NCBI GenBank assembly: GCA_005776395.1
Contig: SXPJ01000048.1
Location: 24,211 to 88,210 of the forward strand
Source: Bdellovibrionales bacterium
GTDB taxonomy: Bacteria; Bdellovibrionota; FAC87; UBA2466
Length of the DNA stretch: 64,000 nt
Direction: 5' to 3'
Shown here: positions 1-64,000 of the stretch, one piece after another
Position numbering within the stretch: the first letter of the stretch is position 1
How the letters are laid out: each line of letters begins with the position of its first letter
Translations under genes and position numbers: made by a program
Notes under the pieces: generated by a model
The model's database searches: none
Told to the model about the DNA's origin: nothing
The model's input: only the letters and a program-made list of their open reading frames with translations

Positions 1-309
1 CTTCAAGTAGGGACTAAAACAGTGCCCCATCACTAAGGTGAGCCCCGCCCCAGTTAAAAGCCAAGGGGTAGTTGCAGGATAAAACCTCGTCAACGCCCAA
101 AGGGGTAGATAGCCTTTAATGAAATCAAGGACAAAAACCAAGAATCCAGCATACCAACCAAAGACTCGGGTGACATTAGTAGCACCTATGTTGCCACTCC
201 CCATCTCACGAACATCGAGTCCGAACTTGCGCTTGGTAATAGCCACTCCCGCAGGAAAACCGCCAAGTAAATAACAGCCTAAAATAATGAGAAGATCTAA
301 GGGGTTCAC
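1..309 (-). CDS. plsY: Glycerol-3-phosphate acyltransferase PlsY. The gene runs off the window edge. Start is probably GTG at 309.
   Basis: Manual reverse translation gives ...LDLLIILGCYLLGGFPAGVAITKRKFGLDVREMGSGNIGATNVTRVFGW...LDFIKGYLPLW...GHCFSPYLK. The SGN(I/P)GATNV and D.xKG.LP motifs are diagnostic of PlsY. Not in the ORF track because it is truncated. Confidence 0.75.
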   Translation of the reverse strand, partial: MNPLDLLIILGCYLLGGFPAGVAITKRKFGLDVREMGSGNIGATNVTRVFGWYAGFLVFVLDFIKGYLPLWALTRFYPATTPWLLTGAGLTLVMGHCFSPYLK

Positions 310-415
310 AGTTTTCTTATACCGCCTGATTGTCTATTTGGCACTGAAAAGAAAAGAGGCAAGGTTTTCCTTTTCAATTCTTCTGAGTTATGGAAGGTTA
401 GAAACTTCTAAATCC

Positions 416-489
416 GGGCGGTTAGCTCAGCTGGATAGAGCACATGGCTTCGAACCATGGGGTCAGGGGTTCGACTCCCTTACCGCCCA
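416..489 (+). tRNA. tRNA-Arg (anticodon UCG)
   Basis: Cloverleaf GGGCGGT/ACCGCCC acceptor, D-arm GCTC-AGCTGGATA-GAGC, anticodon stem CATGG/CCATG with loop CUUCGAA (anticodon UCG), T-arm AGGGG-TTCGACT-CCCTT, discriminator A. CCA is not encoded. Confidence 0.88.
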
Positions 490-592
490 AATTCTTCTTA
501 AAGCCCATCCATTCGTGTTACAATTTCCTTACACATATAATTTTAAACAAGAATTGGACCCGCAAAAATCAAGATAGATTAGGTGGCAGCGA

Positions 593-1816
593 ATGAATTT
601 TAAAATATGTAGTCTATGGATTTGTTTTCTTATCTCAATTACTTTTTTTAAACCTCTATTAGGTGCTGAAGATTCTTGGGATTATGGAAAAAAATGTGCA
701 GAGGAGTTAGGTGTAGAACTCCCTGCTATCGATTGTAACCAAGGGGCTACCGTGCCCGTCACCGGAGCAGCAAATGATAAGTGCGATCGCCCCTCATTTG
801 GTGTTGCACACTGTTACACAGGAAGCAAAGTTCTCCAACTTACAGCTCAATTTAAACGGACCCCCAACGGTCCCCAAGAAAAAGTGGTGACGACTGTTCA
901 ATGTAGAAAAGGCAAGGGAGATGGAGACTATGAATTAGCGGTGATACAGTACAATGAAACTAATAATAAATCGTGTTGGTGGTTTCCTGGCTACAGAACG
1001 ACTCTTCCCAAACCCTATGATGCCAATATCGAAAGACAAGGGGGCAATGCCCTAACAACATTTCAAAAAAATTCAAGGGCAAGATGGGGAAACTCCTTGC
1101 AAACCCAAGACTGTACGGGCTGTCATACGAATGGTGTTTATATCAGGTCCCCTTGGATCATGCAGATTGATGGATCGGAAGCGGGAAGTTTTGTTCGCAA
1201 TGAAAGAACCGGAGCATACGAACCGGGGGGAAGGATCAGATTTCCTTCAACTATCAATAGACGAGGATATTCCTGCGCCGTAGAACCGGGACAGACCTAC
1301 CCGGAACTTGTGAAGATCAACAGTGCCGCCTTTGACAGCTATAAGTATAATGCAACAAATCCCAGGCCTCCAAATACAGCGCCCTCCGATACCTGTACCA
1401 AATGCCATTTCATGGGCTTTGGAGGATCGGTTTGTAGCATGAGTCGTGTAGGCCTCGGGGAACATGTGACAAATAGCACTTTGAAATACCCTGATAATCG
1501 ATGGATGCCTCCGATAAGTGACTGGCCGAGTGAATTAATCCCCAAGGACAACGACACCCAAGAGAAAAAAGACCAGCTAGAAAAAAAGTTTCTTGAATAT
1601 TATAAGCCCGCTATTGACGCTGTCTTATACTGTTGCGATTCTGCGAACCAAGGACGAAAAGTTAATGTGAGGGGTGAACCTGTCGACATTTGCCAAGGGG
1701 GGGAAGTATTTAATGAAACAAGAACAAGAAACCCCAGTCGACCCTGTCCCGAGCCAGTGGGGCAAATAAGAAGGCCAATTAAAAATAGTACATCTACTGA
1801 AGAACCAACGCATTAA
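593..1816 (+). CDS. Cys-rich exported protein with two CXXCH motifs (possible c-type heme sites); unknown function
   Basis: N-terminal signal peptide (MNFKICSLWICFLISITFF...). Many Cys, including DCTGCHTNG and DTCTKCHFMG. The last ~40 codons are duplicated in inverted orientation at 3218..3345. Confidence 0.6.
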   Translation: MNFKICSLWICFLISITFFKPLLGAEDSWDYGKKCAEELGVELPAIDCNQGATVPVTGAANDKCDRPSFGVAHCYTGSKVLQLTAQFKRTPNGPQEKVVTTVQCRKGKGDGDYELAVIQYNETNNKSCWWFPGYRTTLPKPYDANIERQGGNALTTFQKNSRARWGNSLQTQDCTGCHTNGVYIRSPWIMQIDGSEAGSFVRNERTGAYEPGGRIRFPSTINRRGYSCAVEPGQTYPELVKINSAAFDSYKYNATNPRPPNTAPSDTCTKCHFMGFGGSVCSMSRVGLGEHVTNSTLKYPDNRWMPPISDWPSELIPKDNDTQEKKDQLEKKFLEYYKPAIDAVLYCCDSANQGRKVNVRGEPVDICQGGEVFNETRTRNPSRPCPEPVGQIRRPIKNSTSTEEPTH

Positions 1817-1820
1817 CAGG
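1691..1820. repeat. Left arm of a ~130-bp inverted repeat, partner at 3218..3345, ~96% identity
   Basis: The reverse complement of 1691..1820 aligns with 3218..3345 with 3 substitutions and a 2-nt indel. Confidence 0.85.
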
Positions 1821-2135
1821 AGAAATGACTGCGATTTCTCACGACTGCTCTTGAAAGGCTTATATTCGTTTTGTTTGTACTTACTCACCACAACTTGGCT
1901 TCAATTCGATAAAGCGAGAGCTTTCTTTGAGGCCCCTTCTCGAAAAGCAATTCTGACGATTACTCTTATAGCTATGCTTGTCATCTAACTTATATCAGGG
2001 GTCAGCAGCAGGATCCCACCTTGAATTAATTGATGAATGAATCAGAAAGTTTCTCACTTTGTGTGTACGACGTTTCTTGTAAAGTTTCGGATATCTTGAT
2101 AACTTCACACAAGTTCTCGTAAAAAAGGAGATTAC

Positions 2136-3122
2136 ATGTCTATTTACTGGCGCTTTTCGGGATTGTTTGTAGGAATTTTATGTGTAGCCATCGCTTTCCA
2201 AAGCATTGGAGCTATCGGAAGCGAAATCTATTATGAGGTCTTTAAGCCCGGTGATACCGTCACGGACCAATCCACTGACAGCTCGCACTCTTATCTAGTT
2301 GGCTATGAAGGGCAAGTTCCTGATACCGAATTTGCGGACAAAATCGCCAAGACGGCACTTGCTGCCCACGCAAGCCTTTACATGGTCTTTAACCAGTGCT
2401 TCTCGGGGGGATTTATCGATGAGCTTTCAAAGTTGGGAGGAACACAGTTCATTTTCACTGCCGCCCGTCATTCGGAAACAGCCAGTTATGGATCCCCAGC
2501 GCCCAGCGGTGTAGATCTAGACTCTACCGACACTTTTAATATCGCGCTCGCCGATGGCAACGTTCCAGCCTCGATCGTTGCAGCAGAATCGGTCGCACTA
2601 AATCCCTTTGGCCCTAATCCAAATGCCAAACGCATAGGTGAATCCATGGGAAGTGAGCATGCTCAATATTTAGCCATTGGCGGCGGTGACCAACTACGAC
2701 CTGCCAATTTTGCCGACAGAGGGATAGCGATCCTTTGGGCCGGCCATCCCGCGGAGCGCGATGGCAAACAAATGAGTTTGATGATCGACCGCCTTATCAG
2801 TATGGGATTTAACGCCAACAAGATCTGGCTATTTTATGGGGCAGGAACCATTGAAGCATCCCACCCGATCGCCAAAACCCATTTCGTAGGAAAAGCTCAG
2901 CCAATTAATCTTCAGGCGGCGCTACCGAAAAATCTATTTTCCGTATTTGAAAATTCTTTTAACGAGAAAAATTCGACGCCCCCTGAGTTTGTCTTCTTCT
3001 ATGTCGGGGATCACGGGGGACTTAACTTCAAGGAGGTTGCTAAAACCGGTTTCACTCCCGATCCACTCGTTGCGCCGAACTTTTCAATGAAGCCAGGAAT
3101 AAAAACTTATGGAAACAAGTAG
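2136..3122 (+). CDS. Exported/membrane-anchored hypothetical protein. Possible clan-CD-like Cys/His motifs (NQCFSGGF, GDHGG); speculative.
   Basis: Good RBS (AAGGAG) 8 nt upstream of the ATG. N-terminal hydrophobic segment. GC is higher than the flanks. Sits between the two IR arms. Confidence 0.55.
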   Translation: MSIYWRFSGLFVGILCVAIAFQSIGAIGSEIYYEVFKPGDTVTDQSTDSSHSYLVGYEGQVPDTEFADKIAKTALAAHASLYMVFNQCFSGGFIDELSKLGGTQFIFTAARHSETASYGSPAPSGVDLDSTDTFNIALADGNVPASIVAAESVALNPFGPNPNAKRIGESMGSEHAQYLAIGGGDQLRPANFADRGIAILWAGHPAERDGKQMSLMIDRLISMGFNANKIWLFYGAGTIEASHPIAKTHFVGKAQPINLQAALPKNLFSVFENSFNEKNSTPPEFVFFYVGDHGGLNFKEVAKTGFTPDPLVAPNFSMKPGIKTYGNK

Positions 3123-3217
3123 TTCGGTATTGCCACATACCAGAAAACGCTGAACTAAAACACAATACTCTGAATCTCCAAGTCCGTCGAATCGATAAAT
3201 ACAGTTCTCGATTACTA

Positions 3218-3345
3218 CCTGTTAATGCGTTGGCTCTTCAGTAGATGTGCTATTTTTAATTGGCCTTCTTATTTGCCCCACTGGCTCGGGACAGGGTCGA
3301 CTGGGGTTTCTTGTTCTGGTTTCATTAAATACTCCCCCCTTGGCA
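3218..3345 (-). pseudogene. Frameshifted 3'-terminal fragment of a paralog of the 593..1816 gene (right IR arm)
   Basis: Minus-strand translation reproduces ...VFNETRTRNPSRPCPEPVGQIRRPIKNSTSTEEPTH*, but a 2-nt deletion in the G-run breaks the frame upstream. Confidence 0.55.
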
Positions 3346-3393
3346 TTTGAGGTTGTTATAAAGGGGGGAATTTTAGGGTGCAAGGCTAGTTCT

Positions 3394-4572
3394 CTAGATT
3401 AGGGCTCCCAATATTTTCTCATAGCTTCCCACGTGGATTCGTTTATCGGAATAGTATTTCAAATAGTTCTTTTCCGTTACAAGCTGGAAGTTATGTTGGG
3501 TTTTCAACTGAGCTTGAAATTTAATCAGAGTGGGGCTCAACGTTCGCGAATTTGACTTGCACTCGACCAACATCCAAGGTTTTTTATCTCGAGTGATACA
3601 AAAATCCACCTCGGCTTTGTCCTTGGTCCGAAGAAAGTGTAAATCAAATTCCCCTTGGGCTGTATCCGTCCAGAAATGACAGGCTTTCAAAAGATGTAGA
3701 GCGGTTAGGTTCTCTAAGCGCTTAGGAATGGAACTAATCTGTAAGGAGTCAAATAAGTACAGTTTCCGTTCGGCCCTTACCATGCGATTTAACTTTCCAA
3801 CATAAGGACGAATCAAAAAACAGTGATAAAGCACTTCGAGAACCTGGATCCAATCACGAATGGTCGCATAGGCAACACCCACATCCTCTCTTAAGCTATT
3901 CATGGAAAGAAGTGAGCCCACCCGTTCTGGAAGCAGATCAACCAAGACTTTCACAGCCTGTATATCATCGACAGCTCGAAAATCTCTGACATCTTCTTGA
4001 ACAAGACGCTCTAACCGTAAACGACTCCATCGTGCTGCTTTGGAAACACTGGCCTGCATAAATGGTTCTGGAAAACCCGAATACTGCACAAGATCATCCC
4101 AGGAATAGGGGGCGGGACCTTTTAAGAAGGACTCGCATTCGTCGGGAGAGTGTGGGGTTGTCGTTTCTCCAACTGAAAAGGGGTGTAGACGATAAGGAAT
4201 ATACCTTCCCATTAAACTGTCCCCGCCCTTTCTATAAAAATCTAACCGTGCACTTCCGGTAACTAGAATATGTAAACTATTACCTCTCATGTCATAGAGC
4301 CCTTTTAGGCGTTGCTTCCACCGACGATCTTTATGAATTTCATCCAGAACGATAATCCCCTGCATTTCATTCCCAATTGCAATTTCTGGATCTTTAACCC
4401 ATTTTTTTCTGAATCCAGTGCTATCCCAATTGAAATACTGTTGGGGAACTTGAAGCAAACCTTTGGCAAGGGTGGATTTTCCCACCTGCCTGGGGCCTGA
4501 GATAAACGCCATTTTATTGGATTTAAGGGCGTCTTCAGTAATCAAATTTTGTAAATAACGTTGCCGCATCAT
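3394..4572 (-). CDS. AAA+ ATPase of the COG1373 / DUF4143 family (predicted ATP-binding protein)
   Basis: Walker A GPRQVGKST near the N-terminus. Overall architecture typical of AAA_14 + DUF4143 proteins. Confidence 0.8.
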   Translation of the reverse strand: MMRQRYLQNLITEDALKSNKMAFISGPRQVGKSTLAKGLLQVPQQYFNWDSTGFRKKWVKDPEIAIGNEMQGIIVLDEIHKDRRWKQRLKGLYDMRGNSLHILVTGSARLDFYRKGGDSLMGRYIPYRLHPFSVGETTTPHSPDECESFLKGPAPYSWDDLVQYSGFPEPFMQASVSKAARWSRLRLERLVQEDVRDFRAVDDIQAVKVLVDLLPERVGSLLSMNSLREDVGVAYATIRDWIQVLEVLYHCFLIRPYVGKLNRMVRAERKLYLFDSLQISSIPKRLENLTALHLLKACHFWTDTAQGEFDLHFLRTKDKAEVDFCITRDKKPWMLVECKSNSRTLSPTLIKFQAQLKTQHNFQLVTEKNYLKYYSDKRIHVGSYEKILGALI

Positions 4573-4689
4573 AGCCTCTCATATAACTGATAGATAGCCG
4601 CGTCCAGTTATCAGTTTAGTAAGAAGATGTTTGAAAGACAAGGTAATTGAAAGAACCCCTTTTCGTGAACCTGTGGTCTTCTGTTTGGA

Positions 4690-5040
4690 TATTGTAAGAA
4701 ATGGTCGGGGTGGCCCTACAGTGGTTGAACCAATGGTCGTGGTGCGAGAGCACACCCGGCGATGTGGGTGAAATCATCATGAGTTGGGCTGGCTACCAGG
4801 CTTTGGTGAACCGATTGGGAGGATAACGTAATTTCAGGTCACGCGGATCATTTTACGGTGCCAGGCTGGACGGGCCCCGGCCACCTTTAACTCTTCCTGG
4901 TTGGATGTGAGTATTTAAACCTTTTGCGGTACCTGGACCGCCGTTCCGAGCAGTTGGTGTGTCGCTAATTCCTCGTGTGTCGCATTCATTTTTCGCAAGT
5001 TCTCTACTCCCTCCCTCTGCCGGGTCCTTTTTTTTGCTCT
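4690..5040. other. GC-rich (~55%) non-coding block; candidate structured RNA or decayed foreign DNA
   Basis: No ORF of 60 aa or more in any frame across 4573..4914 despite high GC. Local GNRA-capped hairpins (GTGC-GAGA-GCAC; CACCC..GGGTG). Ends in a T8 run at 5031..5038. Confidence 0.3.
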
Positions 5041-5154
5041 CAATTTTGACAAGATTTTCAACCTACCCGATATCTGTACGAACCCGTTTACTATACCGAT
5101 ATCATTCATCATTCGGTAAAACCCTTCAAATCAAACTCTCCCCAAATCGCCGAA

Positions 5155-5406
5155 ATGTACTTAAAAGATGGCCTTTCCGCGTCCCAGATCTCCGACAGAC
5201 TTGGAATTTCAAAGACGGCGGTTTTGGGGCGATTGCACGCTCTCGGCATACGAAAACTGACTTCGAGCAGTGAGAGGATAACCACCCCGAAGAACTATCG
5301 CGCATCGGTTGCGCCCTACGGGTATCGCAACGTTGATGGTCAGTTACTAGCGAACCGGAAGGAGGTTCGCATATGCAGGGTAGTGGCTCCAACGATAAAG
5401 GCGTAG
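5155..5406 (+). CDS. GcrA-like N-terminal HTH domain protein fragment (tentative)
   Basis: GLSASQISDRLGISKTAVLGRLHALGI resembles the GcrA DNA-binding N-domain (GLSASQIA..LG.SRNAVIGKVHRLGL). The C-terminal part is unlike GcrA. Embedded in GC-rich DNA where overlapping ORFs occur on both strands. Confidence 0.3.
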   Translation: MYLKDGLSASQISDRLGISKTAVLGRLHALGIRKLTSSSERITTPKNYRASVAPYGYRNVDGQLLANRKEVRICRVVAPTIKA

Positions 5407-5533
5407 GGAGAAAACATCCATGAAGAATCGGAATCAGGCACAATAAGGGAAACTGACCCAAGCACAAAGGCCATCATCCCAATGGCGGATAGCCGTGTAC
5501 CCCTCGTCATTTCCTTATGTTCATCGTTCCACA

Positions 5534-5857
5534 TTATGATTTCATCTCGTAAAGGTTGCCCCCACAATATCGACAGAATTTAATTCGCAACGATCCTCCA
5601 AGATAGAACCGACAAGTGGGGCACTTCCAAATCCCGCGGAATAGGATTTGCTGAAGGAGAAAACCCAGCCCAATCAACAAGAGGAAAATCGGAGCTCTTA
5701 ACGCAATTTCAAACAACACATATAGATTCTTGTTGTTTGCCCATTTAATGATCGAAGATAGGCAACTTTGCTCAACGTAAACCAGAGCAAAGCCCGTTAA
5801 GAGACCGAGACCAAGGTTCGCAAAGTAGAGTCGTTTTCTTATGACATCAGGAGACAT
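5534..5857 (-). CDS. Small membrane protein with C-terminal zinc-ribbon (CPTC...CRYC)
   Basis: ATG start, two hydrophobic segments, CxxC-x13-CxxC at the C-terminus. Confidence 0.4.
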   Translation of the reverse strand: MSPDVIRKRLYFANLGLGLLTGFALVYVEQSCLSSIIKWANNKNLYVLFEIALRAPIFLLLIGLGFLLQQILFRGIWKCPTCRFYLGGSLRIKFCRYCGGNLYEMKS

Positions 5858-5863
5858 TTAGAT

Positions 5864-6139
5864 CTATTCGGATTCGGGAGAATTCCACCCATCAATAAAG
5901 GCTTTGATGCTGATGTCTTCATCCACTTCTGGCCAATGGATTCCGTACCCATAGGGATCGATCTCGAATTTCTTAAGTTGCGCAGCCGAAGCATTGGATA
6001 AACGCTCCGACCAGGCGATTGGAATTGACACCTCTCGGCCGTCATCAAGAACGGCGGTAATAATGTCTTTACCGATTTTTAGATCCTTTATAGCCGGGTA
6101 GATTCTTTCCGGTTTATTTTTTTTTGCTAAAGAACTCAT
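5864..6139 (-). CDS. DUF2442 family protein
   Basis: ...ITAVLDDGREVSIPIAWSERL...IHWPEVDEDISIKAFIDGW is typical of DUF2442. ATG at 6139 preferred over the upstream TTG at 6232. Confidence 0.6.
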   Translation of the reverse strand: MSSLAKKNKPERIYPAIKDLKIGKDIITAVLDDGREVSIPIAWSERLSNASAAQLKKFEIDPYGYGIHWPEVDEDISIKAFIDGWNSPESE

Positions 6140-6356
6140 TCCATTCCTCCACAAATTTTTCTTTCTTGTTTCTGATGATTCCCAGAATATCTCTCTGTTC
6201 CCGAGGAGAGTAACCACGTACGTCTGCGACAATGACTTCAGGCAGCCAGACTTTCATGATGCCGCCTTTTCCTCTCACATGAACGTGACAAGGTTCATTT
6301 CCTTCGTTGCTAAAAAAACGAAACTGGTATCCTTTCTCAGTGTGTATCGTTGGCAC
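6114..6356 (-). CDS. DUF4160 family protein
   Basis: MPTIHTEKGYQFRFFSNEGNEPCHVHV matches the DUF4160 N-terminal signature (..F.FysnE..ePpHvHv). GTG start. Overlaps the DUF2442 gene by 26 nt. Confidence 0.65.
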   Translation of the reverse strand: MPTIHTEKGYQFRFFSNEGNEPCHVHVRGKGGIMKVWLPEVIVADVRGYSPREQRDILGIIRNKKEKFVEEWNEFFSKKK

Positions 6357-6469
6357 TTAAGCTCCGCTTGAATCCAAAAGCCTTTGGTTCGAATCCGTTC
6401 AAGATGTCAGGCCAGAAATCTTCCCATCATTTCGGGAACATGTGGTCGCCAAAATTCAAAAAATTTCAA

Positions 6470-6543
6470 TCGGGGTGGCGAGATTTGAACTCACTACCCT
6501 CTGCTCCCAAAGCAGATGCGCTAGCCAACTGCGCTACACCCCG
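6470..6543 (-). tRNA. tRNA-Pro (anticodon UGG)
   Basis: Minus-strand cloverleaf CGGGGTG/CACCCCG acceptor, D-arm GCGC-AGTTGGCTA-GCGC, anticodon stem TCTGC/GCAGA with loop UUUGGGA (anticodon UGG), T-arm GTGAG-TTCAAAT-CTCGC, discriminator A. Confidence 0.88.
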
Positions 6544-6953
6544 ATAAAGATTACTTCAGTTGCTTTGGTAACTTAGATTACCTCCTTTCTTTTGTCCACA
6601 TCTTCCATTGGGCTTCATGGAAGATTCGTGAAAGATTTTGATTTTTAGCAAGATTTCCACGCTTGAGATGAGGTGTATTAAGTTAAAACCCACATAGCAC
6701 TATCTTTCGATACTCCATGCGACCATCAACACTTGATAGATGATTTGCCTTTTGAGGGAATTACTTTGTTGCTAGATAGGATGTTCAGATTTGGAATAGA
6801 TTTTCATTTAGAATGCGGCGAGCAAGTATCACCATGAGATAATATGCAAAATTTCCATGATGGGAGCCAGGCAATTTCCAAAGAATGAGTCCACCGGAAA
6901 TACAGGCGGTAACGAGGGTTCGGTGGCAATCTGGATGTGGGCCATAAATAACC

Positions 6954-7220
6954 TTGAAACCAGCATTAAGCTCGCAAGAGATAATTCGGGAAAAATTAAC
7001 GCCCGAAAGAGCCTATCATCTCGACATGAATCAATCTTACATATTCACCTACTATGACAGTGAAATCACCGCCGATGTAACCATGCACCTTGGGACTGAT
7101 TTAGGATGCTTAAGGCGGGACAGGTTAGCCAATCATTCGTTAATGATTTACCGTTTTAATGCCAGTGGGAGCTGGGGAGTGTTCTGTGTTTGCGGACGAA
7201 TCGTTTGGGATTTTCATTAG
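6954..7220 (+). CDS. Hypothetical small protein (weak)
   Basis: 88-aa ORF with no recognisable motif, followed by a hairpin terminator. Confidence 0.25.
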   Translation: MKPALSSQEIIREKLTPERAYHLDMNQSYIFTYYDSEITADVTMHLGTDLGCLRRDRLANHSLMIYRFNASGSWGVFCVCGRIVWDFH

Positions 7221-7235
7221 TAGGTCAAAAAGAAA

Positions 7236-7275
7236 AAGCCGACCAGATTTTCATCGTCGGCTTTCCCTAAATTAT
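7236..7275. terminator. Rho-independent terminator-like hairpin
   Basis: GCCGAC-CAGATTTTCATC-GTCGGC stem-loop followed by a T-rich tract. Confidence 0.45.
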
Positions 7276-7384
7276 TTTAATAGCGTTATCTTAGTTGTAT
7301 TCGCAGGATAATTCTAATGAAGAACCGCCAGAACTCTTTTGAGTAGAACTGGCGATTCTTGCTAACTGAGTTCCGTAACCGGAA

Positions 7385-7633
7385 TTAGTTGATTGAACAG
7401 ATTCGGACCAATGAGTGTGAAGCAATGTCATAGCTGTGCGAGCACTCAATGCGACTGGCGCGAACAGTGAAGGTTCCGCTGTTCAGCTCTTCGATTTTGA
7501 CCCCTGCTTTTTTAAGAGCTGAGTAGAGGTTGAGTGCTGGGGTCACAGCAGGCGACAAATGCTTTTTTGATACGTTATCAGTGAGCGTTCCTTGTGCCCA
7601 TATAAATCCATGTGGGGTATATTCCATTCTCAC
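7385..7633 (-). CDS. Hypothetical protein; possibly the remnant of a larger exported protein whose signal peptide has no start codon
   Basis: The upstream in-frame sequence encodes a signal-peptide-like ...KSVFLSLFFFSLIAQASDGLKVKGEKAKAV... with no ATG/GTG/TTG before the preceding stop. Confidence 0.3.
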   Translation of the reverse strand: MRMEYTPHGFIWAQGTLTDNVSKKHLSPAVTPALNLYSALKKAGVKIEELNSGTFTVRASRIECSHSYDIASHSLVRICSIN

Positions 7634-8029
7634 ATCAGAAACATCCCAAGAAGCGCTTTCAATGGCTTCTAGCGTAACAGCTCCAACGCTCTGTAGGGCA
7701 TCGATAACAGCTTTTGCCTTCTCACCCTTAACCTTAAGGCCATCGCTAGCCTGGGCTATGAGTGAAAAAAAGAATAAAGATAAGAAAACACTTTTTATGG
7801 GGACCTCTTTTTGGGTGGACTATTCTACAGGTAAACAAAAAACCACTCTTCTAATTCGAGTAGGACCAAACCACATTCCGAGGAATTTAACGCGTAACGT
7901 ATAAAATATCCAGGAATATAACTTCGTGAAAAATTCATGATTAAAAAACTTCATCTTAAAGAGTCGCAATTGGCAATGAACAGAGTAAAAAGAGCCTTAA
8001 TAAAAACTGTCCAAACCTAAAAAAGTCGC

Positions 8030-8719
8030 TTAGAAACTTGCACTCAAAGAATAAAACAAGACATGATTCTGTCTATCAGATACCGATCTCGGTTTATGAA
8101 CATAATTGAACAAATAAGCCACATCAGAATTTAAATTCTTTGCCCACTGATAATTAAAACCTACATACAATCGGTTTTGATCAAAGCCTGAAGCAGGTCC
8201 CGTCACGGCCGTAGTATTTAGATTAAAGAAAAACTCATTAGCCAGTAGAGCTTTGAAGTTCGAGTTATCAAACCAAGAATGCAAAGTTCTTAACTGGTAA
8301 CGAAGTCTGTAAGCCTTATCTAAAGTCGTATTAATCGCTCTGTACTCTGCTCTAAAGCGATGAATAAAATTACTTTTAGTTCCAACATTATGATTAAAAA
8401 TGTACTGAAGAAAGATTCGAGTTTCGTTGGATGCTGATGGAGAAAAAGAGGGCTGCCAGAGAAATCCAGCTCCTACAGAGTTCTGAGAATTAATATGATA
8501 AATCGGCGCTAATCGAGCTACAAATGTAGCAAGCTCCCCCTCCGAAAAGGAGATACGAGGCTGAATTTCGGTAAAAAAACTTAAAGAATCGGAAAGTGAA
8601 ACCGTTTGATTGAGCTGTATCCAATTCTCAAGCTTACTATCCGCATTAACGGGTGTAATAGGAACTAAAAATAAAATCAGCCCAACTGCAAGATATTTCA
8701 ATGATTGAAGAACTTTCAC
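8030..8719 (-). CDS. Outer-membrane beta-barrel protein (DUF2490-like, tentative)
   Basis: Signal peptide, alternating amphipathic strands, C-terminal ...YSLSASF typical of outer-membrane beta-barrels. Confidence 0.5.
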   Translation of the reverse strand: MKVLQSLKYLAVGLILFLVPITPVNADSKLENWIQLNQTVSLSDSLSFFTEIQPRISFSEGELATFVARLAPIYHINSQNSVGAGFLWQPSFSPSASNETRIFLQYIFNHNVGTKSNFIHRFRAEYRAINTTLDKAYRLRYQLRTLHSWFDNSNFKALLANEFFFNLNTTAVTGPASGFDQNRLYVGFNYQWAKNLNSDVAYLFNYVHKPRSVSDRQNHVLFYSLSASF

Positions 8720-8835
8720 ATGCGCCCCCTAAGCCTATATTTTAATTATAAAAATTCTATCCTACACCTCCTTTTAGGCAAATACTTTCTCGTTAAGATT
8801 GCATTGTTTTCACTGGATAGATAAAACCCCTTTCA

Positions 8836-9924
8836 ATGACAGCCTCTATCTGCTCACCCTCAATCTCTCTTCCACCTTCTCGCCTTCACAAGCTTGGGCT
8901 CTCTTTTCCCTTTATGGTGGCTCCTATGGTGGGGATTAGCCATGTGGCCTTTCGAGAGCTAATACGAAGCTATCTACCTGATTCCCTCTCCCCCCTTCTT
9001 TTTACTGAAATGTTATCTACGCTAAGACTTCCCCATGAGGATCTAAGTGATCTTCCCGGCCCCTTAACTAGCTTAGGAGAAAACTATTTTGTTCCACAGC
9101 TCTTAGGTAATGATGAGACCTACATTTCTAACTCAATTGAAAGACTTTTGCCGTTTCACCCTTGGGGCTTTGATATCAATATGGGATGTCCAGCCTCTCA
9201 TCAACTTCAACACAATTGGGGTGTCCGACTTCTGGGTGACATAGACTATGCTTCACATGTTGTTGCCATTACAAAAAAACATTCTCCTAGACCTGTGAGT
9301 GTGAAGTTAAGAGCTGCCACAGGAGCTTATATCGACCTAAAATATCTTTTAGAGTTCACAAAAATGATGGAAGAGTCAGGGGCCGATTGGATAACACTTC
9401 ACTGTCGCACCCAAAATCAAGGGCACCACGGATATGCTCATTGGGATCTTGTAGGAGAGGTAGCTAGAGCCAGAAAAATCCCTGTAGTTGCAAATGGAGA
9501 TATTCATACTTGGCAAGATGCTATCGACTTAATGAAAACTTATCAGGTCGATGGAGCCATGATTGCTAGAGCGGCTACGGCTCGACCTTGGATTCTATGG
9601 CAAATAGCTAAAAAATTGGGCTATCAAGAAAAACCGACAAAGAGATGGGAAACTGAACCTCCTTGGACTCCTGATGAGGAAGGAAAAGAATATTTTAGAG
9701 CCGTTCTTAGATTCTCCTGTTTACTTGAAGATCATTTCACTGACTCTCCTTTTGCACTAAAAAAACTTCAGTTTTTTGTGGCACAAGGATCACGTTGGTT
9801 GCTATTTGGTCACCAGTTTTTTCATCTAGTGAAACGGTGTAAAAACTTGGTAGAGGTTCGAGATTTTGTAAATGACTACGCAGAAAAGACCCCTCAACCC
9901 ATGGGACAACGGGCAAGAACCTAA
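8836..9924 (+). CDS. tRNA-dihydrouridine synthase (Dus family). True start may be the internal MVAPM at 8914.
   Basis: APMVGISHVAFREL, DINMGCPA, VKLRAATG, ITLHCRTQ...PVVANGDI...DGAMIARAATARPWI match conserved Dus motifs. Confidence 0.85.
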   Translation: MTASICSPSISLPPSRLHKLGLSFPFMVAPMVGISHVAFRELIRSYLPDSLSPLLFTEMLSTLRLPHEDLSDLPGPLTSLGENYFVPQLLGNDETYISNSIERLLPFHPWGFDINMGCPASHQLQHNWGVRLLGDIDYASHVVAITKKHSPRPVSVKLRAATGAYIDLKYLLEFTKMMEESGADWITLHCRTQNQGHHGYAHWDLVGEVARARKIPVVANGDIHTWQDAIDLMKTYQVDGAMIARAATARPWILWQIAKKLGYQEKPTKRWETEPPWTPDEEGKEYFRAVLRFSCLLEDHFTDSPFALKKLQFFVAQGSRWLLFGHQFFHLVKRCKNLVEVRDFVNDYAEKTPQPMGQRART

Positions 9925-9927
9925 ACT

Positions 9928-11088
9928 CTATTTTTTCCGAACTAAAAGTCCCTCCGCTAAAAACTGAGCAATCTTATCGTTAGAATATCCGAGCCCGTGC
10001 ATAATAGAAAAACTATCCTGCCCTAAGGAAGGGCAAGGCTGTAAATTTGGACAATCTGCAAACCCCGCCCAAGACAAAGGATCCGAGTTAAGTTTGATTC
10101 GTGATTGTGAAACTTTAAGAAATTCTTCCCAAGGGATAACTCTAAAAAGACAGGCTTCAACATTTGTGCTGAGAGCTTCCCAATAAGAGGCCGGAGCATC
10201 TAAAAATAATTTCTCAAGTTCTGGAACCAAAGAAAGATCCTCTGCTCTCTCCTTCCAATCTTTTTTATCAACAATCTCACAAAACTGATCCCAGTGTTTT
10301 TTTTGAATAGCCTGCAAAGATATCCATTGCTGATCGCGACATTTATAAAATCTAGAATGGGCATAGGCTCCATTCAACTTGGAAAAAGCATTAAATTTAC
10401 CCTTGTCCTCTTCACTGGCAGATTCTTTCTCAAGGGCCTCGTAAGCTTTAGGAAGATAAAGACTTCTAAAGCCTTCATTGGCATTAGAGATTAAGTGCAT
10501 GCCTCGACGATTAGGATTAACCAAGTGAAGAAGAAGTTTAGTTAAAGGAGCAAAAACACCGCCAATTACATCTCCAAATTGAGCACTGTAGTTTAATCCC
10601 CCCTCTAAAAACCAATGACCGCAACCACTGGTAGCAATAAAATTAAGATCGTGCCCCGATTTTGCACTAAATTTATCACTCATTCCGCGCAATGATAGAT
10701 AGATAAGATCAGGATTTTTTTCTGCCAAATCTGCGTATCCCAAACCCAAACTATCCATGACTCCAGAGCGAAAATTTTCCACAAAAACATCCGCTTCAGC
10801 CGCCAATATTTTTACAATCTCTTGCCCCTCTTTTTTAGTTAAGTCGGTACAGATCGATTTTTTTCCCTGATTGAGCAGCTCAAAAACAGCGGAATATTCA
10901 GGTGCTCTACAGGGATCACCCTCAGGCCCTTTCTCCACCTTTATTACTTCAGCCCCATATTGGGTTAAAATACGGGTTAAATAAGGCCCCGTTAACATCA
11001 CAGAAAGATCTACAACCCGAATATGCTGAATAGGTTTAATAGCTTCATCATTCCATAGAGATTCTGACACGACGCCCCCTATCCGCAA
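9928..11088 (-). CDS. CoA-transferase family III (CaiB/BaiF-like)
   Basis: IRVVDLSVMLTGPYLTRILTQYGAEVIKVE N-terminal signature of family III CoA transferases. Confidence 0.8.
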   Translation of the reverse strand: MRIGGVVSESLWNDEAIKPIQHIRVVDLSVMLTGPYLTRILTQYGAEVIKVEKGPEGDPCRAPEYSAVFELLNQGKKSICTDLTKKEGQEIVKILAAEADVFVENFRSGVMDSLGLGYADLAEKNPDLIYLSLRGMSDKFSAKSGHDLNFIATSGCGHWFLEGGLNYSAQFGDVIGGVFAPLTKLLLHLVNPNRRGMHLISNANEGFRSLYLPKAYEALEKESASEEDKGKFNAFSKLNGAYAHSRFYKCRDQQWISLQAIQKKHWDQFCEIVDKKDWKERAEDLSLVPELEKLFLDAPASYWEALSTNVEACLFRVIPWEEFLKVSQSRIKLNSDPLSWAGFADCPNLQPCPSLGQDSFSIMHGLGYSNDKIAQFLAEGLLVRKK

Positions 11089-11576
11089 ATGAATTAGATT
11101 TTGTGGTTAATAAAATTAATGTTATCTATTTTAGACTCTTGTAAGGGGTTCACTCAAGTTCTCAAAAAACAAAAAGTCTCCTATGGGATCTCTAACAGAA
11201 AACTGAGACGCCTAGCGAAGTAACTGCTCTACGACGCGCCGAACAAGTTTAGTAATTTCAACGTAATTTTGTAATGGCTTAGCACACCTCTGCTTTGCTA
11301 CAAAGCTACGGATCCAATTTGGAAAGAGAAAGAGGTCAGTGCTCCAATAAGAGTCTGAGATAACTTTTGTATCTAGCAAAAATTAACACCACTCAAAATA
11401 TGGGGATTTACTGTTTTGAGTTTAGATGATGTTTTGTTTGCCAAAACAGCCCAAGAATTTAAATAGTTTGGAAGACAAAGAAGACCCAAAAAACTCCTAA
11501 AAAACACAGTATAAGGTGCCAGGTATAAATTATTAAATGACTCCACTTTTTACCATGCGCTGTGGCTCAGCAAGAA

Positions 11577-12314
11577 CTACTGGGCTTTTGTTATGTTTTT
11601 AGGTGGGAAATATTTTGTTTTAGAGGACTCTAATTTTCGATAGGCCACATCATAAAGCATAAAACGATTACCCGCCTGAGTTAACTCTGGATTTAAATCA
11701 GGATGATATTTTTTAGCCAGTTCTCTATATCTTTTTTGAATCATATTCCAATCTCTTTCGTTTGGAATTCCCATCACTCCAAGAGCATTAATAAGTTCTC
11801 TCGGGAGAAGAGTAATAGTCTCATCTTGTCTGCCATGTGGAGTCTGGTCTTTGTTTAAGGGCTGACTTTTAGAGGATTCAGAAGGGGCTGAGTAAACTTT
11901 CGGTTTTGTTCGATATTGAGGTTCTCTGGCTCTCTGTTTTTTTGAACTTATTAATGAAGTAATTATTTTTTCAGTAAGTTCAACGAATACTATTTTAACG
12001 AACCAAATACAGCTTGTCATTAAAGTTACAGGAATACCACTCAAGTCCCACTTTCGCTCACTGGTGAGTCTTTTCTCCAGATCTCCAGGTTGATAATAGG
12101 TGTAATAAAAGGCCCAGAAAAAGAGAAACCCCATAGGAAATAATAGTCCCGATGAATAACGGTTAAATTTGAGTTGCAAAAAATATTCTACAGCTACAAA
12201 AGCACCAATCGAAAGATAGAGTGAGGTGGCATCAGCCTTTTGATTAACGACCCCCTCTTTAATAGGATGGGCACGATTCTGATAAAGGTGAACTCTATAA
12301 TCTCTTACGTTCAT
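11577..12314 (-). CDS. Membrane protein with C-terminal J-domain (DnaJ-like)
   Basis: N-terminal transmembrane segments. C-terminal ALGVMGIPNERDWNMIQKRYRELAKKYHPDLN with an HPD motif. Confidence 0.6.
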   Translation of the reverse strand: MNVRDYRVHLYQNRAHPIKEGVVNQKADATSLYLSIGAFVAVEYFLQLKFNRYSSGLLFPMGFLFFWAFYYTYYQPGDLEKRLTSERKWDLSGIPVTLMTSCIWFVKIVFVELTEKIITSLISSKKQRAREPQYRTKPKVYSAPSESSKSQPLNKDQTPHGRQDETITLLPRELINALGVMGIPNERDWNMIQKRYRELAKKYHPDLNPELTQAGNRFMLYDVAYRKLESSKTKYFPPKNITKAQ

Positions 12315-12607
12315 AAATTACACTCTTAGCTTTTAAAGAAATGCAATTTCGAACCCAAGTTTTTTAGAGTGTTTAGGAGTTGAAGAGTTGATTATCTTTT
12401 TAACAGTGGCTAAGAAGAGTTTAATAGGTTGTCGAATTCATTCAGTTTTTAATGTGCCATCTTTTAAACACTTAAAAGAAAATTAAGTAAGATCTTAATA
12501 ATAGAAGAGTTTTTTACGCAATAGTTAAAAAACGACTAGCCCGATGGCGGTTTCCATGGTCAAATGCCGACTTAAATTTTTTTGTTTCTTTATTGGAAGG
12601 ATAAACA

Positions 12608-13234
12608 ATGGCTCTAACAGATTTAAACTCAAACCTTTTACTCATCTTAAGATGGATTCATATCTTAGCCGGTATCACTTGGATCGGACATCTTTACTTC
12701 TTTAATTTTGTAAATGTCCCCTTTCAAGCGGCGTTAGAAAAAGAGATTAAACCTAAAGTAAATCCCATTCTACTCTCTAGAGCCCTTTGGTGGTTTCGAT
12801 GGGGTGCGATGGTAACTTTCGTGATTGGCTTACTTCTATTCCTTATCAAGTATGGAATGCTTGGCGAAGCCACTGGGTTACTAAAAGACGAATCTGGTCA
12901 GATCACTGGTCGTGCTCAATGGATTATGTTGGGAATGCTGCTTGGAACTATCATGTGGTTCAATGTTTGGTTTGTAATTTGGCCTGCTCAAAAGCAAATT
13001 ATTACCTGGGTAAAAGCAGGACAAACTCCCCCTGAAATGCCGGGCTTAGCAAAGAGAGCTTTATTGTTCTCTAGAACCAACACTTATCTGTCAGCTCCCA
13101 TGCTATTTGCAATGATTGCTCCTAACAACTACGGAGCCTTTAGCTGGTGCACAGTGGTTGTTGTTTCTGTGATCGGATCAGCTGTTATTTGGGGACTTAT
13201 CAAAATGTCCCACAAAGTCGGTCAAACCGTCTAA
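12608..13234 (+). CDS. Integral membrane protein, HemJ/UPF0093-like (tentative)
   Basis: LRWIHILAGITWIGHLYFFNFVNVPF resembles the first HemJ helix (W.KalHii.vv.WfaGlfYL.RlfV). About 5 transmembrane segments. Confidence 0.4.
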   Translation: MALTDLNSNLLLILRWIHILAGITWIGHLYFFNFVNVPFQAALEKEIKPKVNPILLSRALWWFRWGAMVTFVIGLLLFLIKYGMLGEATGLLKDESGQITGRAQWIMLGMLLGTIMWFNVWFVIWPAQKQIITWVKAGQTPPEMPGLAKRALLFSRTNTYLSAPMLFAMIAPNNYGAFSWCTVVVVSVIGSAVIWGLIKMSHKVGQTV

Positions 13235-13242
13235 AAAATTAA

Positions 13243-13286
13243 AGGCCCGTGAGAATATCTTTAAGATTTTTCACGGGCTTTTTTAT
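13243..13286. terminator. Bidirectional rho-independent terminator
   Basis: GCCCGTGA-(19 nt)-TCACGGGC stem followed by TTTTTTAT. Lies between convergent genes. Confidence 0.6.
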
Positions 13287-13338
13287 GTCTTTTATTTTTT
13301 AATTAACTAGATTTTATCGGAGTTCGTCCCAATAAAAA

Positions 13339-13614
13339 CTAACTATCAATTCGCTTTTTAAGCTCTTTACCTACTTTAAAGAAAGGGAGCTTTTTTTCTG
13401 GAACAAAAACATCAGCGCCAGTTTTGGGATTTCTACCCACATAAGACTTATAGCTTTTTACAAACCAGCTTCCAAAACCACGAATCTCAATTCGATCCCC
13501 TTTGACCATAGACATAAAGAAGGAGTCAAAAATAGTATTCACTAGCTCTTCAGCCTTTTTCTTAGTCAAATTTGCTTTGCGCGCTAAATTTTCAATCAAT
13601 TCGGATTTGGTCAC
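13339..13614 (-). CDS. ihfB: Integration host factor beta subunit (HU/IHF family)
   Basis: MTKSELIENLA..., GDRIEIRGFGSW, GRNPKTGADVFVPEKKLPFFKVGKELKKR closely follow IHF-beta. Confidence 0.75.
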   Translation of the reverse strand: MTKSELIENLARKANLTKKKAEELVNTIFDSFFMSMVKGDRIEIRGFGSWFVKSYKSYVGRNPKTGADVFVPEKKLPFFKVGKELKKRIDS

Positions 13615-13819
13615 GATGCCTCCTCAAAACGTAGCCATACAATGCGTTGAGCCATTCAAAATCCTAAGTACTTTATTATTATAAGTTTTTGCTTAACTTA
13701 ATCCAAGTAAAAACAAATATTTGAGTGTTCTCACAATAGGAGTCAGTTGAGAAGGTATTATATATTGCGTCTAAATTAGGAGTCTACACCCCCACCACTT
13801 CTACTCAAAATAGGGGATC

Positions 13820-14431
13820 TCACACAACATCACGCCAAACGTTAGGTTCTTTGGAGCAGATGGCATCAGCTATTTCATAAAGAGGTAAAAAAGAGGTTAA
13901 ATTCTCGCGAAGTGACCTTCCATGAAGCTCGGGGCTGACAAGACATACTTTAAAATTATTTTTTAATCCCTTAACTAATTTCTCCGAAACCGGTTTTCCT
14001 TGAAAACAATCCACCCAAACCCAGTCTGCTTTTCCTTTGAAACAATTCACGAAAATATCAGGCTCGTAAGTGGAAAAACGGATTGCAAACCGGTTTTTAG
14101 CTTCAAAATGGGTCTTTTTAACTAGAGTTGGTAGCACAGTGTCTAAAAAGCAATAGTTCTCAATTTGATATTTTGCCAAAAGCTCTTCAACTCGATTTTC
14201 AAGCCCGTCCTCTTTAGTGTTAAGCCAAATAGGGCCTTGAATTCCAAGACTCTTAAACTCTTTGATCCATATTTCAAAATCATCCCCAAAGGTCCACGGA
14301 TCATGGGAGAGATGAATCGCCCCCCATCTTGAAACATCAGATCTTAAATCGATCTCAACTCCCCATGATTTTTCAAGAGATGCGAGATCTTTGATGGCAT
14401 TAACTCGATGTTTTAAAAATAACTTACTCAT
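13820..14431 (-). CDS. GDPD / PI-PLC-like TIM-barrel phosphodiesterase family protein (tentative); last gene of the glycan operon
   Basis: FLKHRVNAI...EIDLRSDVSRWGAIHLSHD resembles the HR(G)..E.D....dG...v.HD motif of glycerophosphodiester phosphodiesterases. The ATG overlaps the upstream stop. Confidence 0.4.
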   Translation of the reverse strand: MSKLFLKHRVNAIKDLASLEKSWGVEIDLRSDVSRWGAIHLSHDPWTFGDDFEIWIKEFKSLGIQGPIWLNTKEDGLENRVEELLAKYQIENYCFLDTVLPTLVKKTHFEAKNRFAIRFSTYEPDIFVNCFKGKADWVWVDCFQGKPVSEKLVKGLKNNFKVCLVSPELHGRSLRENLTSFLPLYEIADAICSKEPNVWRDVV

Positions 14432-16461
14432 GAACCCATTTCCTCGGTCATTCCCCCTGAAAGTAAAGCGATAGCTGTTAATTGATTTAATCCATCAACT
14501 CCAGACCGCCAGTGAGGTTTTCTCCAGGCTCGCGTAATACTTCTCAGGTTAGGAAAAATATTTTTCGCAACAGCTTGAACCTCTTGATCTGTCGGATTGC
14601 CCTTAATCTCAACTAAGGTACGATTAATATCATTGGGCAAAACTTCAAAAGAGATTTTACAATTAGCGATCTCTTTTAGGGCCTTAAGTAGCGTTCCAAT
14701 AGGGGCATCATTCCAAAAAGTATATCTAACGATAAACTCGAAAGTACTCCCAGCCATGACCTCTTCACGCGTAACCTCTTTTTCCGGAAGATACTGAATA
14801 ACCCAATCAGCAAACTCTTTCTGAGGAGCAATGTGTTTTATAGAATCGGACTCTCTCTTTACAAAACTATCAACCACCTGTTTGGGTGAATGGCCTCGTT
14901 CATTCACGTCTCTTCGATACTTCCATGCAAATCTAACAATTTCATGAGGATCGATAAAAATTTTCAAATCAAACTTGGATCTAAGACCTCGTAAATAAAG
15001 GGTATGGAGCCCCTGAATAATTAGAGTCTTAGTCGGTTTGATCTCTTTAGCCTCTGAAAATATTCCCATGGCATGATCGTAATGAGATTGTAAAACTGTA
15101 GAGCCCTTAGCAAGTTGCAAAGCGTGGCTAGCCATCATTGATAAATGATTAGCTTTAGGATTAAGATGGGTATACTCCTGCCACTTCTCATGGTTACGTT
15201 CCCACTTATGATAATCATCTCCTTCGACGACTAGGGTGTTTTTAGAATTAAAGAGATCTTGAAAAATATGGCTTAGATGATTTTTTCCTGAACCACTATT
15301 TCCTGCAATTCCTAAAATTAAGGGACGAGCTCGTCCCTGAAGTTTAGCCTCTTGCTCAAGAACCAACTTCCAAATAACCAATAAGATTCCTGCCATAGCT
15401 GTTTGTAATAAAGTAAAGGCTACACCGGTCACCATTCCCTCTAAATGGCCCCCTAATTTGGAAAGGAGAACAAAGTTAACCATGTAAATAATCTGAAAGC
15501 CCCAAAAGAGTGCTTTCGAAACATTTAGATAAAGGGCAAAGAAAAGACAGAAGAAAGGGATAACCCAATAATACCAGCCAGGCATAGCATTGGTACCCAT
15601 AAGTAGGGCCCCAAACAAGGAAGCGGATCCAAAGATAAGTCCCCTTTCAGTAATTCTAGAGGAGACGCAAAGGCGTCCTAAAACAACTAGCACAATAAAA
15701 ACCCCTAAATAGACAACTTGCCCGGATCCAAAATTAAGGTTGGCAGCAAAAAGTCTCATAGCTTCAGGCGAAGTCGCGCTCGCATAAAACAACCTACCTG
15801 CATGGTAAACCGGAATAAAACCTAAAGCTGTAATTCCACTCCAAATCGCAAGCCACAATCCTATACAGGCTAATGCTTTCTTTGCGAAATTCTGATGCCA
15901 CAAATAGGCCAGAATAAAAGGGACTAGAACCACTACATGAAACTTAGACAAAGTCGCACAGGCCATTAATAGAGCTGAGGCTTCTATTTTTCGAAGCGTT
16001 AAAAAAATGAGAGATAAAATACACAACATCATAACCACTACATCTAACTGCCCGTGGATATAGGTAATAAAAATAGTAATGGGATTAAACCAATAGAGCA
16101 AAAAGAAAGACCTTCGTCTCTCTCCACAAATTCTCATCATTCCCCACAACAGAAAAACATCCGCCACTAATAGGGGAAGTTTCATTGCGATAAGACTTAA
16201 GGGTATATCGCCCATACTCATAGCACCCAAAATCTTAAAGGCTAAAAACTTAGGTAAAAATAAAATTCCAAATAAAAAGCTTCCATAAGGAAAAAAATGG
16301 GCCGGAGATAATGCCCAGGGATTTTGTCCTAAATGTAAAATTGAGGTGTCTATAAAAGGAATAAATAGCTCTTTTAAATACTGAGAACCGAAAAAGGGCA
16401 TCAGCCCCACACGAATCAAAACACCCCACCAAAACAGACGGTTTTTTAGCAGTTGTCTCAT
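14428..16461 (-). CDS. Fusion protein: N-terminal multi-TM GT-C-like (DUF2029 / mannosyltransferase-like) domain plus C-terminal uridine-kinase / phosphoribulokinase-family P-loop kinase domain
   Basis: About 12 transmembrane helices, then LILGIAGNSGSGKNHLS (P-loop) and VVEGDDYHK, typical of the PRK/UDK family. ATG at 16461 overlaps the GT2 stop (ATGA). Confidence 0.65.
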   Translation of the reverse strand: MRQLLKNRLFWWGVLIRVGLMPFFGSQYLKELFIPFIDTSILHLGQNPWALSPAHFFPYGSFLFGILFLPKFLAFKILGAMSMGDIPLSLIAMKLPLLVADVFLLWGMMRICGERRRSFFLLYWFNPITIFITYIHGQLDVVVMMLCILSLIFLTLRKIEASALLMACATLSKFHVVVLVPFILAYLWHQNFAKKALACIGLWLAIWSGITALGFIPVYHAGRLFYASATSPEAMRLFAANLNFGSGQVVYLGVFIVLVVLGRLCVSSRITERGLIFGSASLFGALLMGTNAMPGWYYWVIPFFCLFFALYLNVSKALFWGFQIIYMVNFVLLSKLGGHLEGMVTGVAFTLLQTAMAGILLVIWKLVLEQEAKLQGRARPLILGIAGNSGSGKNHLSHIFQDLFNSKNTLVVEGDDYHKWERNHEKWQEYTHLNPKANHLSMMASHALQLAKGSTVLQSHYDHAMGIFSEAKEIKPTKTLIIQGLHTLYLRGLRSKFDLKIFIDPHEIVRFAWKYRRDVNERGHSPKQVVDSFVKRESDSIKHIAPQKEFADWVIQYLPEKEVTREEVMAGSTFEFIVRYTFWNDAPIGTLLKALKEIANCKISFEVLPNDINRTLVEIKGNPTDQEVQAVAKNIFPNLRSITRAWRKPHWRSGVDGLNQLTAIALLSGGMTEEMGS

Positions 16462-17186
16462 ACTCTTCCTTGTGAACGGGAAAGCTGGCACATGTACTTC
16501 ACCATTCCCAAAATGGTTTTGTATCGACTAAAAAAACTAGAAGCCCAATTGGAAACTCCATGAACCCTAGGAGGAAAAAGAACCGGTATGGTCTCAACAT
16601 GGAATTTATTTTTAAGAGCACAGAAAAGAACATAAAGATCGAACGCAAAGTTATTTGGAGGCGCAGTTAGAGAATTTAACAATTGTCTTGTAAAAATTTT
16701 AGGCTGGGCATTTAGCTCTTTGGTTTTAATTCCTAAAATTAAAAAGGCTAGGATCTCAAAAATATGAGTTACCCATTTATCTTTCCAGTTTCTTCCACTT
16801 CTAACCCCTTTAACAAGCACCTTATCTTTTTCAACTGACTTTAGCTTTTTCAGAGCCGTAAAAGCATCCCTAGGATCACACTGCTGATCCGCATGGGACC
16901 AACCAATAATCGGCGCTGAAGTATTTTTCAAACCCTGAAGTACGCCATAACCATAACCTAAATTAACTGGAACAATTACAGTACTAAACCACTGGGAAAG
17001 TTCTGTTTTTTGAAGTTCAGTTAACACCTCTTTGGAATTATCCTGACTTCCATTCTCAACAAGAACCAATTGAAATCGTTTCGAGTCGAATCCAGCTTCT
17101 TCAGCAGCGCTGACAGCTCTTTGCAATAGAGTTTTTAAGGATTTAGATTCGTTGTAACAAGGCAATACCAGTTCAAACTCTTTCAC
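16458..17186 (-). CDS. Family 2 glycosyltransferase (polyprenyl-phosphate sugar transferase, DPM1/GtrB-like)
   Basis: LVLPCYNESKSL...LVLVENGSQDNS GT-A signature. GTG start overlaps the upstream stop. Confidence 0.7.
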   Translation of the reverse strand: MKEFELVLPCYNESKSLKTLLQRAVSAAEEAGFDSKRFQLVLVENGSQDNSKEVLTELQKTELSQWFSTVIVPVNLGYGYGVLQGLKNTSAPIIGWSHADQQCDPRDAFTALKKLKSVEKDKVLVKGVRSGRNWKDKWVTHIFEILAFLILGIKTKELNAQPKIFTRQLLNSLTAPPNNFAFDLYVLFCALKNKFHVETIPVLFPPRVHGVSNWASSFFSRYKTILGMVKYMCQLSRSQGRV

Positions 17187-18766
17187 TTTGTAATCTCCTT
17201 TGAAAACTTAGTTCTAGGTTCAAAATGATACCCTCCAAAAATCTCCTGCCAATAAAGTGCTTCAGCTAGAGAGTCGGGATCTCCCCAACACAGATAACCC
17301 GTTAGTGGGATTTCTCTAACTCTAAAACCCTGCTTAATTAAAACCTCAAAAACAGAATCAAGATACATCTCGCCATTAACTAAAATCTCCTGCTTTTTTA
17401 GTTCCTGGATTCCTTGAGCTAATATTTCAATATTTCGAAACCAAAAGGTCCCTACTAATAACGAATCTTTACTTGGATTTTTGGAGAGGGGTGACTTTAC
17501 CGATACTTTTTTAACTTGAGGATAGTCCCCCTGATTGTCAGATTCTACATAGGCAAAGGCCTTAGGATGAGAATCAGCTCCTGGATATCCTTTTATCGTA
17601 AAAATAGCTGCATCGCAGTCGGGGTGAGCCTTAAACCGATTCCATAATCTAGGATCTAAAACAATTCCATGATCACAGGAACTCACAATGACCTCTTTTT
17701 TAAGATCTAGCGCCGTTATTCCAAACTCCGTTGATAAAGCCTGGCCACTAGGCGTCTGTTTTAACGAAACAATCTTTTCCTTGGAGCCCGATAGGTAAGA
17801 CTTTACTGAATCTAAGGTTACAAGAACGGAAGTTTTACTTTTGGGCAATGTTTCCAATGCCCTCTGGTACATGGGAGTCCCTGAAATTGGAATGAAGGGC
17901 TTCGGACAGGAGGTCACTGAAGCAAATCGACTTCCTAGACCTGCCATGGGCATGAGAACTTGATCGACTTCACCTCTTTGCATTCCTAAAAACCTATTGT
18001 GATCTTTCAAGCTTTTTTCCCAATACTCAAAGATTCTTAAATCTTCAGGAGTTCCCCATTGAAAAAAACCAGGAATTTCAAATACCCGGACATGAGCGTT
18101 AGATCTCATTTGAAGTAAGGACTGAACAGTAAGACTCGAGTAGTACTCGCCATTGAGCTGTATCTTATTCGTAATCTGATACTCAATCGCCTCTCTTAAA
18201 AGCTTTGCACTTTTGAAATAGTAGCCCCCTGAAGAGGCAAATTCCTGTTCTCTGTTCTCTGTGAAAGAGCCCTTCTCTTTAACCTCAACTACCCGTTCCC
18301 CCTCCATTCGAGAGTACGCGTACTGTAAAGGGCTTCGATAATGAGCATGATAGCCTCGATAGGAGATGACACAAGCATCACATTCGGTCTCTCTTACAAA
18401 GTTAGAGAAACGAACTCCATCCCAAACCATCGCGTAATCACAATAGCTTAAAAAAACAGGGGCCTCAGGATCTAGAAACTCCATTGCTTTTAATGCAGCA
18501 AAGCCCGGTCCCTGATTATGTTTCTCAATAAAAATCTGTTTTCCTTGAGGTCTCTCCTTCGATAGAACGGTAGGCAGCTCAGTGTTTTTATGATTCTCAG
18601 CCATGACAAAAAAACAGGGCCAGCTCTCAGGAAAGTTCTCCAAAAGTCGCTGAATCATTGGAGTTCCATTGATCGGGATAAGCGGCTTAGGTTCAAGATA
18701 GCCCGCGGCCTGATAACGGGTCCCTTGTCCCGACATCGGAATAAGTAGTTGGATCTTTTTATCCAT
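17183..18766 (-). CDS. Tandem-domain sugar-phosphate nucleotidyltransferase (two RmlA/GalU-like NTP-transferase domains)
   Basis: LLIPMSGQGTRYQ...PKPLIPINGTPMIQ and a second copy LMPMAGLGSRFAS...PKPFIPISGTPMYQ, each like the G-x-G-T-R-(L) nucleotidyltransferase N-terminus. Confidence 0.65.
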   Translation of the reverse strand: MDKKIQLLIPMSGQGTRYQAAGYLEPKPLIPINGTPMIQRLLENFPESWPCFFVMAENHKNTELPTVLSKERPQGKQIFIEKHNQGPGFAALKAMEFLDPEAPVFLSYCDYAMVWDGVRFSNFVRETECDACVISYRGYHAHYRSPLQYAYSRMEGERVVEVKEKGSFTENREQEFASSGGYYFKSAKLLREAIEYQITNKIQLNGEYYSSLTVQSLLQMRSNAHVRVFEIPGFFQWGTPEDLRIFEYWEKSLKDHNRFLGMQRGEVDQVLMPMAGLGSRFASVTSCPKPFIPISGTPMYQRALETLPKSKTSVLVTLDSVKSYLSGSKEKIVSLKQTPSGQALSTEFGITALDLKKEVIVSSCDHGIVLDPRLWNRFKAHPDCDAAIFTIKGYPGADSHPKAFAYVESDNQGDYPQVKKVSVKSPLSKNPSKDSLLVGTFWFRNIEILAQGIQELKKQEILVNGEMYLDSVFEVLIKQGFRVREIPLTGYLCWGDPDSLAEALYWQEIFGGYHFEPRTKFSKEITK

Positions 18767-19712
18767 GAGGTAACTCTCTTTGCTGGCGTAATTTTTCAGT
18801 GGGCAAATCTCTAATAACGGCTCTTATCTCTTTGGGAACCTCTTGGAAGTTGGGTGAAAGCCGATAAAGAATCGCTGTCGCAAGCCATAATTCTGCCATA
18901 TCCTTATCTTTCGAGATTGAAGACACAGGAAAGAAAACCTCGCCTGAAGCTGTAGGTTGCAAAACCCTATCTAGTCTTTCAGAAAAGACTGCTACATCGG
19001 GAAAAAAACACCTAAAAGGCATTGGGTTAGCGGCAAAAAGCTGAAAGAGTTTATCAAAGTTTGGGATCTCAGTAAGCAATGAATAGAGTCCAGAGTAATT
19101 AAAATCTTTGCAGAACTCTTTTTCCAGAGACTCCCATTCGGTAATAATAGAATCGTCATCTCCATGAAGAATGATCCCATGGCTCTCAAGAAAATAGATT
19201 CCAGCATCTCCCTTGATCTGTTTCGAAAGAACCCAACCTGGACGACAGGCCTCTACAAAAATAGTTTCTCTTTGAGTGTTGTTTTTTAACCACCCGATGA
19301 CTCGAGTTCGATCCATGTTAAATTCGTGATAGAAAAGCAATGATGCTAAAGAGTGAAAGTGAAGAACATACTTTTTAGGTAACAAAGCATGAAAGCCGGT
19401 CTCCATTGAGGCCCTTCCAAGGCCGTCCCCTAGGAGAGTTGTTTCTTTAATTAGTTTCGCGTAATTTTCTTCGGCCTCTGATTCTTTCCAAGACTCACTT
19501 TTTAGAACCTGAGCCATGGTTTTGTAATCAACATGAGCTATCCCTGTATTTTCAGTGACTCTATCCAAACGAAAGCCGGTGGCTTTAATCCAAAGGGTAT
19601 TTTTATCCTCTTTGATTGAAATATTTCCTCCAGCCCCTTGAGTCCAGACTGGAATACGAGCGCCTATTTTTTGGCACAAATAGCTTAATTCTATTTCTAT
19701 TTTTTTAGTCAT
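18759..19712 (-). CDS. Class II aldolase/adducin-family protein (MtnB / AraD-like)
   Basis: GAGGNISIKEDKNTLWIKATG and HFHS motifs resemble the class II aldolase N-terminal fold and its zinc-binding His pair. Confidence 0.5.
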   Translation of the reverse strand: MTKKIEIELSYLCQKIGARIPVWTQGAGGNISIKEDKNTLWIKATGFRLDRVTENTGIAHVDYKTMAQVLKSESWKESEAEENYAKLIKETTLLGDGLGRASMETGFHALLPKKYVLHFHSLASLLFYHEFNMDRTRVIGWLKNNTQRETIFVEACRPGWVLSKQIKGDAGIYFLESHGIILHGDDDSIITEWESLEKEFCKDFNYSGLYSLLTEIPNFDKLFQLFAANPMPFRCFFPDVAVFSERLDRVLQPTASGEVFFPVSSISKDKDMAELWLATAILYRLSPNFQEVPKEIRAVIRDLPTEKLRQQRELPHG

Positions 19713-20389
19713 TGCAGTAACATTTCTAGTTCATTCAAAGAGTTGATTACTTTCACATCACTTGGAATGGTATCTTTTTGAATCAATTTTCTAAATTCTG
19801 TTGTCAAAACACTTTGCATTCCCAATTTCAGTGCTGGAGCTATATCAGTTTCTAAGCTGTCTCCCACCATCACGCACTCATTGGGTTTGCAACCTAACTT
19901 TTCAAGAGCAGATTGAAAAAGACTTAAGTGGGGTTTTTCCACCCCCATTTCTTCTGAGGTAATAATAGCAGGAAATAAACTCCCAGTAGGATCTATCACT
20001 CTTAGTTTAATCATCTGGGTTCTAATATTTTCATTAGTTAAAATTATTTTAGGCAATTTACCTAATCGTCCCTCAAAAAGTTTTTGGCGTTCCAAGCTTC
20101 TCCATTGCTCACCAATATGTTCAGCTATTTTTTTTTCATAGGCCTGCATCAGATCTAAAACTGCACCATGAGAATATTGATTATTTGTATCGAGTAACTG
20201 CTTGAAATAGAGAATTCGATTTCTAGCCCCCACATGCCCCTCTCCCAATCGAGACTTAATTATCTGACGCGCTATTAAAAATTCCTCAGAGAGGGGATCG
20301 ATTCCTATCGCTTTAAGAGCATAAGCATAGGCAGCCTCCGCGTCATAAAGCGTGTCATCTAAATCTAAAATAAGGCAGGTCTTTGTCAT
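19709..20389 (-). CDS. HAD-superfamily hydrolase/phosphatase
   Basis: ILDLDDTLYD (motif I DxDxT), later K and DD motifs. First gene of the operon. Confidence 0.8.
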   Translation of the reverse strand: MTKTCLILDLDDTLYDAEAAYAYALKAIGIDPLSEEFLIARQIIKSRLGEGHVGARNRILYFKQLLDTNNQYSHGAVLDLMQAYEKKIAEHIGEQWRSLERQKLFEGRLGKLPKIILTNENIRTQMIKLRVIDPTGSLFPAIITSEEMGVEKPHLSLFQSALEKLGCKPNECVMVGDSLETDIAPALKLGMQSVLTTEFRKLIQKDTIPSDVKVINSLNELEMLLQ

Positions 20390-20426
20390 CTTATAATTTT
20401 CCTAAAGCTTGCCGTAGGTAGCAAGC

Positions 20427-20476
20427 ACCAAAAGGTACCACCAAAAGGCACCAAAAGGTACGGCTTTACTTTGGGT
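20427..20476. repeat. CCAAAAGG motif array ending in a 26-nt direct repeat (copy 1 at 20451..20476)
   Basis: caccaaaaggtaccaccaaaaggcaccaaaaggtacggctttactttgggt. The last 26 nt recur at 21051..21076 (25/26 identical). Confidence 0.8.
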
Positions 20477-20513
20477 TGGACGCACCTCCCCACCATCCCC
20501 CCAAGATATGGTT

Positions 20514-20981
20514 TTACAATAACAGTATCGAAACAGGGTAACTAATCCCCTCTCCAATAGTTATAGCCTCTTTATCTTCACCGATTAAAATAAATCGGTT
20601 TATATTCAGGGCAGTTCCAAGGAACTTATGCTCCTCTTTCTTCAGACCTCTTCCCTTTAAAGGTAGGACAATTTCAATACGATCGACTATCGCTTCAGGA
20701 ATTAAGTACTGCATCTGACGAAGCCCAGACTTAAGTTGCTCTAGGGCCTTAGTTACCAAACGTTCCTCTAATTTGAACTTAACCTCCCGGAGACGAAACA
20801 GAGTTCTATTTCCAATAGAGGTAGAACTAAAGAGATCGGGCAGGGACAATCCTTTTCCTAAACAAATATCGGTTTTGTAAGAGGGATTAAGATACTGAGC
20901 AAGTTGCTTGTCTCCAACTGAAAGAAATACCTCCCCTTCAGTCACTCTTAAAATATCAGCACAATAGGCTTCAGGGTTCAA
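20514..20981 (-). CDS. Hypothetical protein, flanked by 26-nt direct repeats
   Basis: 155-aa ORF with no recognisable domain. Confidence 0.45.
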   Translation of the reverse strand: MNPEAYCADILRVTEGEVFLSVGDKQLAQYLNPSYKTDICLGKGLSLPDLFSSTSIGNRTLFRLREVKFKLEERLVTKALEQLKSGLRQMQYLIPEAIVDRIEIVLPLKGRGLKKEEHKFLGTALNINRFILIGEDKEAITIGEGISYPVSILLL

Positions 20982-21050
20982 AGATCTCTCTCCTCACTAA
21001 TAATTGGGGCTAAGTTAAAGATGACATAAGGATTTTAATAAGTGAATATA

Positions 21051-21122
21051 CCAAAAGGTATGGCTTTACTTTGGGTAGTCCCGCCAAAAGTAAAGCCATA
21101 CCTTTTGATACCTTTTGGTACC
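21051..21122. repeat. Direct repeat copy 2 folded into a ~23-bp hairpin, plus a further CCTTTTGG copy
   Basis: ccaaaaggtatggctttactttgg - gtagtcccg - ccaaaagtaaagccataccttttg, then ataccttttggtacc. Confidence 0.8.
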
Positions 21123-21124
21123 TT

Positions 21125-22327
21125 ATGCCTGTAGTGCCCATTACCGCCAGCCCCCATGTCTTTTATATTCGCCCTGCTCCAGGTTGGTTGGAGTTGCTTC
21201 ATGAAGAGGTCATTTCTTTAGTTAAAACCCCTCTTCAAAAGTATAAGTTCGAACCTAAAATCACACTTTTAAAAGGAACTGTAAAACTTCACCGCTGCGA
21301 TTGGCGTCAGGGTTTAGAGATCATGCTTAGACTTACCACGGCTCACGATGTGGAGTGGATGATTCTAGAGTCTAAATGCAACCAGTGGACTGAGGTCGAT
21401 GCCATTTTAAATAGAGTCCCCTGGAATGACATTCTTCCCAATAGAGAGATTCCCATTCATGTCACTGCCGATGTTTCAAATGGATTTACCACCGCATCAG
21501 GAAAACTTCGGGAAAATCTTTGTCGGATTGCTAAGGTTAATCATGTCTCTGAAGGAGGGGTTCTCCGATTCAAAATTGAGTTACGATCAGATTTTTTGAG
21601 AATATCGGTAAGCCTTTGTGGAGATCCCTTATACAAACGTGGCTATAAGGCGAAATTACTGGCGACAGCGCCACTTCCAGAACATCAAGCCGCAGCTTGC
21701 ACCCGATGGGTATTGGCCGGTGTCGAACCAACTCATCCCGTGAGCTCTGTTTTTATCCCCTTTGCGGGTTCGGGAACATTTGGATTTGAATCTCTCATTG
21801 TTCTTTCTGGAGCTGGACCTGGAGCCTTTTTAAGGCAGTTCTCATGCGATATATTCCCCTGCACCTCAGAAGCCACAATGCGCTTTTTAAGACGGAAAAT
21901 TTCAGAGAAACTTACCTCAACCCCACACCCACGGCTTCTATTTAATGAATTAAATTCGGATGCCGCTTCAACTCTCAAAGAGAACGCAGCCGCATTTTCA
22001 ATAAATTCCAAATTTGAAATCATTGAAGGGGATATTTTTGAAATTCAGCCCAACTTTTCCCCAGAGGGAAACATCCTAATCTTATTAAACCCACCCTATG
22101 GAAACAGACTCGCAAAAAACTCCTCTATTTCAGCTCTCTACAATCGCCTTGGAATCTATATTCAAAAACTCTCAGAGAGTTATTCAGGTCGAATCATTGG
22201 AGGTTGTATTTGTCCAGATGCTCATTCTTGGCGGAGTTTTCTCAATGGGCTTAAAACCCCAACCCAGGAAACCCATCACTTTACCCATGGAGGGAAAGAG
22301 ATGCGCCTAGTACGATGGCAAGGATAA
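21125..22327 (+). CDS. THUMP-domain RNA (guanine-N2) methyltransferase, RlmL-like
   Basis: FAGSGTFGFESLIV (SAM motif I-like) and LNPPYGNRL (motif IV NPPY) in the expected order. The track start at 21071 is TTG inside the hairpin repeat; ATG at 21125 is preferred. Confidence 0.6.
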   Translation: MPVVPITASPHVFYIRPAPGWLELLHEEVISLVKTPLQKYKFEPKITLLKGTVKLHRCDWRQGLEIMLRLTTAHDVEWMILESKCNQWTEVDAILNRVPWNDILPNREIPIHVTADVSNGFTTASGKLRENLCRIAKVNHVSEGGVLRFKIELRSDFLRISVSLCGDPLYKRGYKAKLLATAPLPEHQAAACTRWVLAGVEPTHPVSSVFIPFAGSGTFGFESLIVLSGAGPGAFLRQFSCDIFPCTSEATMRFLRRKISEKLTSTPHPRLLFNELNSDAASTLKENAAAFSINSKFEIIEGDIFEIQPNFSPEGNILILLNPPYGNRLAKNSSISALYNRLGIYIQKLSESYSGRIIGGCICPDAHSWRSFLNGLKTPTQETHHFTHGGKEMRLVRWQG

Positions 22328-22695
22328 AATTTATTATGACAGATAGTAAACTTATCTTTTCAACTGATCCTAAGTTAAATCAAAAATGTCCCAAATGCCG
22401 AGAGCTACTAATCTACTGTAAATGTGAAGTTGAAATCAAACTTAAATCCTCTAACTTCATCGCTCTATTACGTATAGAAAAAGCCGGTCGCTCAGGAAAA
22501 ACTGTCACAGTCATAGATAATCTACCCAAGATTAATGTCTTTCTAAAAGATTTAACTAAGGAGCTAAAAAACCGGTGTGGTTCTGGCGGAACCTACAGTC
22601 TCGAAAACAAAGAGGGTAAAATAGAAATTCAAGGGGATAAAAGAGAGCTTATTAGAACTTTGCTTTCAGCTCGAGGCATTCGAACCCAAGGTTAA
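22315..22695 (+). CDS. yciH: Translation initiation factor SUI1-family protein YciH
   Basis: GRSGKTVTVIDNL...LKNRCGSGGTY...IEIQGDKRE matches the SUI1/YciH pattern. Confidence 0.75.
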   Translation: MARIKFIMTDSKLIFSTDPKLNQKCPKCRELLIYCKCEVEIKLKSSNFIALLRIEKAGRSGKTVTVIDNLPKINVFLKDLTKELKNRCGSGGTYSLENKEGKIEIQGDKRELIRTLLSARGIRTQG

Positions 22696-22923
22696 TGATT
22701 TTAGACTAAAATAAAAATAACGGGTCTGGCTACAAAAACTAGAATTACTTTCTTTGAATTATTTAAATTAAATCAATAAGTTATAATTACCCATTAAGCG
22801 TCTTAAAATTCAATTTTATCCCCCCCTATTTGATTCGTATTGCGTTCCATTTGGAAACCCCCACAAAACATTCGCAATTTTTCTTCGCTTTTAATCAGCC
22901 CCAAGGAACTCTATAGTAAAAAG

Positions 22924-23313
22924 ATGAGACCTTTACGAGTAACGCGAAAGCCACTGGACCCTGAGTTTCAAAAAACAGAAGTTCTTCGCATCTCTCAGCT
23001 TATTTCATCAACTGTTCATCCTTTAGCGATTTATAGTTTTGGTTCGGCAGCGGAAAATAAAGCCACGGATCAATCCGATTTTGATTTTTTAATAGTAGTA
23101 GAAGATTCTGAAAATTTGACTAAGGCAAGAATCAAATTGAGAAAGCTCATGCCTCTATCTCAATTCCCAGTTGATCTTATTTGGAAAAAAAGAACAGAGT
23201 TTTTAACCCAACGAGAGATAGGTGGGATTGCTTGGGTTGTCTGGGAAGATGGTAACTGTACTTTTCATACTAACTCCAAGGAGTTTATCAATGACAAAAA
23301 AACGAAAATTTAA
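22924..23313 (+). CDS. Minimal nucleotidyltransferase (MntA-like antitoxin) of an MNT-HEPN pair
   Basis: IYSFGSAAENKATDQSDFDFLIVVE is the GS...SD.D nucleotidyltransferase signature. Confidence 0.7.
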   Translation: MRPLRVTRKPLDPEFQKTEVLRISQLISSTVHPLAIYSFGSAAENKATDQSDFDFLIVVEDSENLTKARIKLRKLMPLSQFPVDLIWKKRTEFLTQREIGGIAWVVWEDGNCTFHTNSKEFINDKKTKI

Positions 23314-23689
23314 AAAAGAATATTCTGTGGAGTTACTTCGAATTGCCGAGGGAGATCTGCAGACTGCTAGAGGCCTTATTCAAGTTAAGATGGGAAGACG
23401 GGAGAATATTTTTTTCCATCTAGAGCAAGCCATAGAAAAGGCTCTCAAAGCAGTTCTCTGCTCACGAGAAATTGCGACTCCTTTTGTTCATGAAATGGGA
23501 ATTGTATTAGAGCTATTTCCAGCCGACTTAGAAGTTCCTCGTTCTGAGGAGATGTTAGATTTAGGACAGTTTGCTACTATTCGTCGTTATGAGGAAGATA
23601 TTGCTGATCTCACGGATGAAGAGGTTCAGGCTACTCTTGATTTAGCTGTTCAAACCTTGGATTGGGCTAAAAATAATTTGGGAAAATAG
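23291..23689 (+). CDS. HEPN-domain protein (HepT-like toxin)
   Basis: RRENIFFH R-x(4-6)-H motif inside a helical HEPN-like region. Overlaps the MNT gene by 23 nt. Confidence 0.7.
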   Translation: MTKKRKFKKEYSVELLRIAEGDLQTARGLIQVKMGRRENIFFHLEQAIEKALKAVLCSREIATPFVHEMGIVLELFPADLEVPRSEEMLDLGQFATIRRYEEDIADLTDEEVQATLDLAVQTLDWAKNNLGK

Positions 23690-23758
23690 TCCTGATTTTA
23701 AGTAGTAACGTTTCGCGATAGTTCGGTTCTTTATAAATAACGGCTAGAGGACTAGCCA

Positions 23759-24100
23759 TCACTCGAGGGCTTTGCATAATTTGTAAAGGTGACGAGCGAG
23801 TTTGTCCGTGATTTCATTCAATTCAGCGTTATGAATCTCAAGTAATTGAAGAGCTCCTATACTTTCACGAAAACTGCCAAGAGCAATACGGTAGAATCTT
23901 GCTCTGTCTTTGGGACTGGGTTTAGCCGAGCCACTTCTGCAGATAGGCGAAGGTTCTTCCAGATCGCTTTTGGGAGTCACAGAGAAGTACAAGCCATTAT
24001 TCAACTTGAACCTGATGAATTTAACGAAAAGGAACGAGATACTTTGGACCCTCTAGCTGCCAGCGTCTTCAAACTCTTGCGCAATTGCCTGGCGCCTTGA
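23759..24100. pseudogene. Two overlapping, oppositely oriented C-terminal fragments of four-helix-bundle (PF05635 / Avd-like) genes
   Basis: Minus ORF: ...KDRARFYRIALGSFRESIGALQLL. Plus ORF: ...ADRRRFFQIAFGSHREVQAIIQL...SVFKLLRNCLAP*. Both match the C-terminal half of PF05635 (f.~fL.iA.GS..E). The N-terminal halves are absent. Confidence 0.45.
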
Positions 24101-24150
24101 CCGCAACCCGGTATGCCGGTTTTGCTGCAATGCCGAAATCAGATATCAGC
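24062..24150. repeat. Repeat R1, copy a (inverted copy at 39950..40038, ~90% identity)
   Basis: The reverse complement aligns with 39950..40038. Corresponds to the 3' end of the four-helix-bundle gene plus ~50 nt downstream. Confidence 0.8.
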
Positions 24151-24252
24151 TAGGCGGGGACATACAAATAAAAGAAAGAGCGCGATAGATCTGTGACCCG
24201 TTACAAATAAAAAAGAGCCTAGCTATCAAGCCAACCCCTTTTCAAACTTCTC

Positions 24253-25452
24253 TTAAGGAATATCCATCCTAACTTTTCCAGCAGCAATCGGTTTAGCGGC
24301 AAACTTAACTTTCAACTCATCGGGTCCGTTACATGCCATTTCAGTTGCTTTAGAGAACTTAAAAGCGTTGATATTGTTAACGCAAGCTTCTAATGGCCCT
24401 TCAATAAGCAAAGTACCGTCCGAATTTTCAACGTGAAGCCATACCTCTTCTGCATCAATCACAAGATCTTTAACGCACTCTCCACCTTTAAGAGTAGACC
24501 AGCCTTTTGAAATTACCTGTCCACTGAATTCAGCATCTTTCCAAGCAATAGCAACAAGAATACTATTTTCTTCACTTCGAGAGTTGCAAATGTCCATCAT
24601 TGAACGAGCTACATAAGCTTCATTAGTTTTAAAATGATGCCCATATTCTCCAGAGGTCGGAAGTGCCTCTTTTTGGAAATACTCCATTTTCAATTTATTT
24701 AACGAACAGTCCATAATTTCAGCATCTGGATGATTAAACCCATCATAATCATTGGTGCACAAGGGGACATTACCTCGCCATTTATGAGATCCATTAGATG
24801 AAGTAGCGAAATAGAGAATTTCACTAGCCTCCTCTTTTCGATCTACCTCAAAACATTTTCCAGGTTTAGCCATCAACCAACCATTGACTGTGGTTTTAGC
24901 ATCGCTCGATCTCTTTTGGGCAGACGAAATAAAAATATCTTCCGAGGTATCATTACAAAACTTTACACCCCCTCCTACCTTAGTCGCATCGGAAAGTTTA
25001 AATTCGATCTTAGGAATTTCTTCTCCTGTGGCAGTTCTTAAATTAGCTATTGAAAACTCTTTAAAGGGCCTAATCTCCTGTTCCGATTCATTACAGGAAA
25101 TCGTACCCGCATTCTCTAAGTTATAAATATCGACTGTGTTTATACAAAGCTTGGTCTCACCTAGCCATTGATATATTTTAGAGAATGATTGGGCGTAAAC
25201 TAGAATTTTATCCCCTGATATTGGAAATGACAGCTCTGAGCATTTATTCGGTTCAATTCCCCACCAACCTCGAGCCATTAAATTGGCATTCTCATCTGGC
25301 TTATAAGCTACTGAAATAAATATTTTTCCTTCATCTCTATTGCAAAAATTTATCTTTGTTTCAATGTTAGAGTCTGTTGTTGCAGCCAGTAACAGAGGAG
25401 TATAAAACCCCACACCAAGAAGCGCCAATCCAAAGACAATCTTTTTTTTCAT
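24253..25452 (-). CDS. Exported protein with three Cys-bracketed ~110-aa repeats (DUF1036-like, tentative)
   Basis: Signal peptide MKKKIVFGLALLGVGF. Recurring C..D...IFISVAY....ARGWW.I.P.KC modules. Confidence 0.5.
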   Translation of the reverse strand: MKKKIVFGLALLGVGFYTPLLLAATTDSNIETKINFCNRDEGKIFISVAYKPDENANLMARGWWGIEPNKCSELSFPISGDKILVYAQSFSKIYQWLGETKLCINTVDIYNLENAGTISCNESEQEIRPFKEFSIANLRTATGEEIPKIEFKLSDATKVGGGVKFCNDTSEDIFISSAQKRSSDAKTTVNGWLMAKPGKCFEVDRKEEASEILYFATSSNGSHKWRGNVPLCTNDYDGFNHPDAEIMDCSLNKLKMEYFQKEALPTSGEYGHHFKTNEAYVARSMMDICNSRSEENSILVAIAWKDAEFSGQVISKGWSTLKGGECVKDLVIDAEEVWLHVENSDGTLLIEGPLEACVNNINAFKFSKATEMACNGPDELKVKFAAKPIAAGKVRMDIP

Positions 25453-25571
25453 GGTTAAACTCCCCAATAAAAATAGTTAAAACGACTCTAGAGAGAGGAG
25501 TAAAGCAAGCTGCATGCCATTTGAATTTTATTTTTATAACTGATAAAGAAAGGCTCGATTTTCCACTTCAT

Positions 25572-26066
25572 CTATCGAGAATTATATTTGTCGGCATCCA
25601 CATTAACTGGAACACCAATCCCCTGCCATTTTGTCGTTTGATAGCCCTCATTTCTCTTCTTTTCAGAGGTCACTACCACATCGACGAGAGCGTTAAAATT
25701 AGACTGAGCCGCAAAAAAAGCTAACCTCATAATTATTTCATTTCGGTCATCGCAATTAGTAACCTTAATCGGTTTCTCAGTTCGCCTAATAAGTCGAGTT
25801 TCCTCTCCTTGGCTTTTAGAAAAAATAAAAACCTCTTTAGCCCGCGTCATAACTTCACGATAAGATTCCAGGGCAGGAGCTACCTTTTCATCAAAACAGG
25901 ATCCACAATATTTTCGATAGGAAAGTTCCTTAGGAATTACTTCTAAAAAAGAGAAGCTCTCTTTTTTTAGTTTCTGTATGCAGTTCTTACATTGAATTGC
26001 AAAACAACATTCACACTTTAAAATACCCTTAGGTAATCGACATGATGAACAGACCGAGTTTTCCAT
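25572..26066 (-). CDS. YbjQ/UPF0145-like domain protein with N-terminal Cys-rich zinc ribbon (tentative)
   Basis: CSSC...CECC..CKNC, then a C-terminal region resembling UPF0145 (..AQSNFNALVDVVV..). Confidence 0.4.
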   Translation of the reverse strand: MENSVCSSCRLPKGILKCECCFAIQCKNCIQKLKKESFSFLEVIPKELSYRKYCGSCFDEKVAPALESYREVMTRAKEVFIFSKSQGEETRLIRRTEKPIKVTNCDDRNEIIMRLAFFAAQSNFNALVDVVVTSEKKRNEGYQTTKWQGIGVPVNVDADKYNSR

Positions 26067-26152
26067 GGTGAAGCCAGTACCACAATTAAAACAAACAATG
26101 GAGTCTTTTAATCAAAAAACTCAAAAACCCATCCCAGGCTCACTTTTCTACT

Positions 26153-26566
26153 CTAATTAAACGAAGAAAATCCAGCGCTCGCACTGCAAATAGCCTGTCC
26201 AGAGGGACTTTCTATGCTGATCTTTTGAGTAAATGCCAAAAACTTACGATCCACCAGCCCCTCTGCCTCAACAAATATTTGATTTTCCCCTTTTGGAAAG
26301 CTTTTCTCGACTTTGAAATCTCCCATAACTCCATAAAGCCCAAACTGTGTCAGGCCGTGCAGGAATCCAGTTTTGTTTTTATTCTGATAATTGAGAACAG
26401 CTGTAGTTCCCCCCATCCCAGTCAAAATAAAGTTAGCATTATATTGAGACACCTGAAAAATCTGGTCACAGATCCCACCCGATGAATGAATTTCAGAAAA
26501 CTCTCCGCTATAAATTTGAGAGTAACTCGCAAACGACAAAACTAGAGCAAAGAAAATAACCTTCAT
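26153..26566 (-). CDS. Small exported protein, paralog of 26586..27089
   Basis: Signal peptide from MKVIFFALVL (ATG 26566). The GGICDQ motif parallels DGCGLGWQ in the neighbour. Confidence 0.45.
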   Translation of the reverse strand: MKVIFFALVLSFASYSQIYSGEFSEIHSSGGICDQIFQVSQYNANFILTGMGGTTAVLNYQNKNKTGFLHGLTQFGLYGVMGDFKVEKSFPKGENQIFVEAEGLVDRKFLAFTQKISIESPSGQAICSASAGFSSFN

Positions 26567-26585
26567 AAAACCTCCACAATCTATC

Positions 26586-27089
26586 TTAAACGCCACAAGA
26601 AGCTGATAGTTCAGGATCCTGTGCGATCTGAGTTTTTACATTTTTATACATTTGAACTGCAGAATCGTTCTCTCGAATGATTTCAGAGTATTTAGATTGA
26701 ATCCTACGTCCCAAGGTGACTACATCACTGCAGCCTAGCGCCTGAGCAAATCCAGCTACATACTCCCCTTCCCCTTTTGCTAACTCAATAGATAAATTTT
26801 CTTGGTTAGCAAGTGCAAAGGTAATTCCAGCCTCTTCATTTTTAGCAAAATTGTGTTTATCGCATCCCATAGTTCCAAAGCTCATTCCAAACGAGGGGGG
26901 AAGAAAGGCATTGGTAGTTCCACGAGTTGTGGTAGCTAAAAAACTTTTCTTCTGAGTTATCTGCCAACCTAAACCACAGCCATCAGTTCCTACATCATTC
27001 ATTCCTAGAGTGCTTTTTGCCGCAGCTGCCATGGAGAGGGTTGGGAGTAGAGCTAAAAAACTCACGACTAACGTTAATACGTATTTCAT
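26586..27089 (-). CDS. Small exported protein (DUF3015-like, tentative)
   Basis: Signal peptide. GMNDVGTDGCGLGWQ resembles the N-terminal signature recalled for DUF3015. Confidence 0.45.
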   Translation of the reverse strand: MKYVLTLVVSFLALLPTLSMAAAAKSTLGMNDVGTDGCGLGWQITQKKSFLATTTRGTTNAFLPPSFGMSFGTMGCDKHNFAKNEEAGITFALANQENLSIELAKGEGEYVAGFAQALGCSDVVTLGRRIQSKYSEIIRENDSAVQMYKNVKTQIAQDPELSASCGV

Positions 27090-27197
27090 ATTTATCCTTT
27101 CAGCGATAATAAAACACTTTTACTTCATTCTTAGAATTATAAATAAAAAAAGGGGAAAGTATATTTGAGTTTTATACCATGGTCATTTTACGGAAAA

Positions 27198-29105
27198 TTA
27201 AAAATAATAATTCAGAGAAAATTTTCCTTCATAGAAAGAAGAGTTCTCCTGGGAAGAGATAACTGCCTGAGTCATGAATCTTAATTCCCAGATCTGACTC
27301 AACGCTAACGACTGATTAAGTTGAAACTCAAAGAACTGAGCTCTTCGCTCCCTTTGAAAAAGATCCCATAACCAGCTCGACTGCAGCTGGATTTTATATT
27401 TTTCAAAAAGATAGATAATACTTCCCATTTGCCATTTAGGAATCACACGATATCTCAATCGAAAACTATTTCCGGCCTCTATCTGTGCGACCCCTAAACT
27501 ATAAAATATCGCCTTATTTTTACCCACCCCAATAGCTCCTCCACCTCCCAGATCGAAATGAAAAACCTGGCAGTGATTACAGGAGAGATCTTTCGGAGAC
27601 AATACTTCAAGATGAAATGTCCAAGAAGGATGTTTATCAAGATCGGCCAATGGAGACAGCGAAGTTAGAGACAAAATATGAATATTTTCAAACCTTAACT
27701 GATAACTCTTTAAATAATATCTCAGCGTTACCGCCGGAAAATCAACCTGAGAAAAAGGGGTATATCCCAGATCACTATTTAAAAGATCATGAAACGCAAA
27801 TTTGAATTGAATATCTTGAAAGAATTGGGTCTCAAGGAAAGGGTGTTGCCTATGTTCAACCCCAGAAGACAAGCCCAATCTATACGTGTTATGAGCTAAA
27901 TCGGGACGAGAAGAATCCATAAGATTTCCCATGGAGTCATTTTCTTGATTAGACTTCCCTAGAGTACTGCGCTGAACCAAAACCTGTCTAAAAAGTTTTT
28001 TCTCACTTTCATTTAACTCATTTTCTTTTTTCTTTTTAACGTAAAGAAGATAGTCCGATACTTCATCTAATACTTCTATATCACTGACCTCTTGGGGCGT
28101 TGTCTTATATGCAATAATGTTTTGAAAACTATTTTTTTGAGACCTCTCTAACTTCTCATAATTTCCCATCATCTTTTTTTGCAAAGACGGACGATACTTA
28201 ATATTTTTAATCGCACCCGAAATTGCAGAAACCTTTTTAATAGTTTCCCCCGGAATCACATAAATGGGAAAATCGGTCAATTCCCAATCAGGCTTAGCAA
28301 CTTCAAGAAATGCAAGTAATTGATAGGAACAGTTTTCATCTAAAAAGTAATAGTCAAAAAAACTATTAGTTTCGACCTCCCAAACATTTCTTATAAGTCG
28401 ATAGGTTTCCTCACGATTAAGATTTAACTCATACTCCCAAACATCTCGACTTTCATTGTTCACATATTCATTAACTTTAGCGTAATAGGGAAGGAGTGAA
28501 AATTGTCCTCGATACCCTCCAGTAAGTCCCAAATAGACAAACGCAAACCCATTTTCATCATTCTCTACTTGAGCCGCATAACTAATTCCCCAATCTAAAA
28601 GATCCTGTTTTTTTTGATTCTTCGATTTAGAGTTAATCCGCAAAAAGGTATGCCCAAACATAGATCCTGGGTTGTGGGGATAGGCGCTAGAAAAGACGAG
28701 AGTTACCGATTCAGGGTTAAGCTTATCCAAATACTCATTCAACTTAGAGCATAAGACATCTTTAGTTTTTAGCTTTAAGCCCTCTTTAAGAAAACGATAA
28801 CGTTCTGGAAAGGCACATTGAGGGTGCTGTTTCAATCGTCCCACTTCAATATCTTTTGACATAGCAGCAAGAGTTGCCTGCATTTCTAAGTAAGGATTGC
28901 TCTTACCCTCAGGAGAAAAAAAGAATTCACCTCCCTCAACTCGACTTCGGTACCCTCCCCAAAAACTTTTCTCATAATGAATAAGCCTCAGCCAATAAGG
29001 AGATTTGGCTAAAGTCTCTAATTCAGATTCAGGGGATAAGGTTCCAGTCAAAGAGGATTGAATACCGATCCCAATTAATATCAAGAGAATAAAATGCAAT
29101 CTCAC
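27198..29105 (-). CDS. DUF4105 domain-containing exported protein
   Basis: LAKSPYWLRLIHYEKSFWGGYRSRVEGGEFFFSPEGKSNPYLEMQATLAAM matches the DUF4105 core (WlrLlHY...FFls..G...P..El.Atl.a). Confidence 0.55.
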   Translation of the reverse strand: MRLHFILLILIGIGIQSSLTGTLSPESELETLAKSPYWLRLIHYEKSFWGGYRSRVEGGEFFFSPEGKSNPYLEMQATLAAMSKDIEVGRLKQHPQCAFPERYRFLKEGLKLKTKDVLCSKLNEYLDKLNPESVTLVFSSAYPHNPGSMFGHTFLRINSKSKNQKKQDLLDWGISYAAQVENDENGFAFVYLGLTGGYRGQFSLLPYYAKVNEYVNNESRDVWEYELNLNREETYRLIRNVWEVETNSFFDYYFLDENCSYQLLAFLEVAKPDWELTDFPIYVIPGETIKKVSAISGAIKNIKYRPSLQKKMMGNYEKLERSQKNSFQNIIAYKTTPQEVSDIEVLDEVSDYLLYVKKKKENELNESEKKLFRQVLVQRSTLGKSNQENDSMGNLMDSSRPDLAHNTYRLGLSSGVEHRQHPFLETQFFQDIQFKFAFHDLLNSDLGYTPFSQVDFPAVTLRYYLKSYQLRFENIHILSLTSLSPLADLDKHPSWTFHLEVLSPKDLSCNHCQVFHFDLGGGGAIGVGKNKAIFYSLGVAQIEAGNSFRLRYRVIPKWQMGSIIYLFEKYKIQLQSSWLWDLFQRERRAQFFEFQLNQSLALSQIWELRFMTQAVISSQENSSFYEGKFSLNYYF

Positions 29106-29148
29106 AAGAGAGCAATACTAGTTTTAGACTTTTAATAAAACAAAAAAA

Positions 29149-29469
29149 TCAGGGGACCGAATCTAAGATCTCTAAACTTGAACTTTCAACTCTTAGTTTT
29201 ATCGACTTGCCATGGGTTTCAGCCTCTTTTAGATGGCTTTCTAGGACTTTAAATCTGGGATTATTAGATTTTAAATAATAGATTCCCGCGTGTTTTTTAA
29301 AAGTAATTTGATATCCCTCATTATGAGTCATTACAGATCTCACTGAATCCATAAGTTCTAAAAACTTTTTTTCTGACATGACGCTTTTTTCAGGCTTAGA
29401 ATTCTTAAAAGCTAAGCCCTCTCCAAAAAAATTGGCACCTATTAATAAAATGAGTGCCACAATTCTCAT
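29149..29469 (-). CDS. Small exported protein co-transcribed with the protein glutaminase (possible partner/inhibitor; inference)
   Basis: Signal peptide. The start overlaps the upstream stop by 4 nt. Confidence 0.4.
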   Translation of the reverse strand: MRIVALILLIGANFFGEGLAFKNSKPEKSVMSEKKFLELMDSVRSVMTHNEGYQITFKKHAGIYYLKSNNPRFKVLESHLKEAETHGKSIKLRVESSSLEILDSVP

Positions 29470-30263
29470 TTCTTTTCCTTAATTCGCTCTAACTGAATCT
29501 GTAAATAGCTCTGCAGAGTTTGTTTTGTATCTGTGATGTCTTGTGATTGATAACTATCTAGCTCCTCTTTTTTAGCACCTGGAAGATAGTTATACCTCTT
29601 AGTGTGGTAGATCTCATCTATCTTCCCATTTTTATGAGAGGTCTGTAATTTAACCCATTCATCTATAGTGACTGGTTTTTTAAATAACGAAGGATCAATC
29701 ACATACAGGATCGTTTTACCCTCTTTTTTCACAGCTACGAATGGCGCTACATGATACCACCACTCGACAAAGCCTTTCGGGGCATTTGTGGTTTCAACTC
29801 TAAGATCTCCCTCTAAAAACACCTTGCCTGTTACTACCCCCTTTTTCTCCATTAGTTGGGTCATTTCATGGGCTCTCGCATAGCATCCATCCTCTGGATA
29901 ACAAAATGGAATATGTTTTTGCTCTGCCATCTCTTGAAATAATTTATTAAGTTGATCTTCGGTTAGTAGACTTACTTTAAAAACCTTTCCAGAGGGGGAA
30001 GAAATCTTGTGGGTTTTAGAATTGATTAAAAGAGTAAAGATCCCTTTTTTTATGGCCTCTTTGAGGATCATTAGAGAGGGGGATAAATTCTTTAATTCAA
30101 TAGCTATGGGCCTAGCTTTATTCGTTTCTGGATTAATGGGTGGGTCCACTCGAGCTGAAATGTGGTCATCTGCTGCTGTTAAAATTGAACTCAATGTTAC
30201 AAAAAGAACTAAAAAATACCGCACTCGCATCTCTCCTGTTTTTTGATAAATATGACGCCTCAT
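29466..30263 (-). CDS. Protein-glutamine glutaminase (protein glutaminase family, Cys-His-Asp papain-like)
   Basis: FCYPEDGCYARAHEM...WWYHVAPFV...ILYVIDPSLFKKPVT closely parallels the Chryseobacterium protein glutaminase core (YPVDGCYARAHKM...WSYHVAILV...RIIDPSLFSSGPVT). Signal peptide present. Confidence 0.7.
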   Translation of the reverse strand: MRRHIYQKTGEMRVRYFLVLFVTLSSILTAADDHISARVDPPINPETNKARPIAIELKNLSPSLMILKEAIKKGIFTLLINSKTHKISSPSGKVFKVSLLTEDQLNKLFQEMAEQKHIPFCYPEDGCYARAHEMTQLMEKKGVVTGKVFLEGDLRVETTNAPKGFVEWWYHVAPFVAVKKEGKTILYVIDPSLFKKPVTIDEWVKLQTSHKNGKIDEIYHTKRYNYLPGAKKEELDSYQSQDITDTKQTLQSYLQIQLERIKEKK

Positions 30264-30475
30264 ACCGTCACAGTGTATTCCTCTTAGCCACTCTTCCTAC
30301 TGCAACTTAGCCTTACGGCCAGTTGCACACCGCCAGAGTGCAAGGACAGTGCTAGACGCTTTGTTTCTTAATCCTAAACTTGATTTGATTATTGCGACCT
30401 GCGAATTGCCTCATTTACGCTCTAAGTGTTACACTTAAAGGGTCTTCACTAACTCTTTAAAAAAACGATAACTTC

Positions 30476-31540
30476 ATGAAAATACTAATCACAGGCGGAG
30501 CCGGTTTTGTGGGATCCTCTTTGGCTCTTCACTTTAAAAATAGATATCCCCAAGGTCGGGTAGTGGCTTTTGACAACCTAAAACGCAGAGGCTCTGAAAT
30601 TAATCTCTCCAAATTTCGTGAACAGGGAATAGAGTTTATTCATGGAGACATTAGAAATCCATCAGACTTTGAATCTATTAAAGAGTCATGGGATATTTTT
30701 ATTGAATGTTCGGCTGAACCCAGTGTCTTAGCTGGGCTTAACTCCTCTCCAAAGTATTTACTAGAAACCAATTTAACTGGAACCCTCAACTGTCTTGAAT
30801 TAGCCAGACACTCTTGTGGACTATTTATTTTTCTTTCAACATCGAGAGTTTATTCAATCGTTCCTTTAAAAGAATTAAATCTGGTAGAGGGCCCTACCCG
30901 ATTCGAATTAGCAAAACATCAAACTCTCTCTGGAATTACATCAAAAGGAATTTCAGAGCAATTTCCCAGTGACTCTAGCCGTTCTCTTTATGGAACTAGC
31001 AAACTAGCCTCGGAGTATTTAGTTCAAGAATATGCTTTCACCTATGGTCTCAAATCAATCATTAACCGATGTGGAGTCATTGCAGGGCCGGGACAGTTTG
31101 GTAAAACCGATCAAGGGGTTTACACACTTTGGGTTGCTCGCCACTTCTTCAAACAAGGACTTAAGTACACAGGTTTTGGGGGAACAGGAAAACAGGTCAG
31201 AGATCTCCTGCATATTGAAGATCTTATCTCTTTGCTAGAAAAGCAAATTGAAAGTAAACCCGGCTTACAATCTGAAACCTATAATATTGGCGGGGGGAAC
31301 GAATGTTCTACCTCACTTTTTGAGCTCACTCAAATCTGTCAAGAGGTCACAGGAAATTCAGTTGCGATCGGAAGTGAAAAAGATTCACCTGCGGTCGATA
31401 TTCCTTGGTATATCTCGGACTGCTCAAAAGCAAAATCAGCTTTCGATTGGAATCCTAAAAAAACCGTTAAGAACTTAGCCTATGACATTAAAGATTGGTT
31501 AAGCTGCAACGAAAATTTATTAAAGCATTCTTTCACTTGA
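30476..31540 (+). CDS. NAD-dependent epimerase/dehydratase (extended SDR, CDP-paratose 2-epimerase-like)
   Basis: [17 protein letters not shown] Rossmann motif. YGTSK catalytic [17 protein letters not shown]. Confidence 0.8.
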
Positions 31541-31559
31541 AAAAGCAAAAAGGGATCTT

Positions 31560-32636
31560 ATGGCTATTGCAATCATCACGGGTTCATCGGGACTTATCGG
31601 AAGTGAATCAGCTCATTTTTTTCATGACAAAGGATTTGAAGTTGTCGGCATTGACAATGATCTTCGAAGTTATTTTTTCGGAAAAGAAAGTTCTACAGCC
31701 TGGAATACTCAAAGACTTTCTAAAAAATTAAAAAACTTTAGTTCCCATTCAATCGACATTAGAAACCAAGAGGAAATTTTCAAACTATTTAAAAAGCATG
31801 GAACCCAAATCAAACTAGTTGTGCACACGGCTGCACAACCTAGCCATGATTGGGCGGCTCGCGAACCCTTCACCGATTTCACCGTTAACGCTAATGGAAC
31901 CCTGGTTCTACTCGAGGCCACACGGCAATTTTGTCCTGAAGCCACCTTCATTTTTACATCAACCAACAAAGTTTATGGGGACACACCCAATAATCTACCC
32001 CTTGTTGAAACTAAATTACGTTGGGAAATAGATTCTAAACATCCCTATTTCCAATTTGGAATTGATGAATCGATGTCAATTGATCATTCAAAACACAGCT
32101 TATTTGGGGCTAGTAAAGTAGCTGGCGATATTCTTGTTCAAGAATATGGCCGATATTTCGAAATGAAAACCGGCGTATTTAGAGGGGGTTGTTTAACAGG
32201 CCCCATGCATTCTGGAGCTGAACTTCATGGCTTTCTGGCCTATTTGGTTCACTGCGGAGTTAATAGGAAATCTTATAATATCTATGGATATAAAGGAAAA
32301 CAGGTAAGAGACAATATTCACTCTTATGATTTGGTAAATGCATTCTGGCACTTTTTCCAAAGTCCTAAGACAGGAGCGGTTTATAACATTGGGGGAAGTC
32401 GCCATAGTAATTGCTCTGTTTTAGAAGCTATCGAAAAAATAGAAAAATTAACTCACACACCTTTTAAGTATCAGCTCCTGGATCAAGCTCGATCGGGTGA
32501 TCATATTTGGTGGATCAGTGATGTAAGAAGATTTCAAAGTGATTATCCGAATTGGTCTTATCGTTACAACATCGATACTATTCTAGAAGAAATGGTTACA
32601 CTAAGTATTGAATCTCTACCCAAAAAGGTCGCATGA
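31560..32636 (+). CDS. NAD-dependent epimerase (CDP-paratose 2-epimerase RfbE-like), tandem paralog
   Basis: [20 protein letters not shown]...FGASKVAGD...[16 protein letters not shown] parallels RfbE (SSTNKVYGD...YGCSKGAAD...GNGKQVRDVLHAED). Confidence 0.8.
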
Positions 32637-33406
32637 AACTTTCCATTATTATACCCGCCCACAACGAGGAGGAATGCATTGAAAGTACCGTTTCGCAACT
32701 CTCGAAACATTTAAAAAGCGAATCAATCCCTCACGAAATCTTAGTTATTAATGACAGTTCAACTGACAACACCTCTGAAATCCTGGAAAACCTTTCTCAG
32801 TCTATAAATGAATTAAGATGCATTAGAAATGCCCCACCAAATGGTTTTGGTTATGCCGTTCGCTGTGGACTTAACCAATTCAAAGGAGAGGCTGTTGCTA
32901 TCTATATGGCTGACGCATCGGATACCCCCCAAGATTTAGTTCGTTTTTATCGAGCTATGATTGCTCAAAAGGTAGACTGTGTTTTTGGTTCACGATGGGA
33001 AAAAGAGTCAAAGGTTGTTGATTATCCTCTTTTTAAATTGGTTTTAAATCGAATGGTGAATCGCTTTATTCAGTGCTTATTTGGGATTCGATATAACGAT
33101 GTCACTAATGCCTTTAAACTTTACTCTAAAGATACTCTCCGAGGGGTTGAACCCATCATAAGTCCGCACTTCAACCTCACAGTGGAACTTCCTTTGAAAG
33201 CCATTGTACGAGGTTACAGTTATGCAGTGCTTCCCAATACCTGGGTTAATAGAAAAACAGGTGAGTCGAAACTCAAAGTTAAAGAGATGGGTTCAAGATA
33301 TCTGTTTATTATCCTTTACTGTTTTATTGAGAAATGGCTTTCACGTGGAGATTATCGACTTAACGCAACTGTAGAGCACGCCAAAAAGGCTGTTTCTATT
33401 AAGTAA
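32633..33406 (+). CDS. Family 2 glycosyltransferase
   Basis: [14 protein letters not shown]...[13 protein letters not shown] signature. The start overlaps the upstream stop. Confidence 0.75.
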
Positions 33407-33464
33407 TTTGACCTTTTTATACTTATTTACTCAAGAACACCTCTCCCATTCCGATAAACTAGAT

Positions 33465-34223
33465 ATGAAATACAATATGAATAAATTTATTTTTGGATCA
33501 TTAACTTTAACCTCAATTTTCTTCTCTCAAGGACTCATAGCCGACAGTGATAACAGGCCAGTCTTAAGAAAAGTGCAGCCCGAGGTCGAATCGCTCGACT
33601 CGCTACATCCCAAAGCTTCCCCTCTTGCCAATAACGCCCAGCACAACGACAACAAGGCAACTCGAAGACTTGCTAGCGGAAACAATGCAGAAGATTTAGA
33701 GCATTATTCTAAATTAGAGCGTCGTTTAGGAGTTGATATAGGACTCATGGTTCCATTCAATGACTTCCAAAAAGATTTTTCAAACGCTACAATGCTTGGA
33801 CTGCATTTTACCTGGGAGGCGATCGCCCCTTTTGCTTTAAGAGTGAGTACCCATAGAGCCTCTTCGTATCACAAGTCAGGAGCCGCTTCAGGAAAGCTCA
33901 CTGTTTCCGCAATTAACATTGGAACACAGGCTTCATTCCCGATAGGTCGATTTATTCCCTTCTTAAAGTTTGAGGGCTCATTTAACTTCAATGATGTTTC
34001 TTTTGACGCCAGTAAAATCGTAACCGCAGGTAGCGACACTTTTGTCACGACTCTGGGACTTAATGCAGGGATCGGAATTGACTTCATCGTAGGTAGAGAG
34101 GTGAGTTTCGGTTTTGAAGGCACCTATCACTACTTAATTCCCAAAAAAATCAACCTAAGCGATAGCACAATGTTCGACTTAGGTAGTAGCTACGCAACCG
34201 CAGGCTTTAGAGTGAATTTTTAA
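33465..34223 (+). CDS. Outer-membrane beta-barrel protein
   Basis: Signal peptide MKYNMNKFIFGSLTLTSIFFSQG. C-terminal ...GFRVNF*. Confidence 0.55.
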   Translation: MKYNMNKFIFGSLTLTSIFFSQGLIADSDNRPVLRKVQPEVESLDSLHPKASPLANNAQHNDNKATRRLASGNNAEDLEHYSKLERRLGVDIGLMVPFNDFQKDFSNATMLGLHFTWEAIAPFALRVSTHRASSYHKSGAASGKLTVSAINIGTQASFPIGRFIPFLKFEGSFNFNDVSFDASKIVTAGSDTFVTTLGLNAGIGIDFIVGREVSFGFEGTYHYLIPKKINLSDSTMFDLGSSYATAGFRVNF

Positions 34224-34309
34224 TACCTAATCTCAGTTTGGGTAAGCTTATTCGGCGCGGCGTGGCGCACCTGCTGCGCTAACCCTCTCACCTATTTATT
34301 AGAGATCCT

Positions 34310-34368
34310 AGATCTCCATCACAAAAACCCCATTGCGAGAGGTGGAGAGTATAGCCTTAGTAATATTG
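34310..34368. repeat. Repeat R2, copy a (direct copy at 44258..44316, ~80% identity)
   Basis: agatctccatcacaaaaaccccattgcgagaggtggagagtatagccttagtaatatt versus agatctccagcacaaaaaaaccattgcgaatggtggcgagcataggcttagcaatatt. Confidence 0.75.
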
Positions 34369-34480
34369 CGACGCTACGCATCAGCCCCTATCTTACTTTC
34401 TTGAAATCCCCTCAAGTGTCCCCTATCATGCCGTCTATCTTAAACGGGTATCTGTTTTTTACTGAAAGAGAGTCATTACG

Positions 34481-35254
34481 ATGGGTTTTATTAAACAACA
34501 TACACAGCTTGTGCTTATGCTCGCGGCTCTATTTGCGTTGCGGTGGAGCGTAGTAGAGCCCTATGTCGTTCCTACAGGATCTATGGAGCCCACGCTCAAG
34601 ACTGGGGACAGGTTATATGCCTTGAAATGCGCTTATGACCTTCGCATTCCCATGACCAATAAAATTTTATTTCGCACCGGCAGTGTCAAACGGGGAGATG
34701 TTATTTTATTTCAGGCCCCTAGAACCCCTGAAATCACTTATGTAAAAAGAGCCGTAGGACTTCCCGGAGATAAACTGGCCTTCAGAGATGGGGCTCTCTA
34801 CATCAATGGGCAAGAGGTGCAAAAATCTATATTTCCTAATCGCGATGTTATGTACGACATCGATATGAAAGAGCTCAAAACTCTTTATTTAGAACAGCTC
34901 GGAGATAAAAAACATTACGTCATTCTGATTAATGAAAACTCTCAAAGTGCATCACGATTCATGGATGAAATCCAGATTCCTGAGGGTTATCTATTTGCAG
35001 TAGGCGACAATCGAGACCAAAGCTATGACAGCAGAGCCTGGGGTTTTGTACCCCTAGAAAACTTAAAAGGTAAAGCCATGTTTATCTGGTATTCAAGCTG
35101 GGATCCGTTGGTTAAAGAAAGCATGACCGCAACCTCACTCACAGTATTCGAAAGAATCTATTATTACATTTATGAATTTTTTGTTTTCTTCCCTCATTAT
35201 TTTAACGATGAAGCCTGGATACGCAAAGAGCGGGTAGGAACTTTTATTCAGTAA
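34481..35254 (+). CDS. lepB: Signal peptidase I
   Basis: VPTGSMEPTLKTGDRL (catalytic Ser box), KRAVGLPGD, GDNRDQSYDSRAWG. Confidence 0.9.
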   Translation: MGFIKQHTQLVLMLAALFALRWSVVEPYVVPTGSMEPTLKTGDRLYALKCAYDLRIPMTNKILFRTGSVKRGDVILFQAPRTPEITYVKRAVGLPGDKLAFRDGALYINGQEVQKSIFPNRDVMYDIDMKELKTLYLEQLGDKKHYVILINENSQSASRFMDEIQIPEGYLFAVGDNRDQSYDSRAWGFVPLENLKGKAMFIWYSSWDPLVKESMTATSLTVFERIYYYIYEFFVFFPHYFNDEAWIRKERVGTFIQ

Positions 35255-35284
35255 TTATTTAATTAGGGGTCGAGAACTTACAAA

Positions 35285-38200
35285 ATGGCAGCAGAGTTTA
35301 CACATCTACATGTGCACTCCAATTATAGTCTATTGGACAGCACGATTCGTATTGAAGATTTAGTTAAAACTGCTTCGAACGATAAAATGGCGGCCTTAGC
35401 TCTCACCGATCATGGCAATATGTTCGGAGCCCTAGACTTCTATCTCTATGCTAAAAAATATGGCCTTAAACCCATCCTGGGTTGTGAAGTCTATTTAGCT
35501 CCTGGAAATCGATTTCTCCGAGGTAATAATACCAGTGGAGATGAAGAGGTAGCCCCCTACTCCACTAGCCGTTCTGGAATGAACCACCTAATTCTTTTGG
35601 TTCAAAATGAAATCGGATACCAAAATCTTTGTAAACTAGTGAGCAGCGGATTTCTAGAGGGCTTTTATTATAAACCTCGAATTGATAAAGATATTTTAAA
35701 AGAACACTGTGAAGGACTTATAGCTACTTCAGCCTGCCTTAAAGGTGAGGTTTCAAATCTCTGTCTTCTCGGTGACATGGATCGAGCTAGAGAAGCCGCT
35801 ATTTTCTATCGCAATCTCTTTAAGGGAAATTTTTATTTGGAACTCCAACAAAATGGAATTCCCCAACAGATGTTGGTTAACCAACGCTTTCAAGAGTTAT
35901 CAAAAGAGTTGGGAATCCCGCTAATCGCAACTGCCGATTGCCATTACTTAACTCAAAAAGAGGCTTTTGCTCAGGAAGTTTTATTAGCAATCCAAACTGG
36001 GCGAACCCTAGAAGATCCCTCAGCCCAAAATATCGCAAGTGATGAGTTTTACTTTAAACCTCAAGCGGTAATGAAAGAAGAATTTTCCTACTGTCCTGAA
36101 GCCATTAATAACACCATGGCTATTGCTGAAAAATGTACCTTTGAATTTAAGTTTGATGATGAAAAAGGGAAAAAGATCTACCACTTCCCAAAATTTGACC
36201 CCCCCGATGGAAAAACAGCAGAGCAATTTATTATTGATTCAGCAAAAGCTGGTTTAGACCGAATCCTTTCTGAGAAAGAACAGATTGAAGGAAAAAAACT
36301 AACTTCGGAGCAGAGAAAAAAATATGATGATCGGCTTGAGAAAGAACTCAACGTCATCACCTCCATGGGATTTATCGGCTACTTCTTAATCGTTTCTGAT
36401 TTTATCGGCTATGCTAAAGATCATGGAGTCCCTGTCGGACCTGGTAGGGGTTCAGGTGCAGGTAGTTTGGTAGCTTACTGTCTTAGAATTACTGAACTTG
36501 ATCCCCTAGAACATGGACTTCTCTTTGAACGCTTTCTAAATCCGGAACGGATCTCTCTTCCCGATTTTGACGTCGATTTTTGCATGGATAAAAGAGACCA
36601 GATTATTAAGTATGTCGTTGATAAGTATGGCAAAGAGTGTGTCGCTCAAATTATCACCTACGGAAAACTTCAAGCTCGCGGAGTTATTCGAGACGTAGGC
36701 CGAGCCTTTGGAATGCCGGTCAGTGAAGTCGATAAGATAGCAAAGCTGGTTCCAGAGACGGTCAATATTACTTTAGATAAAGCATTCGAACAGGAATCAA
36801 GACTGAGAGATCTCACAGCCAATGATCCTAAGCTACATCATCTGTTCTCTGTATGCCGATCTTTAGAAGGATTGGCTCGTCATGCCTCTATCCATGCTGC
36901 GGGGATTGTAATTTCTAATCGGCCCATGGTCGAGCACTGTCCTCTTTATCGAGGGAAAAATGATGAACTGGTGATTCAGTTCGACATGAAAAAAGCTGAG
37001 GAGATAGGCTTAATCAAGTTCGACTTCTTAGGACTTAAGACCCTCACCTTTTTACAGTCAGCTGAGAGACTTGTTAATAATCGATATCCCGAAAATGAAT
37101 TTAGACTCTCTCATTTAGATTTAGCTAATAAAAAAATGTATGAGATGCTTTCAAAGGGGGACACCTTCGGAATTTTCCAGTTAGAAAGTTCCGGAATGCA
37201 AGATCTTCTCAAAAAGGCACGCCCTGACTGCTTTGCAGATATCGTAGCTATTATTTCTCTCTATCGTCCAGGCCCCATGGTGATGCTAGATGATTTTATC
37301 GGCCGTAAACACGGAACCATTCCTATTCAATATGAATTTGAAGAGCTGAGACCTATTCTGCAAGAAACTTACGGAATCATGGTTTATCAAGAACAGGTTC
37401 AGCAGATCGCAATGAAACTTGCTAGCTATACTGCAGGAGGGGCCGATCTTCTCCGTCGTGCAATGGGAAAGAAGAAGCCTGAAGAGATGGCAAAGCAAAA
37501 GACTGTCTTTTTGGAAGGGGCAGCTAAAAATAATCACGATCCTATTAAGGCGGAAAAACTTTTCGATCTGATGGCCAACTTCGCAGGTTACGGATTCAAC
37601 AAATCCCATGCAGCCGCTTACTCAGTGATCACCTGCCAAACAGCCTTTCTCAAAGCTCATTACCCTGTCGAATTTTATGCAACCCTGCTTTCAACCGAGC
37701 GTGAGAACACCGACAAGATCACAAAATATATCGCCGATGCTAAAAGGCATCATATCGATGTCCTTCCACCTGACATCAATGAAAGTGACACCGACTTTAC
37801 TGTACTCACCGAATCTCAAATTCGCTTTGGTTTAGGCGCTATTAAAGGGGTAGGACAGATTGCTATCGACTCTGTTTTAGAGGCACGAAAAAAGGGGGGC
37901 CCCTTCACGGATCTCTTTGATCTTTGCGCCCGTGGTAATACCCGTACCGTGAATAAGAGAGTCCTAGAAGCTTTTGTAAAAGCTGGCGCTTTAGATAGTT
38001 TTAAAATTCACAGAGCCTCTCTCTTTAAGGCAATCGATGAAGCCTTACAGATGGGCTCTGCCCTACAAAAAACCAAAGACGATCTGCAACCCTCCTTTTC
38101 TGATCTTTTGGGCCCAGAAGAAGACTCAAGCTTCACTCACAGAAAAGTTTCCTATCCTCATGAAACTCCATGGCCTAGACTTTATGAATTAAAATTGGAA

Positions 38201-38839
38201 AAAGAGACGATCGGATTTTTCGTCTCTGGCCATCCTCTTGACGATTTTTCTGAGGAACTTGAATGTTACACCACCACCTCTATCTCAGACTGTTTAACCT
38301 CTACGAGTTCTAAAGAGGTCTTTGTAGGCGTTGAAATAGTCTCTTCAAGAGAAATTATTACAAAACGCGGAGACCGAATGGCGTTTCTAACCCTCGAGGA
38401 CAAAACAGGACAGATTGATACTGTGGCCTTCTCAGATATCTATTTAGAGAACGAAACCCTCTTAAAAGCGGGAGAACCCATTTGGGTTAAAGGCCAAGTA
38501 GAGATCAATGAAGGTGGAGCTAAGCTAATTCTATCCAAAAAAGGGCACGCTAAAATCTTGCCTTTGCGTCATGCTTACGAGGCTATGGCTAAAGAGATTC
38601 ATCTCCACTTTGCAGTTGAAGAAAAAACCAATCTAAACCCTCAGACTTTAAACAAACTTCAAAACTATCTTAAAGCTATCGCTGATAAGAATGGATCTCC
38701 TCTATTTTTACATTTAAAAACCTCTAAACGCTCTGAAGCAGTGCTTCGTATGAAAGAGACTATTCCTCTTAATCGAGACACGATAAGCTTTATTAAAAAT
38801 ATTCTCCAAGAAGAAAGGATTCGACTTGAATTTAGGTAA
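35285..38839 (+). CDS. dnaE: DNA polymerase III alpha subunit
   Basis: FTHLHVHSNYSLLDS PHP domain, GPGRGSGAGSLVAY, LPDFDVDF, FNKSHAAAYS. 1184 aa. Confidence 0.95.
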   Translation: MAAEFTHLHVHSNYSLLDSTIRIEDLVKTASNDKMAALALTDHGNMFGALDFYLYAKKYGLKPILGCEVYLAPGNRFLRGNNTSGDEEVAPYSTSRSGMNHLILLVQNEIGYQNLCKLVSSGFLEGFYYKPRIDKDILKEHCEGLIATSACLKGEVSNLCLLGDMDRAREAAIFYRNLFKGNFYLELQQNGIPQQMLVNQRFQELSKELGIPLIATADCHYLTQKEAFAQEVLLAIQTGRTLEDPSAQNIASDEFYFKPQAVMKEEFSYCPEAINNTMAIAEKCTFEFKFDDEKGKKIYHFPKFDPPDGKTAEQFIIDSAKAGLDRILSEKEQIEGKKLTSEQRKKYDDRLEKELNVITSMGFIGYFLIVSDFIGYAKDHGVPVGPGRGSGAGSLVAYCLRITELDPLEHGLLFERFLNPERISLPDFDVDFCMDKRDQIIKYVVDKYGKECVAQIITYGKLQARGVIRDVGRAFGMPVSEVDKIAKLVPETVNITLDKAFEQESRLRDLTANDPKLHHLFSVCRSLEGLARHASIHAAGIVISNRPMVEHCPLYRGKNDELVIQFDMKKAEEIGLIKFDFLGLKTLTFLQSAERLVNNRYPENEFRLSHLDLANKKMYEMLSKGDTFGIFQLESSGMQDLLKKARPDCFADIVAIISLYRPGPMVMLDDFIGRKHGTIPIQYEFEELRPILQETYGIMVYQEQVQQIAMKLASYTAGGADLLRRAMGKKKPEEMAKQKTVFLEGAAKNNHDPIKAEKLFDLMANFAGYGFNKSHAAAYSVITCQTAFLKAHYPVEFYATLLSTERENTDKITKYIADAKRHHIDVLPPDINESDTDFTVLTESQIRFGLGAIKGVGQIAIDSVLEARKKGGPFTDLFDLCARGNTRTVNKRVLEAFVKAGALDSFKIHRASLFKAIDEALQMGSALQKTKDDLQPSFSDLLGPEEDSSFTHRKVSYPHETPWPRLYELKLEKETIGFFVSGHPLDDFSEELECYTTTSISDCLTSTSSKEVFVGVEIVSSREIITKRGDRMAFLTLEDKTGQIDTVAFSDIYLENETLLKAGEPIWVKGQVEINEGGAKLILSKKGHAKILPLRHAYEAMAKEIHLHFAVEEKTNLNPQTLNKLQNYLKAIADKNGSPLFLHLKTSKRSEAVLRMKETIPLNRDTISFIKNILQEERIRLEFR

Positions 38840-39947
38840 ACTGATTTTTTACAGTCTATTTTTCGTGAAACTTCTTTTTGCTGAAGGAGTTCCTTTTAAA
38901 GTTTCCTCCTCATCTCTTAATACGGCCCCCACAACCGCAGGGCAATCGATTGAAAATGGAGATCCAGAATCCACCCTTATTGATGAGCTGAAATATCTGG
39001 CAGTATCTAATTGGCTTCAAGACTACTTAAGTCAACGCTACAATCAGTTCGATAAATATGTAACCCCAGAATTCGCAGAAAAATATATTTTAGACTACAA
39101 AGTTTCTCGTACTGGAACCCCTTCAGGAGGGCTAGATCTCATAGGCCACTTAGATGGAGAGGCCCTTAAAAAATGGGTTCGTCTGGTTGATTCGAAATCG
39201 AAAGCTTCAAATCAAATCAAACCGCTATTTATCATTTCATCCCAGTTACCCGGATTAAGTATCTCACCTGGGGAGACAGCCCATAAGCTTAGAGACTCTT
39301 CTACAGCTCAGTTGCTATCTCAAATGACTCAGCAGCAACTTAATAAACTAAATGCCCATTTGAGCCCACTAGAAAGCTCTTTAAGTATAGAATCTCCGCC
39401 CAAGAACAGCTCTGAAATTCAAAGTCTTACATCACTAGCAAGAGAGCGAGGTCAGAGCCTAGTATTATGGGAATCCTTCTCTACCTGTCCCGGCTGTACC
39501 AATCCTAGATTCGACATCTTTTTGTATAATACACAAACTCAAAATATCTCTTTTGTCGTTGGAGATGACTTAGCTCTCTCTATGAAAGATTTAACAAACA
39601 CAGAACTCTTAAAGAGATCCCTTCTTCCCATTTTTCAGCAGTTTCAATCTGAACTGGAAAAAACCTTCTCCGAAGGATCCCTACAAGAAACCCCTTTCAA
39701 ACTCATTCTTGAAAATGTCGATTCCTATCGAGCTTTAAAAACTGCAGAAGCTGAACTCAGCCGTGGTAACGGTTTTAGCAGCCCCATTTTCAAAAGGGTT
39801 GGAAAAAAAACAGCCGAGTATGAAGTTAAATCTTCCCTTTCCATCGAGGAACTCGCCGTAAGAGTACAATCGACCGTACTGCCTGGTTTTAAAACCGAGG
39901 TTTCTAAAGTCGATAGTTCAACTTTAGTTGTGAGATATTCCAAATGA
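38826..39947 (+). CDS. Exported hypothetical protein
   Basis: Signal peptide. No recognisable domain. Overlaps the dnaE stop by 14 nt. Confidence 0.5.
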   Translation: MNLGKLIFYSLFFVKLLFAEGVPFKVSSSSLNTAPTTAGQSIENGDPESTLIDELKYLAVSNWLQDYLSQRYNQFDKYVTPEFAEKYILDYKVSRTGTPSGGLDLIGHLDGEALKKWVRLVDSKSKASNQIKPLFIISSQLPGLSISPGETAHKLRDSSTAQLLSQMTQQQLNKLNAHLSPLESSLSIESPPKNSSEIQSLTSLARERGQSLVLWESFSTCPGCTNPRFDIFLYNTQTQNISFVVGDDLALSMKDLTNTELLKRSLLPIFQQFQSELEKTFSEGSLQETPFKLILENVDSYRALKTAEAELSRGNGFSSPIFKRVGKKTAEYEVKSSLSIEELAVRVQSTVLPGFKTEVSKVDSSTLVVRYSK

Positions 39948-39949
39948 AT

Positions 39950-40096
39950 GCTGATTTCTGATTTCGGCATTGCGGCAACCGGCACACCGAGTTGCGGTCA
40001 AGGCACCCGGTAATTGCGCAAGAGTTTGAAGACGCTGACGTTTCCCGTATGCACCACCGCTGAATCGATTCCCGCATGGCCATTGCTGCAGCCCTA
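39950..40096 (-). pseudogene. Repeat R1 copy b with a 33-codon C-terminal remnant of a four-helix-bundle gene
   Basis: Minus-strand ...GIDSAVVHTGNVSVFKLLRNYRVP* parallels ...LDPLAASVFKLLRNCLAP* at 24100. 39950..40038 aligns with the reverse complement of 24062..24150. Confidence 0.5.
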
Positions 40097-40163
40097 GAAT
40101 CATGAGATACTTTACTAGTTAGCCTTTCTAATCTTTAACCACTTCCTAAAATAAAATATCGCT

Positions 40164-41147
40164 ATGCAATACACTCAATTTTTGTCCCTTGTTTTAGCCT
40201 TAAGTCTTCTCACTCAATGTGCGGGGCTCAACCCCTTTGGCTCCGACTCAACTGAAAAAATAGAGTCTGAAGATAAAGGCCAAGCCGAAAATTCTAATAG
40301 TCCTCCAAGGTATACCTGGGAAATAAATGAATCTTTAAAAAATTCTCTTAAGAAAAAAATTGTGGTTTTAAACTTCCACAACAAGACCCAATTCGGCGGA
40401 AAAGAGCTGGGAGAGTATGCGGCTAGTACCGTTCAAGACACCATTTCAAAAATGCCCGAATTTGTCATCGTAACCCAAGAGGAGATCAACCCTGACGAAG
40501 CCATTATTTTTGAGGATGGCAAATACAACATGAAACAGGTTTTTGAAAGGGCTCGCGCTCGAGGGGTTTCGGCTGTGGTGATGGGTTCAATCGATGATGT
40601 TAAGATTCAAGAAAAAGGGGATGAGATTGGTTTGTTCCGAACTCGCTACCACTCGGTCACTGCAAAAATTAAGTTCCAACTTCATGACGCCACTAATGAA
40701 AAGATCTTAGTTTCCAAAGATTCTACCGCAGAAGTTATTGAGGAACACACTCGATTTCTAGCTAGCCGTACGATTGAAAGCTATGATGCCTCTCGAGCCG
40801 AAGGAGCTGTCTCAAAAGCTATTAATAAAGTCCTTCCCCTCTTCTCTCAGTACGCTAAAAGAATCTCGTGGGTAGGTAAAATTGTAAAAATCGAAATGAA
40901 CCGTTTCTTTATTAATGCCGGAGAGCCTACTGGAATCACCCAAGGACAGCTTCTTAAGGTATTTGGCTCGAGTGAACCTATTATTGATGATGAATCTCAA
41001 CAATTACTCGGAATGGCCCCCGGACGTTTCAAAGGTATTTTGAAAGTAGTAGACTACTTTGGAAATGATGGAGCTGTCGCCATTGTTCACGCCGGTGCAG
41101 GTTTTCAGGAAAAAGACAGAGTTGAAATCTACAGCCCTCCGCACTAA
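40164..41147 (+). CDS. Lipoprotein (CsgG/LpoB-like fold suggested; tentative)
   Basis: Lipobox LLTQC. KKIVVLNFHNKTQ...VQDTISKMPEFVIVTQEEIN resembles the iAVl.F.N.t ... R..l..il.E pattern. Confidence 0.45.
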   Translation: MQYTQFLSLVLALSLLTQCAGLNPFGSDSTEKIESEDKGQAENSNSPPRYTWEINESLKNSLKKKIVVLNFHNKTQFGGKELGEYAASTVQDTISKMPEFVIVTQEEINPDEAIIFEDGKYNMKQVFERARARGVSAVVMGSIDDVKIQEKGDEIGLFRTRYHSVTAKIKFQLHDATNEKILVSKDSTAEVIEEHTRFLASRTIESYDASRAEGAVSKAINKVLPLFSQYAKRISWVGKIVKIEMNRFFINAGEPTGITQGQLLKVFGSSEPIIDDESQQLLGMAPGRFKGILKVVDYFGNDGAVAIVHAGAGFQEKDRVEIYSPPH

Positions 41148-41184
41148 AAGTATTCCACTCTAGCTCCTCTTTACAACTCATGTT

Positions 41185-41856
41185 ATGAGAATTCTCATGA
41201 CGTGGAATTTTATCTTTCACCAAAATATCTCTTGGGATGATTTAGAGGCTAAACAGCAAGAGCTCATTCAACAGGTCCAAAGTCATAAAAACGAGGCCTA
41301 CCTTCTCATCTCAGAGCCCTCTCCTACTTTTACTTACGGTCGAAATTCTAATCCTCAGGAGCTTTTGTGGTCGAAATCGGAGCTTAAAAACAAGCAAGTT
41401 CAAGTGGCTTCAGTAACCCGAGGTGGAAAATGGACCTACCATGGCCCTGGACAGATCTTAATTTATCCGATTCTTCATTTACCTAGCTGGGGATATTCCT
41501 CCAAGTCGGTCCGAGCCTTTCTCGAAGATTTTAGGACGGCGATTCGAGAGGCCTTAGAAAAATTGGGTTGTAAAAACCTGCAACCTCAAGAGCCTTTTGG
41601 TCTCTATATCGACAATAAAAAACTAGTGTCATTTGGACTGGCCTTTGAAAGAACCATCTCCTCTCATGGAATGGCTCTTTATTACAGTGACCAATCTCAG
41701 TTTTTTTCTGGAATCACTCCCTGTGGAGTCACTCACGGTAGCACGACCGATTTAAAAGAAAAACTCCCTCAAGAAACCTCATGGAACTCCGTGGCAAACA
41801 TTGTCGCAGAGGCCATAAAAAATAGTTTAAGTTTAAGATTAACTCAGGTACTCTAA
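41185..41856 (+). CDS. lipB: Octanoyltransferase (lipoate-protein ligase B)
   Basis: RGGKWTYHGPGQILIYPILHL matches the LipB core RGG.vTYHGPGQ.v.Y. Confidence 0.85.
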   Translation: MRILMTWNFIFHQNISWDDLEAKQQELIQQVQSHKNEAYLLISEPSPTFTYGRNSNPQELLWSKSELKNKQVQVASVTRGGKWTYHGPGQILIYPILHLPSWGYSSKSVRAFLEDFRTAIREALEKLGCKNLQPQEPFGLYIDNKKLVSFGLAFERTISSHGMALYYSDQSQFFSGITPCGVTHGSTTDLKEKLPQETSWNSVANIVAEAIKNSLSLRLTQVL

Positions 41857-41895
41857 GCCCTGCATTTTAATGCCTTTTATTTTTAGGAGACATAC

Positions 41896-42975
41896 ATGTT
41901 AAAACAAAACTGTAGTGAAAATTCACTCAAAATTAATAACAAAGGCAATATCACTATTTACTCTTTATGTGGGGTAGTCGGTATTGTCGTCGGTATTTTA
42001 GCAGGAATGGCCTTTTCAGGCGGGATGGGATCTTCAGGTGAGAATCCTGTCATTGCCGAATACAATGGAAAATCGGTTCGTTCCTCGGAAGTTTTCACCC
42101 AAGTTAAAACAAGATTATTCGAACTTGAAGAAGAGGTTTATCGTACTAAAGAACAGGCCATCAGAGAGTTTGTCGAACAGAGACTTTTGGATGATGAGGC
42201 CAAAAAAGCCAATCTGAAGATTGAAGAGCTTCTTGATAAACAGGCCGGGGGGGCTGTTGCAGAGGTCGCCGATAAAGATATCGAAGCCTTTTTAGCTTCG
42301 AAGGGATTAAGCTTAAAAGATCCCCGAATCAAAAAAGATGATGTTCGAGAATACTTAAAATACCGTCAGAAATTTGAAAAACGACAAGGTTATGTTGAAA
42401 AACTTCGCGAAAGTGCGAAGCTCAAGATTCTTATTAAAGAACCTGAATCTCCAAAATTAACCGTGAGTACGGACGGGCATCCTTCATGGGGAAATGCTAA
42501 AGCCCCTGTCACAGTGGTCGAATTCTCTGACTTCCAATGTCCGTTCTGCTCAAGAGCGGTACCTGTTATCGACCGCATCAAGAAAGAATTTGGACCAGAG
42601 AAGGTTCGCATTGTATTCCGCGATATGCCTCTACCTAATCACAACCGAGCTCTTCCAGCTAGCTTAGCGGCTCGTTGTGCTAATGAGCAGGGTAAATTCT
42701 GGGAAATGCACAATGCTTTGTTTGAAAATCAACAGAAGTTAGAAGACAAAGACTTGAAAGAATATGCCAAAACAGTTGGATTGGATTTACCTAAGTTCAA
42801 TGATTGCTTCGACAATAAAAAGTATGTGGCCGATCTTGAAAAAAGCCGATCCGAAGCTGAGAAGGTTGGAATTACTGCAACTCCTTCTTTCTTAATTAAC
42901 GGAGTTCTATTGCAAGGCGCTCAACCCTTTGAAAAATTCAAAGAAAAAATTGATCGCGCTGCTAAACAGGGCTAA
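41896..42975 (+). CDS. DsbA-family thiol:disulfide oxidoreductase with N-terminal membrane anchor
   Basis: FSDFQCPFCSRAVP (CxxC thioredoxin active site), TPSFLINGVLLQGAQP. Confidence 0.75.
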   Translation: MLKQNCSENSLKINNKGNITIYSLCGVVGIVVGILAGMAFSGGMGSSGENPVIAEYNGKSVRSSEVFTQVKTRLFELEEEVYRTKEQAIREFVEQRLLDDEAKKANLKIEELLDKQAGGAVAEVADKDIEAFLASKGLSLKDPRIKKDDVREYLKYRQKFEKRQGYVEKLRESAKLKILIKEPESPKLTVSTDGHPSWGNAKAPVTVVEFSDFQCPFCSRAVPVIDRIKKEFGPEKVRIVFRDMPLPNHNRALPASLAARCANEQGKFWEMHNALFENQQKLEDKDLKEYAKTVGLDLPKFNDCFDNKKYVADLEKSRSEAEKVGITATPSFLINGVLLQGAQPFEKFKEKIDRAAKQG

Positions 42976-42991
42976 GTCTTAAAAAATTAAA

Positions 42992-43028
42992 AGGCCTGCT
43001 TACTCTTCAGTAAGCAGGCCTTTTTTTA
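42992..43028. terminator. Bidirectional rho-independent terminator
   Basis: GGCCTGCTTACT-CTTC-AGTAAGCAGGCC perfect 12-bp stem followed by TTTTTTTAT. Confidence 0.65.
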
Positions 43029-43072
43029 TGCCTAAAATAACCTCATCCGTATTTCACACAAACTGCTTTACA

Positions 43073-43834
43073 CTACTCACATACCCTACCACCTGCGATT
43101 GCAGTAACCATTCTCATCACACCGGCGTTATGGCGCATTGTTCTAACTGTATGGCAACCATTCATAATGGCAGGTATTTGGCATTCCAAAGGGAAATTTA
43201 GAACGGGGTCCATTGATATCAAGCCTATCCTGAACATCGTGCTCGTCGCCTCATTAGAATCTCGAATCGCTTCTTGAGCTTCTTGACCCCCTTGAGTTAA
43301 TAGACCCCTAAAGCCGTTCTGCAATCCGGCATTTACAATCCTCGTTATTCCACCTACCGCTCTTTCGCGGGGATTCAGAAAAGATTTCTTGGCCCCACCT
43401 AAACTCGTGGAAAAACTCAAGTTCATACTGCCCACAGCCGGAACAGTCCCGCCCCCGAGAGAAACCCCCAACTTAGAAGAATCGCAACCTGTCAAAATAT
43501 CGCCAATTTTTTTGAACACCTGCGAGTAGACTGTGGCGTGCGCCTTTGCCACAGGCGTTGCATTGATATCATTCTTAATCGTATCAAGTCTTCTTACGAG
43601 AGTATTAATCAATGCTCTGGAATCGACCGGCTGTGGAGCGAGAGCGTTGACTGGCATCTGAACCCTGGCGACCTCTCTTATCGTATGGAGGGCTAAATTA
43701 GCTGTAACGTTTGCCCCCTCAAAAAGTGACCTGGTCAGATCAAAAAGGGATTGGACGGCGGCAACCTGCCCTGGCTGACGATTGCCTCCCAGGACATCCT
43801 GTACGACATTCCTAATGAAGTTGATTCTATCCAC
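43073..43834 (-). CDS. Hypothetical protein, GC-rich (~50%), no signal peptide, no recognisable domain
   Basis: 253-aa ORF, compositionally distinct from its neighbours. Confidence 0.5.
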   Translation of the reverse strand: MDRINFIRNVVQDVLGGNRQPGQVAAVQSLFDLTRSLFEGANVTANLALHTIREVARVQMPVNALAPQPVDSRALINTLVRRLDTIKNDINATPVAKAHATVYSQVFKKIGDILTGCDSSKLGVSLGGGTVPAVGSMNLSFSTSLGGAKKSFLNPRERAVGGITRIVNAGLQNGFRGLLTQGGQEAQEAIRDSNEATSTMFRIGLISMDPVLNFPLECQIPAIMNGCHTVRTMRHNAGVMRMVTAIAGGRVCE

Positions 43835-43917
43835 ATCTTGCCCAAAGGCCGGCAGCGCTCCCGCCCTAAGAATGATAAAATTGAACGGCCAATTCGTAAC
43901 ATCACCACCAAGATTTA

Positions 43918-43982
43918 TTTTCTTTCCTTTAAAAAATTAGTTTCCGCCCTTGGTGAAAACTAATTTTTTAAAGGAAAGAAAA
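43918..43982. promoter_or_regulatory. Perfect 23-bp inverted repeat with 19-nt spacer (operator-like palindrome)
   Basis: ttttctttcctttaaaaaattag - 19 nt - ctaattttttaaaggaaagaaaa, in a divergent promoter region. Confidence 0.5.
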
Positions 43983-44131
43983 TGAATGATTTTAGAACTT
44001 ACGAATTAGCCGTTCAATTTTATCGCTTGGTTTCGAAATTTAAAGTGCCCTGTCATCTGAAGGGGCAATTGCAATGGGCCGCTTCAAACGAGTTCTTAAA
44101 AAAGATTCACTCTCCTTATCCGAATTAACAC
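43982..44131 (+). pseudogene. N-terminal fragment (49 codons) of a four-helix-bundle (PF05635 / Avd-like) gene
   Basis: MNDFRTYELAVQFYRLVSKFKVPCHLKGQLQWAASNEFL... follows the PF05635 N-terminal helix pair (QlrRAa.SI.NIAEG region), then stops. Confidence 0.45.
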
Positions 44132-44257
44132 AGTCAACGCAACACTAAGAAAATAGAAAAGGGCTAACAAAAGGTCCATAATTCTATCCCTAACGACCAA
44201 GCTAGGAGTGAATAATGGGATACCTTAGGCTAACCCATGTCAGAATAAAAGAGGGTT

Positions 44258-44316
44258 AGATCTCCAGCACAAAAAAACCATTGCGAATGGTGGCGAGCAT
44301 AGGCTTAGCAATATTA
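44258..44316. repeat. Repeat R2, copy b
   Basis: See 34310..34368. One frame encodes RMVASIGLAIL, a degenerate RAAvSIPlNIAEG-like peptide. Confidence 0.7.
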
Positions 44317-44539
44317 CAACCCTCTGCCGACAACATCACAGACTCCTTCATCAAAAAATATTTTAGCAGAGGGAGAACCCGATACAAAAATTATGACCGA
44401 TTTGAAGAGGGGCACCGACTCTAAAAAAACAGGGGCCGTAGCTTTGCGAAGAAAACGTAGGACTGACAAGCCGTTACACAACTATTTATGAACTGAAATC
44501 AATTGGCGAGTCAGGAACTCAATCCTGCACTTTTAAGAG

Positions 44540-46495
44540 TCAGGGCAAATCCAGACTTGGATTTTTCGTAAAAAATCCCCCAGGCAAAAGCTTAAAGCCC
44601 AAATGAGCCACCGGCATAATAGGCCATTCTTCTGGTCGAGGCACATGAGTTATTCCTACTGTATACCAGGTCACGAGATCCTGATTTACAATCGACTCAT
44701 CGTTAGAGGCCCACTGTTTTAAGCCATAGCCCAATTTATTTTGGTTAATAAAGTCCCCCGCTGAATAGATCTCATCAGGATGATATTGAGTCGTCCAAAA
44801 ATGATAATCAATAAAACCGGCTCGCTTTCTCACTCCAGATTCAGCTCGAGAGTAAGGAATCGTGTTGTCTTCAGGGATTAAGATATAACCAGGTTGATAT
44901 CCTAAACTGCTTCTAAGATTCGGATTAAATACCCTCCACTTTCTTGCCTCCTCTAAACTCATATTACGGCAAGATTCCCCCTCTTTTTTAAAGACAACCT
45001 CTTCCATCTGAATTGCATTATTAAAGGGATTATCTTTCCCTTTTTCAACACTACGCGTGTTGATCTCCATGACAGAATTTTTCTCTCCATCGATATCAAA
45101 ATCGAGACGAAAATTAAAAAAATGCTGATGATGAGGAGCCACCACATTAGGAGCTACTAAATGGCCATAGTGCCCCCCCTCGTGAAGTTTGGGATCTTGC
45201 AAGTTCTTCGCATCGACCCCTTTAGGTAACATAATTCCACTAAGATCTAGCTCCTGTCGAATGCCCCCCTCTTGGCCAAAGATCCACTTAAACGCATAAT
45301 CGTAATTACCCACTGCAGTCGTGAAGGTAATGATCAATTCTCTAGCCCTACGAACCTCATTTTTATCGGAATAGATGTCCCAGTGTTTCCAGATCATCCC
45401 TCCATCTCTCTCATAAATACCAACTACATTCTTTCTTTCGTAGGGCTTTCCATTGTCATTACTAAAAGTCGCATTAAAAAGTTCTCCGTTATCAGGAATG
45501 TCCTTCCCCTTTTCTAAAGGTGCAGCTAAACGTCCAATACCATATTCACCTGCATCAAAGGCATTTCTCCAAGCCCAATTCCCATCAGGATCTCCATAGG
45601 GAACTACCATTTCAGAGACCGAAGCCCGATAAAGAACGGGACGAATTTTTCCTTGATCTTCATATCCAATATCGTAGAGAACTAGCCCCTCTCTTGGATG
45701 CAGAGACCAACGGAAATGCCACTTCTGCCAAATAATCTCATTTCCATTCTTTTTGTAACTCGCCCCCTTGGGCTGAGAGATCTTTAAAGGCTTAATATCT
45801 TTTCTTGTGGGGCTTTGAGATTTTGCATCGAACTGTTCCGATTTTTCAGCAATCTGAACGACTCCAGTATCTATGACCTCAAGCACCTTTTCTGCATTCA
45901 TATCGACGAGCACAATGACCCCCTCGATAGGTCGACCATAGAAATTCATATCCTTTTCTTTAACATAGGAAATCGCTCGAAGGAGACGTCGTCCGTCATC
46001 AAAATCCTTATTGATGAGATGTCCTGCGGCCCAGGCATCGATCTGAATTTTTGAAAAATCGGTGATGCCTCTTTTTTTCATTGCCTCTTGCCAGCGAACA
46101 TCTTTGTTCACTATCACTGGCAGCTTTTCGTACTCATCTAGAAGCACCATGGGTTGAGCCTTTTTTTCCTCTTTCCATAAAAGTAAACTCTGCTTTTTTA
46201 AATCACACACCACCTGAAAAGTTTGGTTACTCTTTTTTTCAAAAACCCAAATCAAGGCCTCCCGACGAAAGGTTTTCCCAGGGCTAAAAGCTCTCACCTC
46301 TTCTTTAGGAGGTTCATTTAAAACGATAAGGGGAAACATCCCCTCTTTAGGAAATTGCGGGGATGTTCTGGCGCATTTTCCAGCCAGTTCAAGTTCCTTC
46401 TTATTTAAGGGCTCTAAAGGATGATTCGCGGCCCTAAGCGACACTGCAAAAAAAACAGCCAAAACAATCAAATTAAATTTCATTTTTATCCTCAA
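44540..46495 (-). CDS. Copper amine oxidase (topaquinone enzyme)
   Basis: TTAVGNYDYAFKWIF contains the TPQ consensus N-Y-D-Y. Conserved HHQH copper-ligand region. Signal peptide. Confidence 0.85.
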   Translation of the reverse strand: MRIKMKFNLIVLAVFFAVSLRAANHPLEPLNKKELELAGKCARTSPQFPKEGMFPLIVLNEPPKEEVRAFSPGKTFRREALIWVFEKKSNQTFQVVCDLKKQSLLLWKEEKKAQPMVLLDEYEKLPVIVNKDVRWQEAMKKRGITDFSKIQIDAWAAGHLINKDFDDGRRLLRAISYVKEKDMNFYGRPIEGVIVLVDMNAEKVLEVIDTGVVQIAEKSEQFDAKSQSPTRKDIKPLKISQPKGASYKKNGNEIIWQKWHFRWSLHPREGLVLYDIGYEDQGKIRPVLYRASVSEMVVPYGDPDGNWAWRNAFDAGEYGIGRLAAPLEKGKDIPDNGELFNATFSNDNGKPYERKNVVGIYERDGGMIWKHWDIYSDKNEVRRARELIITFTTAVGNYDYAFKWIFGQEGGIRQELDLSGIMLPKGVDAKNLQDPKLHEGGHYGHLVAPNVVAPHHQHFFNFRLDFDIDGEKNSVMEINTRSVEKGKDNPFNNAIQMEEVVFKKEGESCRNMSLEEARKWRVFNPNLRSSLGYQPGYILIPEDNTIPYSRAESGVRKRAGFIDYHFWTTQYHPDEIYSAGDFINQNKLGYGLKQWASNDESIVNQDLVTWYTVGITHVPRPEEWPIMPVAHLGFKLLPGGFFTKNPSLDLP

Positions 46496-46660
46496 AGAAA
46501 GTCATGAACGTACTTATAAACTACTTAGTAACCTACTTTCTCTTTTTCATCTTTTCAAATCCTTAAATCTAATGCAATGGGTTAGCTCTCGTATTTTCTC
46601 TGAAACTCTCTTTACCAACTAAACTTTGAGTGTTGAAATGGGCGCATCTATAGAGTTCAG

Positions 46661-48094
46661 ATGGGGGATTTCATGAAGTCGCAAGAGGAACAGCTAAAAA
46701 AAGACGCTCAACAATTAGAAAAGCTCGGCTACAACCAGGAGCTTCTTCGAGGGCTTAGTGGATTCTCTAATTTTGCAGTCGCATTTTCGGTAGTTTCCAT
46801 TCTCACCGGCATCAGTCAGCTCTATGGCTATGGACTCCAACATGGCGGTCCTAGCCAAATGTTCTGGGGTTGGATCCTCGTAGGTTTTTTTACCCTTCTT
46901 GTTTCTCTCTCAATGGCGGAACTTGCCAGCGCCTATCCGACAGCAGGCGCTCTTTACCATTGGAGCAGTTTTTTAGGCGGCCGAACTCTCGGTTGGTTTA
47001 CGGCCTGTTTTAATGCGATTGGGATGTTTGCGATCCTTGCTGGAATCGACTATGGACTCGCTAAATTCTTAACTCCGTTACTTCATCTTCCCAATACCTC
47101 TTGGGTCGTAAACTCTCTCTATGCGGCCCTACTCTTCTCCCATGCCTTTTTAAATTATCGAGGCATTAAACTTGTAGCTTGGCTCAATGATTTTTCTGCG
47201 ATCTACCATGTAGCAGTTGTTCTTATTTTGATTGTAGCTCTTGCTATTAAAGGTTTTCATCAACCCTTAAGTTTTTTAAATCAATTTAATTCAACCGATG
47301 GCTTTTCCATGCCCTACAGTTTTATGATGGGGCTTCTACTCGCTCAATGGACCTTAACTGGATACGATGCCTCTGCCCAGGTCACTGAAGAGACAATTGA
47401 TCCCGGAAGAAAAGCCCCCTGGGGAATTTTTTTCGCTGTTATTTTGTCCTTTTTTAGTGGCCTTTTTATGTTAATGGCAGTCACCCTCTCTATTCCCGAC
47501 TTAGCTGAATTTACACAAAAAGGAGATACAGCCTTCTTAGATATTTTTCGTTATAACTTAGGCAATGGCTTTGGTTCTTTAGTCGTAGGGCTTGTTGCAG
47601 GTGCTATGTGGCTCTGTGGTCTAGCGGGAATGACCTCAGCCTCACGTATGGTCTACGCTTTTGCGAGAGATAAAGGACTTCCTCTTTCTCACCTACTGGC
47701 CAAAGTAGATGAAACTTACAAGACCCCTGCTCCTGCGATTTTTGCCTTGGCTATTTTAGCTCTCATTCTAGCTTTTTCTGTAAGCATCTATAGTGCTGTG
47801 GTTTCTATTGCAACTGTAGCCCTCTATATTTCCTATGGTCTTCCCATTGCTGGACGACTTTGGGCTAGATTCACTCACAAGCATGAAAAAATTGGCCCTT
47901 GGAATTTGGGTCGAGCTAGTACTTTTATCTCTCTGTTAGCGGTCTTGTGGATCGGTTTTATCACCGTCGTTTTCATGCTGCCTCCTAATGAACAGGCCGG
48001 TCAGGTCATGGGTGTTTGTGTAATTTTTTTAGTTATTCTATGGGTTTTTTATGTTCGAAATAAATATGTGGGCCCCCAATACCATGAAAATTAA
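46661..48094 (+). CDS. Amino acid/polyamine permease (APC superfamily)
   Basis: About 12 transmembrane segments. N-terminal APC-like GSG/FS motif region. Confidence 0.75.
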   Translation: MGDFMKSQEEQLKKDAQQLEKLGYNQELLRGLSGFSNFAVAFSVVSILTGISQLYGYGLQHGGPSQMFWGWILVGFFTLLVSLSMAELASAYPTAGALYHWSSFLGGRTLGWFTACFNAIGMFAILAGIDYGLAKFLTPLLHLPNTSWVVNSLYAALLFSHAFLNYRGIKLVAWLNDFSAIYHVAVVLILIVALAIKGFHQPLSFLNQFNSTDGFSMPYSFMMGLLLAQWTLTGYDASAQVTEETIDPGRKAPWGIFFAVILSFFSGLFMLMAVTLSIPDLAEFTQKGDTAFLDIFRYNLGNGFGSLVVGLVAGAMWLCGLAGMTSASRMVYAFARDKGLPLSHLLAKVDETYKTPAPAIFALAILALILAFSVSIYSAVVSIATVALYISYGLPIAGRLWARFTHKHEKIGPWNLGRASTFISLLAVLWIGFITVVFMLPPNEQAGQVMGVCVIFLVILWVFYVRNKYVGPQYHEN

Positions 48095-48119
48095 TTTTTA
48101 AGGATCAAAGGAGAACTTC

Positions 48120-49586
48120 ATGAAATCCTATCGCATGTATGTCCGAGGAGAATGGATCGAAGCTAAATCTAAAGCTAAACGAGAAATTTTTGATCCAGGC
48201 AATGGAGAGCTTTTAGCCACGGTTCCTGAATCTGGCAGAGAAGATGTGATTGAAGCTGTTAAAGCGGCTAGAGAAGCTTTTGACAATGGTCCATGGAGGA
48301 ACACCACAGCTTTAGATCGTGGTAAATTTCTATTTAAAATCTCAGAGCTAATCAAGCGAGAATCAAAAAAACTTGCTGAGCTCGAAGTTAAAAACTGTGG
48401 AAAACCTTTAGCTGAAGCTGAATTTGATGCCGCTGATGCTGCTAACTGTTTTGAATTTTATGGAGGGCTTGCTACCAAAATTCATGGGGAGACGATGTCG
48501 GTTCCGGCCAACTCTATGAGTTTTGTGATTCGTGAACCCCTTGGAGTCTGTGGTCAAATCATCCCTTGGAACTATCCCTTACTCATGTCGGCTTGGAAAT
48601 TAGCTCCAGCTTTAGCTGCAGGTTGTACAGTTATTTTAAAGCCTTCTGAACTCACCCCTCTTACAGCTCTGGAGTTAGCGGCACTTATTCATGAGGCAGG
48701 ACTCCCACCCGGCGTTGTCAATATCATCTCAGGCCCTGGGGCAGGAGCAGGTGAAGAACTAGCTTCAAATAAACTCTGTGACAAAGTGGCCTTCACAGGG
48801 GGAACAGCCACCGGAAGAAAAATTTTAGAGGGGGCTTCAACCAATCTTAAAAAAGTTACTTTGGAGCTTGGGGGGAAAAATCCTAATATCGTTTTTGCCG
48901 ATTGTGACTTAGAGGCAGCTATTGATGGGGCTCTTTTTGCGGCCTTCGCCAATCAAGGAGAGGTTTGCTCTGCAGGCTCGAGACTTCTCGTCGAAAAATC
49001 GATTCACAAAGCCATGGTAGATGGAATGCTTTCTAAAATTAATCGTATTAAATTGGGCCATGGTCTTACTCCCGGAGTCAAAATGGGGCCCCTGGTTTCA
49101 AAGGCCCATTTAGAGAAGGTTCAAAACTATATTCAAATTGGAATTCAGGAGGGGGCTAAACTCCTCTGGGGTGGGCAACGGCCTGAGGGTTCTGAATTTA
49201 CTAAAGGAAACTTCCTGATGCCGACTATTTTCGACAATGTGACTCCTAAAATGAGAATCGCAAAAGAGGAAATATTTGGACCCGTACTCTCAGTCATCCC
49301 CTTCTCGACTGAAGAAGAGGCCATTCAAATTGCCAATGACACCGATTACGGTCTTGCGGCCGGAGTATGGAGCAAAAATATTTTCCAGGCCATGAGAGTC
49401 ATTCGCCAAATCCGAGCTGGAATCACTTGGATTAACACCTATCATCCCACTTTTAATGAAATGCCTTGGGGGGGATACAAACAGAGCGGTTGGGGGAGAG
49501 AATTGGGATTCCACGGTATTGAAGGGTATTTAGAAACTAAACAGATCAATATCAACCTCGATGAGGCTCCAATTAACTGGTACTAA
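48120..49586 (+). CDS. NAD-dependent aldehyde dehydrogenase (aminobutyraldehyde / betaine-aldehyde DH-like)
   Basis: VTLELGGKNP, FANQGEVCSAGSRL (catalytic Cys), EEIFGPV. Confidence 0.9.
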   Translation: MKSYRMYVRGEWIEAKSKAKREIFDPGNGELLATVPESGREDVIEAVKAAREAFDNGPWRNTTALDRGKFLFKISELIKRESKKLAELEVKNCGKPLAEAEFDAADAANCFEFYGGLATKIHGETMSVPANSMSFVIREPLGVCGQIIPWNYPLLMSAWKLAPALAAGCTVILKPSELTPLTALELAALIHEAGLPPGVVNIISGPGAGAGEELASNKLCDKVAFTGGTATGRKILEGASTNLKKVTLELGGKNPNIVFADCDLEAAIDGALFAAFANQGEVCSAGSRLLVEKSIHKAMVDGMLSKINRIKLGHGLTPGVKMGPLVSKAHLEKVQNYIQIGIQEGAKLLWGGQRPEGSEFTKGNFLMPTIFDNVTPKMRIAKEEIFGPVLSVIPFSTEEEAIQIANDTDYGLAAGVWSKNIFQAMRVIRQIRAGITWINTYHPTFNEMPWGGYKQSGWGRELGFHGIEGYLETKQININLDEAPINWY

Positions 49587-49588
49587 TT

Positions 49589-50911
49589 ATGATCGAACTC
49601 AAAACTAAAATTCCAGGACCTAAAAGTTTAGCGTTAATGGAACGCCGAAAAAAAGCAGTAGCTAGAGGCCCTTTTCATGCCACTCCAATCTTTGCTGAAA
49701 AAGCTCTAGGGGCATGGATTATCGATGTGGATGGAAATAAACTTTTAGATTTCTCCTCTGGAATTGGAGTTGTTAATGTAGGCCACTCTCCCAAAGAGGT
49801 CGTAGAGGCCTCTAAAAAACAGCTCGATAAATTCATTCATACGAGCTTCAACGTAGTGGCTTATGAGAACTACATTACGGTTTGTGAAAAACTCAATTCG
49901 GCAATGCCAGGAGCTTTTCAGAAAAAAAGTTTCCTTGCTAATAGTGGCGCAGAAGCTGTGGAGAATGCCATTAAGATTGCTCGAGCTACCACGGGGAAAC
50001 AGGCAATTGTCTGTTTCCAACACGCCTATCATGGACGCACCTACATGGCGATGTCTTTAACAGCTAAAGCCAAGCCCTATAAACACGGATTTGCTCCATT
50101 TAATTGCGAAGTTTATCGAGCCCCTTTCCCCTATCCCTATCGATGGCCCACCACAAGCCAACCTGAAAAAGTAGCCGAAGAGTGCTTTCAAGAATTTAAA
50201 ACTTTGGTGAGTTCAGAAATTGGAACTTCTCAAGTTGCGGCTGTCATTATCGAACCCGTGCTGGGTGAAGGGGGTTTTATCCCTGCCCCAAAAAAATTCC
50301 TTTCTCTGCTCAGAGAATTTTGTAGTGAAAATAAAATAGTTCTTATTTTTGATGAAGTCCAATGTGGATTTGGACGTACCGGAACTCTTTTTGCTTGCGA
50401 GCAATTAGAGGTCTATCCCGATCTCTTAGTTTCAGCTAAAGGAATTGCTGCAGGCCTTCCTCTTTCGGCCGTTACTGGAAAAGCTGAAATCATGGACGGG
50501 CCGCCGGAAGGAGGCATCGGAGGCACTTATGGTGGAAACCCTGTAGCCTGCGCTGCAGCTCTAGCTGTCATTGAACAGTGGGAAAAAGGTGAACTCTATA
50601 AAAATGCAAAAGCCATGGAGAGGATCCTTACTGAAACAACTCAGAGCTGGCTAAAAAAATTTCCTATAGTGGGAGATGCTCGAGGCCTGGGGCCCATGCG
50701 AGCCATTGAATTAGTCAAAGATAGAGAAACAAAAGAGCCTAATCCGGAAGCTGTAAAAATAATTATCAAAGCGGCTTATGAAAAAGGGCTTATCCTTATG
50801 AGTGCGGGGACCTTTAGCAATGTGATCCGTTTTTTACCACCTTTATGTATTACTGAAAATGATCTCACTCAAGGATTAGAGATAGTTCAAGAGGTAATTT
50901 CCAAGGCTTAG
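49589..50911 (+). CDS. Class III aminotransferase (4-aminobutyrate aminotransferase-like)
   Basis: LIFDEVQCGFGRTG and AKGIAAGLPL (PLP-lysine region) are typical of GabT-type enzymes. Confidence 0.85.
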   Translation: MIELKTKIPGPKSLALMERRKKAVARGPFHATPIFAEKALGAWIIDVDGNKLLDFSSGIGVVNVGHSPKEVVEASKKQLDKFIHTSFNVVAYENYITVCEKLNSAMPGAFQKKSFLANSGAEAVENAIKIARATTGKQAIVCFQHAYHGRTYMAMSLTAKAKPYKHGFAPFNCEVYRAPFPYPYRWPTTSQPEKVAEECFQEFKTLVSSEIGTSQVAAVIIEPVLGEGGFIPAPKKFLSLLREFCSENKIVLIFDEVQCGFGRTGTLFACEQLEVYPDLLVSAKGIAAGLPLSAVTGKAEIMDGPPEGGIGGTYGGNPVACAAALAVIEQWEKGELYKNAKAMERILTETTQSWLKKFPIVGDARGLGPMRAIELVKDRETKEPNPEAVKIIIKAAYEKGLILMSAGTFSNVIRFLPPLCITENDLTQGLEIVQEVISKA

Positions 50912-50912
50912 A

Positions 50913-51779
50913 TTAAAAGAAGTTTCCAATAAGGATAATGAAGAATCCGATACAGGTTGAAAGCCAAAAGAAATTTAATTTCTCCATGGTTCTTTCAAAA
51001 TAGATGAGGCTAGGATTTCTTTGAATATCCCGAATGGCTCTCCAAACAAATCCCACAGCGGCTCCAATAAGTAAGTAAGCCGCTCCACTAAGAGCCACTG
51101 CAATATTATCAAGAGATGTATTGATTAGGGCATCCCCTAAATAGGCCCAAACCCACAAAAGACCACAACCTATCGAAACAAAAGTCAGCGTTCTCGCCCT
51201 GGATAAATTTTTATTCGCAAACCACTCCACATACTGAGTTAGAGTTTTTTGCACAGCGAAAAATTTATTTTCCCGAAACAAAAACAAAATCAAACTAAAG
51301 CCAATAAAAAGAGCAGGAATTCCTAGAAACCCTTTAAGTGCAAAATCTTGATAATCAAAACCGAAAAAACTTCGAATTAAATACGCCATTAAAGGAGCTA
51401 CCGAAAAGAAGAGAGCCAGTTGATACGAAACCCAGAATCCCCCTATATGATTCAAAGCTTTAGCAAGGGGTTCGTTACTATCTGATTTTACATAGTTTTG
51501 AGATTGCTTAAAGAAAAGAGAAACCTGCCAAGCCATAAAAAAGAAGGCGACCGCAAGAGCGATCTTCCAGGTTCCCATTAAAATATTTTCACGAATAAAA
51601 AATGAAATAATTCCAAAGATCAATTGTTGAATCGCAATAGAACAACTTAAATAAAATAGTAACCGAGTTGGAAATACACTCCAGGCCATCAAACCATGAA
51701 CTTCATTTTCATGTGCCATTAATGGAGATATGTTCTTTGCCACCTCCCTATTATATCTTAATTCCCAGCAACTATTCAC
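50913..51779 (-). CDS. Integral membrane protein, unknown function
   Basis: Multiple hydrophobic helices. No motif recognised. Confidence 0.5.
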   Translation of the reverse strand: MNSCWELRYNREVAKNISPLMAHENEVHGLMAWSVFPTRLLFYLSCSIAIQQLIFGIISFFIRENILMGTWKIALAVAFFFMAWQVSLFFKQSQNYVKSDSNEPLAKALNHIGGFWVSYQLALFFSVAPLMAYLIRSFFGFDYQDFALKGFLGIPALFIGFSLILFLFRENKFFAVQKTLTQYVEWFANKNLSRARTLTFVSIGCGLLWVWAYLGDALINTSLDNIAVALSGAAYLLIGAAVGFVWRAIRDIQRNPSLIYFERTMEKLNFFWLSTCIGFFIILIGNFF

Positions 51780-51992
51780 CCTATAAAAGGGGTGAGCTTT
51801 TTAAAAATGGGGAGAAAACTATCTTTTTTAATCAAATACAGCAGCAGTTCTCGGTGAATAAATTTTGAGGCTAATTGAGGAGCACTAGAAAAACCTTTTC
51901 GCAAAGTCTCGGTGTGCCATTGGGATAATTTTATGTGGGCGCGCTGTGACTCACCGAGAATCGCTGCAAATACAGGTAAATAGTTGCAATTT

Positions 51993-52808
51993 TTATTGAT
52001 TCAAAAACTGCAAAAGCAAAGTGGGATAATCCGTAGTAAGCCCAGTGACGCCCAATGCAATCATCTCTTGAAAGCCTTGCACCGTATTAATCGTATAAGG
52101 AATTACTTCAATCTCCTTAGTTCTAGCCTCGAAAACATTTTCAAGAGAGAGATCTTTATAAAAAGGGGCCCAGATTTTAGGTTGAAATTTCTGACAGATT
52201 TCACTAACTGAAATCTGCCTCTGATAGGTTAATACTGCTATAGGAATTTCAGGAGCTTGGCGCTTCACCTCTTCTAGAACCGAGAAATCAAAGGATCTTA
52301 AAACTGTTTTCTTAACATCCCAATTTTTCCTAATTTCAGCCACAACTTGTTGAACCATAAACTCCACGCTAGGAGCTTTTTTCTCGATTAAGTCTTGGTG
52401 TTTAATCTCGATGTCTAAGGTGGGAGAACTCCCATATTCGCCCCCCCAGTTTTTTACAGCTTGAAAGACATCTCTTAGTGTAGGAATTTTTTTTTCTACG
52501 TCCGCGAGGGTTCGTTTATTAGCGAGTCTCCGATCTACTCTTGTCTCTAATTCCTTAATTTCTTGAAGACTTAGTTCCCATATAGGTAAAGAGGTCTTAA
52601 CCGGATTTCCCAATTTGTCCCGGCACCATTCTGGAGTAATTTCGAAATCATGAAAAACAACGACCTCTCCATCTTGGGTCAAATGGACATCTAACTCAAT
52701 GCTGTCTACTTTCAATTCAACCGCTCTTTGAAAAGCAGGAAGAGTATTTTCAACATACTCAGAGCAAGCGCCACGATGGGCCTGAACATGAATTTTTCTC
52801 TCACCCAT
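51993..52808 (-). CDS. Glycerophosphodiester phosphodiesterase
   Basis: VQAHRGACSEYVENTLPAFQRAVELKVDSIELDVHLTQDGEVVVFHD is the canonical GDPD N-terminal motif. Confidence 0.85.
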   Translation of the reverse strand: MGERKIHVQAHRGACSEYVENTLPAFQRAVELKVDSIELDVHLTQDGEVVVFHDFEITPEWCRDKLGNPVKTSLPIWELSLQEIKELETRVDRRLANKRTLADVEKKIPTLRDVFQAVKNWGGEYGSSPTLDIEIKHQDLIEKKAPSVEFMVQQVVAEIRKNWDVKKTVLRSFDFSVLEEVKRQAPEIPIAVLTYQRQISVSEICQKFQPKIWAPFYKDLSLENVFEARTKEIEVIPYTINTVQGFQEMIALGVTGLTTDYPTLLLQFLNQ

Positions 52809-52845
52809 TGGCGACTCCTAAAAAAAAAGCTAGTATGACTTCACT

Positions 52846-53154
52846 ATGAAAGACATTAAATCAGAAGCACAAGATTGCAAAGTCCAAGTCTTAGTTTGTA
52901 CCAATGAACGTCCCCCAGGAAAGAGTTGCTGCCATAAATTAGGCGGTCAGGATTTTTATCTAGCTCTAAAAAATCGCCTTAAACAAGAAGGGCTTTACAA
53001 CACCCACTGGGTGACTCGTACAGGCTGTTTGGGTTTTTGTAACGATGTAGGAACCACAGTGGCTATCTATCGACAGGGGCAATCCACTCAGTGGTTTAAT
53101 GAAGTTACTGCAGCGGACATGGATTCCCTGTGGCAAGAGATTGTGAGAGAATAA
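52846..53154 (+). CDS. Thioredoxin-like [2Fe-2S] ferredoxin
   Basis: Cys pattern C(24)...C(38)C(39)...C(81)...C(85) in a ~100-aa protein. Confidence 0.6.
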   Translation: MKDIKSEAQDCKVQVLVCTNERPPGKSCCHKLGGQDFYLALKNRLKQEGLYNTHWVTRTGCLGFCNDVGTTVAIYRQGQSTQWFNEVTAADMDSLWQEIVRE

Positions 53155-53158
53155 AGGG

Positions 53159-53980
53159 ATGAACCCCCTTATTTTGCTGTGCTGCATCTTTATTTCATTA
53201 CATTCTCTTCCTCTATTTTCTGAAGAATCTAAAGAAGCCCCCCCCACCGAGCTGGTTGATTTAATTTCAACCCCAATCCATCCGGGTGAAGGGGCTCTGA
53301 TCTTTGCTAGTGAAAACGAACAAGAGATCATAAATTTAGGGACCCAATCTGGAATTTATGGCGTTGGACTGCTGATGAAGGGCTCATGGTTTGCAGAGCC
53401 ATTCAAAAAGAATCTAGCCCAAGCTTTTATTATTCAAATTTCTCTAGGAACTTTAAAATCTAAACTCGAAGGTAAAGTCCCGCAGTTTGGAGTTCTTACT
53501 TTGGTAAGTTCAGAAATCCCCAAAGAAACCACCGCTTTTGTTTTGCCAGAGGCCGGAAAATCCCCCTCAAAAAAACAGTCCGAGGCAAGAATCCTTTTTA
53601 TGTCTCCCAAAACTCAAATAACTCAAAACGACCAAGAAAAACTCCAAAATACATTTTTTGGAAAAACAGGTGGAGTTACGTTAACTCCGGTAGGTGAAAA
53701 CAAAGAGGTCTCAGTTCGCACTAAAGAAAGAAAGGTTTTTTTTAAAAGTCAGAAAATGAAATTAGACTTTCAAACAACTCTCGGAACACCTTTCAATGGA
53801 ATGGAAAAAAAATTGATCGGCTCAGTAACCTTTCCAGTTTATACCCCCTTTGGAACCGCAGCTGAAGCACTGGCCATGAAATTAGGAAACAGTCTAGAGG
53901 GTATCATCCCCCCTACCCCAACCCATACTAAGGCCAATCGCAAAATTACAGGATTGAAGACCAACTCTTCCCAAAAATAG
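53159..53980 (+). CDS. Exported hypothetical protein
   Basis: Signal peptide. No motif recognised. Confidence 0.5.
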   Translation: MNPLILLCCIFISLHSLPLFSEESKEAPPTELVDLISTPIHPGEGALIFASENEQEIINLGTQSGIYGVGLLMKGSWFAEPFKKNLAQAFIIQISLGTLKSKLEGKVPQFGVLTLVSSEIPKETTAFVLPEAGKSPSKKQSEARILFMSPKTQITQNDQEKLQNTFFGKTGGVTLTPVGENKEVSVRTKERKVFFKSQKMKLDFQTTLGTPFNGMEKKLIGSVTFPVYTPFGTAAEALAMKLGNSLEGIIPPTPTHTKANRKITGLKTNSSQK

Positions 53981-54138
53981 GGGTTAATTCAGTTAAAACC
54001 TCCTTGCCCCCCATAACTCCTATCAAGCACAAGCATAAATACTTGAAATTAAACATTTTTTTTACCACTTCCAATTAGCTCTATATTCCCGCATTTATCA
54101 TTGTAATTACTCAAGGAATTTCATAGGATGCGTGCCTT

Positions 54139-55101
54139 ATGAGTGTAGCCTTGTCTCATGAAGAGAATTTCAAGCTTCTTTCGGGAACTGCCAATGTGGC
54201 GTTGTCGAAGTCTATTGCTGACCACTTAGGCATGCCTTTGTGCCAGGCGGAAGTACGTCGATTTTCAGATGGTGAAATTTTTGTAGAGATTCAGGAAAGT
54301 GTCCGCGGCGCAGATACCTTTATTATCCAGTCAACCTGTCATCCAGTGAATGATTCATTGATGGAACTTTTGATTATGGCAGACTCCCTCAAACGCTCAT
54401 CTGCCTCTTCAATCACAGCGGTCATCCCCTATTACGGCTATGGACGACAAGATAGAAAAGTTCAGCCGCGCGTTCCTATTACAGCAAAATTAGTAGCGGA
54501 TCTCTTAGTGGCCGCTGGAGTCACTCGAGTGATTTCAATGGATCTTCACGCAAGCCAAATTCAAGGATTTTTTAATATTCCCTTTGACCATCTTTTCGCA
54601 AAACCGGTCATTACCCAATACCTAAAGCAGCACTATGATCTGAATAAAGTTATTATAGTGAGCCCAGATGCTGGAGGGGTAGAAAGAGCCCGAGCTTTTG
54701 CTAAAAGACTAGATGTGCCACTTGCTATTATCGACAAACGTCGAGTCAAAGCCAATGAAGTGGGCGGAATGAATCTCATCGGAGAGGTCCAGGGACGTCA
54801 CGCTATCATCGTAGATGACATGATCGATACAGCTGGAACTTTGATTCAAGCCACAAAAGTTTTATTAGATAATGGAGCAGAACAGGTAAGTGCTGTTTGC
54901 TCTCATGGAGTTTTTTCAGGTACGGCGTATGAACGGATTCGAGACAGCCAATTAAAGGAAGTCATTTGTACCGACACGATTCCGTTTTCGCCGGCATTAG
55001 CAAAACTAGCCAAAGTAAAGAGCCTTTCGGTGGCTCCCATCTTGGCAGAAGCAATGCGAAGAGTTCAAACACGACAGTCGGTCAGTAGTCTTTTTGATTA
55101 A
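54139..55101 (+). CDS. prs: Ribose-phosphate pyrophosphokinase
   Basis: LLSGTAN, DLHASQIQGFF, IIVDDMIDTAGT (PRPP-binding motif). Confidence 0.95.
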   Translation: MSVALSHEENFKLLSGTANVALSKSIADHLGMPLCQAEVRRFSDGEIFVEIQESVRGADTFIIQSTCHPVNDSLMELLIMADSLKRSSASSITAVIPYYGYGRQDRKVQPRVPITAKLVADLLVAAGVTRVISMDLHASQIQGFFNIPFDHLFAKPVITQYLKQHYDLNKVIIVSPDAGGVERARAFAKRLDVPLAIIDKRRVKANEVGGMNLIGEVQGRHAIIVDDMIDTAGTLIQATKVLLDNGAEQVSAVCSHGVFSGTAYERIRDSQLKEVICTDTIPFSPALAKLAKVKSLSVAPILAEAMRRVQTRQSVSSLFD

Positions 55102-55123
55102 CGAAAGTAGTAGGTAGATAAAA

Positions 55124-55801
55124 ATGGAACAACAATCTCTTTCAGTAGAAAGCAGAACAGGCACTGGTAAAAGTGTCACTCGAAAACTAAGAGCTGTAGG
55201 AAAACTTCCCGCAGTACTTTACGGATTGGGCAAAAGCCAACCCATTACAGTAGAGCCCTCCTTCATCACTAAGCTATTGCTCAGTGAAGGGGGACGTAAT
55301 CAAATCCTAAACCTCAAAGGGGCCGGATTAGATGGTAAACACGTTCTAGTAAAAGACTATGACGTCGATCCAGTAACTCGAAAGTTAGTTCACGTCGATC
55401 TTCTAGAAATCGATGTCACTAAAAAAATTGAGGTTACCGTAGCTCTTAATTTTACAGGGAAAGCTATCGGCATAGGTGAAGGTGGCGTACTAAACTTTAT
55501 CGAAAGAACTATTCGAATCAAATGCTTGCCCACTGCAATTCCACAACACATCGATGTAGATGTAAGTGGATTGGCTATTGGGGATTCGCTGCATTCTGAT
55601 GACTTGAATTTGCCTGAAGGCATTGAAAAAACAGGTCAGCTCAATTCAACTCTAGTCACCTGCGTTCCTCCCACTAAAGAGGAAGAGGCAGTGGCCTCCT
55701 TGGCTCCGACAGCTGAGCCGGAAGTTATTACTGAGAAAAAACCTGCTGAAGGCGCGGCTACAGCGGGTGCAGATGCTAAAAAAGAGGAGAAGAAGAAGTA
55801 A
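55124..55801 (+). CDS. rplY: 50S ribosomal protein L25 / general stress protein Ctc
   Basis: RKLRAVGKLPAVLYG N-terminal L25 motif with an Ala/Lys-rich C-terminal tail. Conserved position between prs and pth. Confidence 0.88.
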   Translation: MEQQSLSVESRTGTGKSVTRKLRAVGKLPAVLYGLGKSQPITVEPSFITKLLLSEGGRNQILNLKGAGLDGKHVLVKDYDVDPVTRKLVHVDLLEIDVTKKIEVTVALNFTGKAIGIGEGGVLNFIERTIRIKCLPTAIPQHIDVDVSGLAIGDSLHSDDLNLPEGIEKTGQLNSTLVTCVPPTKEEEAVASLAPTAEPEVITEKKPAEGAATAGADAKKEEKKK

Positions 55802-55822
55802 TTTCTTCTCTGATTCGATTCT

Positions 55823-56422
55823 GTGTCTAATTCAATTGAGACCTTTCTTATTGTCGGCCTGGGTAATCCCGGGCCGAAATATGAAAAAACCAGGCACAAT
55901 ATTGGCTTTGAACTTGTGGATCGATTGGCAAAAACGTGGGGAGCCCCTGCATTTTTACCCAAATTTCAAGGTCTCTTGGCCCAGGTTAATCGAAGCGGCC
56001 TAAAAGTTATTCTTCTAAAGCCAGAAACCTTCATGAATCTTTCGGGAAGAAGTGTTCAAGAAACCCTTCACTTTTTTAAACTTGATCCATCGACACAACT
56101 TCTGGTGATTAACGATGATCTGGATTTACCCCCGGCTCAACTTAGATTGAGACTTGCAGGCGGAGCAGGGGGCCACAATGGCCTAAAATCAATTATCGAG
56201 TGCTTAGGAACTGAAGGTTTTGCCAGATTAAGAATCGGCATAGGTCGTTCGGAACAGGGGCCGAGTGAAAACTATGTTTTAGGAAAAATTCCTAAAGCGG
56301 AGCAACAAGCTTTTAATGAAGCCCTTATCGATGCCCAAGAGGGAATTGAAGCCATCTTAAAAGATGGACTCTCTAAAGCTATGAATGTTATCAATAAAAA
56401 AAGAGGTTCTCATGAGTCTTAA
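55823..56422 (+). CDS. pth: Peptidyl-tRNA hydrolase
   Basis: LIVGLGNPGPKYEKTRHNIGF, GGHNGLKS. Confidence 0.9.
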   Translation: MSNSIETFLIVGLGNPGPKYEKTRHNIGFELVDRLAKTWGAPAFLPKFQGLLAQVNRSGLKVILLKPETFMNLSGRSVQETLHFFKLDPSTQLLVINDDLDLPPAQLRLRLAGGAGGHNGLKSIIECLGTEGFARLRIGIGRSEQGPSENYVLGKIPKAEQQAFNEALIDAQEGIEAILKDGLSKAMNVINKKRGSHES

Positions 56423-57500
56423 ATGCGGAATCGTTGGGTTACCCAACGTTGGAAAATCTACACTTTTTAATGCACTTGGTTCAGCTAAGGCCGAAGCGGC
56501 AAATTATCCTTTTTGTACTATCGAACCCAATATGGGAATGGTAGAGGTTCCCGATCTAAGACTTCATCAATTGGCCAAAATCATGGGCTCACAGAAAAGC
56601 ATCTCAGCGACCACCGAAATTGTGGATATCGCCGGCATTGTTAAAGGGGCCAGTAAAGGGGAAGGTTTAGGTAATCAATTTCTATCTCACATTCGACAGG
56701 TGGATGCGATTGTTCATTTAGTTCGTTGTTTTACTAACGACGATATCATTCATGTGGATGGCAGCGTCGATCCCGCAAGAGATATCGAGGTTATTAATAC
56801 TGAACTTCTCTTAGCCGATCTTCAAACTCTGGAAAAACGTATTGATAAAGATCGACGCCTTGCTAAATCTGGGGACAAAGAGGCTCGTAGAAATGCTGAG
56901 ATTTTTGAAGGGCTTTTAAAACACATGAATGAAGGCAATCCTGTTCGTTCATTCCCATTAGATCCTAGTGATCTTCCAAGAATTGCCCCTCTTTTCTTCT
57001 TAACAGCGAAACCCGTTCTCTATGTAGCTAACTCCAGCGGCAAACCGGAAGAGCAGCCCTATGTGCAAATAGTAGCTGAAATCGCGAAGAGGGAAAATGC
57101 TAAACAGATCGTGATCGATTGCAGTATAGAAAGCGAAATTGCCCAACTCCCTGACAATGAAAAACTGGAGATGCTCGAAACCATGGGACTTGAAGAGCCT
57201 GGCCTTCACCGTTTTATTCGAACCGCTTTTGAACTGTTGGGCCTTGCTACCTATTACACCCTAGGCCCCAAAGAGGCTCGTGCCTGGACTATCCAAAATG
57301 GAATGAAAGCCCCACAGGCTGCCGGTGTGATTCATACCGACTTCGAACGCGGATTTATCTGTGCTGAAACCTATCGCAGTGAAGATTTAATTAAGTTGGG
57401 CAGTGAACAAAAAATTAAAGAGGCAGGCCTCTATCGACAAGAAGGTAAAGAATATATTGTACAAACAGGAGATGTGCTGCTCTTTAGATTCAATGTTTAA
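56412..57500 (+). CDS. ychF: Ribosome-binding ATPase YchF
   Basis: GIVGLPNVGKSTLFNAL, FCTIEPN, C-terminal TGS domain. ATG at 56412 preferred over the upstream alternative start. Confidence 0.92.
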   Translation: MSLKCGIVGLPNVGKSTLFNALGSAKAEAANYPFCTIEPNMGMVEVPDLRLHQLAKIMGSQKSISATTEIVDIAGIVKGASKGEGLGNQFLSHIRQVDAIVHLVRCFTNDDIIHVDGSVDPARDIEVINTELLLADLQTLEKRIDKDRRLAKSGDKEARRNAEIFEGLLKHMNEGNPVRSFPLDPSDLPRIAPLFFLTAKPVLYVANSSGKPEEQPYVQIVAEIAKRENAKQIVIDCSIESEIAQLPDNEKLEMLETMGLEEPGLHRFIRTAFELLGLATYYTLGPKEARAWTIQNGMKAPQAAGVIHTDFERGFICAETYRSEDLIKLGSEQKIKEAGLYRQEGKEYIVQTGDVLLFRFNV

Positions 57501-58378
57501 TGAATAAAACACCCACAATTAGCGGCTTTACGATTGTTCGTAACGCCTCTCTTTTAGAATATCCTTTTAGAGAATCGGTACTATCCGTTCTCCCTCTTTG
57601 CGATGAATTCATCATTAATTGTGGTGATTCGACAGATGATACCGCTGAAATCATAAGACAACTTGTCCAAGAGTTTCCCCATAAAATTAAGACTATTTTC
57701 ACCGAGTGGACAAAAGAGAATCAATCGGGAGGATTTCAACTTAAAAAGCAATCCGATCTAGCGCTTCAAAAAGCCACAGGCGATTGGTGTTTTTATATTC
57801 AGGCCGATGAAGTGATTCATGAAACGGATCATCCAGCTATTTTGCGAGCTATTCAAAAGGCCTCAATACGTCCCGAAGTCGACGGTATTTTATTTGATTA
57901 TCTCCATTTTTACGGAAACTTTTCCTACCAAATTAAAGGGCGCAATTGGTATCGAAAAGAGGTTAGAGTTTTTAAGAACCATCGAGGAATTGAAGCCTTC
58001 CGAGATGCTCAAGGCTTTAGAAAAACCGGCAAAAGAATCAACGTAATCCCAAGTGGGGCTAGAGTTTTTCACTACGGATATGTCAGAACTTCGCAATCTC
58101 TAAGAAAAAAAGCGGAACAAATGGCTCAATGGTGGGGAGAAAAGGCTACTAAATCACCCGAGAGCTTTTTATTAAAAAGACACGTAGGACTTTCAAAGTT
58201 CTTAGATAGTCACCCTCAAGAAATGGCCAGTAAAATTTCTCAAAACACAAAGTACTGTGATCCCATAAAAGGAAAGCGCTCTTGGGATAAAAATGAAATT
58301 AAGAATGCAATAACTCTTATTTGGGAATCAATTATCCCTTATCGAATCGGCGAGTTTAAAAACTACGAAATAGTTTGA
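57500..58378 (+). CDS. Glycosyltransferase family 2-like protein
   Basis: FTIVRNASLLEY...IINCGDSTDDT GT-A-like N-terminal pattern. Confidence 0.5.
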   Translation: MNKTPTISGFTIVRNASLLEYPFRESVLSVLPLCDEFIINCGDSTDDTAEIIRQLVQEFPHKIKTIFTEWTKENQSGGFQLKKQSDLALQKATGDWCFYIQADEVIHETDHPAILRAIQKASIRPEVDGILFDYLHFYGNFSYQIKGRNWYRKEVRVFKNHRGIEAFRDAQGFRKTGKRINVIPSGARVFHYGYVRTSQSLRKKAEQMAQWWGEKATKSPESFLLKRHVGLSKFLDSHPQEMASKISQNTKYCDPIKGKRSWDKNEIKNAITLIWESIIPYRIGEFKNYEIV

Positions 58379-58391
58379 AGAGATCTATCAT

Positions 58392-61106
58392 CTAATCTTC
58401 TAAATGGCTGACCAATACCTGAATCTCAAACCTGCCCTTTAGAGTAGTTCCAGTCACCTTATGGGTCGCATAGAGACGATTGAAATTATTAACAGAGGCC
58501 TTACCCAGATAAATACTTGGAAGTGAAAGTTGAAAATTAATACCCTTCTGTTCTAGTTCTCTCATAAGATTTCCACCAATCATATTGCTGGTTTCATTAA
58601 GACAATCAAAAAGATCTAATTTCCTTCCTTCGGCTCCTAAATTATCAGCTTTAATCGTGTTTTGAAGCAATGCTTTGGCTAAATTAAGTTCGTAGCTCAA
58701 AAATAACGTCATATCGGGTTCAGTCTCAATAGGCGACGAGCAAGAAATAATTGCAGTGACCCCACCTTCGAATCCAATGAGATCGGACTGTGAAGAGAGG
58801 GGATGGTACGTTAGAGACAACTCAACCGATGCAAATTGAATTTGGCACTGCTTCTTAGCCTCATCTAAAATAGTTCGAGTGTTAAATGAAACTCTCTCAG
58901 GTAATGACAGGGGAATCTGCATTTCCTGAGGCAGCCTAAAGTCCCCTACCAAATAAAAGAGAAAACCGTCGACTTCAACAGAGTAACAATAGGTGGGCTT
59001 ACCTAAAATCCTTAATGGCTGTCCCCAACCGAAATATGAAAGTGGATAGAGAGCGCGAATAGAAACCCCATCTGAAGTACTGCGTTCGGAAATTTCTATT
59101 CCCATATGTTTTCCAAATTCAGTTAAGGCTTCAATATGGTATTTTATAGAGACCCTATTTTTATTACCGGTAAGTCTCGGCAAAATACATTTTTCAAAGG
59201 TATCCTCAGGAACAAGTAGCCCCGCATATCCTATTCGTTCTCCATTAAACTGAATTAAAGTTCCATAGGGTTGAGAGAGTGCTTTTTGAAAATCAAACTC
59301 AGGCAAAATTTTAATTTTTTTCCCTGTCGCAGGAATTCCAAGAATTTTTTCGAGACTACTCAAATGATATTTCCCAAGAAAAAAGCAACCCTTCTGTTCA
59401 TTTTGAGTGGAAGCCCAGATAGCTTGTAGAATTCTAGCCTCAAGCCTTCTAACCTGAACCATTGAATAATGATTGTTTTCACGAAAAGCTTCACAGAGTG
59501 ACTTAATGCATATTCCACCCTCTACTATTAGATCAATTTGAGCATTATCTAGCTCAGCCTTCTCCTCAGCCACCAATTTTAAAATCTCTTCGTAATGGTG
59601 ACATAAACTTGTGATTCGACTCCAATTTAAAAATCCCACCACCCCTTTGATACTATGAACTAAACGATAGGCTTCATAGGCTGCGCTCACACGTTTCTCT
59701 TTGGAGATGGCCTGTAAACTAAGAGTTAAACGATCCAGATATTGTGACAACTCATCCAAGAGCAGAGTTTTTTCTTCCTCTTCCGCGGTAGAATAATCTC
59801 CGGAAGAGACCAAGTTAGGCGAGATCGCTAATGAAAAATCTTCGTTCAACGGAATAAGAAGTTCTATTGCTGTTCCAAAAGAGGTACTTGATAAAACTCT
59901 AATCTCTCCTCCTATAGCTTCAATTCCTCTCTTAACAATATCAAGTCCTAAACCTCTTCCCGAGATAGTATCGGCAGAATTTCGTGTCGAAAAACCTGAA
60001 TAAAAAACGAAAGGCGCCAACTCTTCACTTAATAAAGTTTGGGCCTGCTGTTCAGAGATAATCCCCTTCATTAAAGCCTTTTCCCTGATTCTCTCAAAAT
60101 CAAAACCCGAACCATCATCACTAATTACAAGATGTAATTCATTCTCCAAGAAAGCAGCTCTTATCTTAATGGTTCCACGAGCATTCTTTCCTTTTCGTTC
60201 TCGCTCTAATGGGGCTTCAATACCATGATCTACGGCATTTCTAAAAAGATGAAGCATCGGTTCGTAGAGATGATTTAAAAGAGATTTATCTAAATAGAGC
60301 CAAGCTCCCTGCGTGACAAATTGAATCTCTTTCCCCTGATCTTTAGCAATCTCCTGAACAAGCTTATGAGCTGGAATAAACAATATCTCAAGCGGCTCCG
60401 ATTTCATCTGTCGCATCATTCGCTTTACACGTTTAATTTCAGCCCGCATCTGAGCTCGTGCTTTTGGGCCGGTAAAAAGACGACTTTCTAACAATTCAAT
60501 GTTTTTTAATCGACTATAAACCATCTCTAATTGAGAGGCATAGACCCTTATTTTTCGAGGTTCTAGAATGGCCTGACGACTTGAGATCTCTTCAAGAAGT
60601 TCAGGAGAAGAGGCATTTAAACTAAAAAACACCTTAAAGGAACCATATCGAGTTTCAATAGGGCACACAAGACATGAACCCAAATCAGTGGAAAGAGAAT
60701 AATTATTTTGAAGCCCACTTCCCTTCTTTAATTCGCTCTGAAAATCCTCTGAAGCAAACTGTTTCTCAAGTGAACTAGCTAAAGACTCAAAAATAACCGA
60801 CAAAGTTAAGGCTAAAGAATCATTTTCGCTTTCCTCTTGAATATTAAGTTGATGGGAAAAAAGTTTCAGCGCAGGGACATCAATCCCCACTCCGATAAAA
60901 CCCTTAAATTCTCCGATCACTTTTGCATCTAACCAGTAAGCAAACCTCTCCTCCCCAGCTAAAGGAGTCATTTCACCAAAAAGAACTTCAGATTTTAATA
61001 ACGGGCAAAGAGCCTCAATTAAAACGCGTGTAACTAGAGTGTAAATCGGAAACTCTTTGGCGGTTTCCAGAACTCGATAATCTAGTTTTAATACCGATGA
61101 ACTCAT
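58392..61106 (-). CDS. CheA-like histidine kinase with atypical domain order (kinase core, then HPt, then CheX/CheC-like C-terminal domain)
   Basis: HLFRNAVDHGIE...DDGSGFD...GFSTR...SGRGLGLDIVK (CheA HATPase_c). HPt-like ...YRLVHSIKGVVGFL. C-terminal ETSNMIGGNLMRELEQKG...SLPSI (CheX/CheC-like). Confidence 0.75.
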   Translation of the reverse strand: MSSSVLKLDYRVLETAKEFPIYTLVTRVLIEALCPLLKSEVLFGEMTPLAGEERFAYWLDAKVIGEFKGFIGVGIDVPALKLFSHQLNIQEESENDSLALTLSVIFESLASSLEKQFASEDFQSELKKGSGLQNNYSLSTDLGSCLVCPIETRYGSFKVFFSLNASSPELLEEISSRQAILEPRKIRVYASQLEMVYSRLKNIELLESRLFTGPKARAQMRAEIKRVKRMMRQMKSEPLEILFIPAHKLVQEIAKDQGKEIQFVTQGAWLYLDKSLLNHLYEPMLHLFRNAVDHGIEAPLERERKGKNARGTIKIRAAFLENELHLVISDDGSGFDFERIREKALMKGIISEQQAQTLLSEELAPFVFYSGFSTRNSADTISGRGLGLDIVKRGIEAIGGEIRVLSSTSFGTAIELLIPLNEDFSLAISPNLVSSGDYSTAEEEEKTLLLDELSQYLDRLTLSLQAISKEKRVSAAYEAYRLVHSIKGVVGFLNWSRITSLCHHYEEILKLVAEEKAELDNAQIDLIVEGGICIKSLCEAFRENNHYSMVQVRRLEARILQAIWASTQNEQKGCFFLGKYHLSSLEKILGIPATGKKIKILPEFDFQKALSQPYGTLIQFNGERIGYAGLLVPEDTFEKCILPRLTGNKNRVSIKYHIEALTEFGKHMGIEISERSTSDGVSIRALYPLSYFGWGQPLRILGKPTYCYSVEVDGFLFYLVGDFRLPQEMQIPLSLPERVSFNTRTILDEAKKQCQIQFASVELSLTYHPLSSQSDLIGFEGGVTAIISCSSPIETEPDMTLFLSYELNLAKALLQNTIKADNLGAEGRKLDLFDCLNETSNMIGGNLMRELEQKGINFQLSLPSIYLGKASVNNFNRLYATHKVTGTTLKGRFEIQVLVSHLED

Positions 61107-61108
61107 AA

Positions 61109-61492
61109 TTAAGCAGCCTCCTCACTTGATTGAATAGGGATATTAATTTTGAGAATCAATTGACGAAGAGACTCTTTATCAAAAGGCTTCTTTAAAAAAC
61201 CGTTAGATCCAGATTGGCTTGCAGCCAGTTCATTGGCTAGGGTTGCGGCTGAACTCACCATGACAATCCAAATCTTTCTGTTTTCATAACGAATGGCTCG
61301 TAACACAGAAAGACCATCCAATTCCGGCATGACTAGATCCAAAGTCACAAGATCAGGTTTCTTTTCGGCCACTAGTTTTAGAGCTTCATAGCCATTAACA
61401 GCCTCTCCAATGACTTCATGCCCCAACTCCTTAAAATAACGACCCAATTTTATTCGAATACTTGAAGAATCATCAGCAATAACAACTTTCAT
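61109..61492 (-). CDS. CheY-like single-domain response regulator
   Basis: MKVVIADDSSSIR...DLVTLDLVMPELDG...KKPF receiver motifs (D-D...D...K). ATG at 61492 preferred over GTG at 61540. Confidence 0.8.
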   Translation of the reverse strand: MKVVIADDSSSIRIKLGRYFKELGHEVIGEAVNGYEALKLVAEKKPDLVTLDLVMPELDGLSVLRAIRYENRKIWIVMVSSAATLANELAASQSGSNGFLKKPFDKESLRQLILKINIPIQSSEEAA

Positions 61493-62057
61493 GGATATTC
61501 CTTCCTGAGTACCCCTAGTTATCGGAAAACTTAAAGACACACTGAAGCCGTTGTTAATACCGGGCGACTTGGTGCGGTCTACTTATGAATCAATACGCTT
61601 TGTCGCCTCTGACAAATTAGAGTGATGGGATAAAATAAAGTCTTTTCATAAAGCATCTTAATAAAATGGAAGCTATGACATTACGGGCCAGGAATCATAA
61701 GGGGAGACTTATGGAAATCGAGGAACAACTGCATCATTTGAATGGCATCGTAAAGATTATGAACAGAGCAAATGACAGGGGAGCATAAAAAATGGAAGCT
61801 AGAAGAGAACAGGGAGGTACAGAATTTTTTGGGGAAACAAAATCCCAATGCAGTAAGCTCTAAAATTTTATATGTGATTTTCTCTCTTTAGTGGAACATT
61901 TTTATTACCTGGTCTAGGTTCTCTAGGAGACTCGTCACAATCGTTAGCTCGTTCTCTTGCAGAACAAAGAGCACAAGGTTCACGGTAAACTTCAAGATGA
62001 AAAAGTTACGGGTATAGGAGCTATACTATGCCCTAGCGAATTAGATTATGTTTTGAA

Positions 62058-62372
62058 TTACTCAATCAGCCCTTGTTGTTTAAATACTTCGCCGGCTGAA
62101 TCTCTCAATTCAATAAGGTCAGACTCTTCTACGTCTCTCTTTTTCTCAACCTCGTCCTTCTCTACGATTTCCTGATTTTTCTTTTCCTGATTGGGAACTG
62201 TTAATTTTAAAACCTTTGCGTAGGGAATGGTTACTGCAACCGGAGATTTAACTCTCTGTTCATTTGCATTGCTCTCACCTTTCGGAAAATAGAGAGGTTG
62301 ATTATCAACCGACCCTCCAAAGTAGTAACCCACTGCGATCACCAAGAATAATACTAGCCAAAAAATTTTCAT
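62058..62372 (-). CDS. Small membrane-anchored hypothetical protein
   Basis: N-terminal transmembrane segment and a charged C-terminal region. Confidence 0.4.
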   Translation of the reverse strand: MKIFWLVLFLVIAVGYYFGGSVDNQPLYFPKGESNANEQRVKSPVAVTIPYAKVLKLTVPNQEKKNQEIVEKDEVEKKRDVEESDLIELRDSAGEVFKQQGLIE

Positions 62373-62381
62373 GCCATTATT

Positions 62382-63698
62382 ATGCCGACTATGAAAATAA
62401 AAAGCAAAGTCAGTTCTAGCATCATTCTACTCGTTTTAACTTCTCTAGTAGGGGGAGGTTATCTAATCAAAAAACGCACAACATCAAATCCTTATACCTA
62501 TAAATTTCGTTTAATAGAGAGCGCAACTTCACAAACAGACTTGGAAATTTTAGTGAAAAAGCACTTAGAAGCCCCCTCCAATCCCTATACGTTAGATGCC
62601 CTATCATGGGCCTATCTCGCAAAAGCCAAGGAGACTGATGATCCCGAACTCTATAATAAAGCAATGGAATTTGCTGGCAAGTATTCAAAGTTAAATCTCG
62701 GGAGAAATTCCAATCCTGGACTTATCATGGCTCAACTCCACCAAGCCCAACATCAGTTTGATGACGCAATTAAAATTGCACTGCCTTTACTTCTTAAAAC
62801 AAGCGACATTGGAGCTCTTCAAATATTAGTAACAAGTTATCTTGCCTTAGGAGAATTAGATAAGGCTGCTGAGCGAGCCGTACAGTGGGTATATCGACTT
62901 CCTAGTTTAACCAGTTATGTGATGTTGGCTCTAGTTCAAGAGGCACAAGGGCGTAACTCTGAAGCAGAACAAAGTTTTAAATCAGCATTGCGAGTGGAGG
63001 ATATCGGGGAAGAATGGGCTGGAGCTTGGGGGCGTAGTCTTTACGCTAGACACTTGATGCAAATGGGAAATTTAGGAGAGGCTAAAAAATTAATTGAAGC
63101 TGCACTTGCGATTCGTCCTAAGGATCCCTTTGCCTTACTTCAACTGGCCGACTTTAATTTTAAAAAGGAAAATTTTAAAATTGCCAGCGACCTATATTTT
63201 AAAATTTTCACGGAACATCAAAAATTAATTGCACTCATTGGATATATTCACACTAAAAAAGCTATGAATGAGATCGAAACCGCCAAAGAGTGGATTACAA
63301 AATCTGAAGAATTGGCCAGAAAACAAATTGGAACCTCGAAGTTTGGGCACCGATTAGAGTTAGTACAAATATTGTTAGAAAAGGAAACCTCCGAAGCGGC
63401 TAAAGAAGCAATGCTCATTGTACAGGAAGAAACTAAAGTACGTAAAGATGCCAATACCTATTATTGGCTGGCGAAAAGTTTTTCTGCTGTTAAAGAAATA
63501 CCTCGAGCTCGCATGGCAATCCAGAATACATTGGCCACAGGAGCTATCAAAGCAGACTATTATTTACTAGCAGGAGAGCTTGAAGAATCTGTACAAAGCG
63601 TACATCGAGCTCTGCTTTATTATAGTCTTGCACTAGAACTCGATCCAAATTTAAAAGCCGCTGCCAAAGGGAGGCAACGGCTTCAGCAGTATAGTTAA
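62382..63698 (+). CDS. Tetratricopeptide-repeat protein
   Basis: N-terminal transmembrane segment. Repeated W-LG-Y-A-F-P-like TPR helices. Confidence 0.6.
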   Translation: MPTMKIKSKVSSSIILLVLTSLVGGGYLIKKRTTSNPYTYKFRLIESATSQTDLEILVKKHLEAPSNPYTLDALSWAYLAKAKETDDPELYNKAMEFAGKYSKLNLGRNSNPGLIMAQLHQAQHQFDDAIKIALPLLLKTSDIGALQILVTSYLALGELDKAAERAVQWVYRLPSLTSYVMLALVQEAQGRNSEAEQSFKSALRVEDIGEEWAGAWGRSLYARHLMQMGNLGEAKKLIEAALAIRPKDPFALLQLADFNFKKENFKIASDLYFKIFTEHQKLIALIGYIHTKKAMNEIETAKEWITKSEELARKQIGTSKFGHRLELVQILLEKETSEAAKEAMLIVQEETKVRKDANTYYWLAKSFSAVKEIPRARMAIQNTLATGAIKADYYLLAGELEESVQSVHRALLYYSLALELDPNLKAAAKGRQRLQQYS

Positions 63699-63706
63699 AT
63701 TCCGTC

Positions 63707-63728
63707 CGCGTGAAACGCGACAGAATTT
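63707..63728. terminator. Weak hairpin (CGCGT-GAA-ACGCG) between convergent genes
   Basis: Short stem and a poor T tract. Confidence 0.2.
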
Positions 63729-63745
63729 AGTTAAAGAATAACGCC

Positions 63746-64000
63746 TTAAAGTATTGTCGTAATAGTAGCGTAAAATTGATTCATAACATCACGCTGAATC
63801 ACATTTGCGGAGTTTGGAGAGGCGCTTATAGCGCGTCTGGCATATTCCATACCAAAGCGGAATTGTGCATCCCAAATATAATTAGCATTAACGCGTATTC
63901 GACTGAAGGAACCTGAGTTAAAGGTCGCAGAAGCTGTATCTGTAGAGCCTGTGGTATTTTTCAAACTCGGAGAAGTGGCAAAGGCCAGTGCAAAGTCAGC
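63746..64000 (-). CDS. Hypothetical protein, 5'-truncated by the window edge
   Basis: The ORF continues in frame to the window end. Confidence 0.35.
   Translation of the reverse strand, partial: ADFALAFATSPSLKNTTGSTDTASATFNSGSFSRIRVNANYIWDAQFRFGMEYARRAISASPNSANVIQRDVMNQFYATITTIL

What the first reader, a model, noticed from the sequence alone, without database searches (positions are those of the whole stretch)
14428..16461. GT-C-like membrane glycosyltransferase domain fused to a P-loop uridine-kinase / phosphoribulokinase-family domain
An N-terminal ~12-TM domain resembling polyprenyl-phosphate-sugar-dependent GT-C enzymes is followed by GIAGNSGSGK...GDDYH, a soluble nucleoside/sugar kinase signature. 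Such a fusion is atypical and implies substrate channelling between phosphorylation and membrane glycosyl transfer.
Basis: inference. Interest (0 to 1): 0.55.

Follow-up and report, generated by a model that had tools for sequence, protein, structure and literature searches.

The report
Membrane glycosyltransferase fused to phosphoribulokinase
One gene encodes a 12-helix membrane sugar-transferase joined to a cytoplasmic kinase that looks like the Calvin-cycle enzyme phosphoribulokinase; it is the hallmark of an uncharacterised six-gene cassette, found in hundreds of species, that probably makes an unknown pentose-derived sugar and attaches it to the cell envelope.

Summary

The fusion is not a frameshift artefact and not rare. 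At least 485 species genomes from more than 15 phyla encode it, and this GT-C clade is almost always fused.

It sits in a translationally coupled cassette kept across phyla: HAD phosphatase, class II aldolase-family enzyme, tandem nucleotidyltransferase, ArnC-like GT2, the fusion, and a Pfam-invisible GDPD-fold phosphodiesterase, often with GtrA.

Topology (12 TM, N-in/C-in) puts the kinase in the cytoplasm. By analogy with solved GT-C enzymes the transferase site faces the periplasm, so direct substrate channelling is unlikely.

My best reading is a Gtr/Arn-type lipid-linked glycan-decoration system with its own precursor branch that starts with phosphorylation of a ketopentose phosphate. The sugar and the acceptor remain unknown. 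I found no literature on it.

The parts
14428..16461 (-). Fusion gene (677 aa from ATG 16461; an upstream in-frame GTG at 16491 would give 687 aa): GT-C domain plus PRK-type kinase
   Evidence: ORF. Start-codon context ATGA overlap plus SD-like AAGGAAG. 100% identical 677-aa protein P0001 in NCBI, ENA and Logan.
15337..16461 (-). GT-C membrane glycosyltransferase domain (aa 1-375): 12 TM helices, N-in/C-in; invariant or near-invariant D38, D140, K173, S231-P-E233, G295-W296..W299..P302 in the predicted periplasmic loops
14428..15327 (-). Cytoplasmic phosphoribulokinase-type P-loop kinase domain (aa ~379-677), including the PRK C-terminal region
   Evidence: Pfam PRK E 2.1e-35. NCBIfam PRK07429 at 199.5 bits, covering model positions 5-266 of 326. 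Solved PRKs 6gve, 9qko, 6kev, 6hzk and 5b3f at E 1e-33 to 1e-36. Catalytic and Ru5P-site residues are 77-79 of 79 conserved.
16458..17186 (-). GT2 glycosyltransferase (242 aa), ArnC/GtrB/DPM1-like; candidate polyprenyl-phosphate sugar synthase
   Evidence: Pfam Glycos_transf_2 E 1.3e-16. Best NCBIfam hit is ArnC. The only solved sequence relatives are ArnC. Present in 73 of 87 loci and fused to the nucleotidyltransferase in 4 loci.
17183..18766 (-). Tandem sugar-phosphate nucleotidyltransferase (527 aa): NT_N at 17981-18766 and NT_C at 17183-17980; both keep GxGxR...K and acidic residues
   Evidence: Pfam NTP_transf_3 and NTP_transferase. Family alignments. Best solved relative for both halves is 4evw, then GlmU, HddC and RmlA. 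Present in 75 of 87 loci.
18759..19712 (-). Class II aldolase/adducin-family metalloenzyme (317 aa): His triad, Glu and phosphate pocket invariant
   Evidence: Pfam Aldolase_II E 9e-10. Invariant G28, N30, K43, G46, S102, E104, H118, H120, H178. Family profile hits 3m4r at E 4e-30 and FucA at 1e-11. Present in 70 of 87 loci and fused to the C-terminus of the PRK domain in 3 loci.
19709..20389 (-). HAD-IA phosphatase (226 aa)
   Evidence: Pfam Hydrolase, HAD_2 and Hydrolase_like. NCBIfam TIGR02253 at 95 bits and haloarchaeal RuBP 5-phosphatase model at 75 bits, both below cut-off. Present in 67 of 87 loci.
13820..14431 (-). GDPD/PI-PLC-fold phosphodiesterase-like protein (203 aa); no Pfam or PDB sequence match
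   Evidence: AF2 pLDDT 97.2. Foldseek top 15 hits are all glycerophosphodiester phosphodiesterases, TMq about 0.7. H8 and R9 are at least 90% conserved; E26, D28, H43 and E74 are invariant. Zero Pfam hits and zero PDB-sequence hits for the family profile; a single-sequence scan gave only two chance-level matches, E 0.5 and 1.2. Present in 74 of 87 loci. PGAP names the plasmid orthologues 'PI-PLC/GDPD family protein'.

Best explanation
The gene encodes one bifunctional inner-membrane protein.

**What the protein is**
- An N-terminal 12-helix GT-C glycosyltransferase. Its presumed catalytic face is periplasmic.
- A short linker, then a C-terminal cytoplasmic phosphoribulokinase-type kinase.

**What the operon is**
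- The fusion is the signature gene of a six-gene, translationally coupled operon (window 20389..13820, minus strand).
- The operon works as a Gtr/Arn-type, polyprenyl-phosphate-dependent glycan-decoration system that carries its own precursor-supply branch.

**Proposed sequence of steps**
1. The PRK domain phosphorylates ribulose-5-phosphate, or a close ketose phosphate, at C1 at the membrane surface. This is inferred from complete conservation of PRK catalytic and Ru5P-site residues.
2. The class II aldolase-family enzyme, which has a ketose-phosphate pocket and a metal site, rearranges the bisphosphate. I favour epimerisation by retro-aldol/aldol, but this is inferred.
3. The HAD phosphatase removes one phosphate. 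The haloarchaeal RuBP 5-phosphatase gives cyclised Ru1P and is the precedent.
4. The GDPD-like phosphodiesterase and the two nucleotidyltransferase domains convert the monophosphate into an NDP-sugar. This is inferred and the order is unknown.
5. The ArnC-like GT2 transfers the sugar to polyprenyl phosphate.
6. The lipid-linked sugar is flipped. GtrA is encoded in many relatives and fused to the protein in some, but not found in this window.
7. The GT-C domain transfers the sugar to a periplasmic envelope acceptor.

**Role of the fusion**
- It does not channel a substrate.
- It ties the first committed cytoplasmic step to the last periplasmic step in 1:1 stoichiometry.
- It anchors the kinase at the membrane, probably as a dimer as in PRKs. 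The other soluble enzymes may assemble there too.

**Shown versus inferred**
- Shown: folds, residue conservation, gene linkage and further gene fusions.
- Inferred: substrates, order of the middle steps, the sugar and the acceptor.
For: **Domains**
- Pfam and NCBIfam place the C-terminal domain in PRK.
- Solved PRKs are the best relatives at E about 1e-35, with 35% identity over 190 aligned residues.

**PRK residues**
- Query D415, H418 and R422 align with T. elongatus D43, H46 and R50 (R50 = Chlamydomonas R64).
- Y461 and H463 align with Y89 and H91 (= Chlamydomonas Y103 and H105).
- K514, R517, D518 and R522 align with K142, R145, D146 and R150 (= Chlamydomonas R159, D160 and R164).
- These are conserved in 77-79 of 79 family members (alignment). 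Their roles come from 10.1101/422709, PMC5241800 and PMC6800369.

**Topology**
- 12 TM helices, basic N-terminus, Arg/Lys-rich even loops, C-terminus inside.

**Cassette**
- In the window, consecutive genes overlap by 4-8 nt.
- The same genes lie next to the fusion in 67-75 of 87 loci from more than 15 phyla and one archaeon.
- No other family is comparably conserved in these neighbourhoods.

**Extra fusions that order the pathway**
- GT-C+PRK+AldII in 3 loci.
- NT_N+NT_C+GT2 in 3 loci and NT_C+GT2 in 1.
- GtrA+GT-C+PRK in Flexibacter. About 8 representatives of roughly 840 aa, with the GT-C match starting near residue 140-167, have the length expected of that architecture.

**Gtr/Arn-type system**
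- The GT2 matches only ArnC among solved proteins.
- GtrA lies within 9 kb in 24 of 87 loci. It sits between the nucleotidyltransferase and GT2 on an E. coli IncR plasmid and an Azospirillum plasmid, the latter beside O-antigen-type genes.
- Many loci lie inside polysaccharide gene clusters.

**Precedent**
- An HAD acts on RuBP next to a FucA-type enzyme in haloarchaea: PMC9700705.
Against: - No enzyme activity, product or acceptor is known for any member.
- The PRK domain scores below NCBIfam's PRK cut-off (199.5 against 236 bits).
- Its Walker A motif has Asn (56 of 79) where P-loop kinases usually have Ser or Thr.
- A C1 phosphate on a ketose is not anomeric. A canonical PRK product therefore cannot be turned into a GT2 donor by a nucleotidyltransferase alone, and the middle of the pathway needs chemistry not yet described.
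- If the aldolase-family enzyme really cleaves its substrate, as in haloarchaea, the sugar skeleton would be destroyed.
- No GtrA was found in the 64-kb window.
- Some loci (L005, L040, L045, L069) have only the fusion plus the aldolase-family gene nearby.
- The periplasmic location of the conserved GT-C residues comes from hand-assigned topology, not from the model coordinates.
Confidence: 0.6

Rival explanations
1. Ketofuranose-activation variant, the most novel form of the same system. PRK plus the HAD phosphatase turn Ru5P into a ketopentose-1-phosphate that can close a furanose ring. NT domain 1 makes NDP-1-ketopentose, which cyclises to a 1,2-cyclic phosphate. The GDPD/PI-PLC-like enzyme opens that to the anomeric 2-phosphate. 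NT domain 2 then makes a true NDP-ketopentofuranose for GT2 and GT-C.
For: - It uses every cassette enzyme, including the otherwise unexplained second nucleotidyltransferase domain and the phosphodiesterase.
- Both NT domains keep catalytic motifs.
- Ru1P from RuBP is observed cyclised (PMC9700705).
- From established knowledge rather than a test here: PI-PLC/GDPD-fold enzymes work through or on cyclic phosphates.
- Nothing on this cassette or its sugar turned up in the held literature.
Against: - It is entirely inferential. No NDP-ketopentose or ketose-2-phosphate nucleotidyltransferase is known to me.
- Gene order across loci does not consistently place the GDPD-like gene between the two NT domains.
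- The two NT domains could simply be a pseudo-heterodimer.
Confidence: 0.12
2. The kinase domain is a uridine/cytidine kinase, as databases annotate it. It would supply nucleotides for NDP-sugar synthesis rather than phosphorylate a sugar.
For: - Source annotations read 'uridine kinase'.
- PF00485 covers both enzymes.
- Weak hits to udk models: 89 and 83 bits.
Against: - Both udk equivalog models score far below their cut-offs (180 and 220 bits) and far below the PRK model at 199.5 bits.
- Solved PRKs score 18 orders of magnitude better than Udk.
- The PRK-specific H418, R422, Y461 and H463, which bind the Ru5P phosphate in PRK structures, are invariant.
- The match extends into the PRK-specific C-terminal region, model positions 5-266.
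- Fusion to, and tight linkage with, a ketose-phosphate aldolase-family enzyme.
Confidence: 0.04
3. The PRK domain is not a pathway enzyme. It would be a regulatory, sensing or dimerising module (ATP or sugar-phosphate binding) that gates the GT-C, or it would act on a lipid such as polyprenol.
For: - The two active sites are on opposite membrane faces, so the fusion must have a non-channelling rationale.
- The Walker A Ser/Thr is replaced by Asn or Asp in most members.
- PRKs dimerise through the C-terminal region (10.1101/422709).
Against: - The catalytic Asp (D518) is invariant, as are D415, the Lys of the P-loop and all Ru5P-site residues, across roughly 30%-identical members from more than 15 phyla. 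This is the pattern expected of an active enzyme with a phosphorylated small-molecule substrate.
- There is obligate linkage to soluble sugar-phosphate enzymes.
Confidence: 0.1
4. Catabolic or unrelated bundling. PRK plus HAD plus the aldolase-family enzyme form a non-carboxylating pentose-bisphosphate-type route (Ru5P to RuBP to Ru1P to DHAP plus glycolaldehyde). The product would not be the transferred sugar; it could, for example, supply a C2/C3 unit for a different substituent.
For: - The same three enzyme types, HAD RuBP 5-phosphatase and FucA-type aldolase acting downstream of RuBP, are proven in haloarchaea (PMC9700705).
- The HAD gives a sub-threshold hit to that phosphatase model.
- The aldolase family is closest to true aldolases (3m4r-type and FucA) and keeps the FucA-like Glu.
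Against: - The cassette has no reductase or transaminase to use DHAP or glycolaldehyde.
- The nucleotidyltransferases and GT2 would be left without a dedicated substrate.
- The whole set is inherited as one unit with inter-domain fusions linking both halves.
- It occurs in minimal-genome CPR bacteria, where a futile ATP-consuming bypass seems unlikely.
Confidence: 0.1
5. The N-terminal domain is a non-catalytic GT-C-fold scaffold or lipid-binding subunit, like PIG-U of GPI transamidase, that merely anchors the kinase to the membrane.
Against: - Catalytic GT-Cs score as well or better: GPI-MT-I 28.0, ALG3 26.6, ALG6 25.8, PimE 20.5.
- Invariant D140, K173, W296, W299 and P302, with D38 (70 of 79) in the first outer loop, fit a conserved active site.
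- A partner GT2 and GtrA are co-inherited. Those would be pointless without a periplasmic transferase, although a second PMT-like GT-C exists in 14 loci.
Confidence: 0.04

Closest known systems
Gtr (GtrA/GtrB/GtrC) O-antigen glucosylation and Arn (ArnC/ArnE-F/ArnT) lipid A L-Ara4N modification systems
   Same: The logic is the same: a GT2 loads a sugar onto polyprenyl phosphate, a small flippase moves it (GtrA in many relatives), and a GT-C enzyme transfers it outside the cytoplasm. The GT2 here matches ArnC, and ArnT is a structural hit.
   Different: The GT-C is a compact PIG-M/ALG3/PimE-like 12-TM type fused to a kinase. The cassette also carries five soluble precursor enzymes (kinase, HAD, aldolase-family, double nucleotidyltransferase, GDPD-like). 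The sugar is unknown, and no GtrA is found in this window.
Type II (cyanobacterial/plant/archaeal) phosphoribulokinase, e.g. T. elongatus PRK (6gve), M. hungatei PRK (5b3f)
   Same: Same fold family, 35% identity over the kinase core. P-loop Lys, catalytic Asp and all Ru5P-binding residues are conserved, and the match extends into the PRK C-terminal region.
   Different: It is fused to a membrane protein. There are no redox cysteines and no RuBisCO context in the window. It scores below NCBIfam's PRK cut-off. Asn replaces the Walker A Ser/Thr. It occurs in heterotrophs, CPR bacteria and gut Firmicutes.
Non-carboxylating pentose bisphosphate pathway of haloarchaea (RuBP 5-phosphatase plus Ru1P aldolase; PMC9700705)
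   Same: An HAD phosphatase and a class II (FucA-type) aldolase-family enzyme are encoded together and act downstream of a ketopentose 1,5-bisphosphate.
   Different: There the pathway is catabolic and RuBP comes from R15P isomerase. Here RuBP would come from a PRK-type kinase, and the genes are welded to nucleotide-sugar and lipid-linked glycosylation genes.
GDP-/ADP-heptose pathway (GmhA, HddA/HldE kinase, GmhB HAD phosphatase, HddC/HldE nucleotidyltransferase)
   Same: The logic is the same: sugar-phosphate, then kinase to a bisphosphate, then an HAD phosphatase removes the distal phosphate, then a nucleotidyltransferase makes the NDP-sugar. HddC is among the solved relatives of both NT domains. 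The pathway outline rests on established knowledge.
   Different: The kinase belongs to a different family (PRK-type rather than GHMP or PfkB). PRK phosphorylates a non-anomeric C1 of a ketose, so extra steps (aldolase-family, GDPD-like, second NT) are needed.
Compact GT-C enzymes: GPI mannosyltransferase I (PIG-M/Gpi14), ALG3, ALG6, mycobacterial PimE
   Different: Sequence identity is 9-15%. The window protein has no significant Pfam hit. Homologues carry only weak or inconsistent hits to PIG-U, ALG6/8, GT87 and MptA_B.

Membership tests
GT-C glycosyltransferase superfamily | Multi-pass membrane protein with the conserved GT-C helical module | tested here: met
GT-C glycosyltransferase superfamily | Conserved acidic residue(s) in the first extracytoplasmic loop or on the outer face | tested here: met
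   D38 in the IPFxD motif after TM1 is D in 70 of 79 and N in 7. D140 is invariant. K173 is invariant. The periplasmic placement is from hand-assigned topology, not from a structure with ligand.
GT-C glycosyltransferase superfamily | Uses a polyprenyl-phosphate-linked donor | not testable with these tools
   Only contextual evidence: a co-inherited ArnC-like GT2 (73 of 87 loci) and GtrA (24 of 87 loci, two plasmids, and fused in Flexibacter).
A named Pfam family of GT-C enzymes (GT87, ALG6/8, PIG-U, MptA_B) | Significant match to the family's sequence model | tested here: not met
   The window protein has no Pfam hit in residues 1-385 at E<=0.01. Homologues carry scattered weak precomputed hits to four different GT-C families.
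Phosphoribulokinase (EC 2.7.1.19), type II | PRK/Udk P-loop kinase fold with Walker A | tested here: met
   PF00485 E 2.1e-35. GxSGxGK is invariant, but the next residue is Asn in 56 of 79 instead of Ser/Thr.
Phosphoribulokinase (EC 2.7.1.19), type II | Catalytic Asp and Ru5P-binding residues (Chlamydomonas R64, Y103, H105, R159, D160, R164; R. sphaeroides D42, H45, K165) | tested here: met
   The equivalents D415, H418, R422, Y461, H463, K514, R517, D518 and R522 are conserved in 77-79 of 79.
Phosphoribulokinase (EC 2.7.1.19), type II | Reaches the curated family score (NCBIfam PRK07429) | tested here: not met
   199.5 bits against a cut-off of 236. It is the best-scoring model by far, but sub-threshold.
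Phosphoribulokinase (EC 2.7.1.19), type II | Ru5P to RuBP activity; association with RuBisCO/CBB genes | not testable with these tools
   Activity cannot be tested here. No RuBisCO or CBB gene appears among the called genes of the related loci looked at. The rest of the window was not annotated.
Uridine kinase (Udk) | Reaches the Udk equivalog model scores | tested here: not met
   PRK05480 scores 89.2 against a cut-off of 180. TIGR00235 scores 83.1 against 220.3. Solved Udk reaches only E 2.5e-17, against PRK at about 1e-35.
Three-component Gtr/Arn-type glycan modification system | GT2 polyprenyl-phosphate glycosyltransferase plus flippase plus GT-C encoded together | tested here: inconclusive
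   GT2 and GT-C are adjacent in the window, and the GT2 is ArnC-like. No GtrA-like ORF is found in the 64-kb window, but one is present in 24 of 87 related loci and on both plasmids.
Glycerophosphodiester phosphodiesterase (GDPD/PI-PLC-like) for the 203-aa neighbour | TIM-barrel GDPD fold with a His/Arg, Glu/Asp metal site and second His | tested here: met
   Foldseek top 15 hits are all GDPD, TMq about 0.7 and E 1e-5. H8 and R9 are at least 90% conserved; E26, D28 and H43 are invariant. Assigning these to the GDPD catalytic roles is by motif order, not by structural superposition.
Glycerophosphodiester phosphodiesterase (GDPD/PI-PLC-like) for the 203-aa neighbour | Match to the Pfam GDPD model or to solved GDPD sequences | tested here: not met
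   No GDPD model matched in Pfam, for the query or for any of 55 family members even at E<=1. The family profile has no PDB sequence hits at E<=10.

The most novel reading that the evidence does not exclude
The cassette is a previously unrecognised route that activates a ketopentofuranose (ribulo- or xylulofuranose) as a glycosyl donor.

- A PRK-type kinase and an HAD 5-phosphatase convert Ru5P into a ring-closable ketopentose-1-phosphate.
- The first nucleotidyltransferase and the GDPD/PI-PLC-like enzyme move the phosphate from C1 to the anomeric C2 via a 1,2-cyclic phosphate.
- The second nucleotidyltransferase makes an NDP-ketofuranose.
- That sugar is loaded on polyprenyl phosphate and transferred by the fused GT-C.

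A corollary is that PRK-type kinases have a widespread non-Calvin-cycle role in envelope glycosylation of heterotrophs, CPR bacteria and some archaea.
Probability: 0.12. Interest if true: 0.9.

Novelty: new variant of a known kind. Interest (0 to 1): 0.68.

Why it matters
1. It points to a whole, widely distributed envelope-glycosylation module whose sugar is unknown. It occurs in at least 485 species in more than 15 phyla, including CPR bacteria, gut Lachnospiraceae and Bacteroides, Rickettsiales and an E. coli IncR plasmid. All components are currently mis- or under-annotated as 'uridine kinase' or 'hypothetical protein'.

2. It would give phosphoribulokinase, regarded as one of two enzymes unique to the Calvin cycle (PMC5241800), a second, probably heterotrophic role. 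It would also supply a large pool of non-CBB relatives relevant to how the cycle's kinase originated.

3. The enzyme set (kinase, HAD, class II aldolase-family, two nucleotidyltransferases, phosphodiesterase) does not fit any nucleotide-sugar pathway I know of, so new carbohydrate chemistry is likely.

4. The E. coli plasmid copy makes it directly testable.

Tried and rejected
**Searches that found nothing**
- Literature searches for the fusion or cassette found nothing relevant. The term sets were: phosphoribulokinase + GT-C/glycosyltransferase/polyprenyl; the PDB title 'cyanobacteria specific phosphoribulokinase'; PRK + Hyella; PRK-like + transmembrane; xylulose + capsule + nucleotidyltransferase; uridine kinase + aldolase + GDPD + GT. 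The held library lacks most subscription papers, so absence is not proof.
- Pfam on the N-terminal domain gave no hit, so I had to go to structure.
- Sequence searches of the 203-aa protein and its family profile against PDB and Pfam gave nothing usable. Only the fold search identified it.

**Ideas tested and dropped**
- Frameshift or two genes: rejected.
- Uridine kinase: rejected on scores and residues.
- Direct substrate channelling: rejected on topology.
- A further conserved cassette gene, sought by all-against-all clustering of neighbourhood ORFs: none found beyond the seven domains. A PMT-like second GT-C occurs in 14 loci, and the small clusters were not inspected and are probably shadow ORFs.
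- Promoter and terminator scans around the operon were at chance level and uninformative.

**Left unresolved**
- I could not discriminate aldolase from epimerase from dehydratase for the class II aldolase-family protein. It has the FucA-like Glu, and it also has a Lys that I recall (from memory, not tested here) as AraD-like in the phosphate pocket.
- I could not assign nucleotide or sugar specificity to the two NT domains. The best relative, 4evw, is itself uncharacterised.

Full report
**1. The observation**

The minus strand carries one uninterrupted ORF ending at 14428. It starts at GTG 16491 (687 aa) or at ATG 16461 (677 aa). Three things favour the ATG:
- It overlaps the stop codon of the upstream gene (…AGAGTATGA…).
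- It follows an AAGGAAG Shine-Dalgarno-like stretch.
- The identical protein in public assemblies is 677 aa (P0001).

Below I use 677-aa numbering unless stated.

**2. The C-terminal domain is a PRK-type kinase**

Scores:
- Pfam PF00485 (PRK/uridine kinase) matches at E 2.1e-35.
- Among NCBIfam models the best is phosphoribulokinase PRK07429: 199.5 bits, covering model positions 5-266 of 326, but below its cut-off of 236.
- The uridine kinase equivalogs reach only 89 and 83 bits against cut-offs of 180 and 220.
- Among solved proteins the best matches are cyanobacterial, plant and archaeal PRKs at E 1e-36 to 1e-33. Uridine kinase scores 2.5e-17.
- Identity to Thermosynechococcus PRK (6gve) is 35% over 190 aligned columns.

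Residues. I used the gap-free first alignment block and the residue numbers in PMC6800369 (Cys19 in the P-loop; Arg50 = Chlamydomonas Arg64; Lys142; Asp146). The roles of these residues are described in 10.1101/422709 and PMC5241800.

| Query residue(s) | T. elongatus PRK | Chlamydomonas PRK | Role |
|---|---|---|---|
| D415, H418, R422 | D43, H46, R50 | R422 = R64 | Ru5P phosphate site, catalysis |
| Y461, H463 | Y89, H91 | Y103, H105 | Ru5P phosphate site |
| K514, R517, D518, R522 | K142, R145, D146, R150 | R159, D160, R164 | Ru5P binding, catalytic Asp |

All of these are present in 77-79 of 79 aligned family members.

One deviation: the residue after the Walker A lysine is Asn (56 of 79), or Asp, Ser or Thr, rather than the usual Ser/Thr.

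**3. The N-terminal domain is a GT-C**

No Pfam model matches residues 1-385. Homologues carry only scattered weak hits to PIG-U, ALG6/8, GT87 and MptA_B.

An AlphaFold2 model built on 79 sequences is very confident: mean pLDDT 95.3, pTM 0.93.
- Foldseek against the PDB returns eight GT-C proteins first: GPI mannosyltransferase I, ALG6, PIG-U, ArnT, GAB1, ALG9, STT3 and ALG3. TM-scores are 0.48-0.64 and probability 0.97-1.0. After those the list is noise.

Hydropathy, the model's helices and the positive-inside rule give 12 TM helices with both termini in the cytoplasm. The loops predicted to face outward carry the family's conserved polar residues:
- D38 in IPFxD after TM1 (70 of 79)
- D140 and K173 (79 of 79)
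- SPE at 231-233
- GW..W..P at 295-302

The topology assignment was made by hand, and I could not inspect the model coordinates.

**4. The fusion is real, old and widespread**

- More than 110 full-length homologues (29-82% identity) keep both domains.
- A scan of one genome per species found at least 485 genomes encoding relatives. The 80 best all span residues ~1-670.
- They come from Bdellovibrionota/Oligoflexia (nearest: a Lake Baikal Bdellovibrionales MAG at 75%), Myxococcota, Verrucomicrobiota, several CPR lineages, Omnitrophota, Bacteroidota, Lachnospiraceae/Clostridium, Rickettsiales, Acetobacter, Erwinia, Melainabacteria, Acidobacteriota, Nitrospirota, Armatimonadota and one Woesearchaeote.
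- Searching 1.84 billion representatives with the GT-C domain alone gave 697 hits. Of 132 new top hits, 103 also contain the PRK domain. Almost all the rest are short fragments that end inside the GT-C domain.

This GT-C clade is therefore essentially defined by the fusion.

**5. Genomic context: a conserved cassette**

In the window, six genes on the minus strand overlap by 4-8 nt:

| Coordinates | Product |
|---|---|
| 20389-19709 | HAD phosphatase |
| 19712-18759 | class II aldolase-family protein |
| 18766-17183 | protein with two nucleotidyltransferase domains |
| 17186-16458 | GT2 |
| 16461-14428 | the fusion |
| 14431-13820 | 203-aa protein |

The 203-aa protein has no Pfam match, its family profile has no PDB sequence match, and a single-sequence scan gave only two chance-level hits. 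It folds confidently (pLDDT 97.2) as a glycerophosphodiester phosphodiesterase TIM barrel. The top 15 Foldseek hits are all GDPD, and it has a conserved H8 and R9 (at least 90%) with invariant E26, D28, H43 and E74.

Across 87 loci, the number with a homologue within 9 kb of the fusion:

| Component | Loci (of 87) |
|---|---|
| each NT domain | 75 |
| GDPD-like | 74 |
| GT2 | 73 |
| aldolase-family | 70 |
| HAD | 67 |

No other family is comparably linked. A PMT-like second GT-C occurs in 14 loci.

Further natural fusions connect the parts:
- GT-C+PRK+aldolase-family in three CPR loci
- NT_N+NT_C+GT2 in three loci and NT_C+GT2 in one
- GtrA+GT-C+PRK in Flexibacter flexilis, with about eight ~840-aa representatives of matching length and offset

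Other context:
- GtrA lies within 9 kb in 24 of 87 loci.
- On an E. coli IncR plasmid and an Azospirillum brasilense plasmid, PGAP annotates the order NT / GtrA / GT2 / 'PI-PLC/GDPD family' / 'uridine kinase' / HAD. A class II aldolase follows the HAD on the E. coli plasmid and precedes the NT gene on the Azospirillum one, which also lies next to O-antigen-type ABC transporter and GDP-fucose genes.
- Only 2 of 5426 complete E. coli genomes carry it.
- Many other loci lie in polysaccharide clusters. The window's copy is flanked by housekeeping genes and has no GtrA in 64 kb.

**6. Component identities**

- *GT2.* The best NCBIfam hit is ArnC, and the only solved sequence relatives are ArnC. This places it in the polyprenyl-phosphate glycosyltransferase subgroup.
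- *Aldolase-family protein.* The invariant residues are G28, N30, K43, G46, S102, E104, H118, H120 and H178. By my own recollection of the E. coli FucA sequence (a lead, not a test), these correspond to FucA's phosphate pocket, catalytic/metal Glu and Zn His triad. The family profile hits the class II aldolase domain 3m4r at E 4e-30 and FucA at 1e-11. It is therefore an active metal-dependent enzyme acting on a phosphorylated ketose. Whether it cleaves, epimerises or dehydrates cannot be told from sequence.
- *NT domains.* Both keep GxGxR…K and acidic residues. Both resemble an uncharacterised Vibrio NDP-sugar pyrophosphorylase (4evw), then GlmU, HddC and RmlA.
- *HAD.* It is a generic subfamily IA member with sub-threshold similarity to the haloarchaeal RuBP 5-phosphatase model.

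**7. Mechanism**

Because PRK needs ATP and the membrane domain has an even number of helices, the kinase is cytoplasmic. GT-C active sites face outward. Direct channelling between the two activities is therefore implausible.

The linkage pattern supports one pathway:
1. A PRK-type kinase makes a ketose 1,5-bisphosphate. A 1-phosphorylated ketose is the kind of substrate class II aldolase-family enzymes bind, and this enzyme is sometimes fused to the kinase.
2. The HAD removes one phosphate. In haloarchaea an HAD converts RuBP to cyclised Ru1P next to a FucA-type enzyme (PMC9700705).
3. The nucleotidyltransferases make an NDP-sugar for the GT2, to which they are sometimes fused.
4. The GT2 makes a polyprenyl-phosphate sugar.
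5. GtrA flips it.
6. The GT-C transfers it to an envelope acceptor.

This parallels the logic of the heptose nucleotide-sugar pathway (kinase, HAD phosphatase, nucleotidyltransferase; established knowledge).

The unsolved point is chemical. C1 of a ketose is not anomeric, so a canonical PRK product cannot directly yield a GT2 donor. The unexplained GDPD-like enzyme and the second NT domain suggest extra chemistry. My speculative proposal is phosphate migration from C1 to C2 through a 1,2-cyclic phosphate, giving an NDP-ketofuranose. I rate it at about 12%.

I see the fusion itself as stoichiometric and spatial coupling of the committed first step to the final step, with the probably dimeric kinase as a membrane-proximal platform. 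This is inference.

**8. Comparison with known systems, and novelty**

At system level this is a variant of the Gtr/Arn three-component scheme. At domain level it combines a compact PIG-M/ALG3/PimE-like GT-C with a type II-like PRK.
- It fails curated membership thresholds for PRK and for any Pfam GT-C family.
- It meets the structural and residue-level criteria for both.
- I found no paper describing the fusion or the cassette, within the limits of the held library.
- Databases call it 'uridine kinase', which the evidence contradicts.

I classify it as a new variant of a known kind. There is a realistic chance that the precursor branch is new biochemistry, and that PRK-type kinases have a broad role outside the Calvin cycle.

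**9. Verdict**

- Observation: confirmed.
- Interpretation: partly supported. The fusion is real; the channelling idea is not supported.
- Interest: 0.68. The family is large, cross-phylum and unstudied. It involves an enzyme thought to be specific to carbon fixation, it has an unexplained enzyme set, and it is testable through an E. coli plasmid.

Noticed in passing
L088 (E. coli plasmid NZ_CP145712.1, record 6022-14984), next to IS26 at record 16621-17325: A complete version of the cassette, including a separate GtrA and an extra 586-aa hypothetical protein, sits on a 33-kb IncR plasmid of a human-stool E. coli. An identical copy is on a plasmid from a bullfrog isolate. Only 2 of 5426 complete E. 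coli genomes have it, so it looks like a mobile surface-modification module.
   Followed up: partly
L024:4088-5641, L002:7595-9346, L007:12706-14454 (and 14 loci in all): A second large membrane protein of roughly 520-580 aa, with weak PMT/PMT_2 (GT-C) similarity in two of the three examples scanned, accompanies the cassette in a minority of loci. It may be a second transferase using the same lipid-linked donor. The 523-aa protein in the same position in L003 is instead a flavin oxidoreductase-like protein.
   Followed up: partly
window 20514-20981 (-): A 155-aa ORF lies directly upstream of the cassette with no Pfam match. Its only homologue among the 87 loci is in the same-organism contig L001, so it is not part of the conserved module.
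   Followed up: partly
window 12608-13234 (+) and 13339-13614 (-): A 208-aa membrane protein matches only the C-terminal part of the Pfam 'Urate oxidase N-terminal' model (E 6.5e-25), without an attached oxidase domain. It sits next to an HU/IHF-type DNA-binding protein just downstream of the cassette.
   Followed up: no
L005 (Logan SRR29362533 contig), 3002-9991: In a contig with Bacteroidota-type markers (Por_Secre_tail genes) the fusion has only GtrA and the aldolase-family gene beside it. Two UbiA-family prenyltransferases, a GFO/IDH/MocA oxidoreductase, an SDR and a DHQ-synthase-like gene lie nearby, loosely reminiscent of the mycobacterial decaprenyl-phospho-ribose/arabinose route. This may be an alternative way of loading the lipid carrier.
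   Followed up: no
L001 107-872 (same organism as the window; this stretch was not located in the window itself): A HEPN / minimal nucleotidyltransferase pair (toxin-antitoxin-like) lies a few kilobases beyond the cassette in the same-organism contig.
   Followed up: no
window 416-489 (+) and 6469-6544 (-): tRNA-Arg(TCG) and tRNA-Pro(TGG) are the only Rfam or ARAGORN RNA genes in the window.
   Followed up: yes

What the first reader, a model, noticed from the sequence alone, without database searches (positions are those of the whole stretch)
20427..21122. Small gene flanked by 26-nt direct repeats, a 23-bp hairpin and CCAAAAGG motif arrays
The hypothetical gene 20514..20981 is bracketed by ccaaaaggtaYggctttactttgggt (20451..20476 and 21051..21076; 25/26 identical). 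The second copy pairs with an inverted copy to form a ~23-bp stem, and three extra CCAAAAGG units precede the first. The hairpin overlaps the annotated (TTG) start of the rlmL-like gene. This looks like a cassette or miniature-element insertion signature, or an att-like duplication, rather than ordinary intergenic sequence.
Basis: seen in the sequence. Interest (0 to 1): 0.5.

Follow-up and report, generated by a model that had tools for sequence, protein, structure and literature searches.

The report
REP/REPIN repeats flanking a small nuclease gene
The repeats around this small gene are copies of a short palindromic repeat family (REP/REPIN) that is scattered through related predatory-bacterium (Bdellovibrio-like) genomes and is tied to a dedicated transposase there, so they are ordinary genomic "junk-like" mobile repeats sitting in two neighbouring intergenic gaps, not the borders of a gene cassette.

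Summary
The 26-mer occurs at 20451-20476 and 21051-21076 (25/26). A third, inverted copy gives a 27-bp hairpin at 21049-21110. Short ACCAAAAGGYAC units precede the full copies.

The cassette/att reading is not supported. The core 21-mer CAAAAGGTAYGGCTTTACTTT is a dispersed repeat. It has 40 exact-match loci in about six related Bdellovibrionota MAGs. It occurs as singletons, as inverted doublets forming hairpins, and once in tandem.

In four related genomes a REP-associated tyrosine transposase (RAYT) gene is flanked by this motif in inverted orientation. These RAYTs match NCBIfam NF047646 and PDB 4ER8. That is the hallmark of a REP/REPIN–RAYT system. The partial 5' units recur at other copies, including the RAYT flanks.

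The enclosed 155-aa gene is a genuine, rare PD-(D/E)XK-fold protein. Five homologue loci have it next to the same rlmL-like methyltransferase gene, and none of the homologue loci carries the core 21-mer. It is therefore a resident gene, not cargo.

The true start of the rlmL-like gene is ATG 21126, so the hairpin lies upstream of it.

Verdict: one REP singleton plus one REPIN. This is a new member of a known kind and of low interest. No RAYT lies in the 64-kb window, and the rest of this genome could not be scanned.

The parts
20427..20449 (+). Two partial 5' REP units (ACCAAAAGGTACC, ACCAAAAGGC) stacked in front of the full unit
   Evidence: (family D1). The same kind of 8-13 nt partial 5' duplication is seen at other family members (L014, L019, L025, L049) and at RAYT-flanking REPs (L059, L050).
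20450..20481 (+). REP singleton (full unit ACCAAAAGGTACGGCTTTACTTTGGGT...). It lies between the stop of the small gene and the start of the HAD-hydrolase gene, both on the minus strand
   Evidence: This copy carries the CTTTGGG variant and by itself folds no better than shuffles (z about 0).
20514..20981 (-). Resident 155-aa gene (TTG start, GAGGAG Shine-Dalgarno) encoding a PD-(D/E)XK-fold protein. It is enclosed by the repeats but is not part of the repeat element
21049..21081 (+). REP unit, left arm of the REPIN (inverted doublet)
   Evidence: (I2).
21083..21110 (-). REP unit in inverted orientation, right arm of the REPIN
   Evidence: (I2). The same (+,-) convergent doublet layout is seen in L016, L017, L019, L020, L031, L042 and L043.
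21108..21122 (-). Partial 5' REP unit (GGTACCAAAAGGTAT) in front of the minus-strand REP
21126..22327 (+). rlmL-like (UPF0020) methyltransferase gene with corrected ATG start. The REPIN lies in its upstream or 5' leader region
   Evidence: Pfam PF01170 and NCBIfam RlmKL-like hits. The N-terminus is conserved with L002 and L029 from ATG 21126. The annotated TTG at 21071 reads through the REP and would encode KSKAIPFD.

Best explanation
The repeats are members of a REP (repetitive extragenic palindrome) family belonging to a REPIN–RAYT system of a freshwater Bdellovibrionota lineage. The basic unit is about 27-31 nt, (N)ACCAAAAG-GTAYGGCTTTA-CTTTTGGT(GG). It is an imperfect palindrome with a conserved 11-nt centre.

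The window holds one singleton with two stacked partial 5' units (20427-20481). It also holds one inverted doublet, a REPIN, that forms the 27-bp hairpin and has one partial 5' unit (21049-21122). They occupy the two intergenic gaps on either side of a resident PD-(D/E)XK-fold gene. The 'direct repeats bracketing a gene' are therefore two independent REP copies that happen to be in the same orientation.

Mechanism, inferred from what is established for E. coli TnpA_REP and Pseudomonas REPINs: a single-copy Y1 (HUH) transposase, RAYT, recognises the folded single-stranded REP or REPIN. It cleaves and rejoins it, which disperses copies into extragenic sites.

Shown here: the family, its arrangements, and its RAYT association in relatives.

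Inferred: that a RAYT acts in this genome, that the partial 5' units are by-products of RAYT processing or slippage, and any effect of the REPIN on expression of the flanking divergent genes.
For: 1. Dispersal. The 21-mer CAAAAGGTAYGGCTTTACTTT has 40 exact-match loci. Nearly all are in five or six related MAGs: LLD_334 about 16, K_Offshore_120m_m2_196 about 14, UBA2466, Bdellovibrio sp. ZAP7 and samp_4435_maxbin_723.

2. Arrangements. Singletons, (+,-) inverted doublets with 7-22 nt spacers, and one tandem pair are all present.

3. Location. Most copies are intergenic. About 20 of 59 units start 4-8 nt after the stop codon of the upstream same-strand ORF.

4. Palindromy. Typical units fold as 9-11 bp stems with an 11-nt loop, z from -3.2 to -5.3.

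5. RAYT.
- The ORFs L037:6862-7578 and L050:1068-1829 hit NCBIfam NF047646 'REP-associated tyrosine transposase' over the whole profile (E = 5e-16 and 7e-14).
- Both ORFs hit Pfam Y1_Tnp weakly.
- For the L037 ORF, the only PDB match is 4ER8 TnpArep, with the HUH and Y motifs aligned.
- Homologues of the L037 ORF are named 'REP element-mobilizing transposase RayT' by JGI.

6. RAYT flanks. In four independent RAYT loci the gene is flanked by this REP in inverted orientation, + upstream and - downstream (L037, L050, the P0039 loci L059-L064, and L065). Partial 5' duplications are present there. L065 carries a co-diverged REP variant.

7. The gene is not cargo.
- Five homologue loci place the small gene divergently next to the UPF0020 gene: L002, L008, L010, L011 and L053.
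- None of the homologue loci examined carries the core 21-mer.

8. Rfam gives only generic hairpin matches below threshold.
Against: - No RAYT gene lies in the 64-kb window. The rest of this genome could not be scanned, because the source genome was not among the genome-contig hits. REP abundance and a cognate RAYT are therefore shown only for relatives.
- Copy numbers seen are modest, 4-16 exact 21-mers per MAG, compared with the hundreds in classic REPIN hosts.
- The stem of the unit shows no covariation beyond chance. Palindromy rests on the conserved consensus only.
- The window's left copy does not fold better than shuffles.
- The RAYT hits are below the curated NCBIfam and Pfam cut-offs (52-59 bits against 80; 18 against 23).
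- The REPIN sits between divergent genes, which is an atypical place for REPs.
Confidence: 0.85

Rival explanations
1. Composite mobile cassette. The PD-(D/E)XK gene is cargo of a 0.7-kb element bounded by inverted REP ends (20440-20481 and 21078-21119). It would be mobilisable in trans, or it inserted here with an att-like duplication.
For: The 42-nt inverted-repeat relation is 86% complementary. The layout REP(+)...gene...REP(-) is the same as around the RAYT genes. The rlmL-like orthologue in the REP-bearing MAG K_Offshore is preceded by tRNA-Pro instead of the nuclease gene.
Against: Homologues of 53-61% identity sit divergently next to the same UPF0020 gene in five other loci, and none carries the core 21-mer. 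Other homologues sit in unrelated contexts without repeats. There is no target-site duplication outside the arms. The motif occurs at 40 loci without this gene.
Confidence: 0.04
2. Regulatory palindrome. The hairpin, or dyad, in the divergent promoter region is an operator or 5'-leader structure that controls the rlmL-like gene and/or the nuclease gene. It might be a co-opted and anciently retained REPIN.
For: L002, L011 and L053 carry a 22-nt-arm palindrome at the same intergenic position. It aligns to the window REPIN: AAGGTAC...CTTTTG is shared in both arms. In L053 both arms changed together, AGCTTC/GAAGCT to GGGTTC/GAACCT. A sigma-70-like site at 20977-21004 (+) would place the REPIN in the 5' leader, 15 nt before ATG 21126.
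Against: The motif is overwhelmingly found at 3' ends of unrelated genes, so it is not locus-specific. The orthologous intergenic regions in L008, L010, L054 and L056 have no palindrome. The alignment to the L002-type palindrome is only about 65% identical and could be fortuitous. No regulator was identified.
Confidence: 0.1
3. Transcription terminator or mRNA-stabilising stem-loops, acting as ordinary gene-end structures rather than mobile repeats.
For: Many family members abut stop codons. A weak terminator-like stem plus T-run is called on the minus strand at 20452-20434, just downstream of the small gene. From established knowledge, E. coli REPs can stabilise upstream mRNA.
Against: The stems are A+T-rich and lack a proper U-tract. 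The REPIN lies between divergent genes, where no terminator is needed. Identical 21-mers at 40 loci with a conserved loop, plus the RAYT association, are not explained by terminator function alone.
Confidence: 0.1

Closest known systems
REP/BIME sequences and REPINs with their RAYT (TnpA_REP) transposases in Escherichia coli, Pseudomonas and Stenotrophomonas (PMC3116915, PMC3337134, PMC5581495, PMC3479197)
   Same: The unit is a short imperfect palindrome that is dispersed in extragenic space. It occurs as singletons and as inverted doublets that form long hairpins. A single-copy Y1/HUH transposase gene is flanked by the same repeats in inverted orientation. That gene sits in conserved synteny (a 304-aa ORF upstream and a roughly 260-aa ORF downstream), which suggests vertical inheritance. 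REP and RAYT co-diverge (L065).
   Different: The host phylum differs (Bdellovibrionota). The unit has an A+T-rich stem and a strictly conserved 11-nt centre, GTAYGGCTTTA, instead of the 5' GTAG-type head. The RAYTs are longer (about 238-253 aa, against about 165 aa in the solved structure 4ER8). They score below the curated family cut-offs. Copy number appears low, in the tens. Stacked partial 5' units of 8-13 nt recur. Many copies abut stop codons, and at least one lies in frame inside a gene.
Rickettsia palindromic elements (RPE) and Neisseria Correia elements (from general knowledge)
   Same: Both are small palindromic repeats. They can sit at gene ends, or in frame inside coding regions, as with the REP inside the E2 acyltransferase linker of L045 and L046.
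   Different: RPE and Correia elements are more than 100 bp long, and Correia elements have TIRs and a TA duplication. Neither has a known RAYT partner. The element here is a unit of about 30 nt with a RAYT.
Integron attC gene cassettes, and MITEs or composite transposons
   Same: In all of these, repeats with hairpin potential lie on both sides of a small promoter-proximal gene.
   Different: There is no gene presence/absence linked to the repeats, no target-site duplication, and no attC-type R/L core sites visible in the sequence. The repeats occur mostly without any enclosed gene.

Membership tests
REP / REPIN–RAYT system | The unit is a short (about 20-40 nt) imperfect palindrome | tested here: met
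   Typical family members fold as 9-11 bp stems, z from -3.2 to -5.3. The consensus is ACCAAAAG...CTTTTGGT. Two caveats apply: there is no covariation beyond chance, and the window's left copy is degenerate (z about 0).
REP / REPIN–RAYT system | Many dispersed copies, mainly extragenic, within one genome | tested here: inconclusive
   This is met in relatives. There are about 16 and about 14 exact 21-mer loci in two MAGs, and most are intergenic. For the window's own genome only 64 kb is available. It holds three full copies, all at this locus.
REP / REPIN–RAYT system | Inverted doublets (REPINs) that form long hairpins | tested here: met
   The window doublet at 21049-21110 gives -25.6 kcal/mol, z = -9.3. 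The same (+,-) doublets occur in L016, L017, L019, L020, L031, L042 and L043.
REP / REPIN–RAYT system | A cognate RAYT (Y1/HUH transposase) gene flanked by the same REPs in inverted orientation | tested here: inconclusive
   This is met in four related genomes (L037, L050, L059-L064, L065), shown by NCBIfam NF047646, PDB 4ER8 and the flanking REPs.
REP / REPIN–RAYT system | RAYT-dependent cleavage or mobilisation of the REP | not testable with these tools
   This needs biochemistry or a mobilome assay.
Gene cassette / composite element carrying the 155-aa gene | The gene and the bounding repeats are present or absent together, with a target-site duplication | tested here: not met
   Homologue loci have the gene without the core 21-mer. 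The repeats occur at 40 loci without the gene. No duplication flanks 20427 and 21122.
PD-(D/E)XK nuclease superfamily (the enclosed 155-aa protein) | Restriction-endonuclease-like alpha/beta core with a conserved D...(D/E)xK motif | tested here: met
Known RNA families (Rfam) | A match reaching the family gathering score | tested here: not met
   There are only sub-threshold generic hairpin matches to plant or animal miRNA precursors and to DicF.

The most novel reading that the evidence does not exclude
The REPIN in the divergent promoter region might be an ancient, orthologously retained copy. The L002, L011 and L053 lineages have an alignable palindrome at the same spot, and in L053 both arms changed together. 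It could have been co-opted as a regulatory dyad or 5'-leader structure for the conserved pair of a PD-(D/E)XK gene and an rlmL-like methyltransferase gene. Alternatively, the inverted REPs might make the small nuclease gene a RAYT-mobilisable unit.
Probability: 0.1. Interest if true: 0.5.

Novelty: new member of a known kind. Interest (0 to 1): 0.2.

Why it matters
Mostly this matters for annotation.

- The repeats should be labelled REP/REPIN rather than being read as cassette borders.
- The start codon of the rlmL-like gene should move from TTG 21071 to ATG 21126, because the annotated start reads through a REP.

More broadly, the analysis documents a REPIN–RAYT system in a freshwater Bdellovibrionota lineage. 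It has some unusual traits:

- a conserved 11-nt centre;
- stacked partial 5' units;
- frequent abutment to stop codons;
- an in-frame copy inside an E2 acyltransferase linker.

It could serve as a comparative case for how REPIN populations persist outside the Gammaproteobacteria. The enclosed gene defines a rare, uncharacterised PD-(D/E)XK family that is repeatedly paired with an rlmL-like methyltransferase gene.

Tried and rejected
- Protein family searches. Pfam, NCBIfam, PADLOC and PHROGs found no family for the 155-aa protein. A PDB sequence search found nothing either.
- IS200/IS605-like element. I considered this because the unit is about 700 bp, has a roughly 150-aa ORF and has subterminal hairpins. 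I rejected it. The ORF has a PD-(D/E)XK fold, not an HUH fold.
- Restriction-modification pair. GGTACC sites and an NPPY methyltransferase next door suggested this. I rejected it. The methyltransferase is RlmKL/Trm14-like, and the nuclease homologues also occur without it.
- Covariation in the REP stem. The observed pairing equals the shuffled controls, so no structural claim is made from covariation.
- Rfam. Only chance hairpin hits appeared.
- More degenerate REP copies in the window. Two 3-mismatch hits lie at 14460 and 24430. The hit at 24430 lies inside ORF 24253-25467, and neither was treated as a REP copy.
- Literature. A search for REP elements in Bdellovibrio found nothing relevant.
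- Identifying the window's own genome or its RAYT. The genome-contig scan did not return the window's locus, and the RAYT look-ups could not be tied to the same sample.

Full report
**1. The observation**

- The 26-mer matches at 20451-20476 and 21051-21076. An inverted copy lies at 21083-21108. Shuffles of the window give none.
- The second direct copy and the inverted copy form a hairpin with 27-nt arms, 93% complementary, with an 8-nt loop. As single-stranded DNA it folds at -25.6 kcal/mol, z = -9.3.
- The unit ACCAAAAGGYAC occurs three times in a row at 20427-20461. It occurs again at each end of the hairpin. That is 7 matches against 0.37 expected.
- The bare 8-mer CCAAAAGG is not significantly enriched window-wide.
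- The region 20440-20481 is a 42-nt inverted repeat of 21078-21119.

**2. The enclosed gene is real and resident**

ORF 20514-20981 (minus strand, TTG start preceded by GAGGAG) has 12 full-length homologues of about 155 aa. Only 26 cluster representatives exist among 1.8 billion proteins. No Pfam, NCBIfam, PADLOC or PHROG family matches.

In L002-L004, L008, L010, L011 and L053 the homologue lies divergently next to the same UPF0020 (rlmL-like) methyltransferase gene, as in the window. These homologues are 53-61% identical to the window protein. More distant homologues lie in other contexts.

None of these loci carries the core 21-mer. The gene is therefore older at this position than the repeats. 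One REP-bearing relative, L029, has the rlmL-like orthologue preceded by tRNA-Pro and no nuclease gene. The gene pair is therefore not universal.

**3. The repeats are a dispersed family**

An exact scan of 185,579 species-representative genomes for CAAAAGGTAYGGCTTTACTTT returned 40 loci. Nearly all are in five or six related Bdellovibrionota MAGs. Chance expectation for a pattern with 20 specified bases in this collection is about one (my estimate).

Extraction of the flanks shows that conservation is confined to about 27-31 nt: (N)ACCAAAAG-GTAYGGCTTTA-CTTTTGGT(GG).

Three arrangements are seen:
- singletons;
- convergent (+,-) doublets with 7-22 nt spacers (L016, L017, L019, L020, L031, L042, L043 and the window);
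- one tandem pair (L038).

Typical units fold as 9-11 bp stems around an 11-nt loop, z from -3.2 to -5.3. The window's left copy carries CTTTGGG and does not fold better than shuffles. A pair count on 54 units shows no covariation beyond shuffles. Palindromy is therefore a property of the conserved consensus and is not independently supported.

Most copies are intergenic. About 20 of 59 begin 4-8 nt after the stop codon of the upstream same-strand ORF. Partial 5' duplications like those in the window occur in L014, L019, L025 and L049.

**4. The partner enzyme**

Two loci have motif copies 0.76-0.8 kb apart in inverted orientation. The ORFs between them, L050:1068-1829 and L037:6862-7578, are 65% identical. 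The evidence that they are RAYTs is as follows.

- Both match NCBIfam NF047646 'REP-associated tyrosine transposase' across the whole profile. E is 7e-14 and 5e-16, at 52-59 bits, below the 80-bit cut-off.
- Both match Pfam Y1_Tnp weakly.
- For the L037 ORF, the only PDB match is 4ER8, E. coli TnpArep. The HUH motif (NHLHLI against EHMHCI) and the tyrosine motif (YVYRNPVRAGL against YIYINPVKHGW) are aligned.
- A database search with the L037 ORF found 175 relatives. Many are from Bdellovibrionota MAGs, many carry PF01797, and several are named 'REP element-mobilizing transposase RayT' by JGI.

In four independent RAYT loci (L037, L050, the P0039 loci L059-L064, and L065) the gene is flanked by this REP, + upstream and - downstream. 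Partial 5' units are present there as well. L065, whose RAYT is 58% identical, carries a co-diverged REP variant.

The RAYT gene sits in conserved synteny. These are the defining traits of REPIN–RAYT systems as described in PMC3116915, PMC3337134 and PMC5581495. The biochemistry is described in PMC3479197.

**5. Interpretation of the window**

The left feature (20427-20481) is a REP singleton with two stacked partial units. The right feature (21049-21122) is a REPIN with one partial unit. The '26-nt direct repeats' are the singleton and the left arm of the REPIN. The '42-nt terminal inverted repeat' is the singleton against the right arm.

There is no target-site duplication outside them. The exact 600-bp spacing is incidental.

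The ORF start at TTG 21071 reads through the REP and would encode KSKAIPFD. The conserved protein begins at ATG 21126. The REPIN therefore lies 15 nt upstream of the rlmL-like start and about 70 nt upstream of the nuclease gene start, between divergent genes. That is an unusual place for REPs, and it leaves room for an effect on expression. A sigma-70-like site at 20977-21004 would put the REPIN in the 5' leader. This is inference only.

**6. Loose ends**

L002, L011 and L053 have a 22-nt-arm palindrome at the same intergenic spot. It aligns at roughly 65% identity with the window REPIN. In L053 both arms changed together. It may be a diverged orthologous REPIN, a different REP family or an operator, and I could not decide between these.

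No RAYT lies in the window. The window's own genome was not among the scanned representatives. Abundance and RAYT presence in this organism are therefore extrapolated from relatives that are about 70% identical in the rlmL-like gene.

**7. Verdict**

The feature is a REP singleton plus a REPIN of a REPIN–RAYT system. It is a new member of a known kind and of low general interest.

Noticed in passing
L045:6007-6027 and L046:1503-1523: The exact REP 21-mer lies in frame, antisense to the motif, inside a 2-oxoacid dehydrogenase E2 acyltransferase gene of two genomes. It encodes ...ESKAIPFD... in the linker just before the E3-binding domain. This recalls the in-frame Rickettsia palindromic elements.
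   Followed up: partly
L048:3213-3559, L035:63-409, L033:7002-7349, L026:203-223: A conserved 290-aa protein with no Pfam or NCBIfam family (it starts MEIF[IV]GIDQTGA) has a REP immediately upstream of its start codon in four genomes. In three of them (L033, L035, L048) a REP-like 21-mer with 1-3 mismatches lies about 326 nt downstream, inverted and inside the coding region, where it encodes KGKPYLWG.
   Followed up: partly
L013-L052 (for example L016, L018, L022, L023, L027, L031, L040, L047, L050): About a third of REP units begin 4-8 nt after the stop codon, often TAA, of the upstream same-strand ORF. REPINs often fill the whole gap between convergent genes. Whether this reflects target preference or selection is not resolved.
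   Followed up: partly
window 20427-20449 and 21108-21122; L014, L019, L025, L049, L050, L059: Stacked partial duplications of the REP 5' end (8-13 nt...CAAAAGGYAC) precede many full units, including the REPs that flank RAYT genes. The mechanism is unknown. It could be RAYT cleavage and rejoining, or slippage.
   Followed up: partly
L002:2744-2800, L011:585-645, L053 about 1925-1990: A conserved 22-nt-arm palindrome, GGTACCAGCTTCCTTTTGATAC-ccg-inverted, lies in the intergenic region between the rlmL-like gene and the nuclease gene in another lineage. In L053 both arms changed together. It is alignable to the window REPIN.
   Followed up: partly
L015, L018, L027, L029, L044 (K_Offshore_120m_m2_196 MAG): A second repeat...GACCGCTACCTTTTAAGCTTAAYGGGAGACTGACACCC..., has an exact 19-mer core that recurs in all five loci. 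In four of them (L015, L018, L027, L029) it lies 20-45 nt from a REP unit; in L044 it lies about 140 nt away.
   Followed up: no
window 43913-43987: The longest hairpin in the window has 36-nt A+T-rich arms, 92% complementary, with a 3-nt loop. Its right arm contains the ribosome-binding region and the ATG (43983) of an ORF beginning MNDFRTYELAVQFYRL.
   Followed up: no
window 23759-24100: Two overlapping ORFs on opposite strands (23759-24004 minus, 23846-24100 plus) each hit the C-terminal half of Pfam 23S_rRNA_IVP weakly. This suggests a head-to-head pair of truncated four-helix-bundle genes.
   Followed up: no
window 22840-23689: An overlapping gene pair encodes a nucleotidyltransferase (NTP_transf_2 / Polbeta) and a HEPN protein, in the toxin-antitoxin-like MNT/HEPN arrangement. 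It lies just downstream of the SUI1-like gene.
   Followed up: no
L041:51-152: A REP unit lies only a few nucleotides (4 nt) from one end of a tRNA-Val gene.
   Followed up: no
L050, L059-L065: The RAYT gene sits in conserved synteny across genomes. A 304-306 aa ORF lies upstream and a roughly 253-265 aa ORF lies convergently downstream. This is consistent with a single-copy, vertically inherited RAYT.
   Followed up: partly

Follow-up and report, generated by a model that had tools for sequence, protein, structure and literature searches.

Relics of a palindromic two-gene PF05635 cassette, probably a non-autonomous mobile element of Bdellovibrionota

Introduction

Mobile insertion cassettes (MICs) and bacterial MITEs are non-autonomous elements that carry the inverted termini of insertion sequences and are moved in trans; MIC231 of Bacillus cereus is an example. 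A transposon origin of 23S rRNA intervening sequences (IVSs) is a long-standing proposal. In the Coxiella IVS, tandem heptamer repeats (GACAGAT) adjoin the ORF (PMC4990558). PF05635 genes are common beside the reverse transcriptases of diversity-generating retroelements (DGRs), and Avd acts as a cofactor of the reverse transcriptase (PMC10053308).

We analysed a stretch of 64,000 nt from a Bdellovibrionales bacterium (the window), in which an earlier note had reported a dispersed, genome-specific repeat family of PF05635 gene fragments. We consider it likely that the window holds three decayed copies (relics 1–3) of a small transposable cassette, non-autonomous and of MITE or MIC type, which is widespread in Bdellovibrionota, moved in trans and eroded by palindrome-driven deletion. 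The cassette, common among Bdellovibrio-like predators, has apparently not yet been described.

Results

Anatomy of the intact cassette

The repeated unit turned out not to be a set of dispersed gene fragments. It is a defined palindromic cassette of ~0.77–1.0 kb with two head-to-head genes for ~100-aa PF05635 proteins (Avd/23S-rRNA-IVS-protein-like), and every intact unit holds these two genes and no other. The order is an imperfect terminal inverted repeat, a tail with a hairpin, the leftward gene, a near-perfect palindrome of 60–130 nt containing both ribosome-binding sites and start codons, the rightward paralogue, a hairpin, a 7-nt-periodic tail and the second terminal repeat. Target-site duplications of 10 bp lie outside both ends. 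A small hairpin and the periodic tail follow each gene; across the family (tails of 120 genes), autocorrelation peaked at lags 7 and 14. Locus L005 has a decayed A gene, the palindrome and an intact B gene, head to head, and L048 and L050 are near-perfect re-palindromised units. In RNA folding, the spacers of 31 of 35 intact pairs formed a single hairpin (median dG −50.7 vs −14.0 for shuffles), the architecture also seen in relic 3.

Both PF05635 genes are functional in intact copies: their proteins score 53–63 bits (PF05635 cut-off: 33.8) and the median dN/dS of 23 close copy pairs was 0.09, i.e. strong purifying selection on both genes. In most pairs of copies from one genome, dN/dS was 0.00–0.25. 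A pure passenger gene would not usually be under purifying selection in every copy, and this selection also fits a self-mobilising element.

Three relics in the window

The features are listed in Table 1. Fragment mapping placed relic 1 (23725–24181) at positions 1–232 and 580–787 of the L005 unit, relic 2 at 35–106 and relic 3 (43874–44089) at 313–556.

Table 1. Coordinates of cassette relics and of the R2 repeats in the window
Feature	Position	Strand	Sequence and evidence
Relic 1, left target-site duplication	23715..23724	.	GCGATAGTTC; directly outside terminus; 9/10 vs 24182-24191
Relic 1, B-side terminal inverted repeat	23725..23743	+	GGTTCTTTATAAATAACGG; sole window match; also in L005, L006, L088, L089
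Relic 1, small GC hairpin directly 3' of B-type stop codon	23742..23757	-	GGCTAGAGGACTAGCC; read from sequence
Relic 1, C-terminal half of B-type PF05635 gene	23759..23935	-	...GSAKPSPKDRARFYRIALGSFRES...KLARHLYKLCKALE, stop; subfamily HMM positions 42-100, E 3e-18
Relic 1, deletion junction	23927..23932	+	6-bp CGAGCC common to both half-genes
Relic 1, C-terminal half of A-type PF05635 gene	23915..24100	+	...RATSADRRRFFQIAFGSHREVQAIIQLEPDEFNE...LAASVFKLLRNCLAP, stop; subfamily HMM positions 42-100, E 4e-25
R1a, last 12 codons of A-type gene and its tail	24061..24150	+	Repeat comparison
Relic 1, non-coding tail 3' of A-type gene	24101..24163	+	CCGCAACCCGGTATGCCGG...AATGCCGAAATCAGATATCAGC..., roughly 7-nt periodic
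Relic 1, A-side terminal inverted repeat	24164..24181	-	GCTCTTTCTTTTATTTGT (read inward); sole window match
Relic 1, right target-site duplication	24182..24191	.	GCGATAGATC
R2a, putative HNH nuclease gene relic	34260..34376	+	...CCANPL...LDLHHKNPIARGGEYSLSNIATL; Pfam HNH E 2e-3, 18.5 bits (cut-off 21.4)
Relic 2 (R1b), last 12 codons of A-type gene and about 50 nt of tail	39950..40037	-	SVFKLLRNYRVP, stop
Relic 3 left, first ~12 codons of A-type gene, start codon lost	43874..43911	-	CYELAVQFYHS, stop; 96.7% over 30 nt to L006 A gene
Relic 3 centre, palindromic spacer with both ribosome-binding sites	43913..43987	.	36-nt arms, 92% complementary
Relic 3 right, first ~35 codons of B-type gene	43982..44089	+	MNDFRTYELAVQFYRLVSKFKVPCHLKGQLQWAAS...; subfamily HMM positions 2-35, E 5e-13
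R2b, putative HNH nuclease gene relic	44229..44363	+	ANPCQNKRGLDLQHKKTIANGGEHRLSNITTLCRQHHRLLHQKIF, stop; Pfam HNH E 7e-4; weaker HNH_2, HNH_5

The C-terminal halves reported earlier at 23759–24100 were recovered as two, on opposite strands (23762–23935, minus; 23915–24091, plus). Matches to Pfam, TIGR02436 and the subfamily HMM confirmed that the fragments derive from PF05635 (Avd-like) genes. The B-type half (PF05635 E 4.6e-4, TIGR02436 E 3e-5) was 92.8% identical in nucleotides to the intact gene P0006 in L005. The A-type half (PF05635 E 7.3e-4, TIGR02436 E 6e-4) was 92.7–92.9% identical to P0003 in L006, which is near-full-length, with the first 4 codons lost. The half-genes overlap at 23915–23935 and both start at subfamily HMM position 42; relative to L005, about 330–350 bp of the centre is missing. 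In the full-length copies (L005, L006), the two arms carry CGAGCC, or nearly this sequence, at mirror positions. The centre may have been lost by slippage between these 6-bp repeats, which would have removed codons 1–41 of both genes.

Outside the genes, the GC hairpin of relic 1 is kept in L005 and L088, and the deletion junction of L006 falls in its loop. The A-type tail is kept in L005, L006, L008, L162, L186 and L206. The A-side terminus is identical in L005, L006, L088, L162, L186 and L206, with related versions in L008 and L040/L043.

The R1 copies had been described as inverted and ~90% identical, and this held: the arms (24061–24121 and 39977–40037) are inverted and 92% identical over 61 nt, and with a gap allowed 24061–24150 and 39950–40037 are 90% identical over 90 nt (BLAST E 8e-30). 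The fragments map onto the cassette; R1 therefore corresponds to the A-type gene's 3' end with its tail. The proposed search for A-specific variation gave differences of all types between the R1 copies; as these are not adenine-specific, the copies are not DGR template/variable repeat (TR/VR) pairs. Relic 2 matched the L006 A gene (nhmmer E 1e-17), is cut off on both sides and is without a terminus. Sequence past 40037–40042 is not homologous. What remained of a claimed 33-codon remnant at 39998–40096 was the last 12 codons and about 50 nt downstream; the rest is not homologous. Relic 2 may represent one 3' end and tail, retained alone.

Similarly, the N-terminal fragment given as 43982–44131 was upheld for about its first 35 codons (43988–44089). 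The earlier note had missed a ~12-codon N-terminal piece of the partner gene, on the opposite strand, and the palindrome that separates the two. This spacer is homologous to that of L005 and folds with −40.5 kcal/mol (z −10.6). Relic 3 may have retained the centre alone. A chimeric query of its N-terminal fragment and the A half matched 13 full-length ~100-aa PF05635 proteins with coverage of up to 98%.

Termini and target-site duplications

Two loci have perfect duplications at both ends (10/10): ACTTGGTGCG flanks L006 and TCGAAATCGG flanks L008. Relic 1, L054 and L068 reach 9/10. The two copies L040 and L043, which share a genome assembly but not their flanks, have partial duplications; no clear duplication was seen at L005. 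The duplicated sequence differs between loci. The terminal repeats, short and imperfect, adjoin only these cassette units in all DNA fetched. Similarity between copies has sharp, common boundaries: it ends at the B-side terminus of relic 1, and identity between the window and L088, from another sample, stops exactly there. The inverted termini and 10-bp duplications agree with the earlier suggestion of mobile-element relics. An automated test for duplications and inverted termini was positive in 8 of 29 loci vs 1–4 in permuted controls. As this is weakly above the controls, the evidence for duplication rests on a few clear cases in one clade.

Neither the window nor ~700 kb of related loci nor 119 metagenome matches to the terminal 18-mer yielded a transposase with matching termini. 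A search for an empty orthologous site found none.

Distribution and neighbours

The family is not specific to one genome, as had been supposed. We found the cassette, in several copies per genome, in about 46 metagenome-assembled genomes, of which nearly all are labelled Bdellovibrionota. The 82 related loci comprised 41 divergent pairs, 20 single genes and 21 at contig ends, the site of many copies. The copies are dispersed between unrelated housekeeping genes: the 363 flanking ORFs did not cluster with one another, and the 129 immediate neighbours matched 140 Pfam families, mostly housekeeping, with at most three members per family. The 25 most frequent of these families, as listed, included no reverse transcriptase or transposase family. 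The cassette was absent from the viral contigs searched, and there is no rRNA in the window.

The R2 repeats

R2 is a real repeat (34309–34375 vs 44257–44323: 82%, E 1e-13), as had been reported; its supposed PF05635 origin was rejected. Translation gave LDLHHKNPIARGGEYSLSNIATL and LDLQHKKTIANGGEHRLSNITTLCRQHH, which score against HNH nuclease profiles instead, both under the curated cut-off, and no HNH relic lies beside the cassette at other loci. From its sequence, R2 appears to be two dead HNH nuclease genes that are separate from, and unrelated to, the PF05635 cassette. R2b lies ~140 nt from relic 3 and matches the NCBIfam IscB HNH region (E 7e-4). A profile from both copies matched the H-N-H motif of colicin E9/E7; as in the colicin E7/E9 DNase and IscB HNH domains, (D/E)LHH..PI..GGE....NI..LC..HH aligns with the H-N-H core. 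Unlike these domains, both copies lack a start codon (none before 34401 in the R2a frame). Nine of the 14 differences between the copies are at third codon positions. A search for a close intact homologue found none.

Discussion

The cassette would insert by a cut-and-paste or copy-in reaction with a 10-bp staggered cut, made by a transposase acting in trans and encoded elsewhere in the genome. Being long palindromes, the inserted copies would subsequently erode.

Alternatively, the cassette could be autonomous: the PF05635 proteins, perhaps as a hetero-oligomeric ring, would move or copy the unit via the central palindrome, the heptamer arrays or the termini. A separate transposase would be unnecessary, and the rRNA IVSs that carry a PF05635 ORF would be related elements of this kind. 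We regard this as unlikely, though it has points in its favour. Intact units hold PF05635 genes only, no partner transposase was found, and the low dN/dS within genomes agrees with a spread restricted to units whose proteins work. The re-palindromised units L048 and L050 fit as well, as do the heptamers beside the Coxiella ORF. On the other hand, four-helix-bundle proteins of ~100 aa are not known to cut or join DNA, no catalytic motif was identified, and duplications of a fixed 10 bp together with inverted termini are the hallmark of DDE-type transposases. The sole characterised role in the family, that of Avd, is as a reverse transcriptase cofactor (PMC10053308). The idea of the IVS ORF as a mobility component is old; PMC4990558 attributes it to Ralph & McClelland 1993.

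It is improbable that R1 was kept as a functional non-coding element (terminator, small RNA or protein-binding array), so that the 3' end and tail of the A gene persist. The tail is the piece most often retained among relics (R1b, L186, L206 and the second L006 fragment), and its 7-nt periodicity is common family-wide. However, the consensus fold is an 8-bp hairpin only, without compensatory change, no Rfam family matched, scans of the reference copies L005 and L008 found no terminator-like site, and R1b is cut at arbitrary points at both ends.

Even less probable is an origin as ordinary members of a host gene family that decay and owe their spread to segmental duplication and recombination, without transposition. 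The window copies are fragments, with a complete pair of termini in relic 1 only, and L088 suggests recombination between copies. Against this stand the sharp common boundaries, the flanking 10-bp direct repeats of unrelated sequence and the differing, unrelated flanking genes.

That Avd genes remain from a DGR which lost its reverse transcriptase is hardly credible: PF05635 is the Avd-like family common beside DGR reverse transcriptases (PMC10053308), but the genes form head-to-head pairs and not an Avd-TR-RT order, the R1 differences are of all types, and, consistent with the earlier report of no reverse transcriptase or TR/VR pair, there was no reverse transcriptase in the annotated 30–51 kb part of the window or among the listed Pfam matches of the 129 immediate neighbours.

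We return to the non-autonomous cassette. With MICs and MITEs it shares the short inverted termini, duplicated target sites of fixed length, the lack of an internal transposase, many dispersed intergenic copies per genome and frequent truncated relics; passenger genes are shared with MICs. It differs in its invariable cargo of two PF05635 paralogues, arranged as a head-to-head palindrome and under strong purifying selection, and in its long central hairpin and heptamer-periodic tails; an insertion sequence with matching termini that could be the parent was not found.

The 23S rRNA IVSs with a PF05635 ORF ('S23p'; Coxiella, Leptospira and others) encode the same protein family and are likewise small selfish elements (about 0.4–0.8 kb) with inverted ends. 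In contrast, the cassette lies between protein-coding genes and not in rRNA helices, has two divergent genes instead of one and has clear target-site duplications. Its ORFs are conserved, whereas the Coxiella IVS ORF is decaying.

The DGR accessory protein Avd (PDB 4DWL) and XCC0516 (PDB 2GSC) represent a four-helix-bundle fold family homologous to the cassette proteins (subfamily profile vs 2GSC: E 1.8e-8). Unlike Avd in DGRs, these come without a reverse transcriptase, template/variable repeats or adenine-specific variation. The paired palindromic gene arrangement is a feature of the cassette and not of DGRs.

Gene fragments in the window

The repeat R1 was confirmed as a real inverted repeat. 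Its arms are 92% complementary, and with one small gap allowed the copies extend to 90 nt at 90% identity (E 8e-30). R1 consists of the 3' end of one gene type (A) and the tail behind it. The earlier note had placed C-terminal PF05635 halves at 23759–24100. These are present: the region contains two of them on opposite strands, diverging from ~23925. The minus-strand ORF ends in ...GSAKPSPKDRARFYRIALGSFRES...KLARHLYKLCKALE and the plus-strand ORF in ...RATSADRRRFFQIAFGSHREVQAIIQLEPDEFNE...LAASVFKLLRNCLAP, each followed by the stop. The matches to PF05635 had E-values of 4.6e-4 (minus) and 7.3e-4 (plus), and those to TIGR02436 had E-values of 3e-5 (minus) and 6e-4 (plus). The window fragments scored 20.8 and 20.2 bits against a PF05635 cut-off of 33.8 because they are too short alone; intact cassette genes pass this cut-off with 53–63 bits. 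For TIGR02436 (cut-off 24), the B half reached 24.1 bits and the A half 19.9 bits.

We joined the N-terminal fragment at 43982 to the plus-strand half and used it as a query. Thirteen proteins of ~100 aa were found, matching at up to 68% identity with 98% query coverage, and all 13 of these closest homologues carried a precomputed PF05635 annotation. Their alignment separated two types, named A and B. A subfamily profile built from them matched three window pieces (E 4e-25, 3e-18 and 5e-13) and nothing else in the whole 64 kb. It also matched the sequence of 2GSC (E 1.8e-8), a four-helix-bundle protein which, like 4DWL, forms a pentameric ring. The N-terminal fragment was correctly recognised for its first ~35 codons, which are B-gene codons in relic 3 (profile E 5e-13). 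The supposed 33-codon remnant at 39998–40096 was overstated: relic 2 consists of 12 codons plus the tail, and the remainder is not homologous.

Coordinates of the repeats, relics, duplications and neighbouring features
Feature	Sequence	Position	Details
Relic 1	window	23725–24181	positions 1–232 + 580–787 of the L005 unit
Relic 2	window	39950–40037	positions 35–106 of the L005 unit
Relic 3	window	43874–44089	positions 313–556 of the L005 unit
R1 copies	window	24061–24150, 39950–40037
R1 arms	window	24061–24121, 39977–40037	inverted
R2 copies	window	34309–34375, 44257–44323
Target-site duplication	window	23715–23724, 24182–24191	GCGATAGTTC / GCGATAGATC, 9/10
Target-site duplication	L006		ACTTGGTGCG on both sides, 10/10
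Target-site duplication	L008		TCGAAATCGG on both sides, 10/10
Target-site duplication	L054, L068		9/10 each
Target-site duplication	L040, L043		partial; flanks differ
Target-site duplication	L005		none clear
Degenerate ~7-nt arrays	L036	6350–6450
Degenerate ~7-nt arrays	L024	5450–5600
Degenerate ~7-nt arrays	L017	5480–5620
Degenerate ~7-nt arrays	window	24101–24150
Palindromic unit	L048	5540–6387
Palindromic unit	L050	350–1305
Tandem duplication in P0006	L005	10001–10060	9 codons, N terminus
Y1-transposase-like gene	L005	16231–16782	PF01797
Stretch shared with L088	window	26422–23725
Equivalent of window 23725	L088	2688–2706
MNT–HEPN pair	window	22840–23689	toxin-antitoxin-like
Inverted repeat	window	1699–1820, 3218–3339	122 nt, 97% complementary
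ORF ending in left arm	window	593–1816	407 aa
ORF between arms	window	2136–3122	328 aa
ACCAAAAGGTA-type motif repeats	window	20428–20481, 21051–21123	right copy: ~70-nt hairpin
ORF between motif repeats	window	20514–20981, minus	155 aa

Structure of the intact cassette

An intact B-type protein (P0006) is encoded on L005, another contig of the same sample. Immediately upstream, on the opposite strand, lies a decayed A-type gene, and a perfect palindrome between the two genes contains both ribosome-binding sites. Divergent pairs made up 41 of the 82 loci compared; 20 had a single gene and 21 lay at a contig end. In 31 of the 35 pairs examined, a single hairpin takes up 70% or more of the spacer. 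The median folding energy was -50.7 kcal/mol, compared with -14.0 kcal/mol for shuffles. The spacer sequence varies between elements, and the symmetry is kept.

A small GC hairpin follows each stop codon, and behind it comes a tail of degenerate ~7-nt units. At lags 7 and 14, tail autocorrelation rose to 0.34 and 0.30, respectively (~0.25 elsewhere). Lag 7 scored best for 52 of 120 tails versus 8 of 114 controls. Such arrays were seen behind PF05635 genes family-wide. The tail consensus RNA structure is an 8-bp hairpin with no covariation. Scans for sigma-70 promoters and terminators in two reference units gave nothing exceeding the shuffled expectation. The two tails within a unit do not follow a direct-repeat rule: 13 pairs were direct, 9 inverted and 9 unclear.

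The contents of the cassette are two PF05635 genes only. The median dN/dS was 0.09 over 23 close copy pairs, many of them from one genome; therefore, the cassette proteins are functional. Partner identity within a unit was 46–71% in 30 of 32 units and 93–94% in two, which shows occasional re-palindromisation. A division of the whole family into an ancient A clade and an ancient B clade was not supported: partners mostly fell in the same broad cluster, and two units are recent inverted duplications.

The entire units at L048 and L050 are near-perfect palindromes, with partner proteins 93–94% identical in both. The L048 unit is 88.7% self-complementary over 848 nt. These units are the result of a recent inverted duplication or of arm-to-arm conversion within the family. 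On L005, the P0006 gene has a short tandem duplication, and a Y1-transposase-like gene lies 6 kb from it.

Termini and target-site duplications

The terminal inverted repeats in the window, read inward, are GGTTCTTTATAAATAACGG and GCTCTTTCTTTTATTTGT; they are short and imperfect. In the window's clade, the B-side terminus reads GGTTCTTT(A/C)TAAATAACGG and the A-side terminus GCTCTTTCTTTTATTTGT. Each terminus occurs once in the window, and elsewhere in the fetched DNA it was found only beside cassette units. Related termini were present in L005, L006, L008 and L040/L043. The last two are two copies from one assembly with common termini AGGCTCTCCCTC...GAGGGAGATTC. Similarity between copies ends at common points.

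The termini are immediately flanked by 10-bp direct repeats that vary in sequence between loci. Homology had fixed the termini independently of these repeats, so two perfect 10-mers at the exact ends cannot be due to chance. Such repeats are the mark of transposition in which the target is cut with a 10-bp stagger. An automated test for duplications and inverted termini over 29 loci was only weakly positive (8 loci versus 1–4 in permutations), owing to short termini that carry InDels. Hence, the insertion claim is solid for the window's clade and extrapolated to the remaining family.

A parent insertion sequence with matching termini was not found in the DNA examined. The terminal 18-mer had more than 119 matches in metagenomes; among the matches listed, four were true cassette ends and none flanked a transposase. 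No empty site was found in same-population contigs reached via the flanking DUF1036 and HEPN proteins: one of these contigs diverges at the cassette terminus, and another ends within the relic. A 22-nt empty-site pattern had no match in metagenomes.

L088, from another sample, is 99.7% identical to the window up to the B-side terminus of relic 1 and unrelated exactly past it. This breakpoint reflects either recombination of two cassette copies or an assembly that is chimeric at the repeat.

Decay of the window copies

Both genes of relic 1 start at profile position 42. They meet at a 6-bp CGAGCC, which encodes Arg-Ala in the A-gene frame and, on the opposite strand, Gly-Ser in the B-gene frame. 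Full-length copies carry CGAGCC or a near-identical hexamer at mirror positions of both arms. The likeliest event would be slippage across the base of the palindrome hairpin, by which the centre of relic 1 may have been lost. Since relic 1 retains both termini and the duplication, the deletion either arose at this site or was already present in a copy that transposed.

Relic 3 contains the spacer with ~12 A-gene codons beside the B-gene codons. Its spacer has 36-nt arms (-40.5 kcal/mol, z -10.6). An origin of relic 3 as the piece excised from relic 1 was rejected: its identity to L005 is 75%, compared with 83–93% for relic 1. Similar end-only relics were seen in two related metagenome contigs (L186 and L206). 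In L006, the entire B gene is deleted, and the junction lies in the B-hairpin loop.

R2 and other repeats

R2 is also a real repeat, with copies 82% identical over 67 nt. It had been taken for degenerate PF05635 copies; however, its best Pfam match is an HNH nuclease. The two translations matched Pfam HNH with E-values of 7e-4 and 2e-3 (20.2 and 18.5 bits, below the cut-off of 21.4), and the match to the IscB HNH region had an E-value of 7e-4. A profile of both copies against the PDB placed the colicin E9/E7 DNases on top (E 0.04). Nine of the 14 differences are at third codon positions (binomial P ~0.02), which indicates that the copies diverged as coding sequence. The start codon is missing from both copies, and the protein collection held no intact or close homologue.

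A composite PF05635–HNH element was rejected because no HNH relic lay beside the cassette at other loci (local tblastn). R2 appears to represent dead genes of a family of their own, and nothing indicates that its position close to relic 3 is more than a coincidence.

Two other repeat pairs were observed in the window. The left arm of the 122-nt inverted repeat forms the last ~40 codons of an ORF with no family match, and the ORF enclosed by the arms has no Pfam or NCBIfam match. This region may be invertible, or it may be an insertion element not recognised as such. The ACCAAAAGGTA-type repeats bracket an ORF with no family match.

Distribution and neighbours

A scan with the family alignment over one genome per species gave 300 confirmed stretches, which refutes the idea of a genome-specific repeat family. 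The best 80 of the 300 came from ~46 metagenome-assembled genomes with up to six loci per assembly, and nearly all were labelled Bdellovibrionales, Oligoflexia, Silvanigrellales or Bacteriovoracaceae. The window's organism thus very probably belongs to Bdellovibrionota. A few close family members (L014, L069 and L085) carry Actinomycetes or Candidatus Dadabacteria labels, through either mis-binning or transfer. The contig of the protein P0008 is L162. An exact 22-mer of R1 had no match in the species-representative genomes, and the source organism is without a close relative among them. The family was absent from viral contigs and had no match to PADLOC and PHROGs models.

The 363 ORFs flanking units showed no clustering among them and no recurrent neighbour family. 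The 129 immediate neighbours matched 140 Pfam families, each at most three times, and included Hsp70, aconitase, CTP synthase, tRNA synthetases and ribosome recycling factor. Neither reverse transcriptase nor transposase families were among the 25 most frequent neighbour Pfam families listed. In the window, an MNT nucleotidyltransferase and HEPN pair is followed, after 26 nt, by relic 1's left duplication.

Interpretation and comparison with known systems

The description that fits the window fragments best is that of relics from a mobile and apparently undescribed cassette family. The earlier note's observation was confirmed in part, and its interpretation was supported in part: an origin from mobile elements agrees with the inverted termini and 10-bp duplications, which are clear in the window's clade. 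The cassette family explains three recurrent features of Bdellovibrionota assemblies: broken contigs, orphan tails and short fragments annotated as 'four helix bundle protein'.

We know of no function for PF05635 outside the Avd branch. The family is very large: 10,284 cluster representatives match the subfamily profile at E ≤1e-3. With the Bdellovibrionota cassettes, two questions can be addressed in a concrete system: whether PF05635 proteins work for a selfish element, and by what that element is moved. The cassettes form well-delimited units that show inverted termini and target-site duplications, they are present in many copies within a genome, and their proteins are under strong selection. 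It is conceivable, though we consider it improbable, that a distinct class of small palindromic selfish elements uses PF05635 proteins specifically for mobility or maintenance, with the central hairpin and the heptamer arrays as their sites of action. Such a class would join the Bdellovibrionota cassettes with the ORF-bearing rRNA intervening sequences (IVSs), and Avd would be a branch recruited by retroelements.

A full-text search of the available literature found eight papers naming the family, and those listed gave no description of such a cassette or of any Bdellovibrio MITE; a 2024 preprint still lists the PF05635 domain as functionally uncharacterised. MITEs and mobile insertion cassettes share terminal inverted repeats, duplications of fixed length and variable sequence, dispersed copies and the lack of an internal transposase with the cassette described here. 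The difference is in the cargo, which is constant, paired and selected in the cassette.

ORF-bearing 23S rRNA IVSs have the protein family, small size, inverted ends and adjacent heptamer repeats in common with the cassette. The Coxiella IVS carries tandem GACAGAT heptamers beside its PF05635 ORF, and unproven transposon hypotheses for such ORFs date from the 1990s (PMC4990558). However, these IVSs sit in 23S rRNA helices and are excised from the rRNA, whereas the cassette units lie between protein-coding genes; the window has no rRNA genes.

A diversity-generating retroelement (DGR) is contradicted by both features tested, as the earlier note had held: no reverse transcriptase occurs among those 25 families of the 129 neighbours or in the annotated part of the window, and the R1 copies differ by all substitution types, not at adenines only as a template and variable repeat pair would. 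What the cassette has in common with Avd, the DGR accessory protein, is the protein fold family only (PMC10053308).
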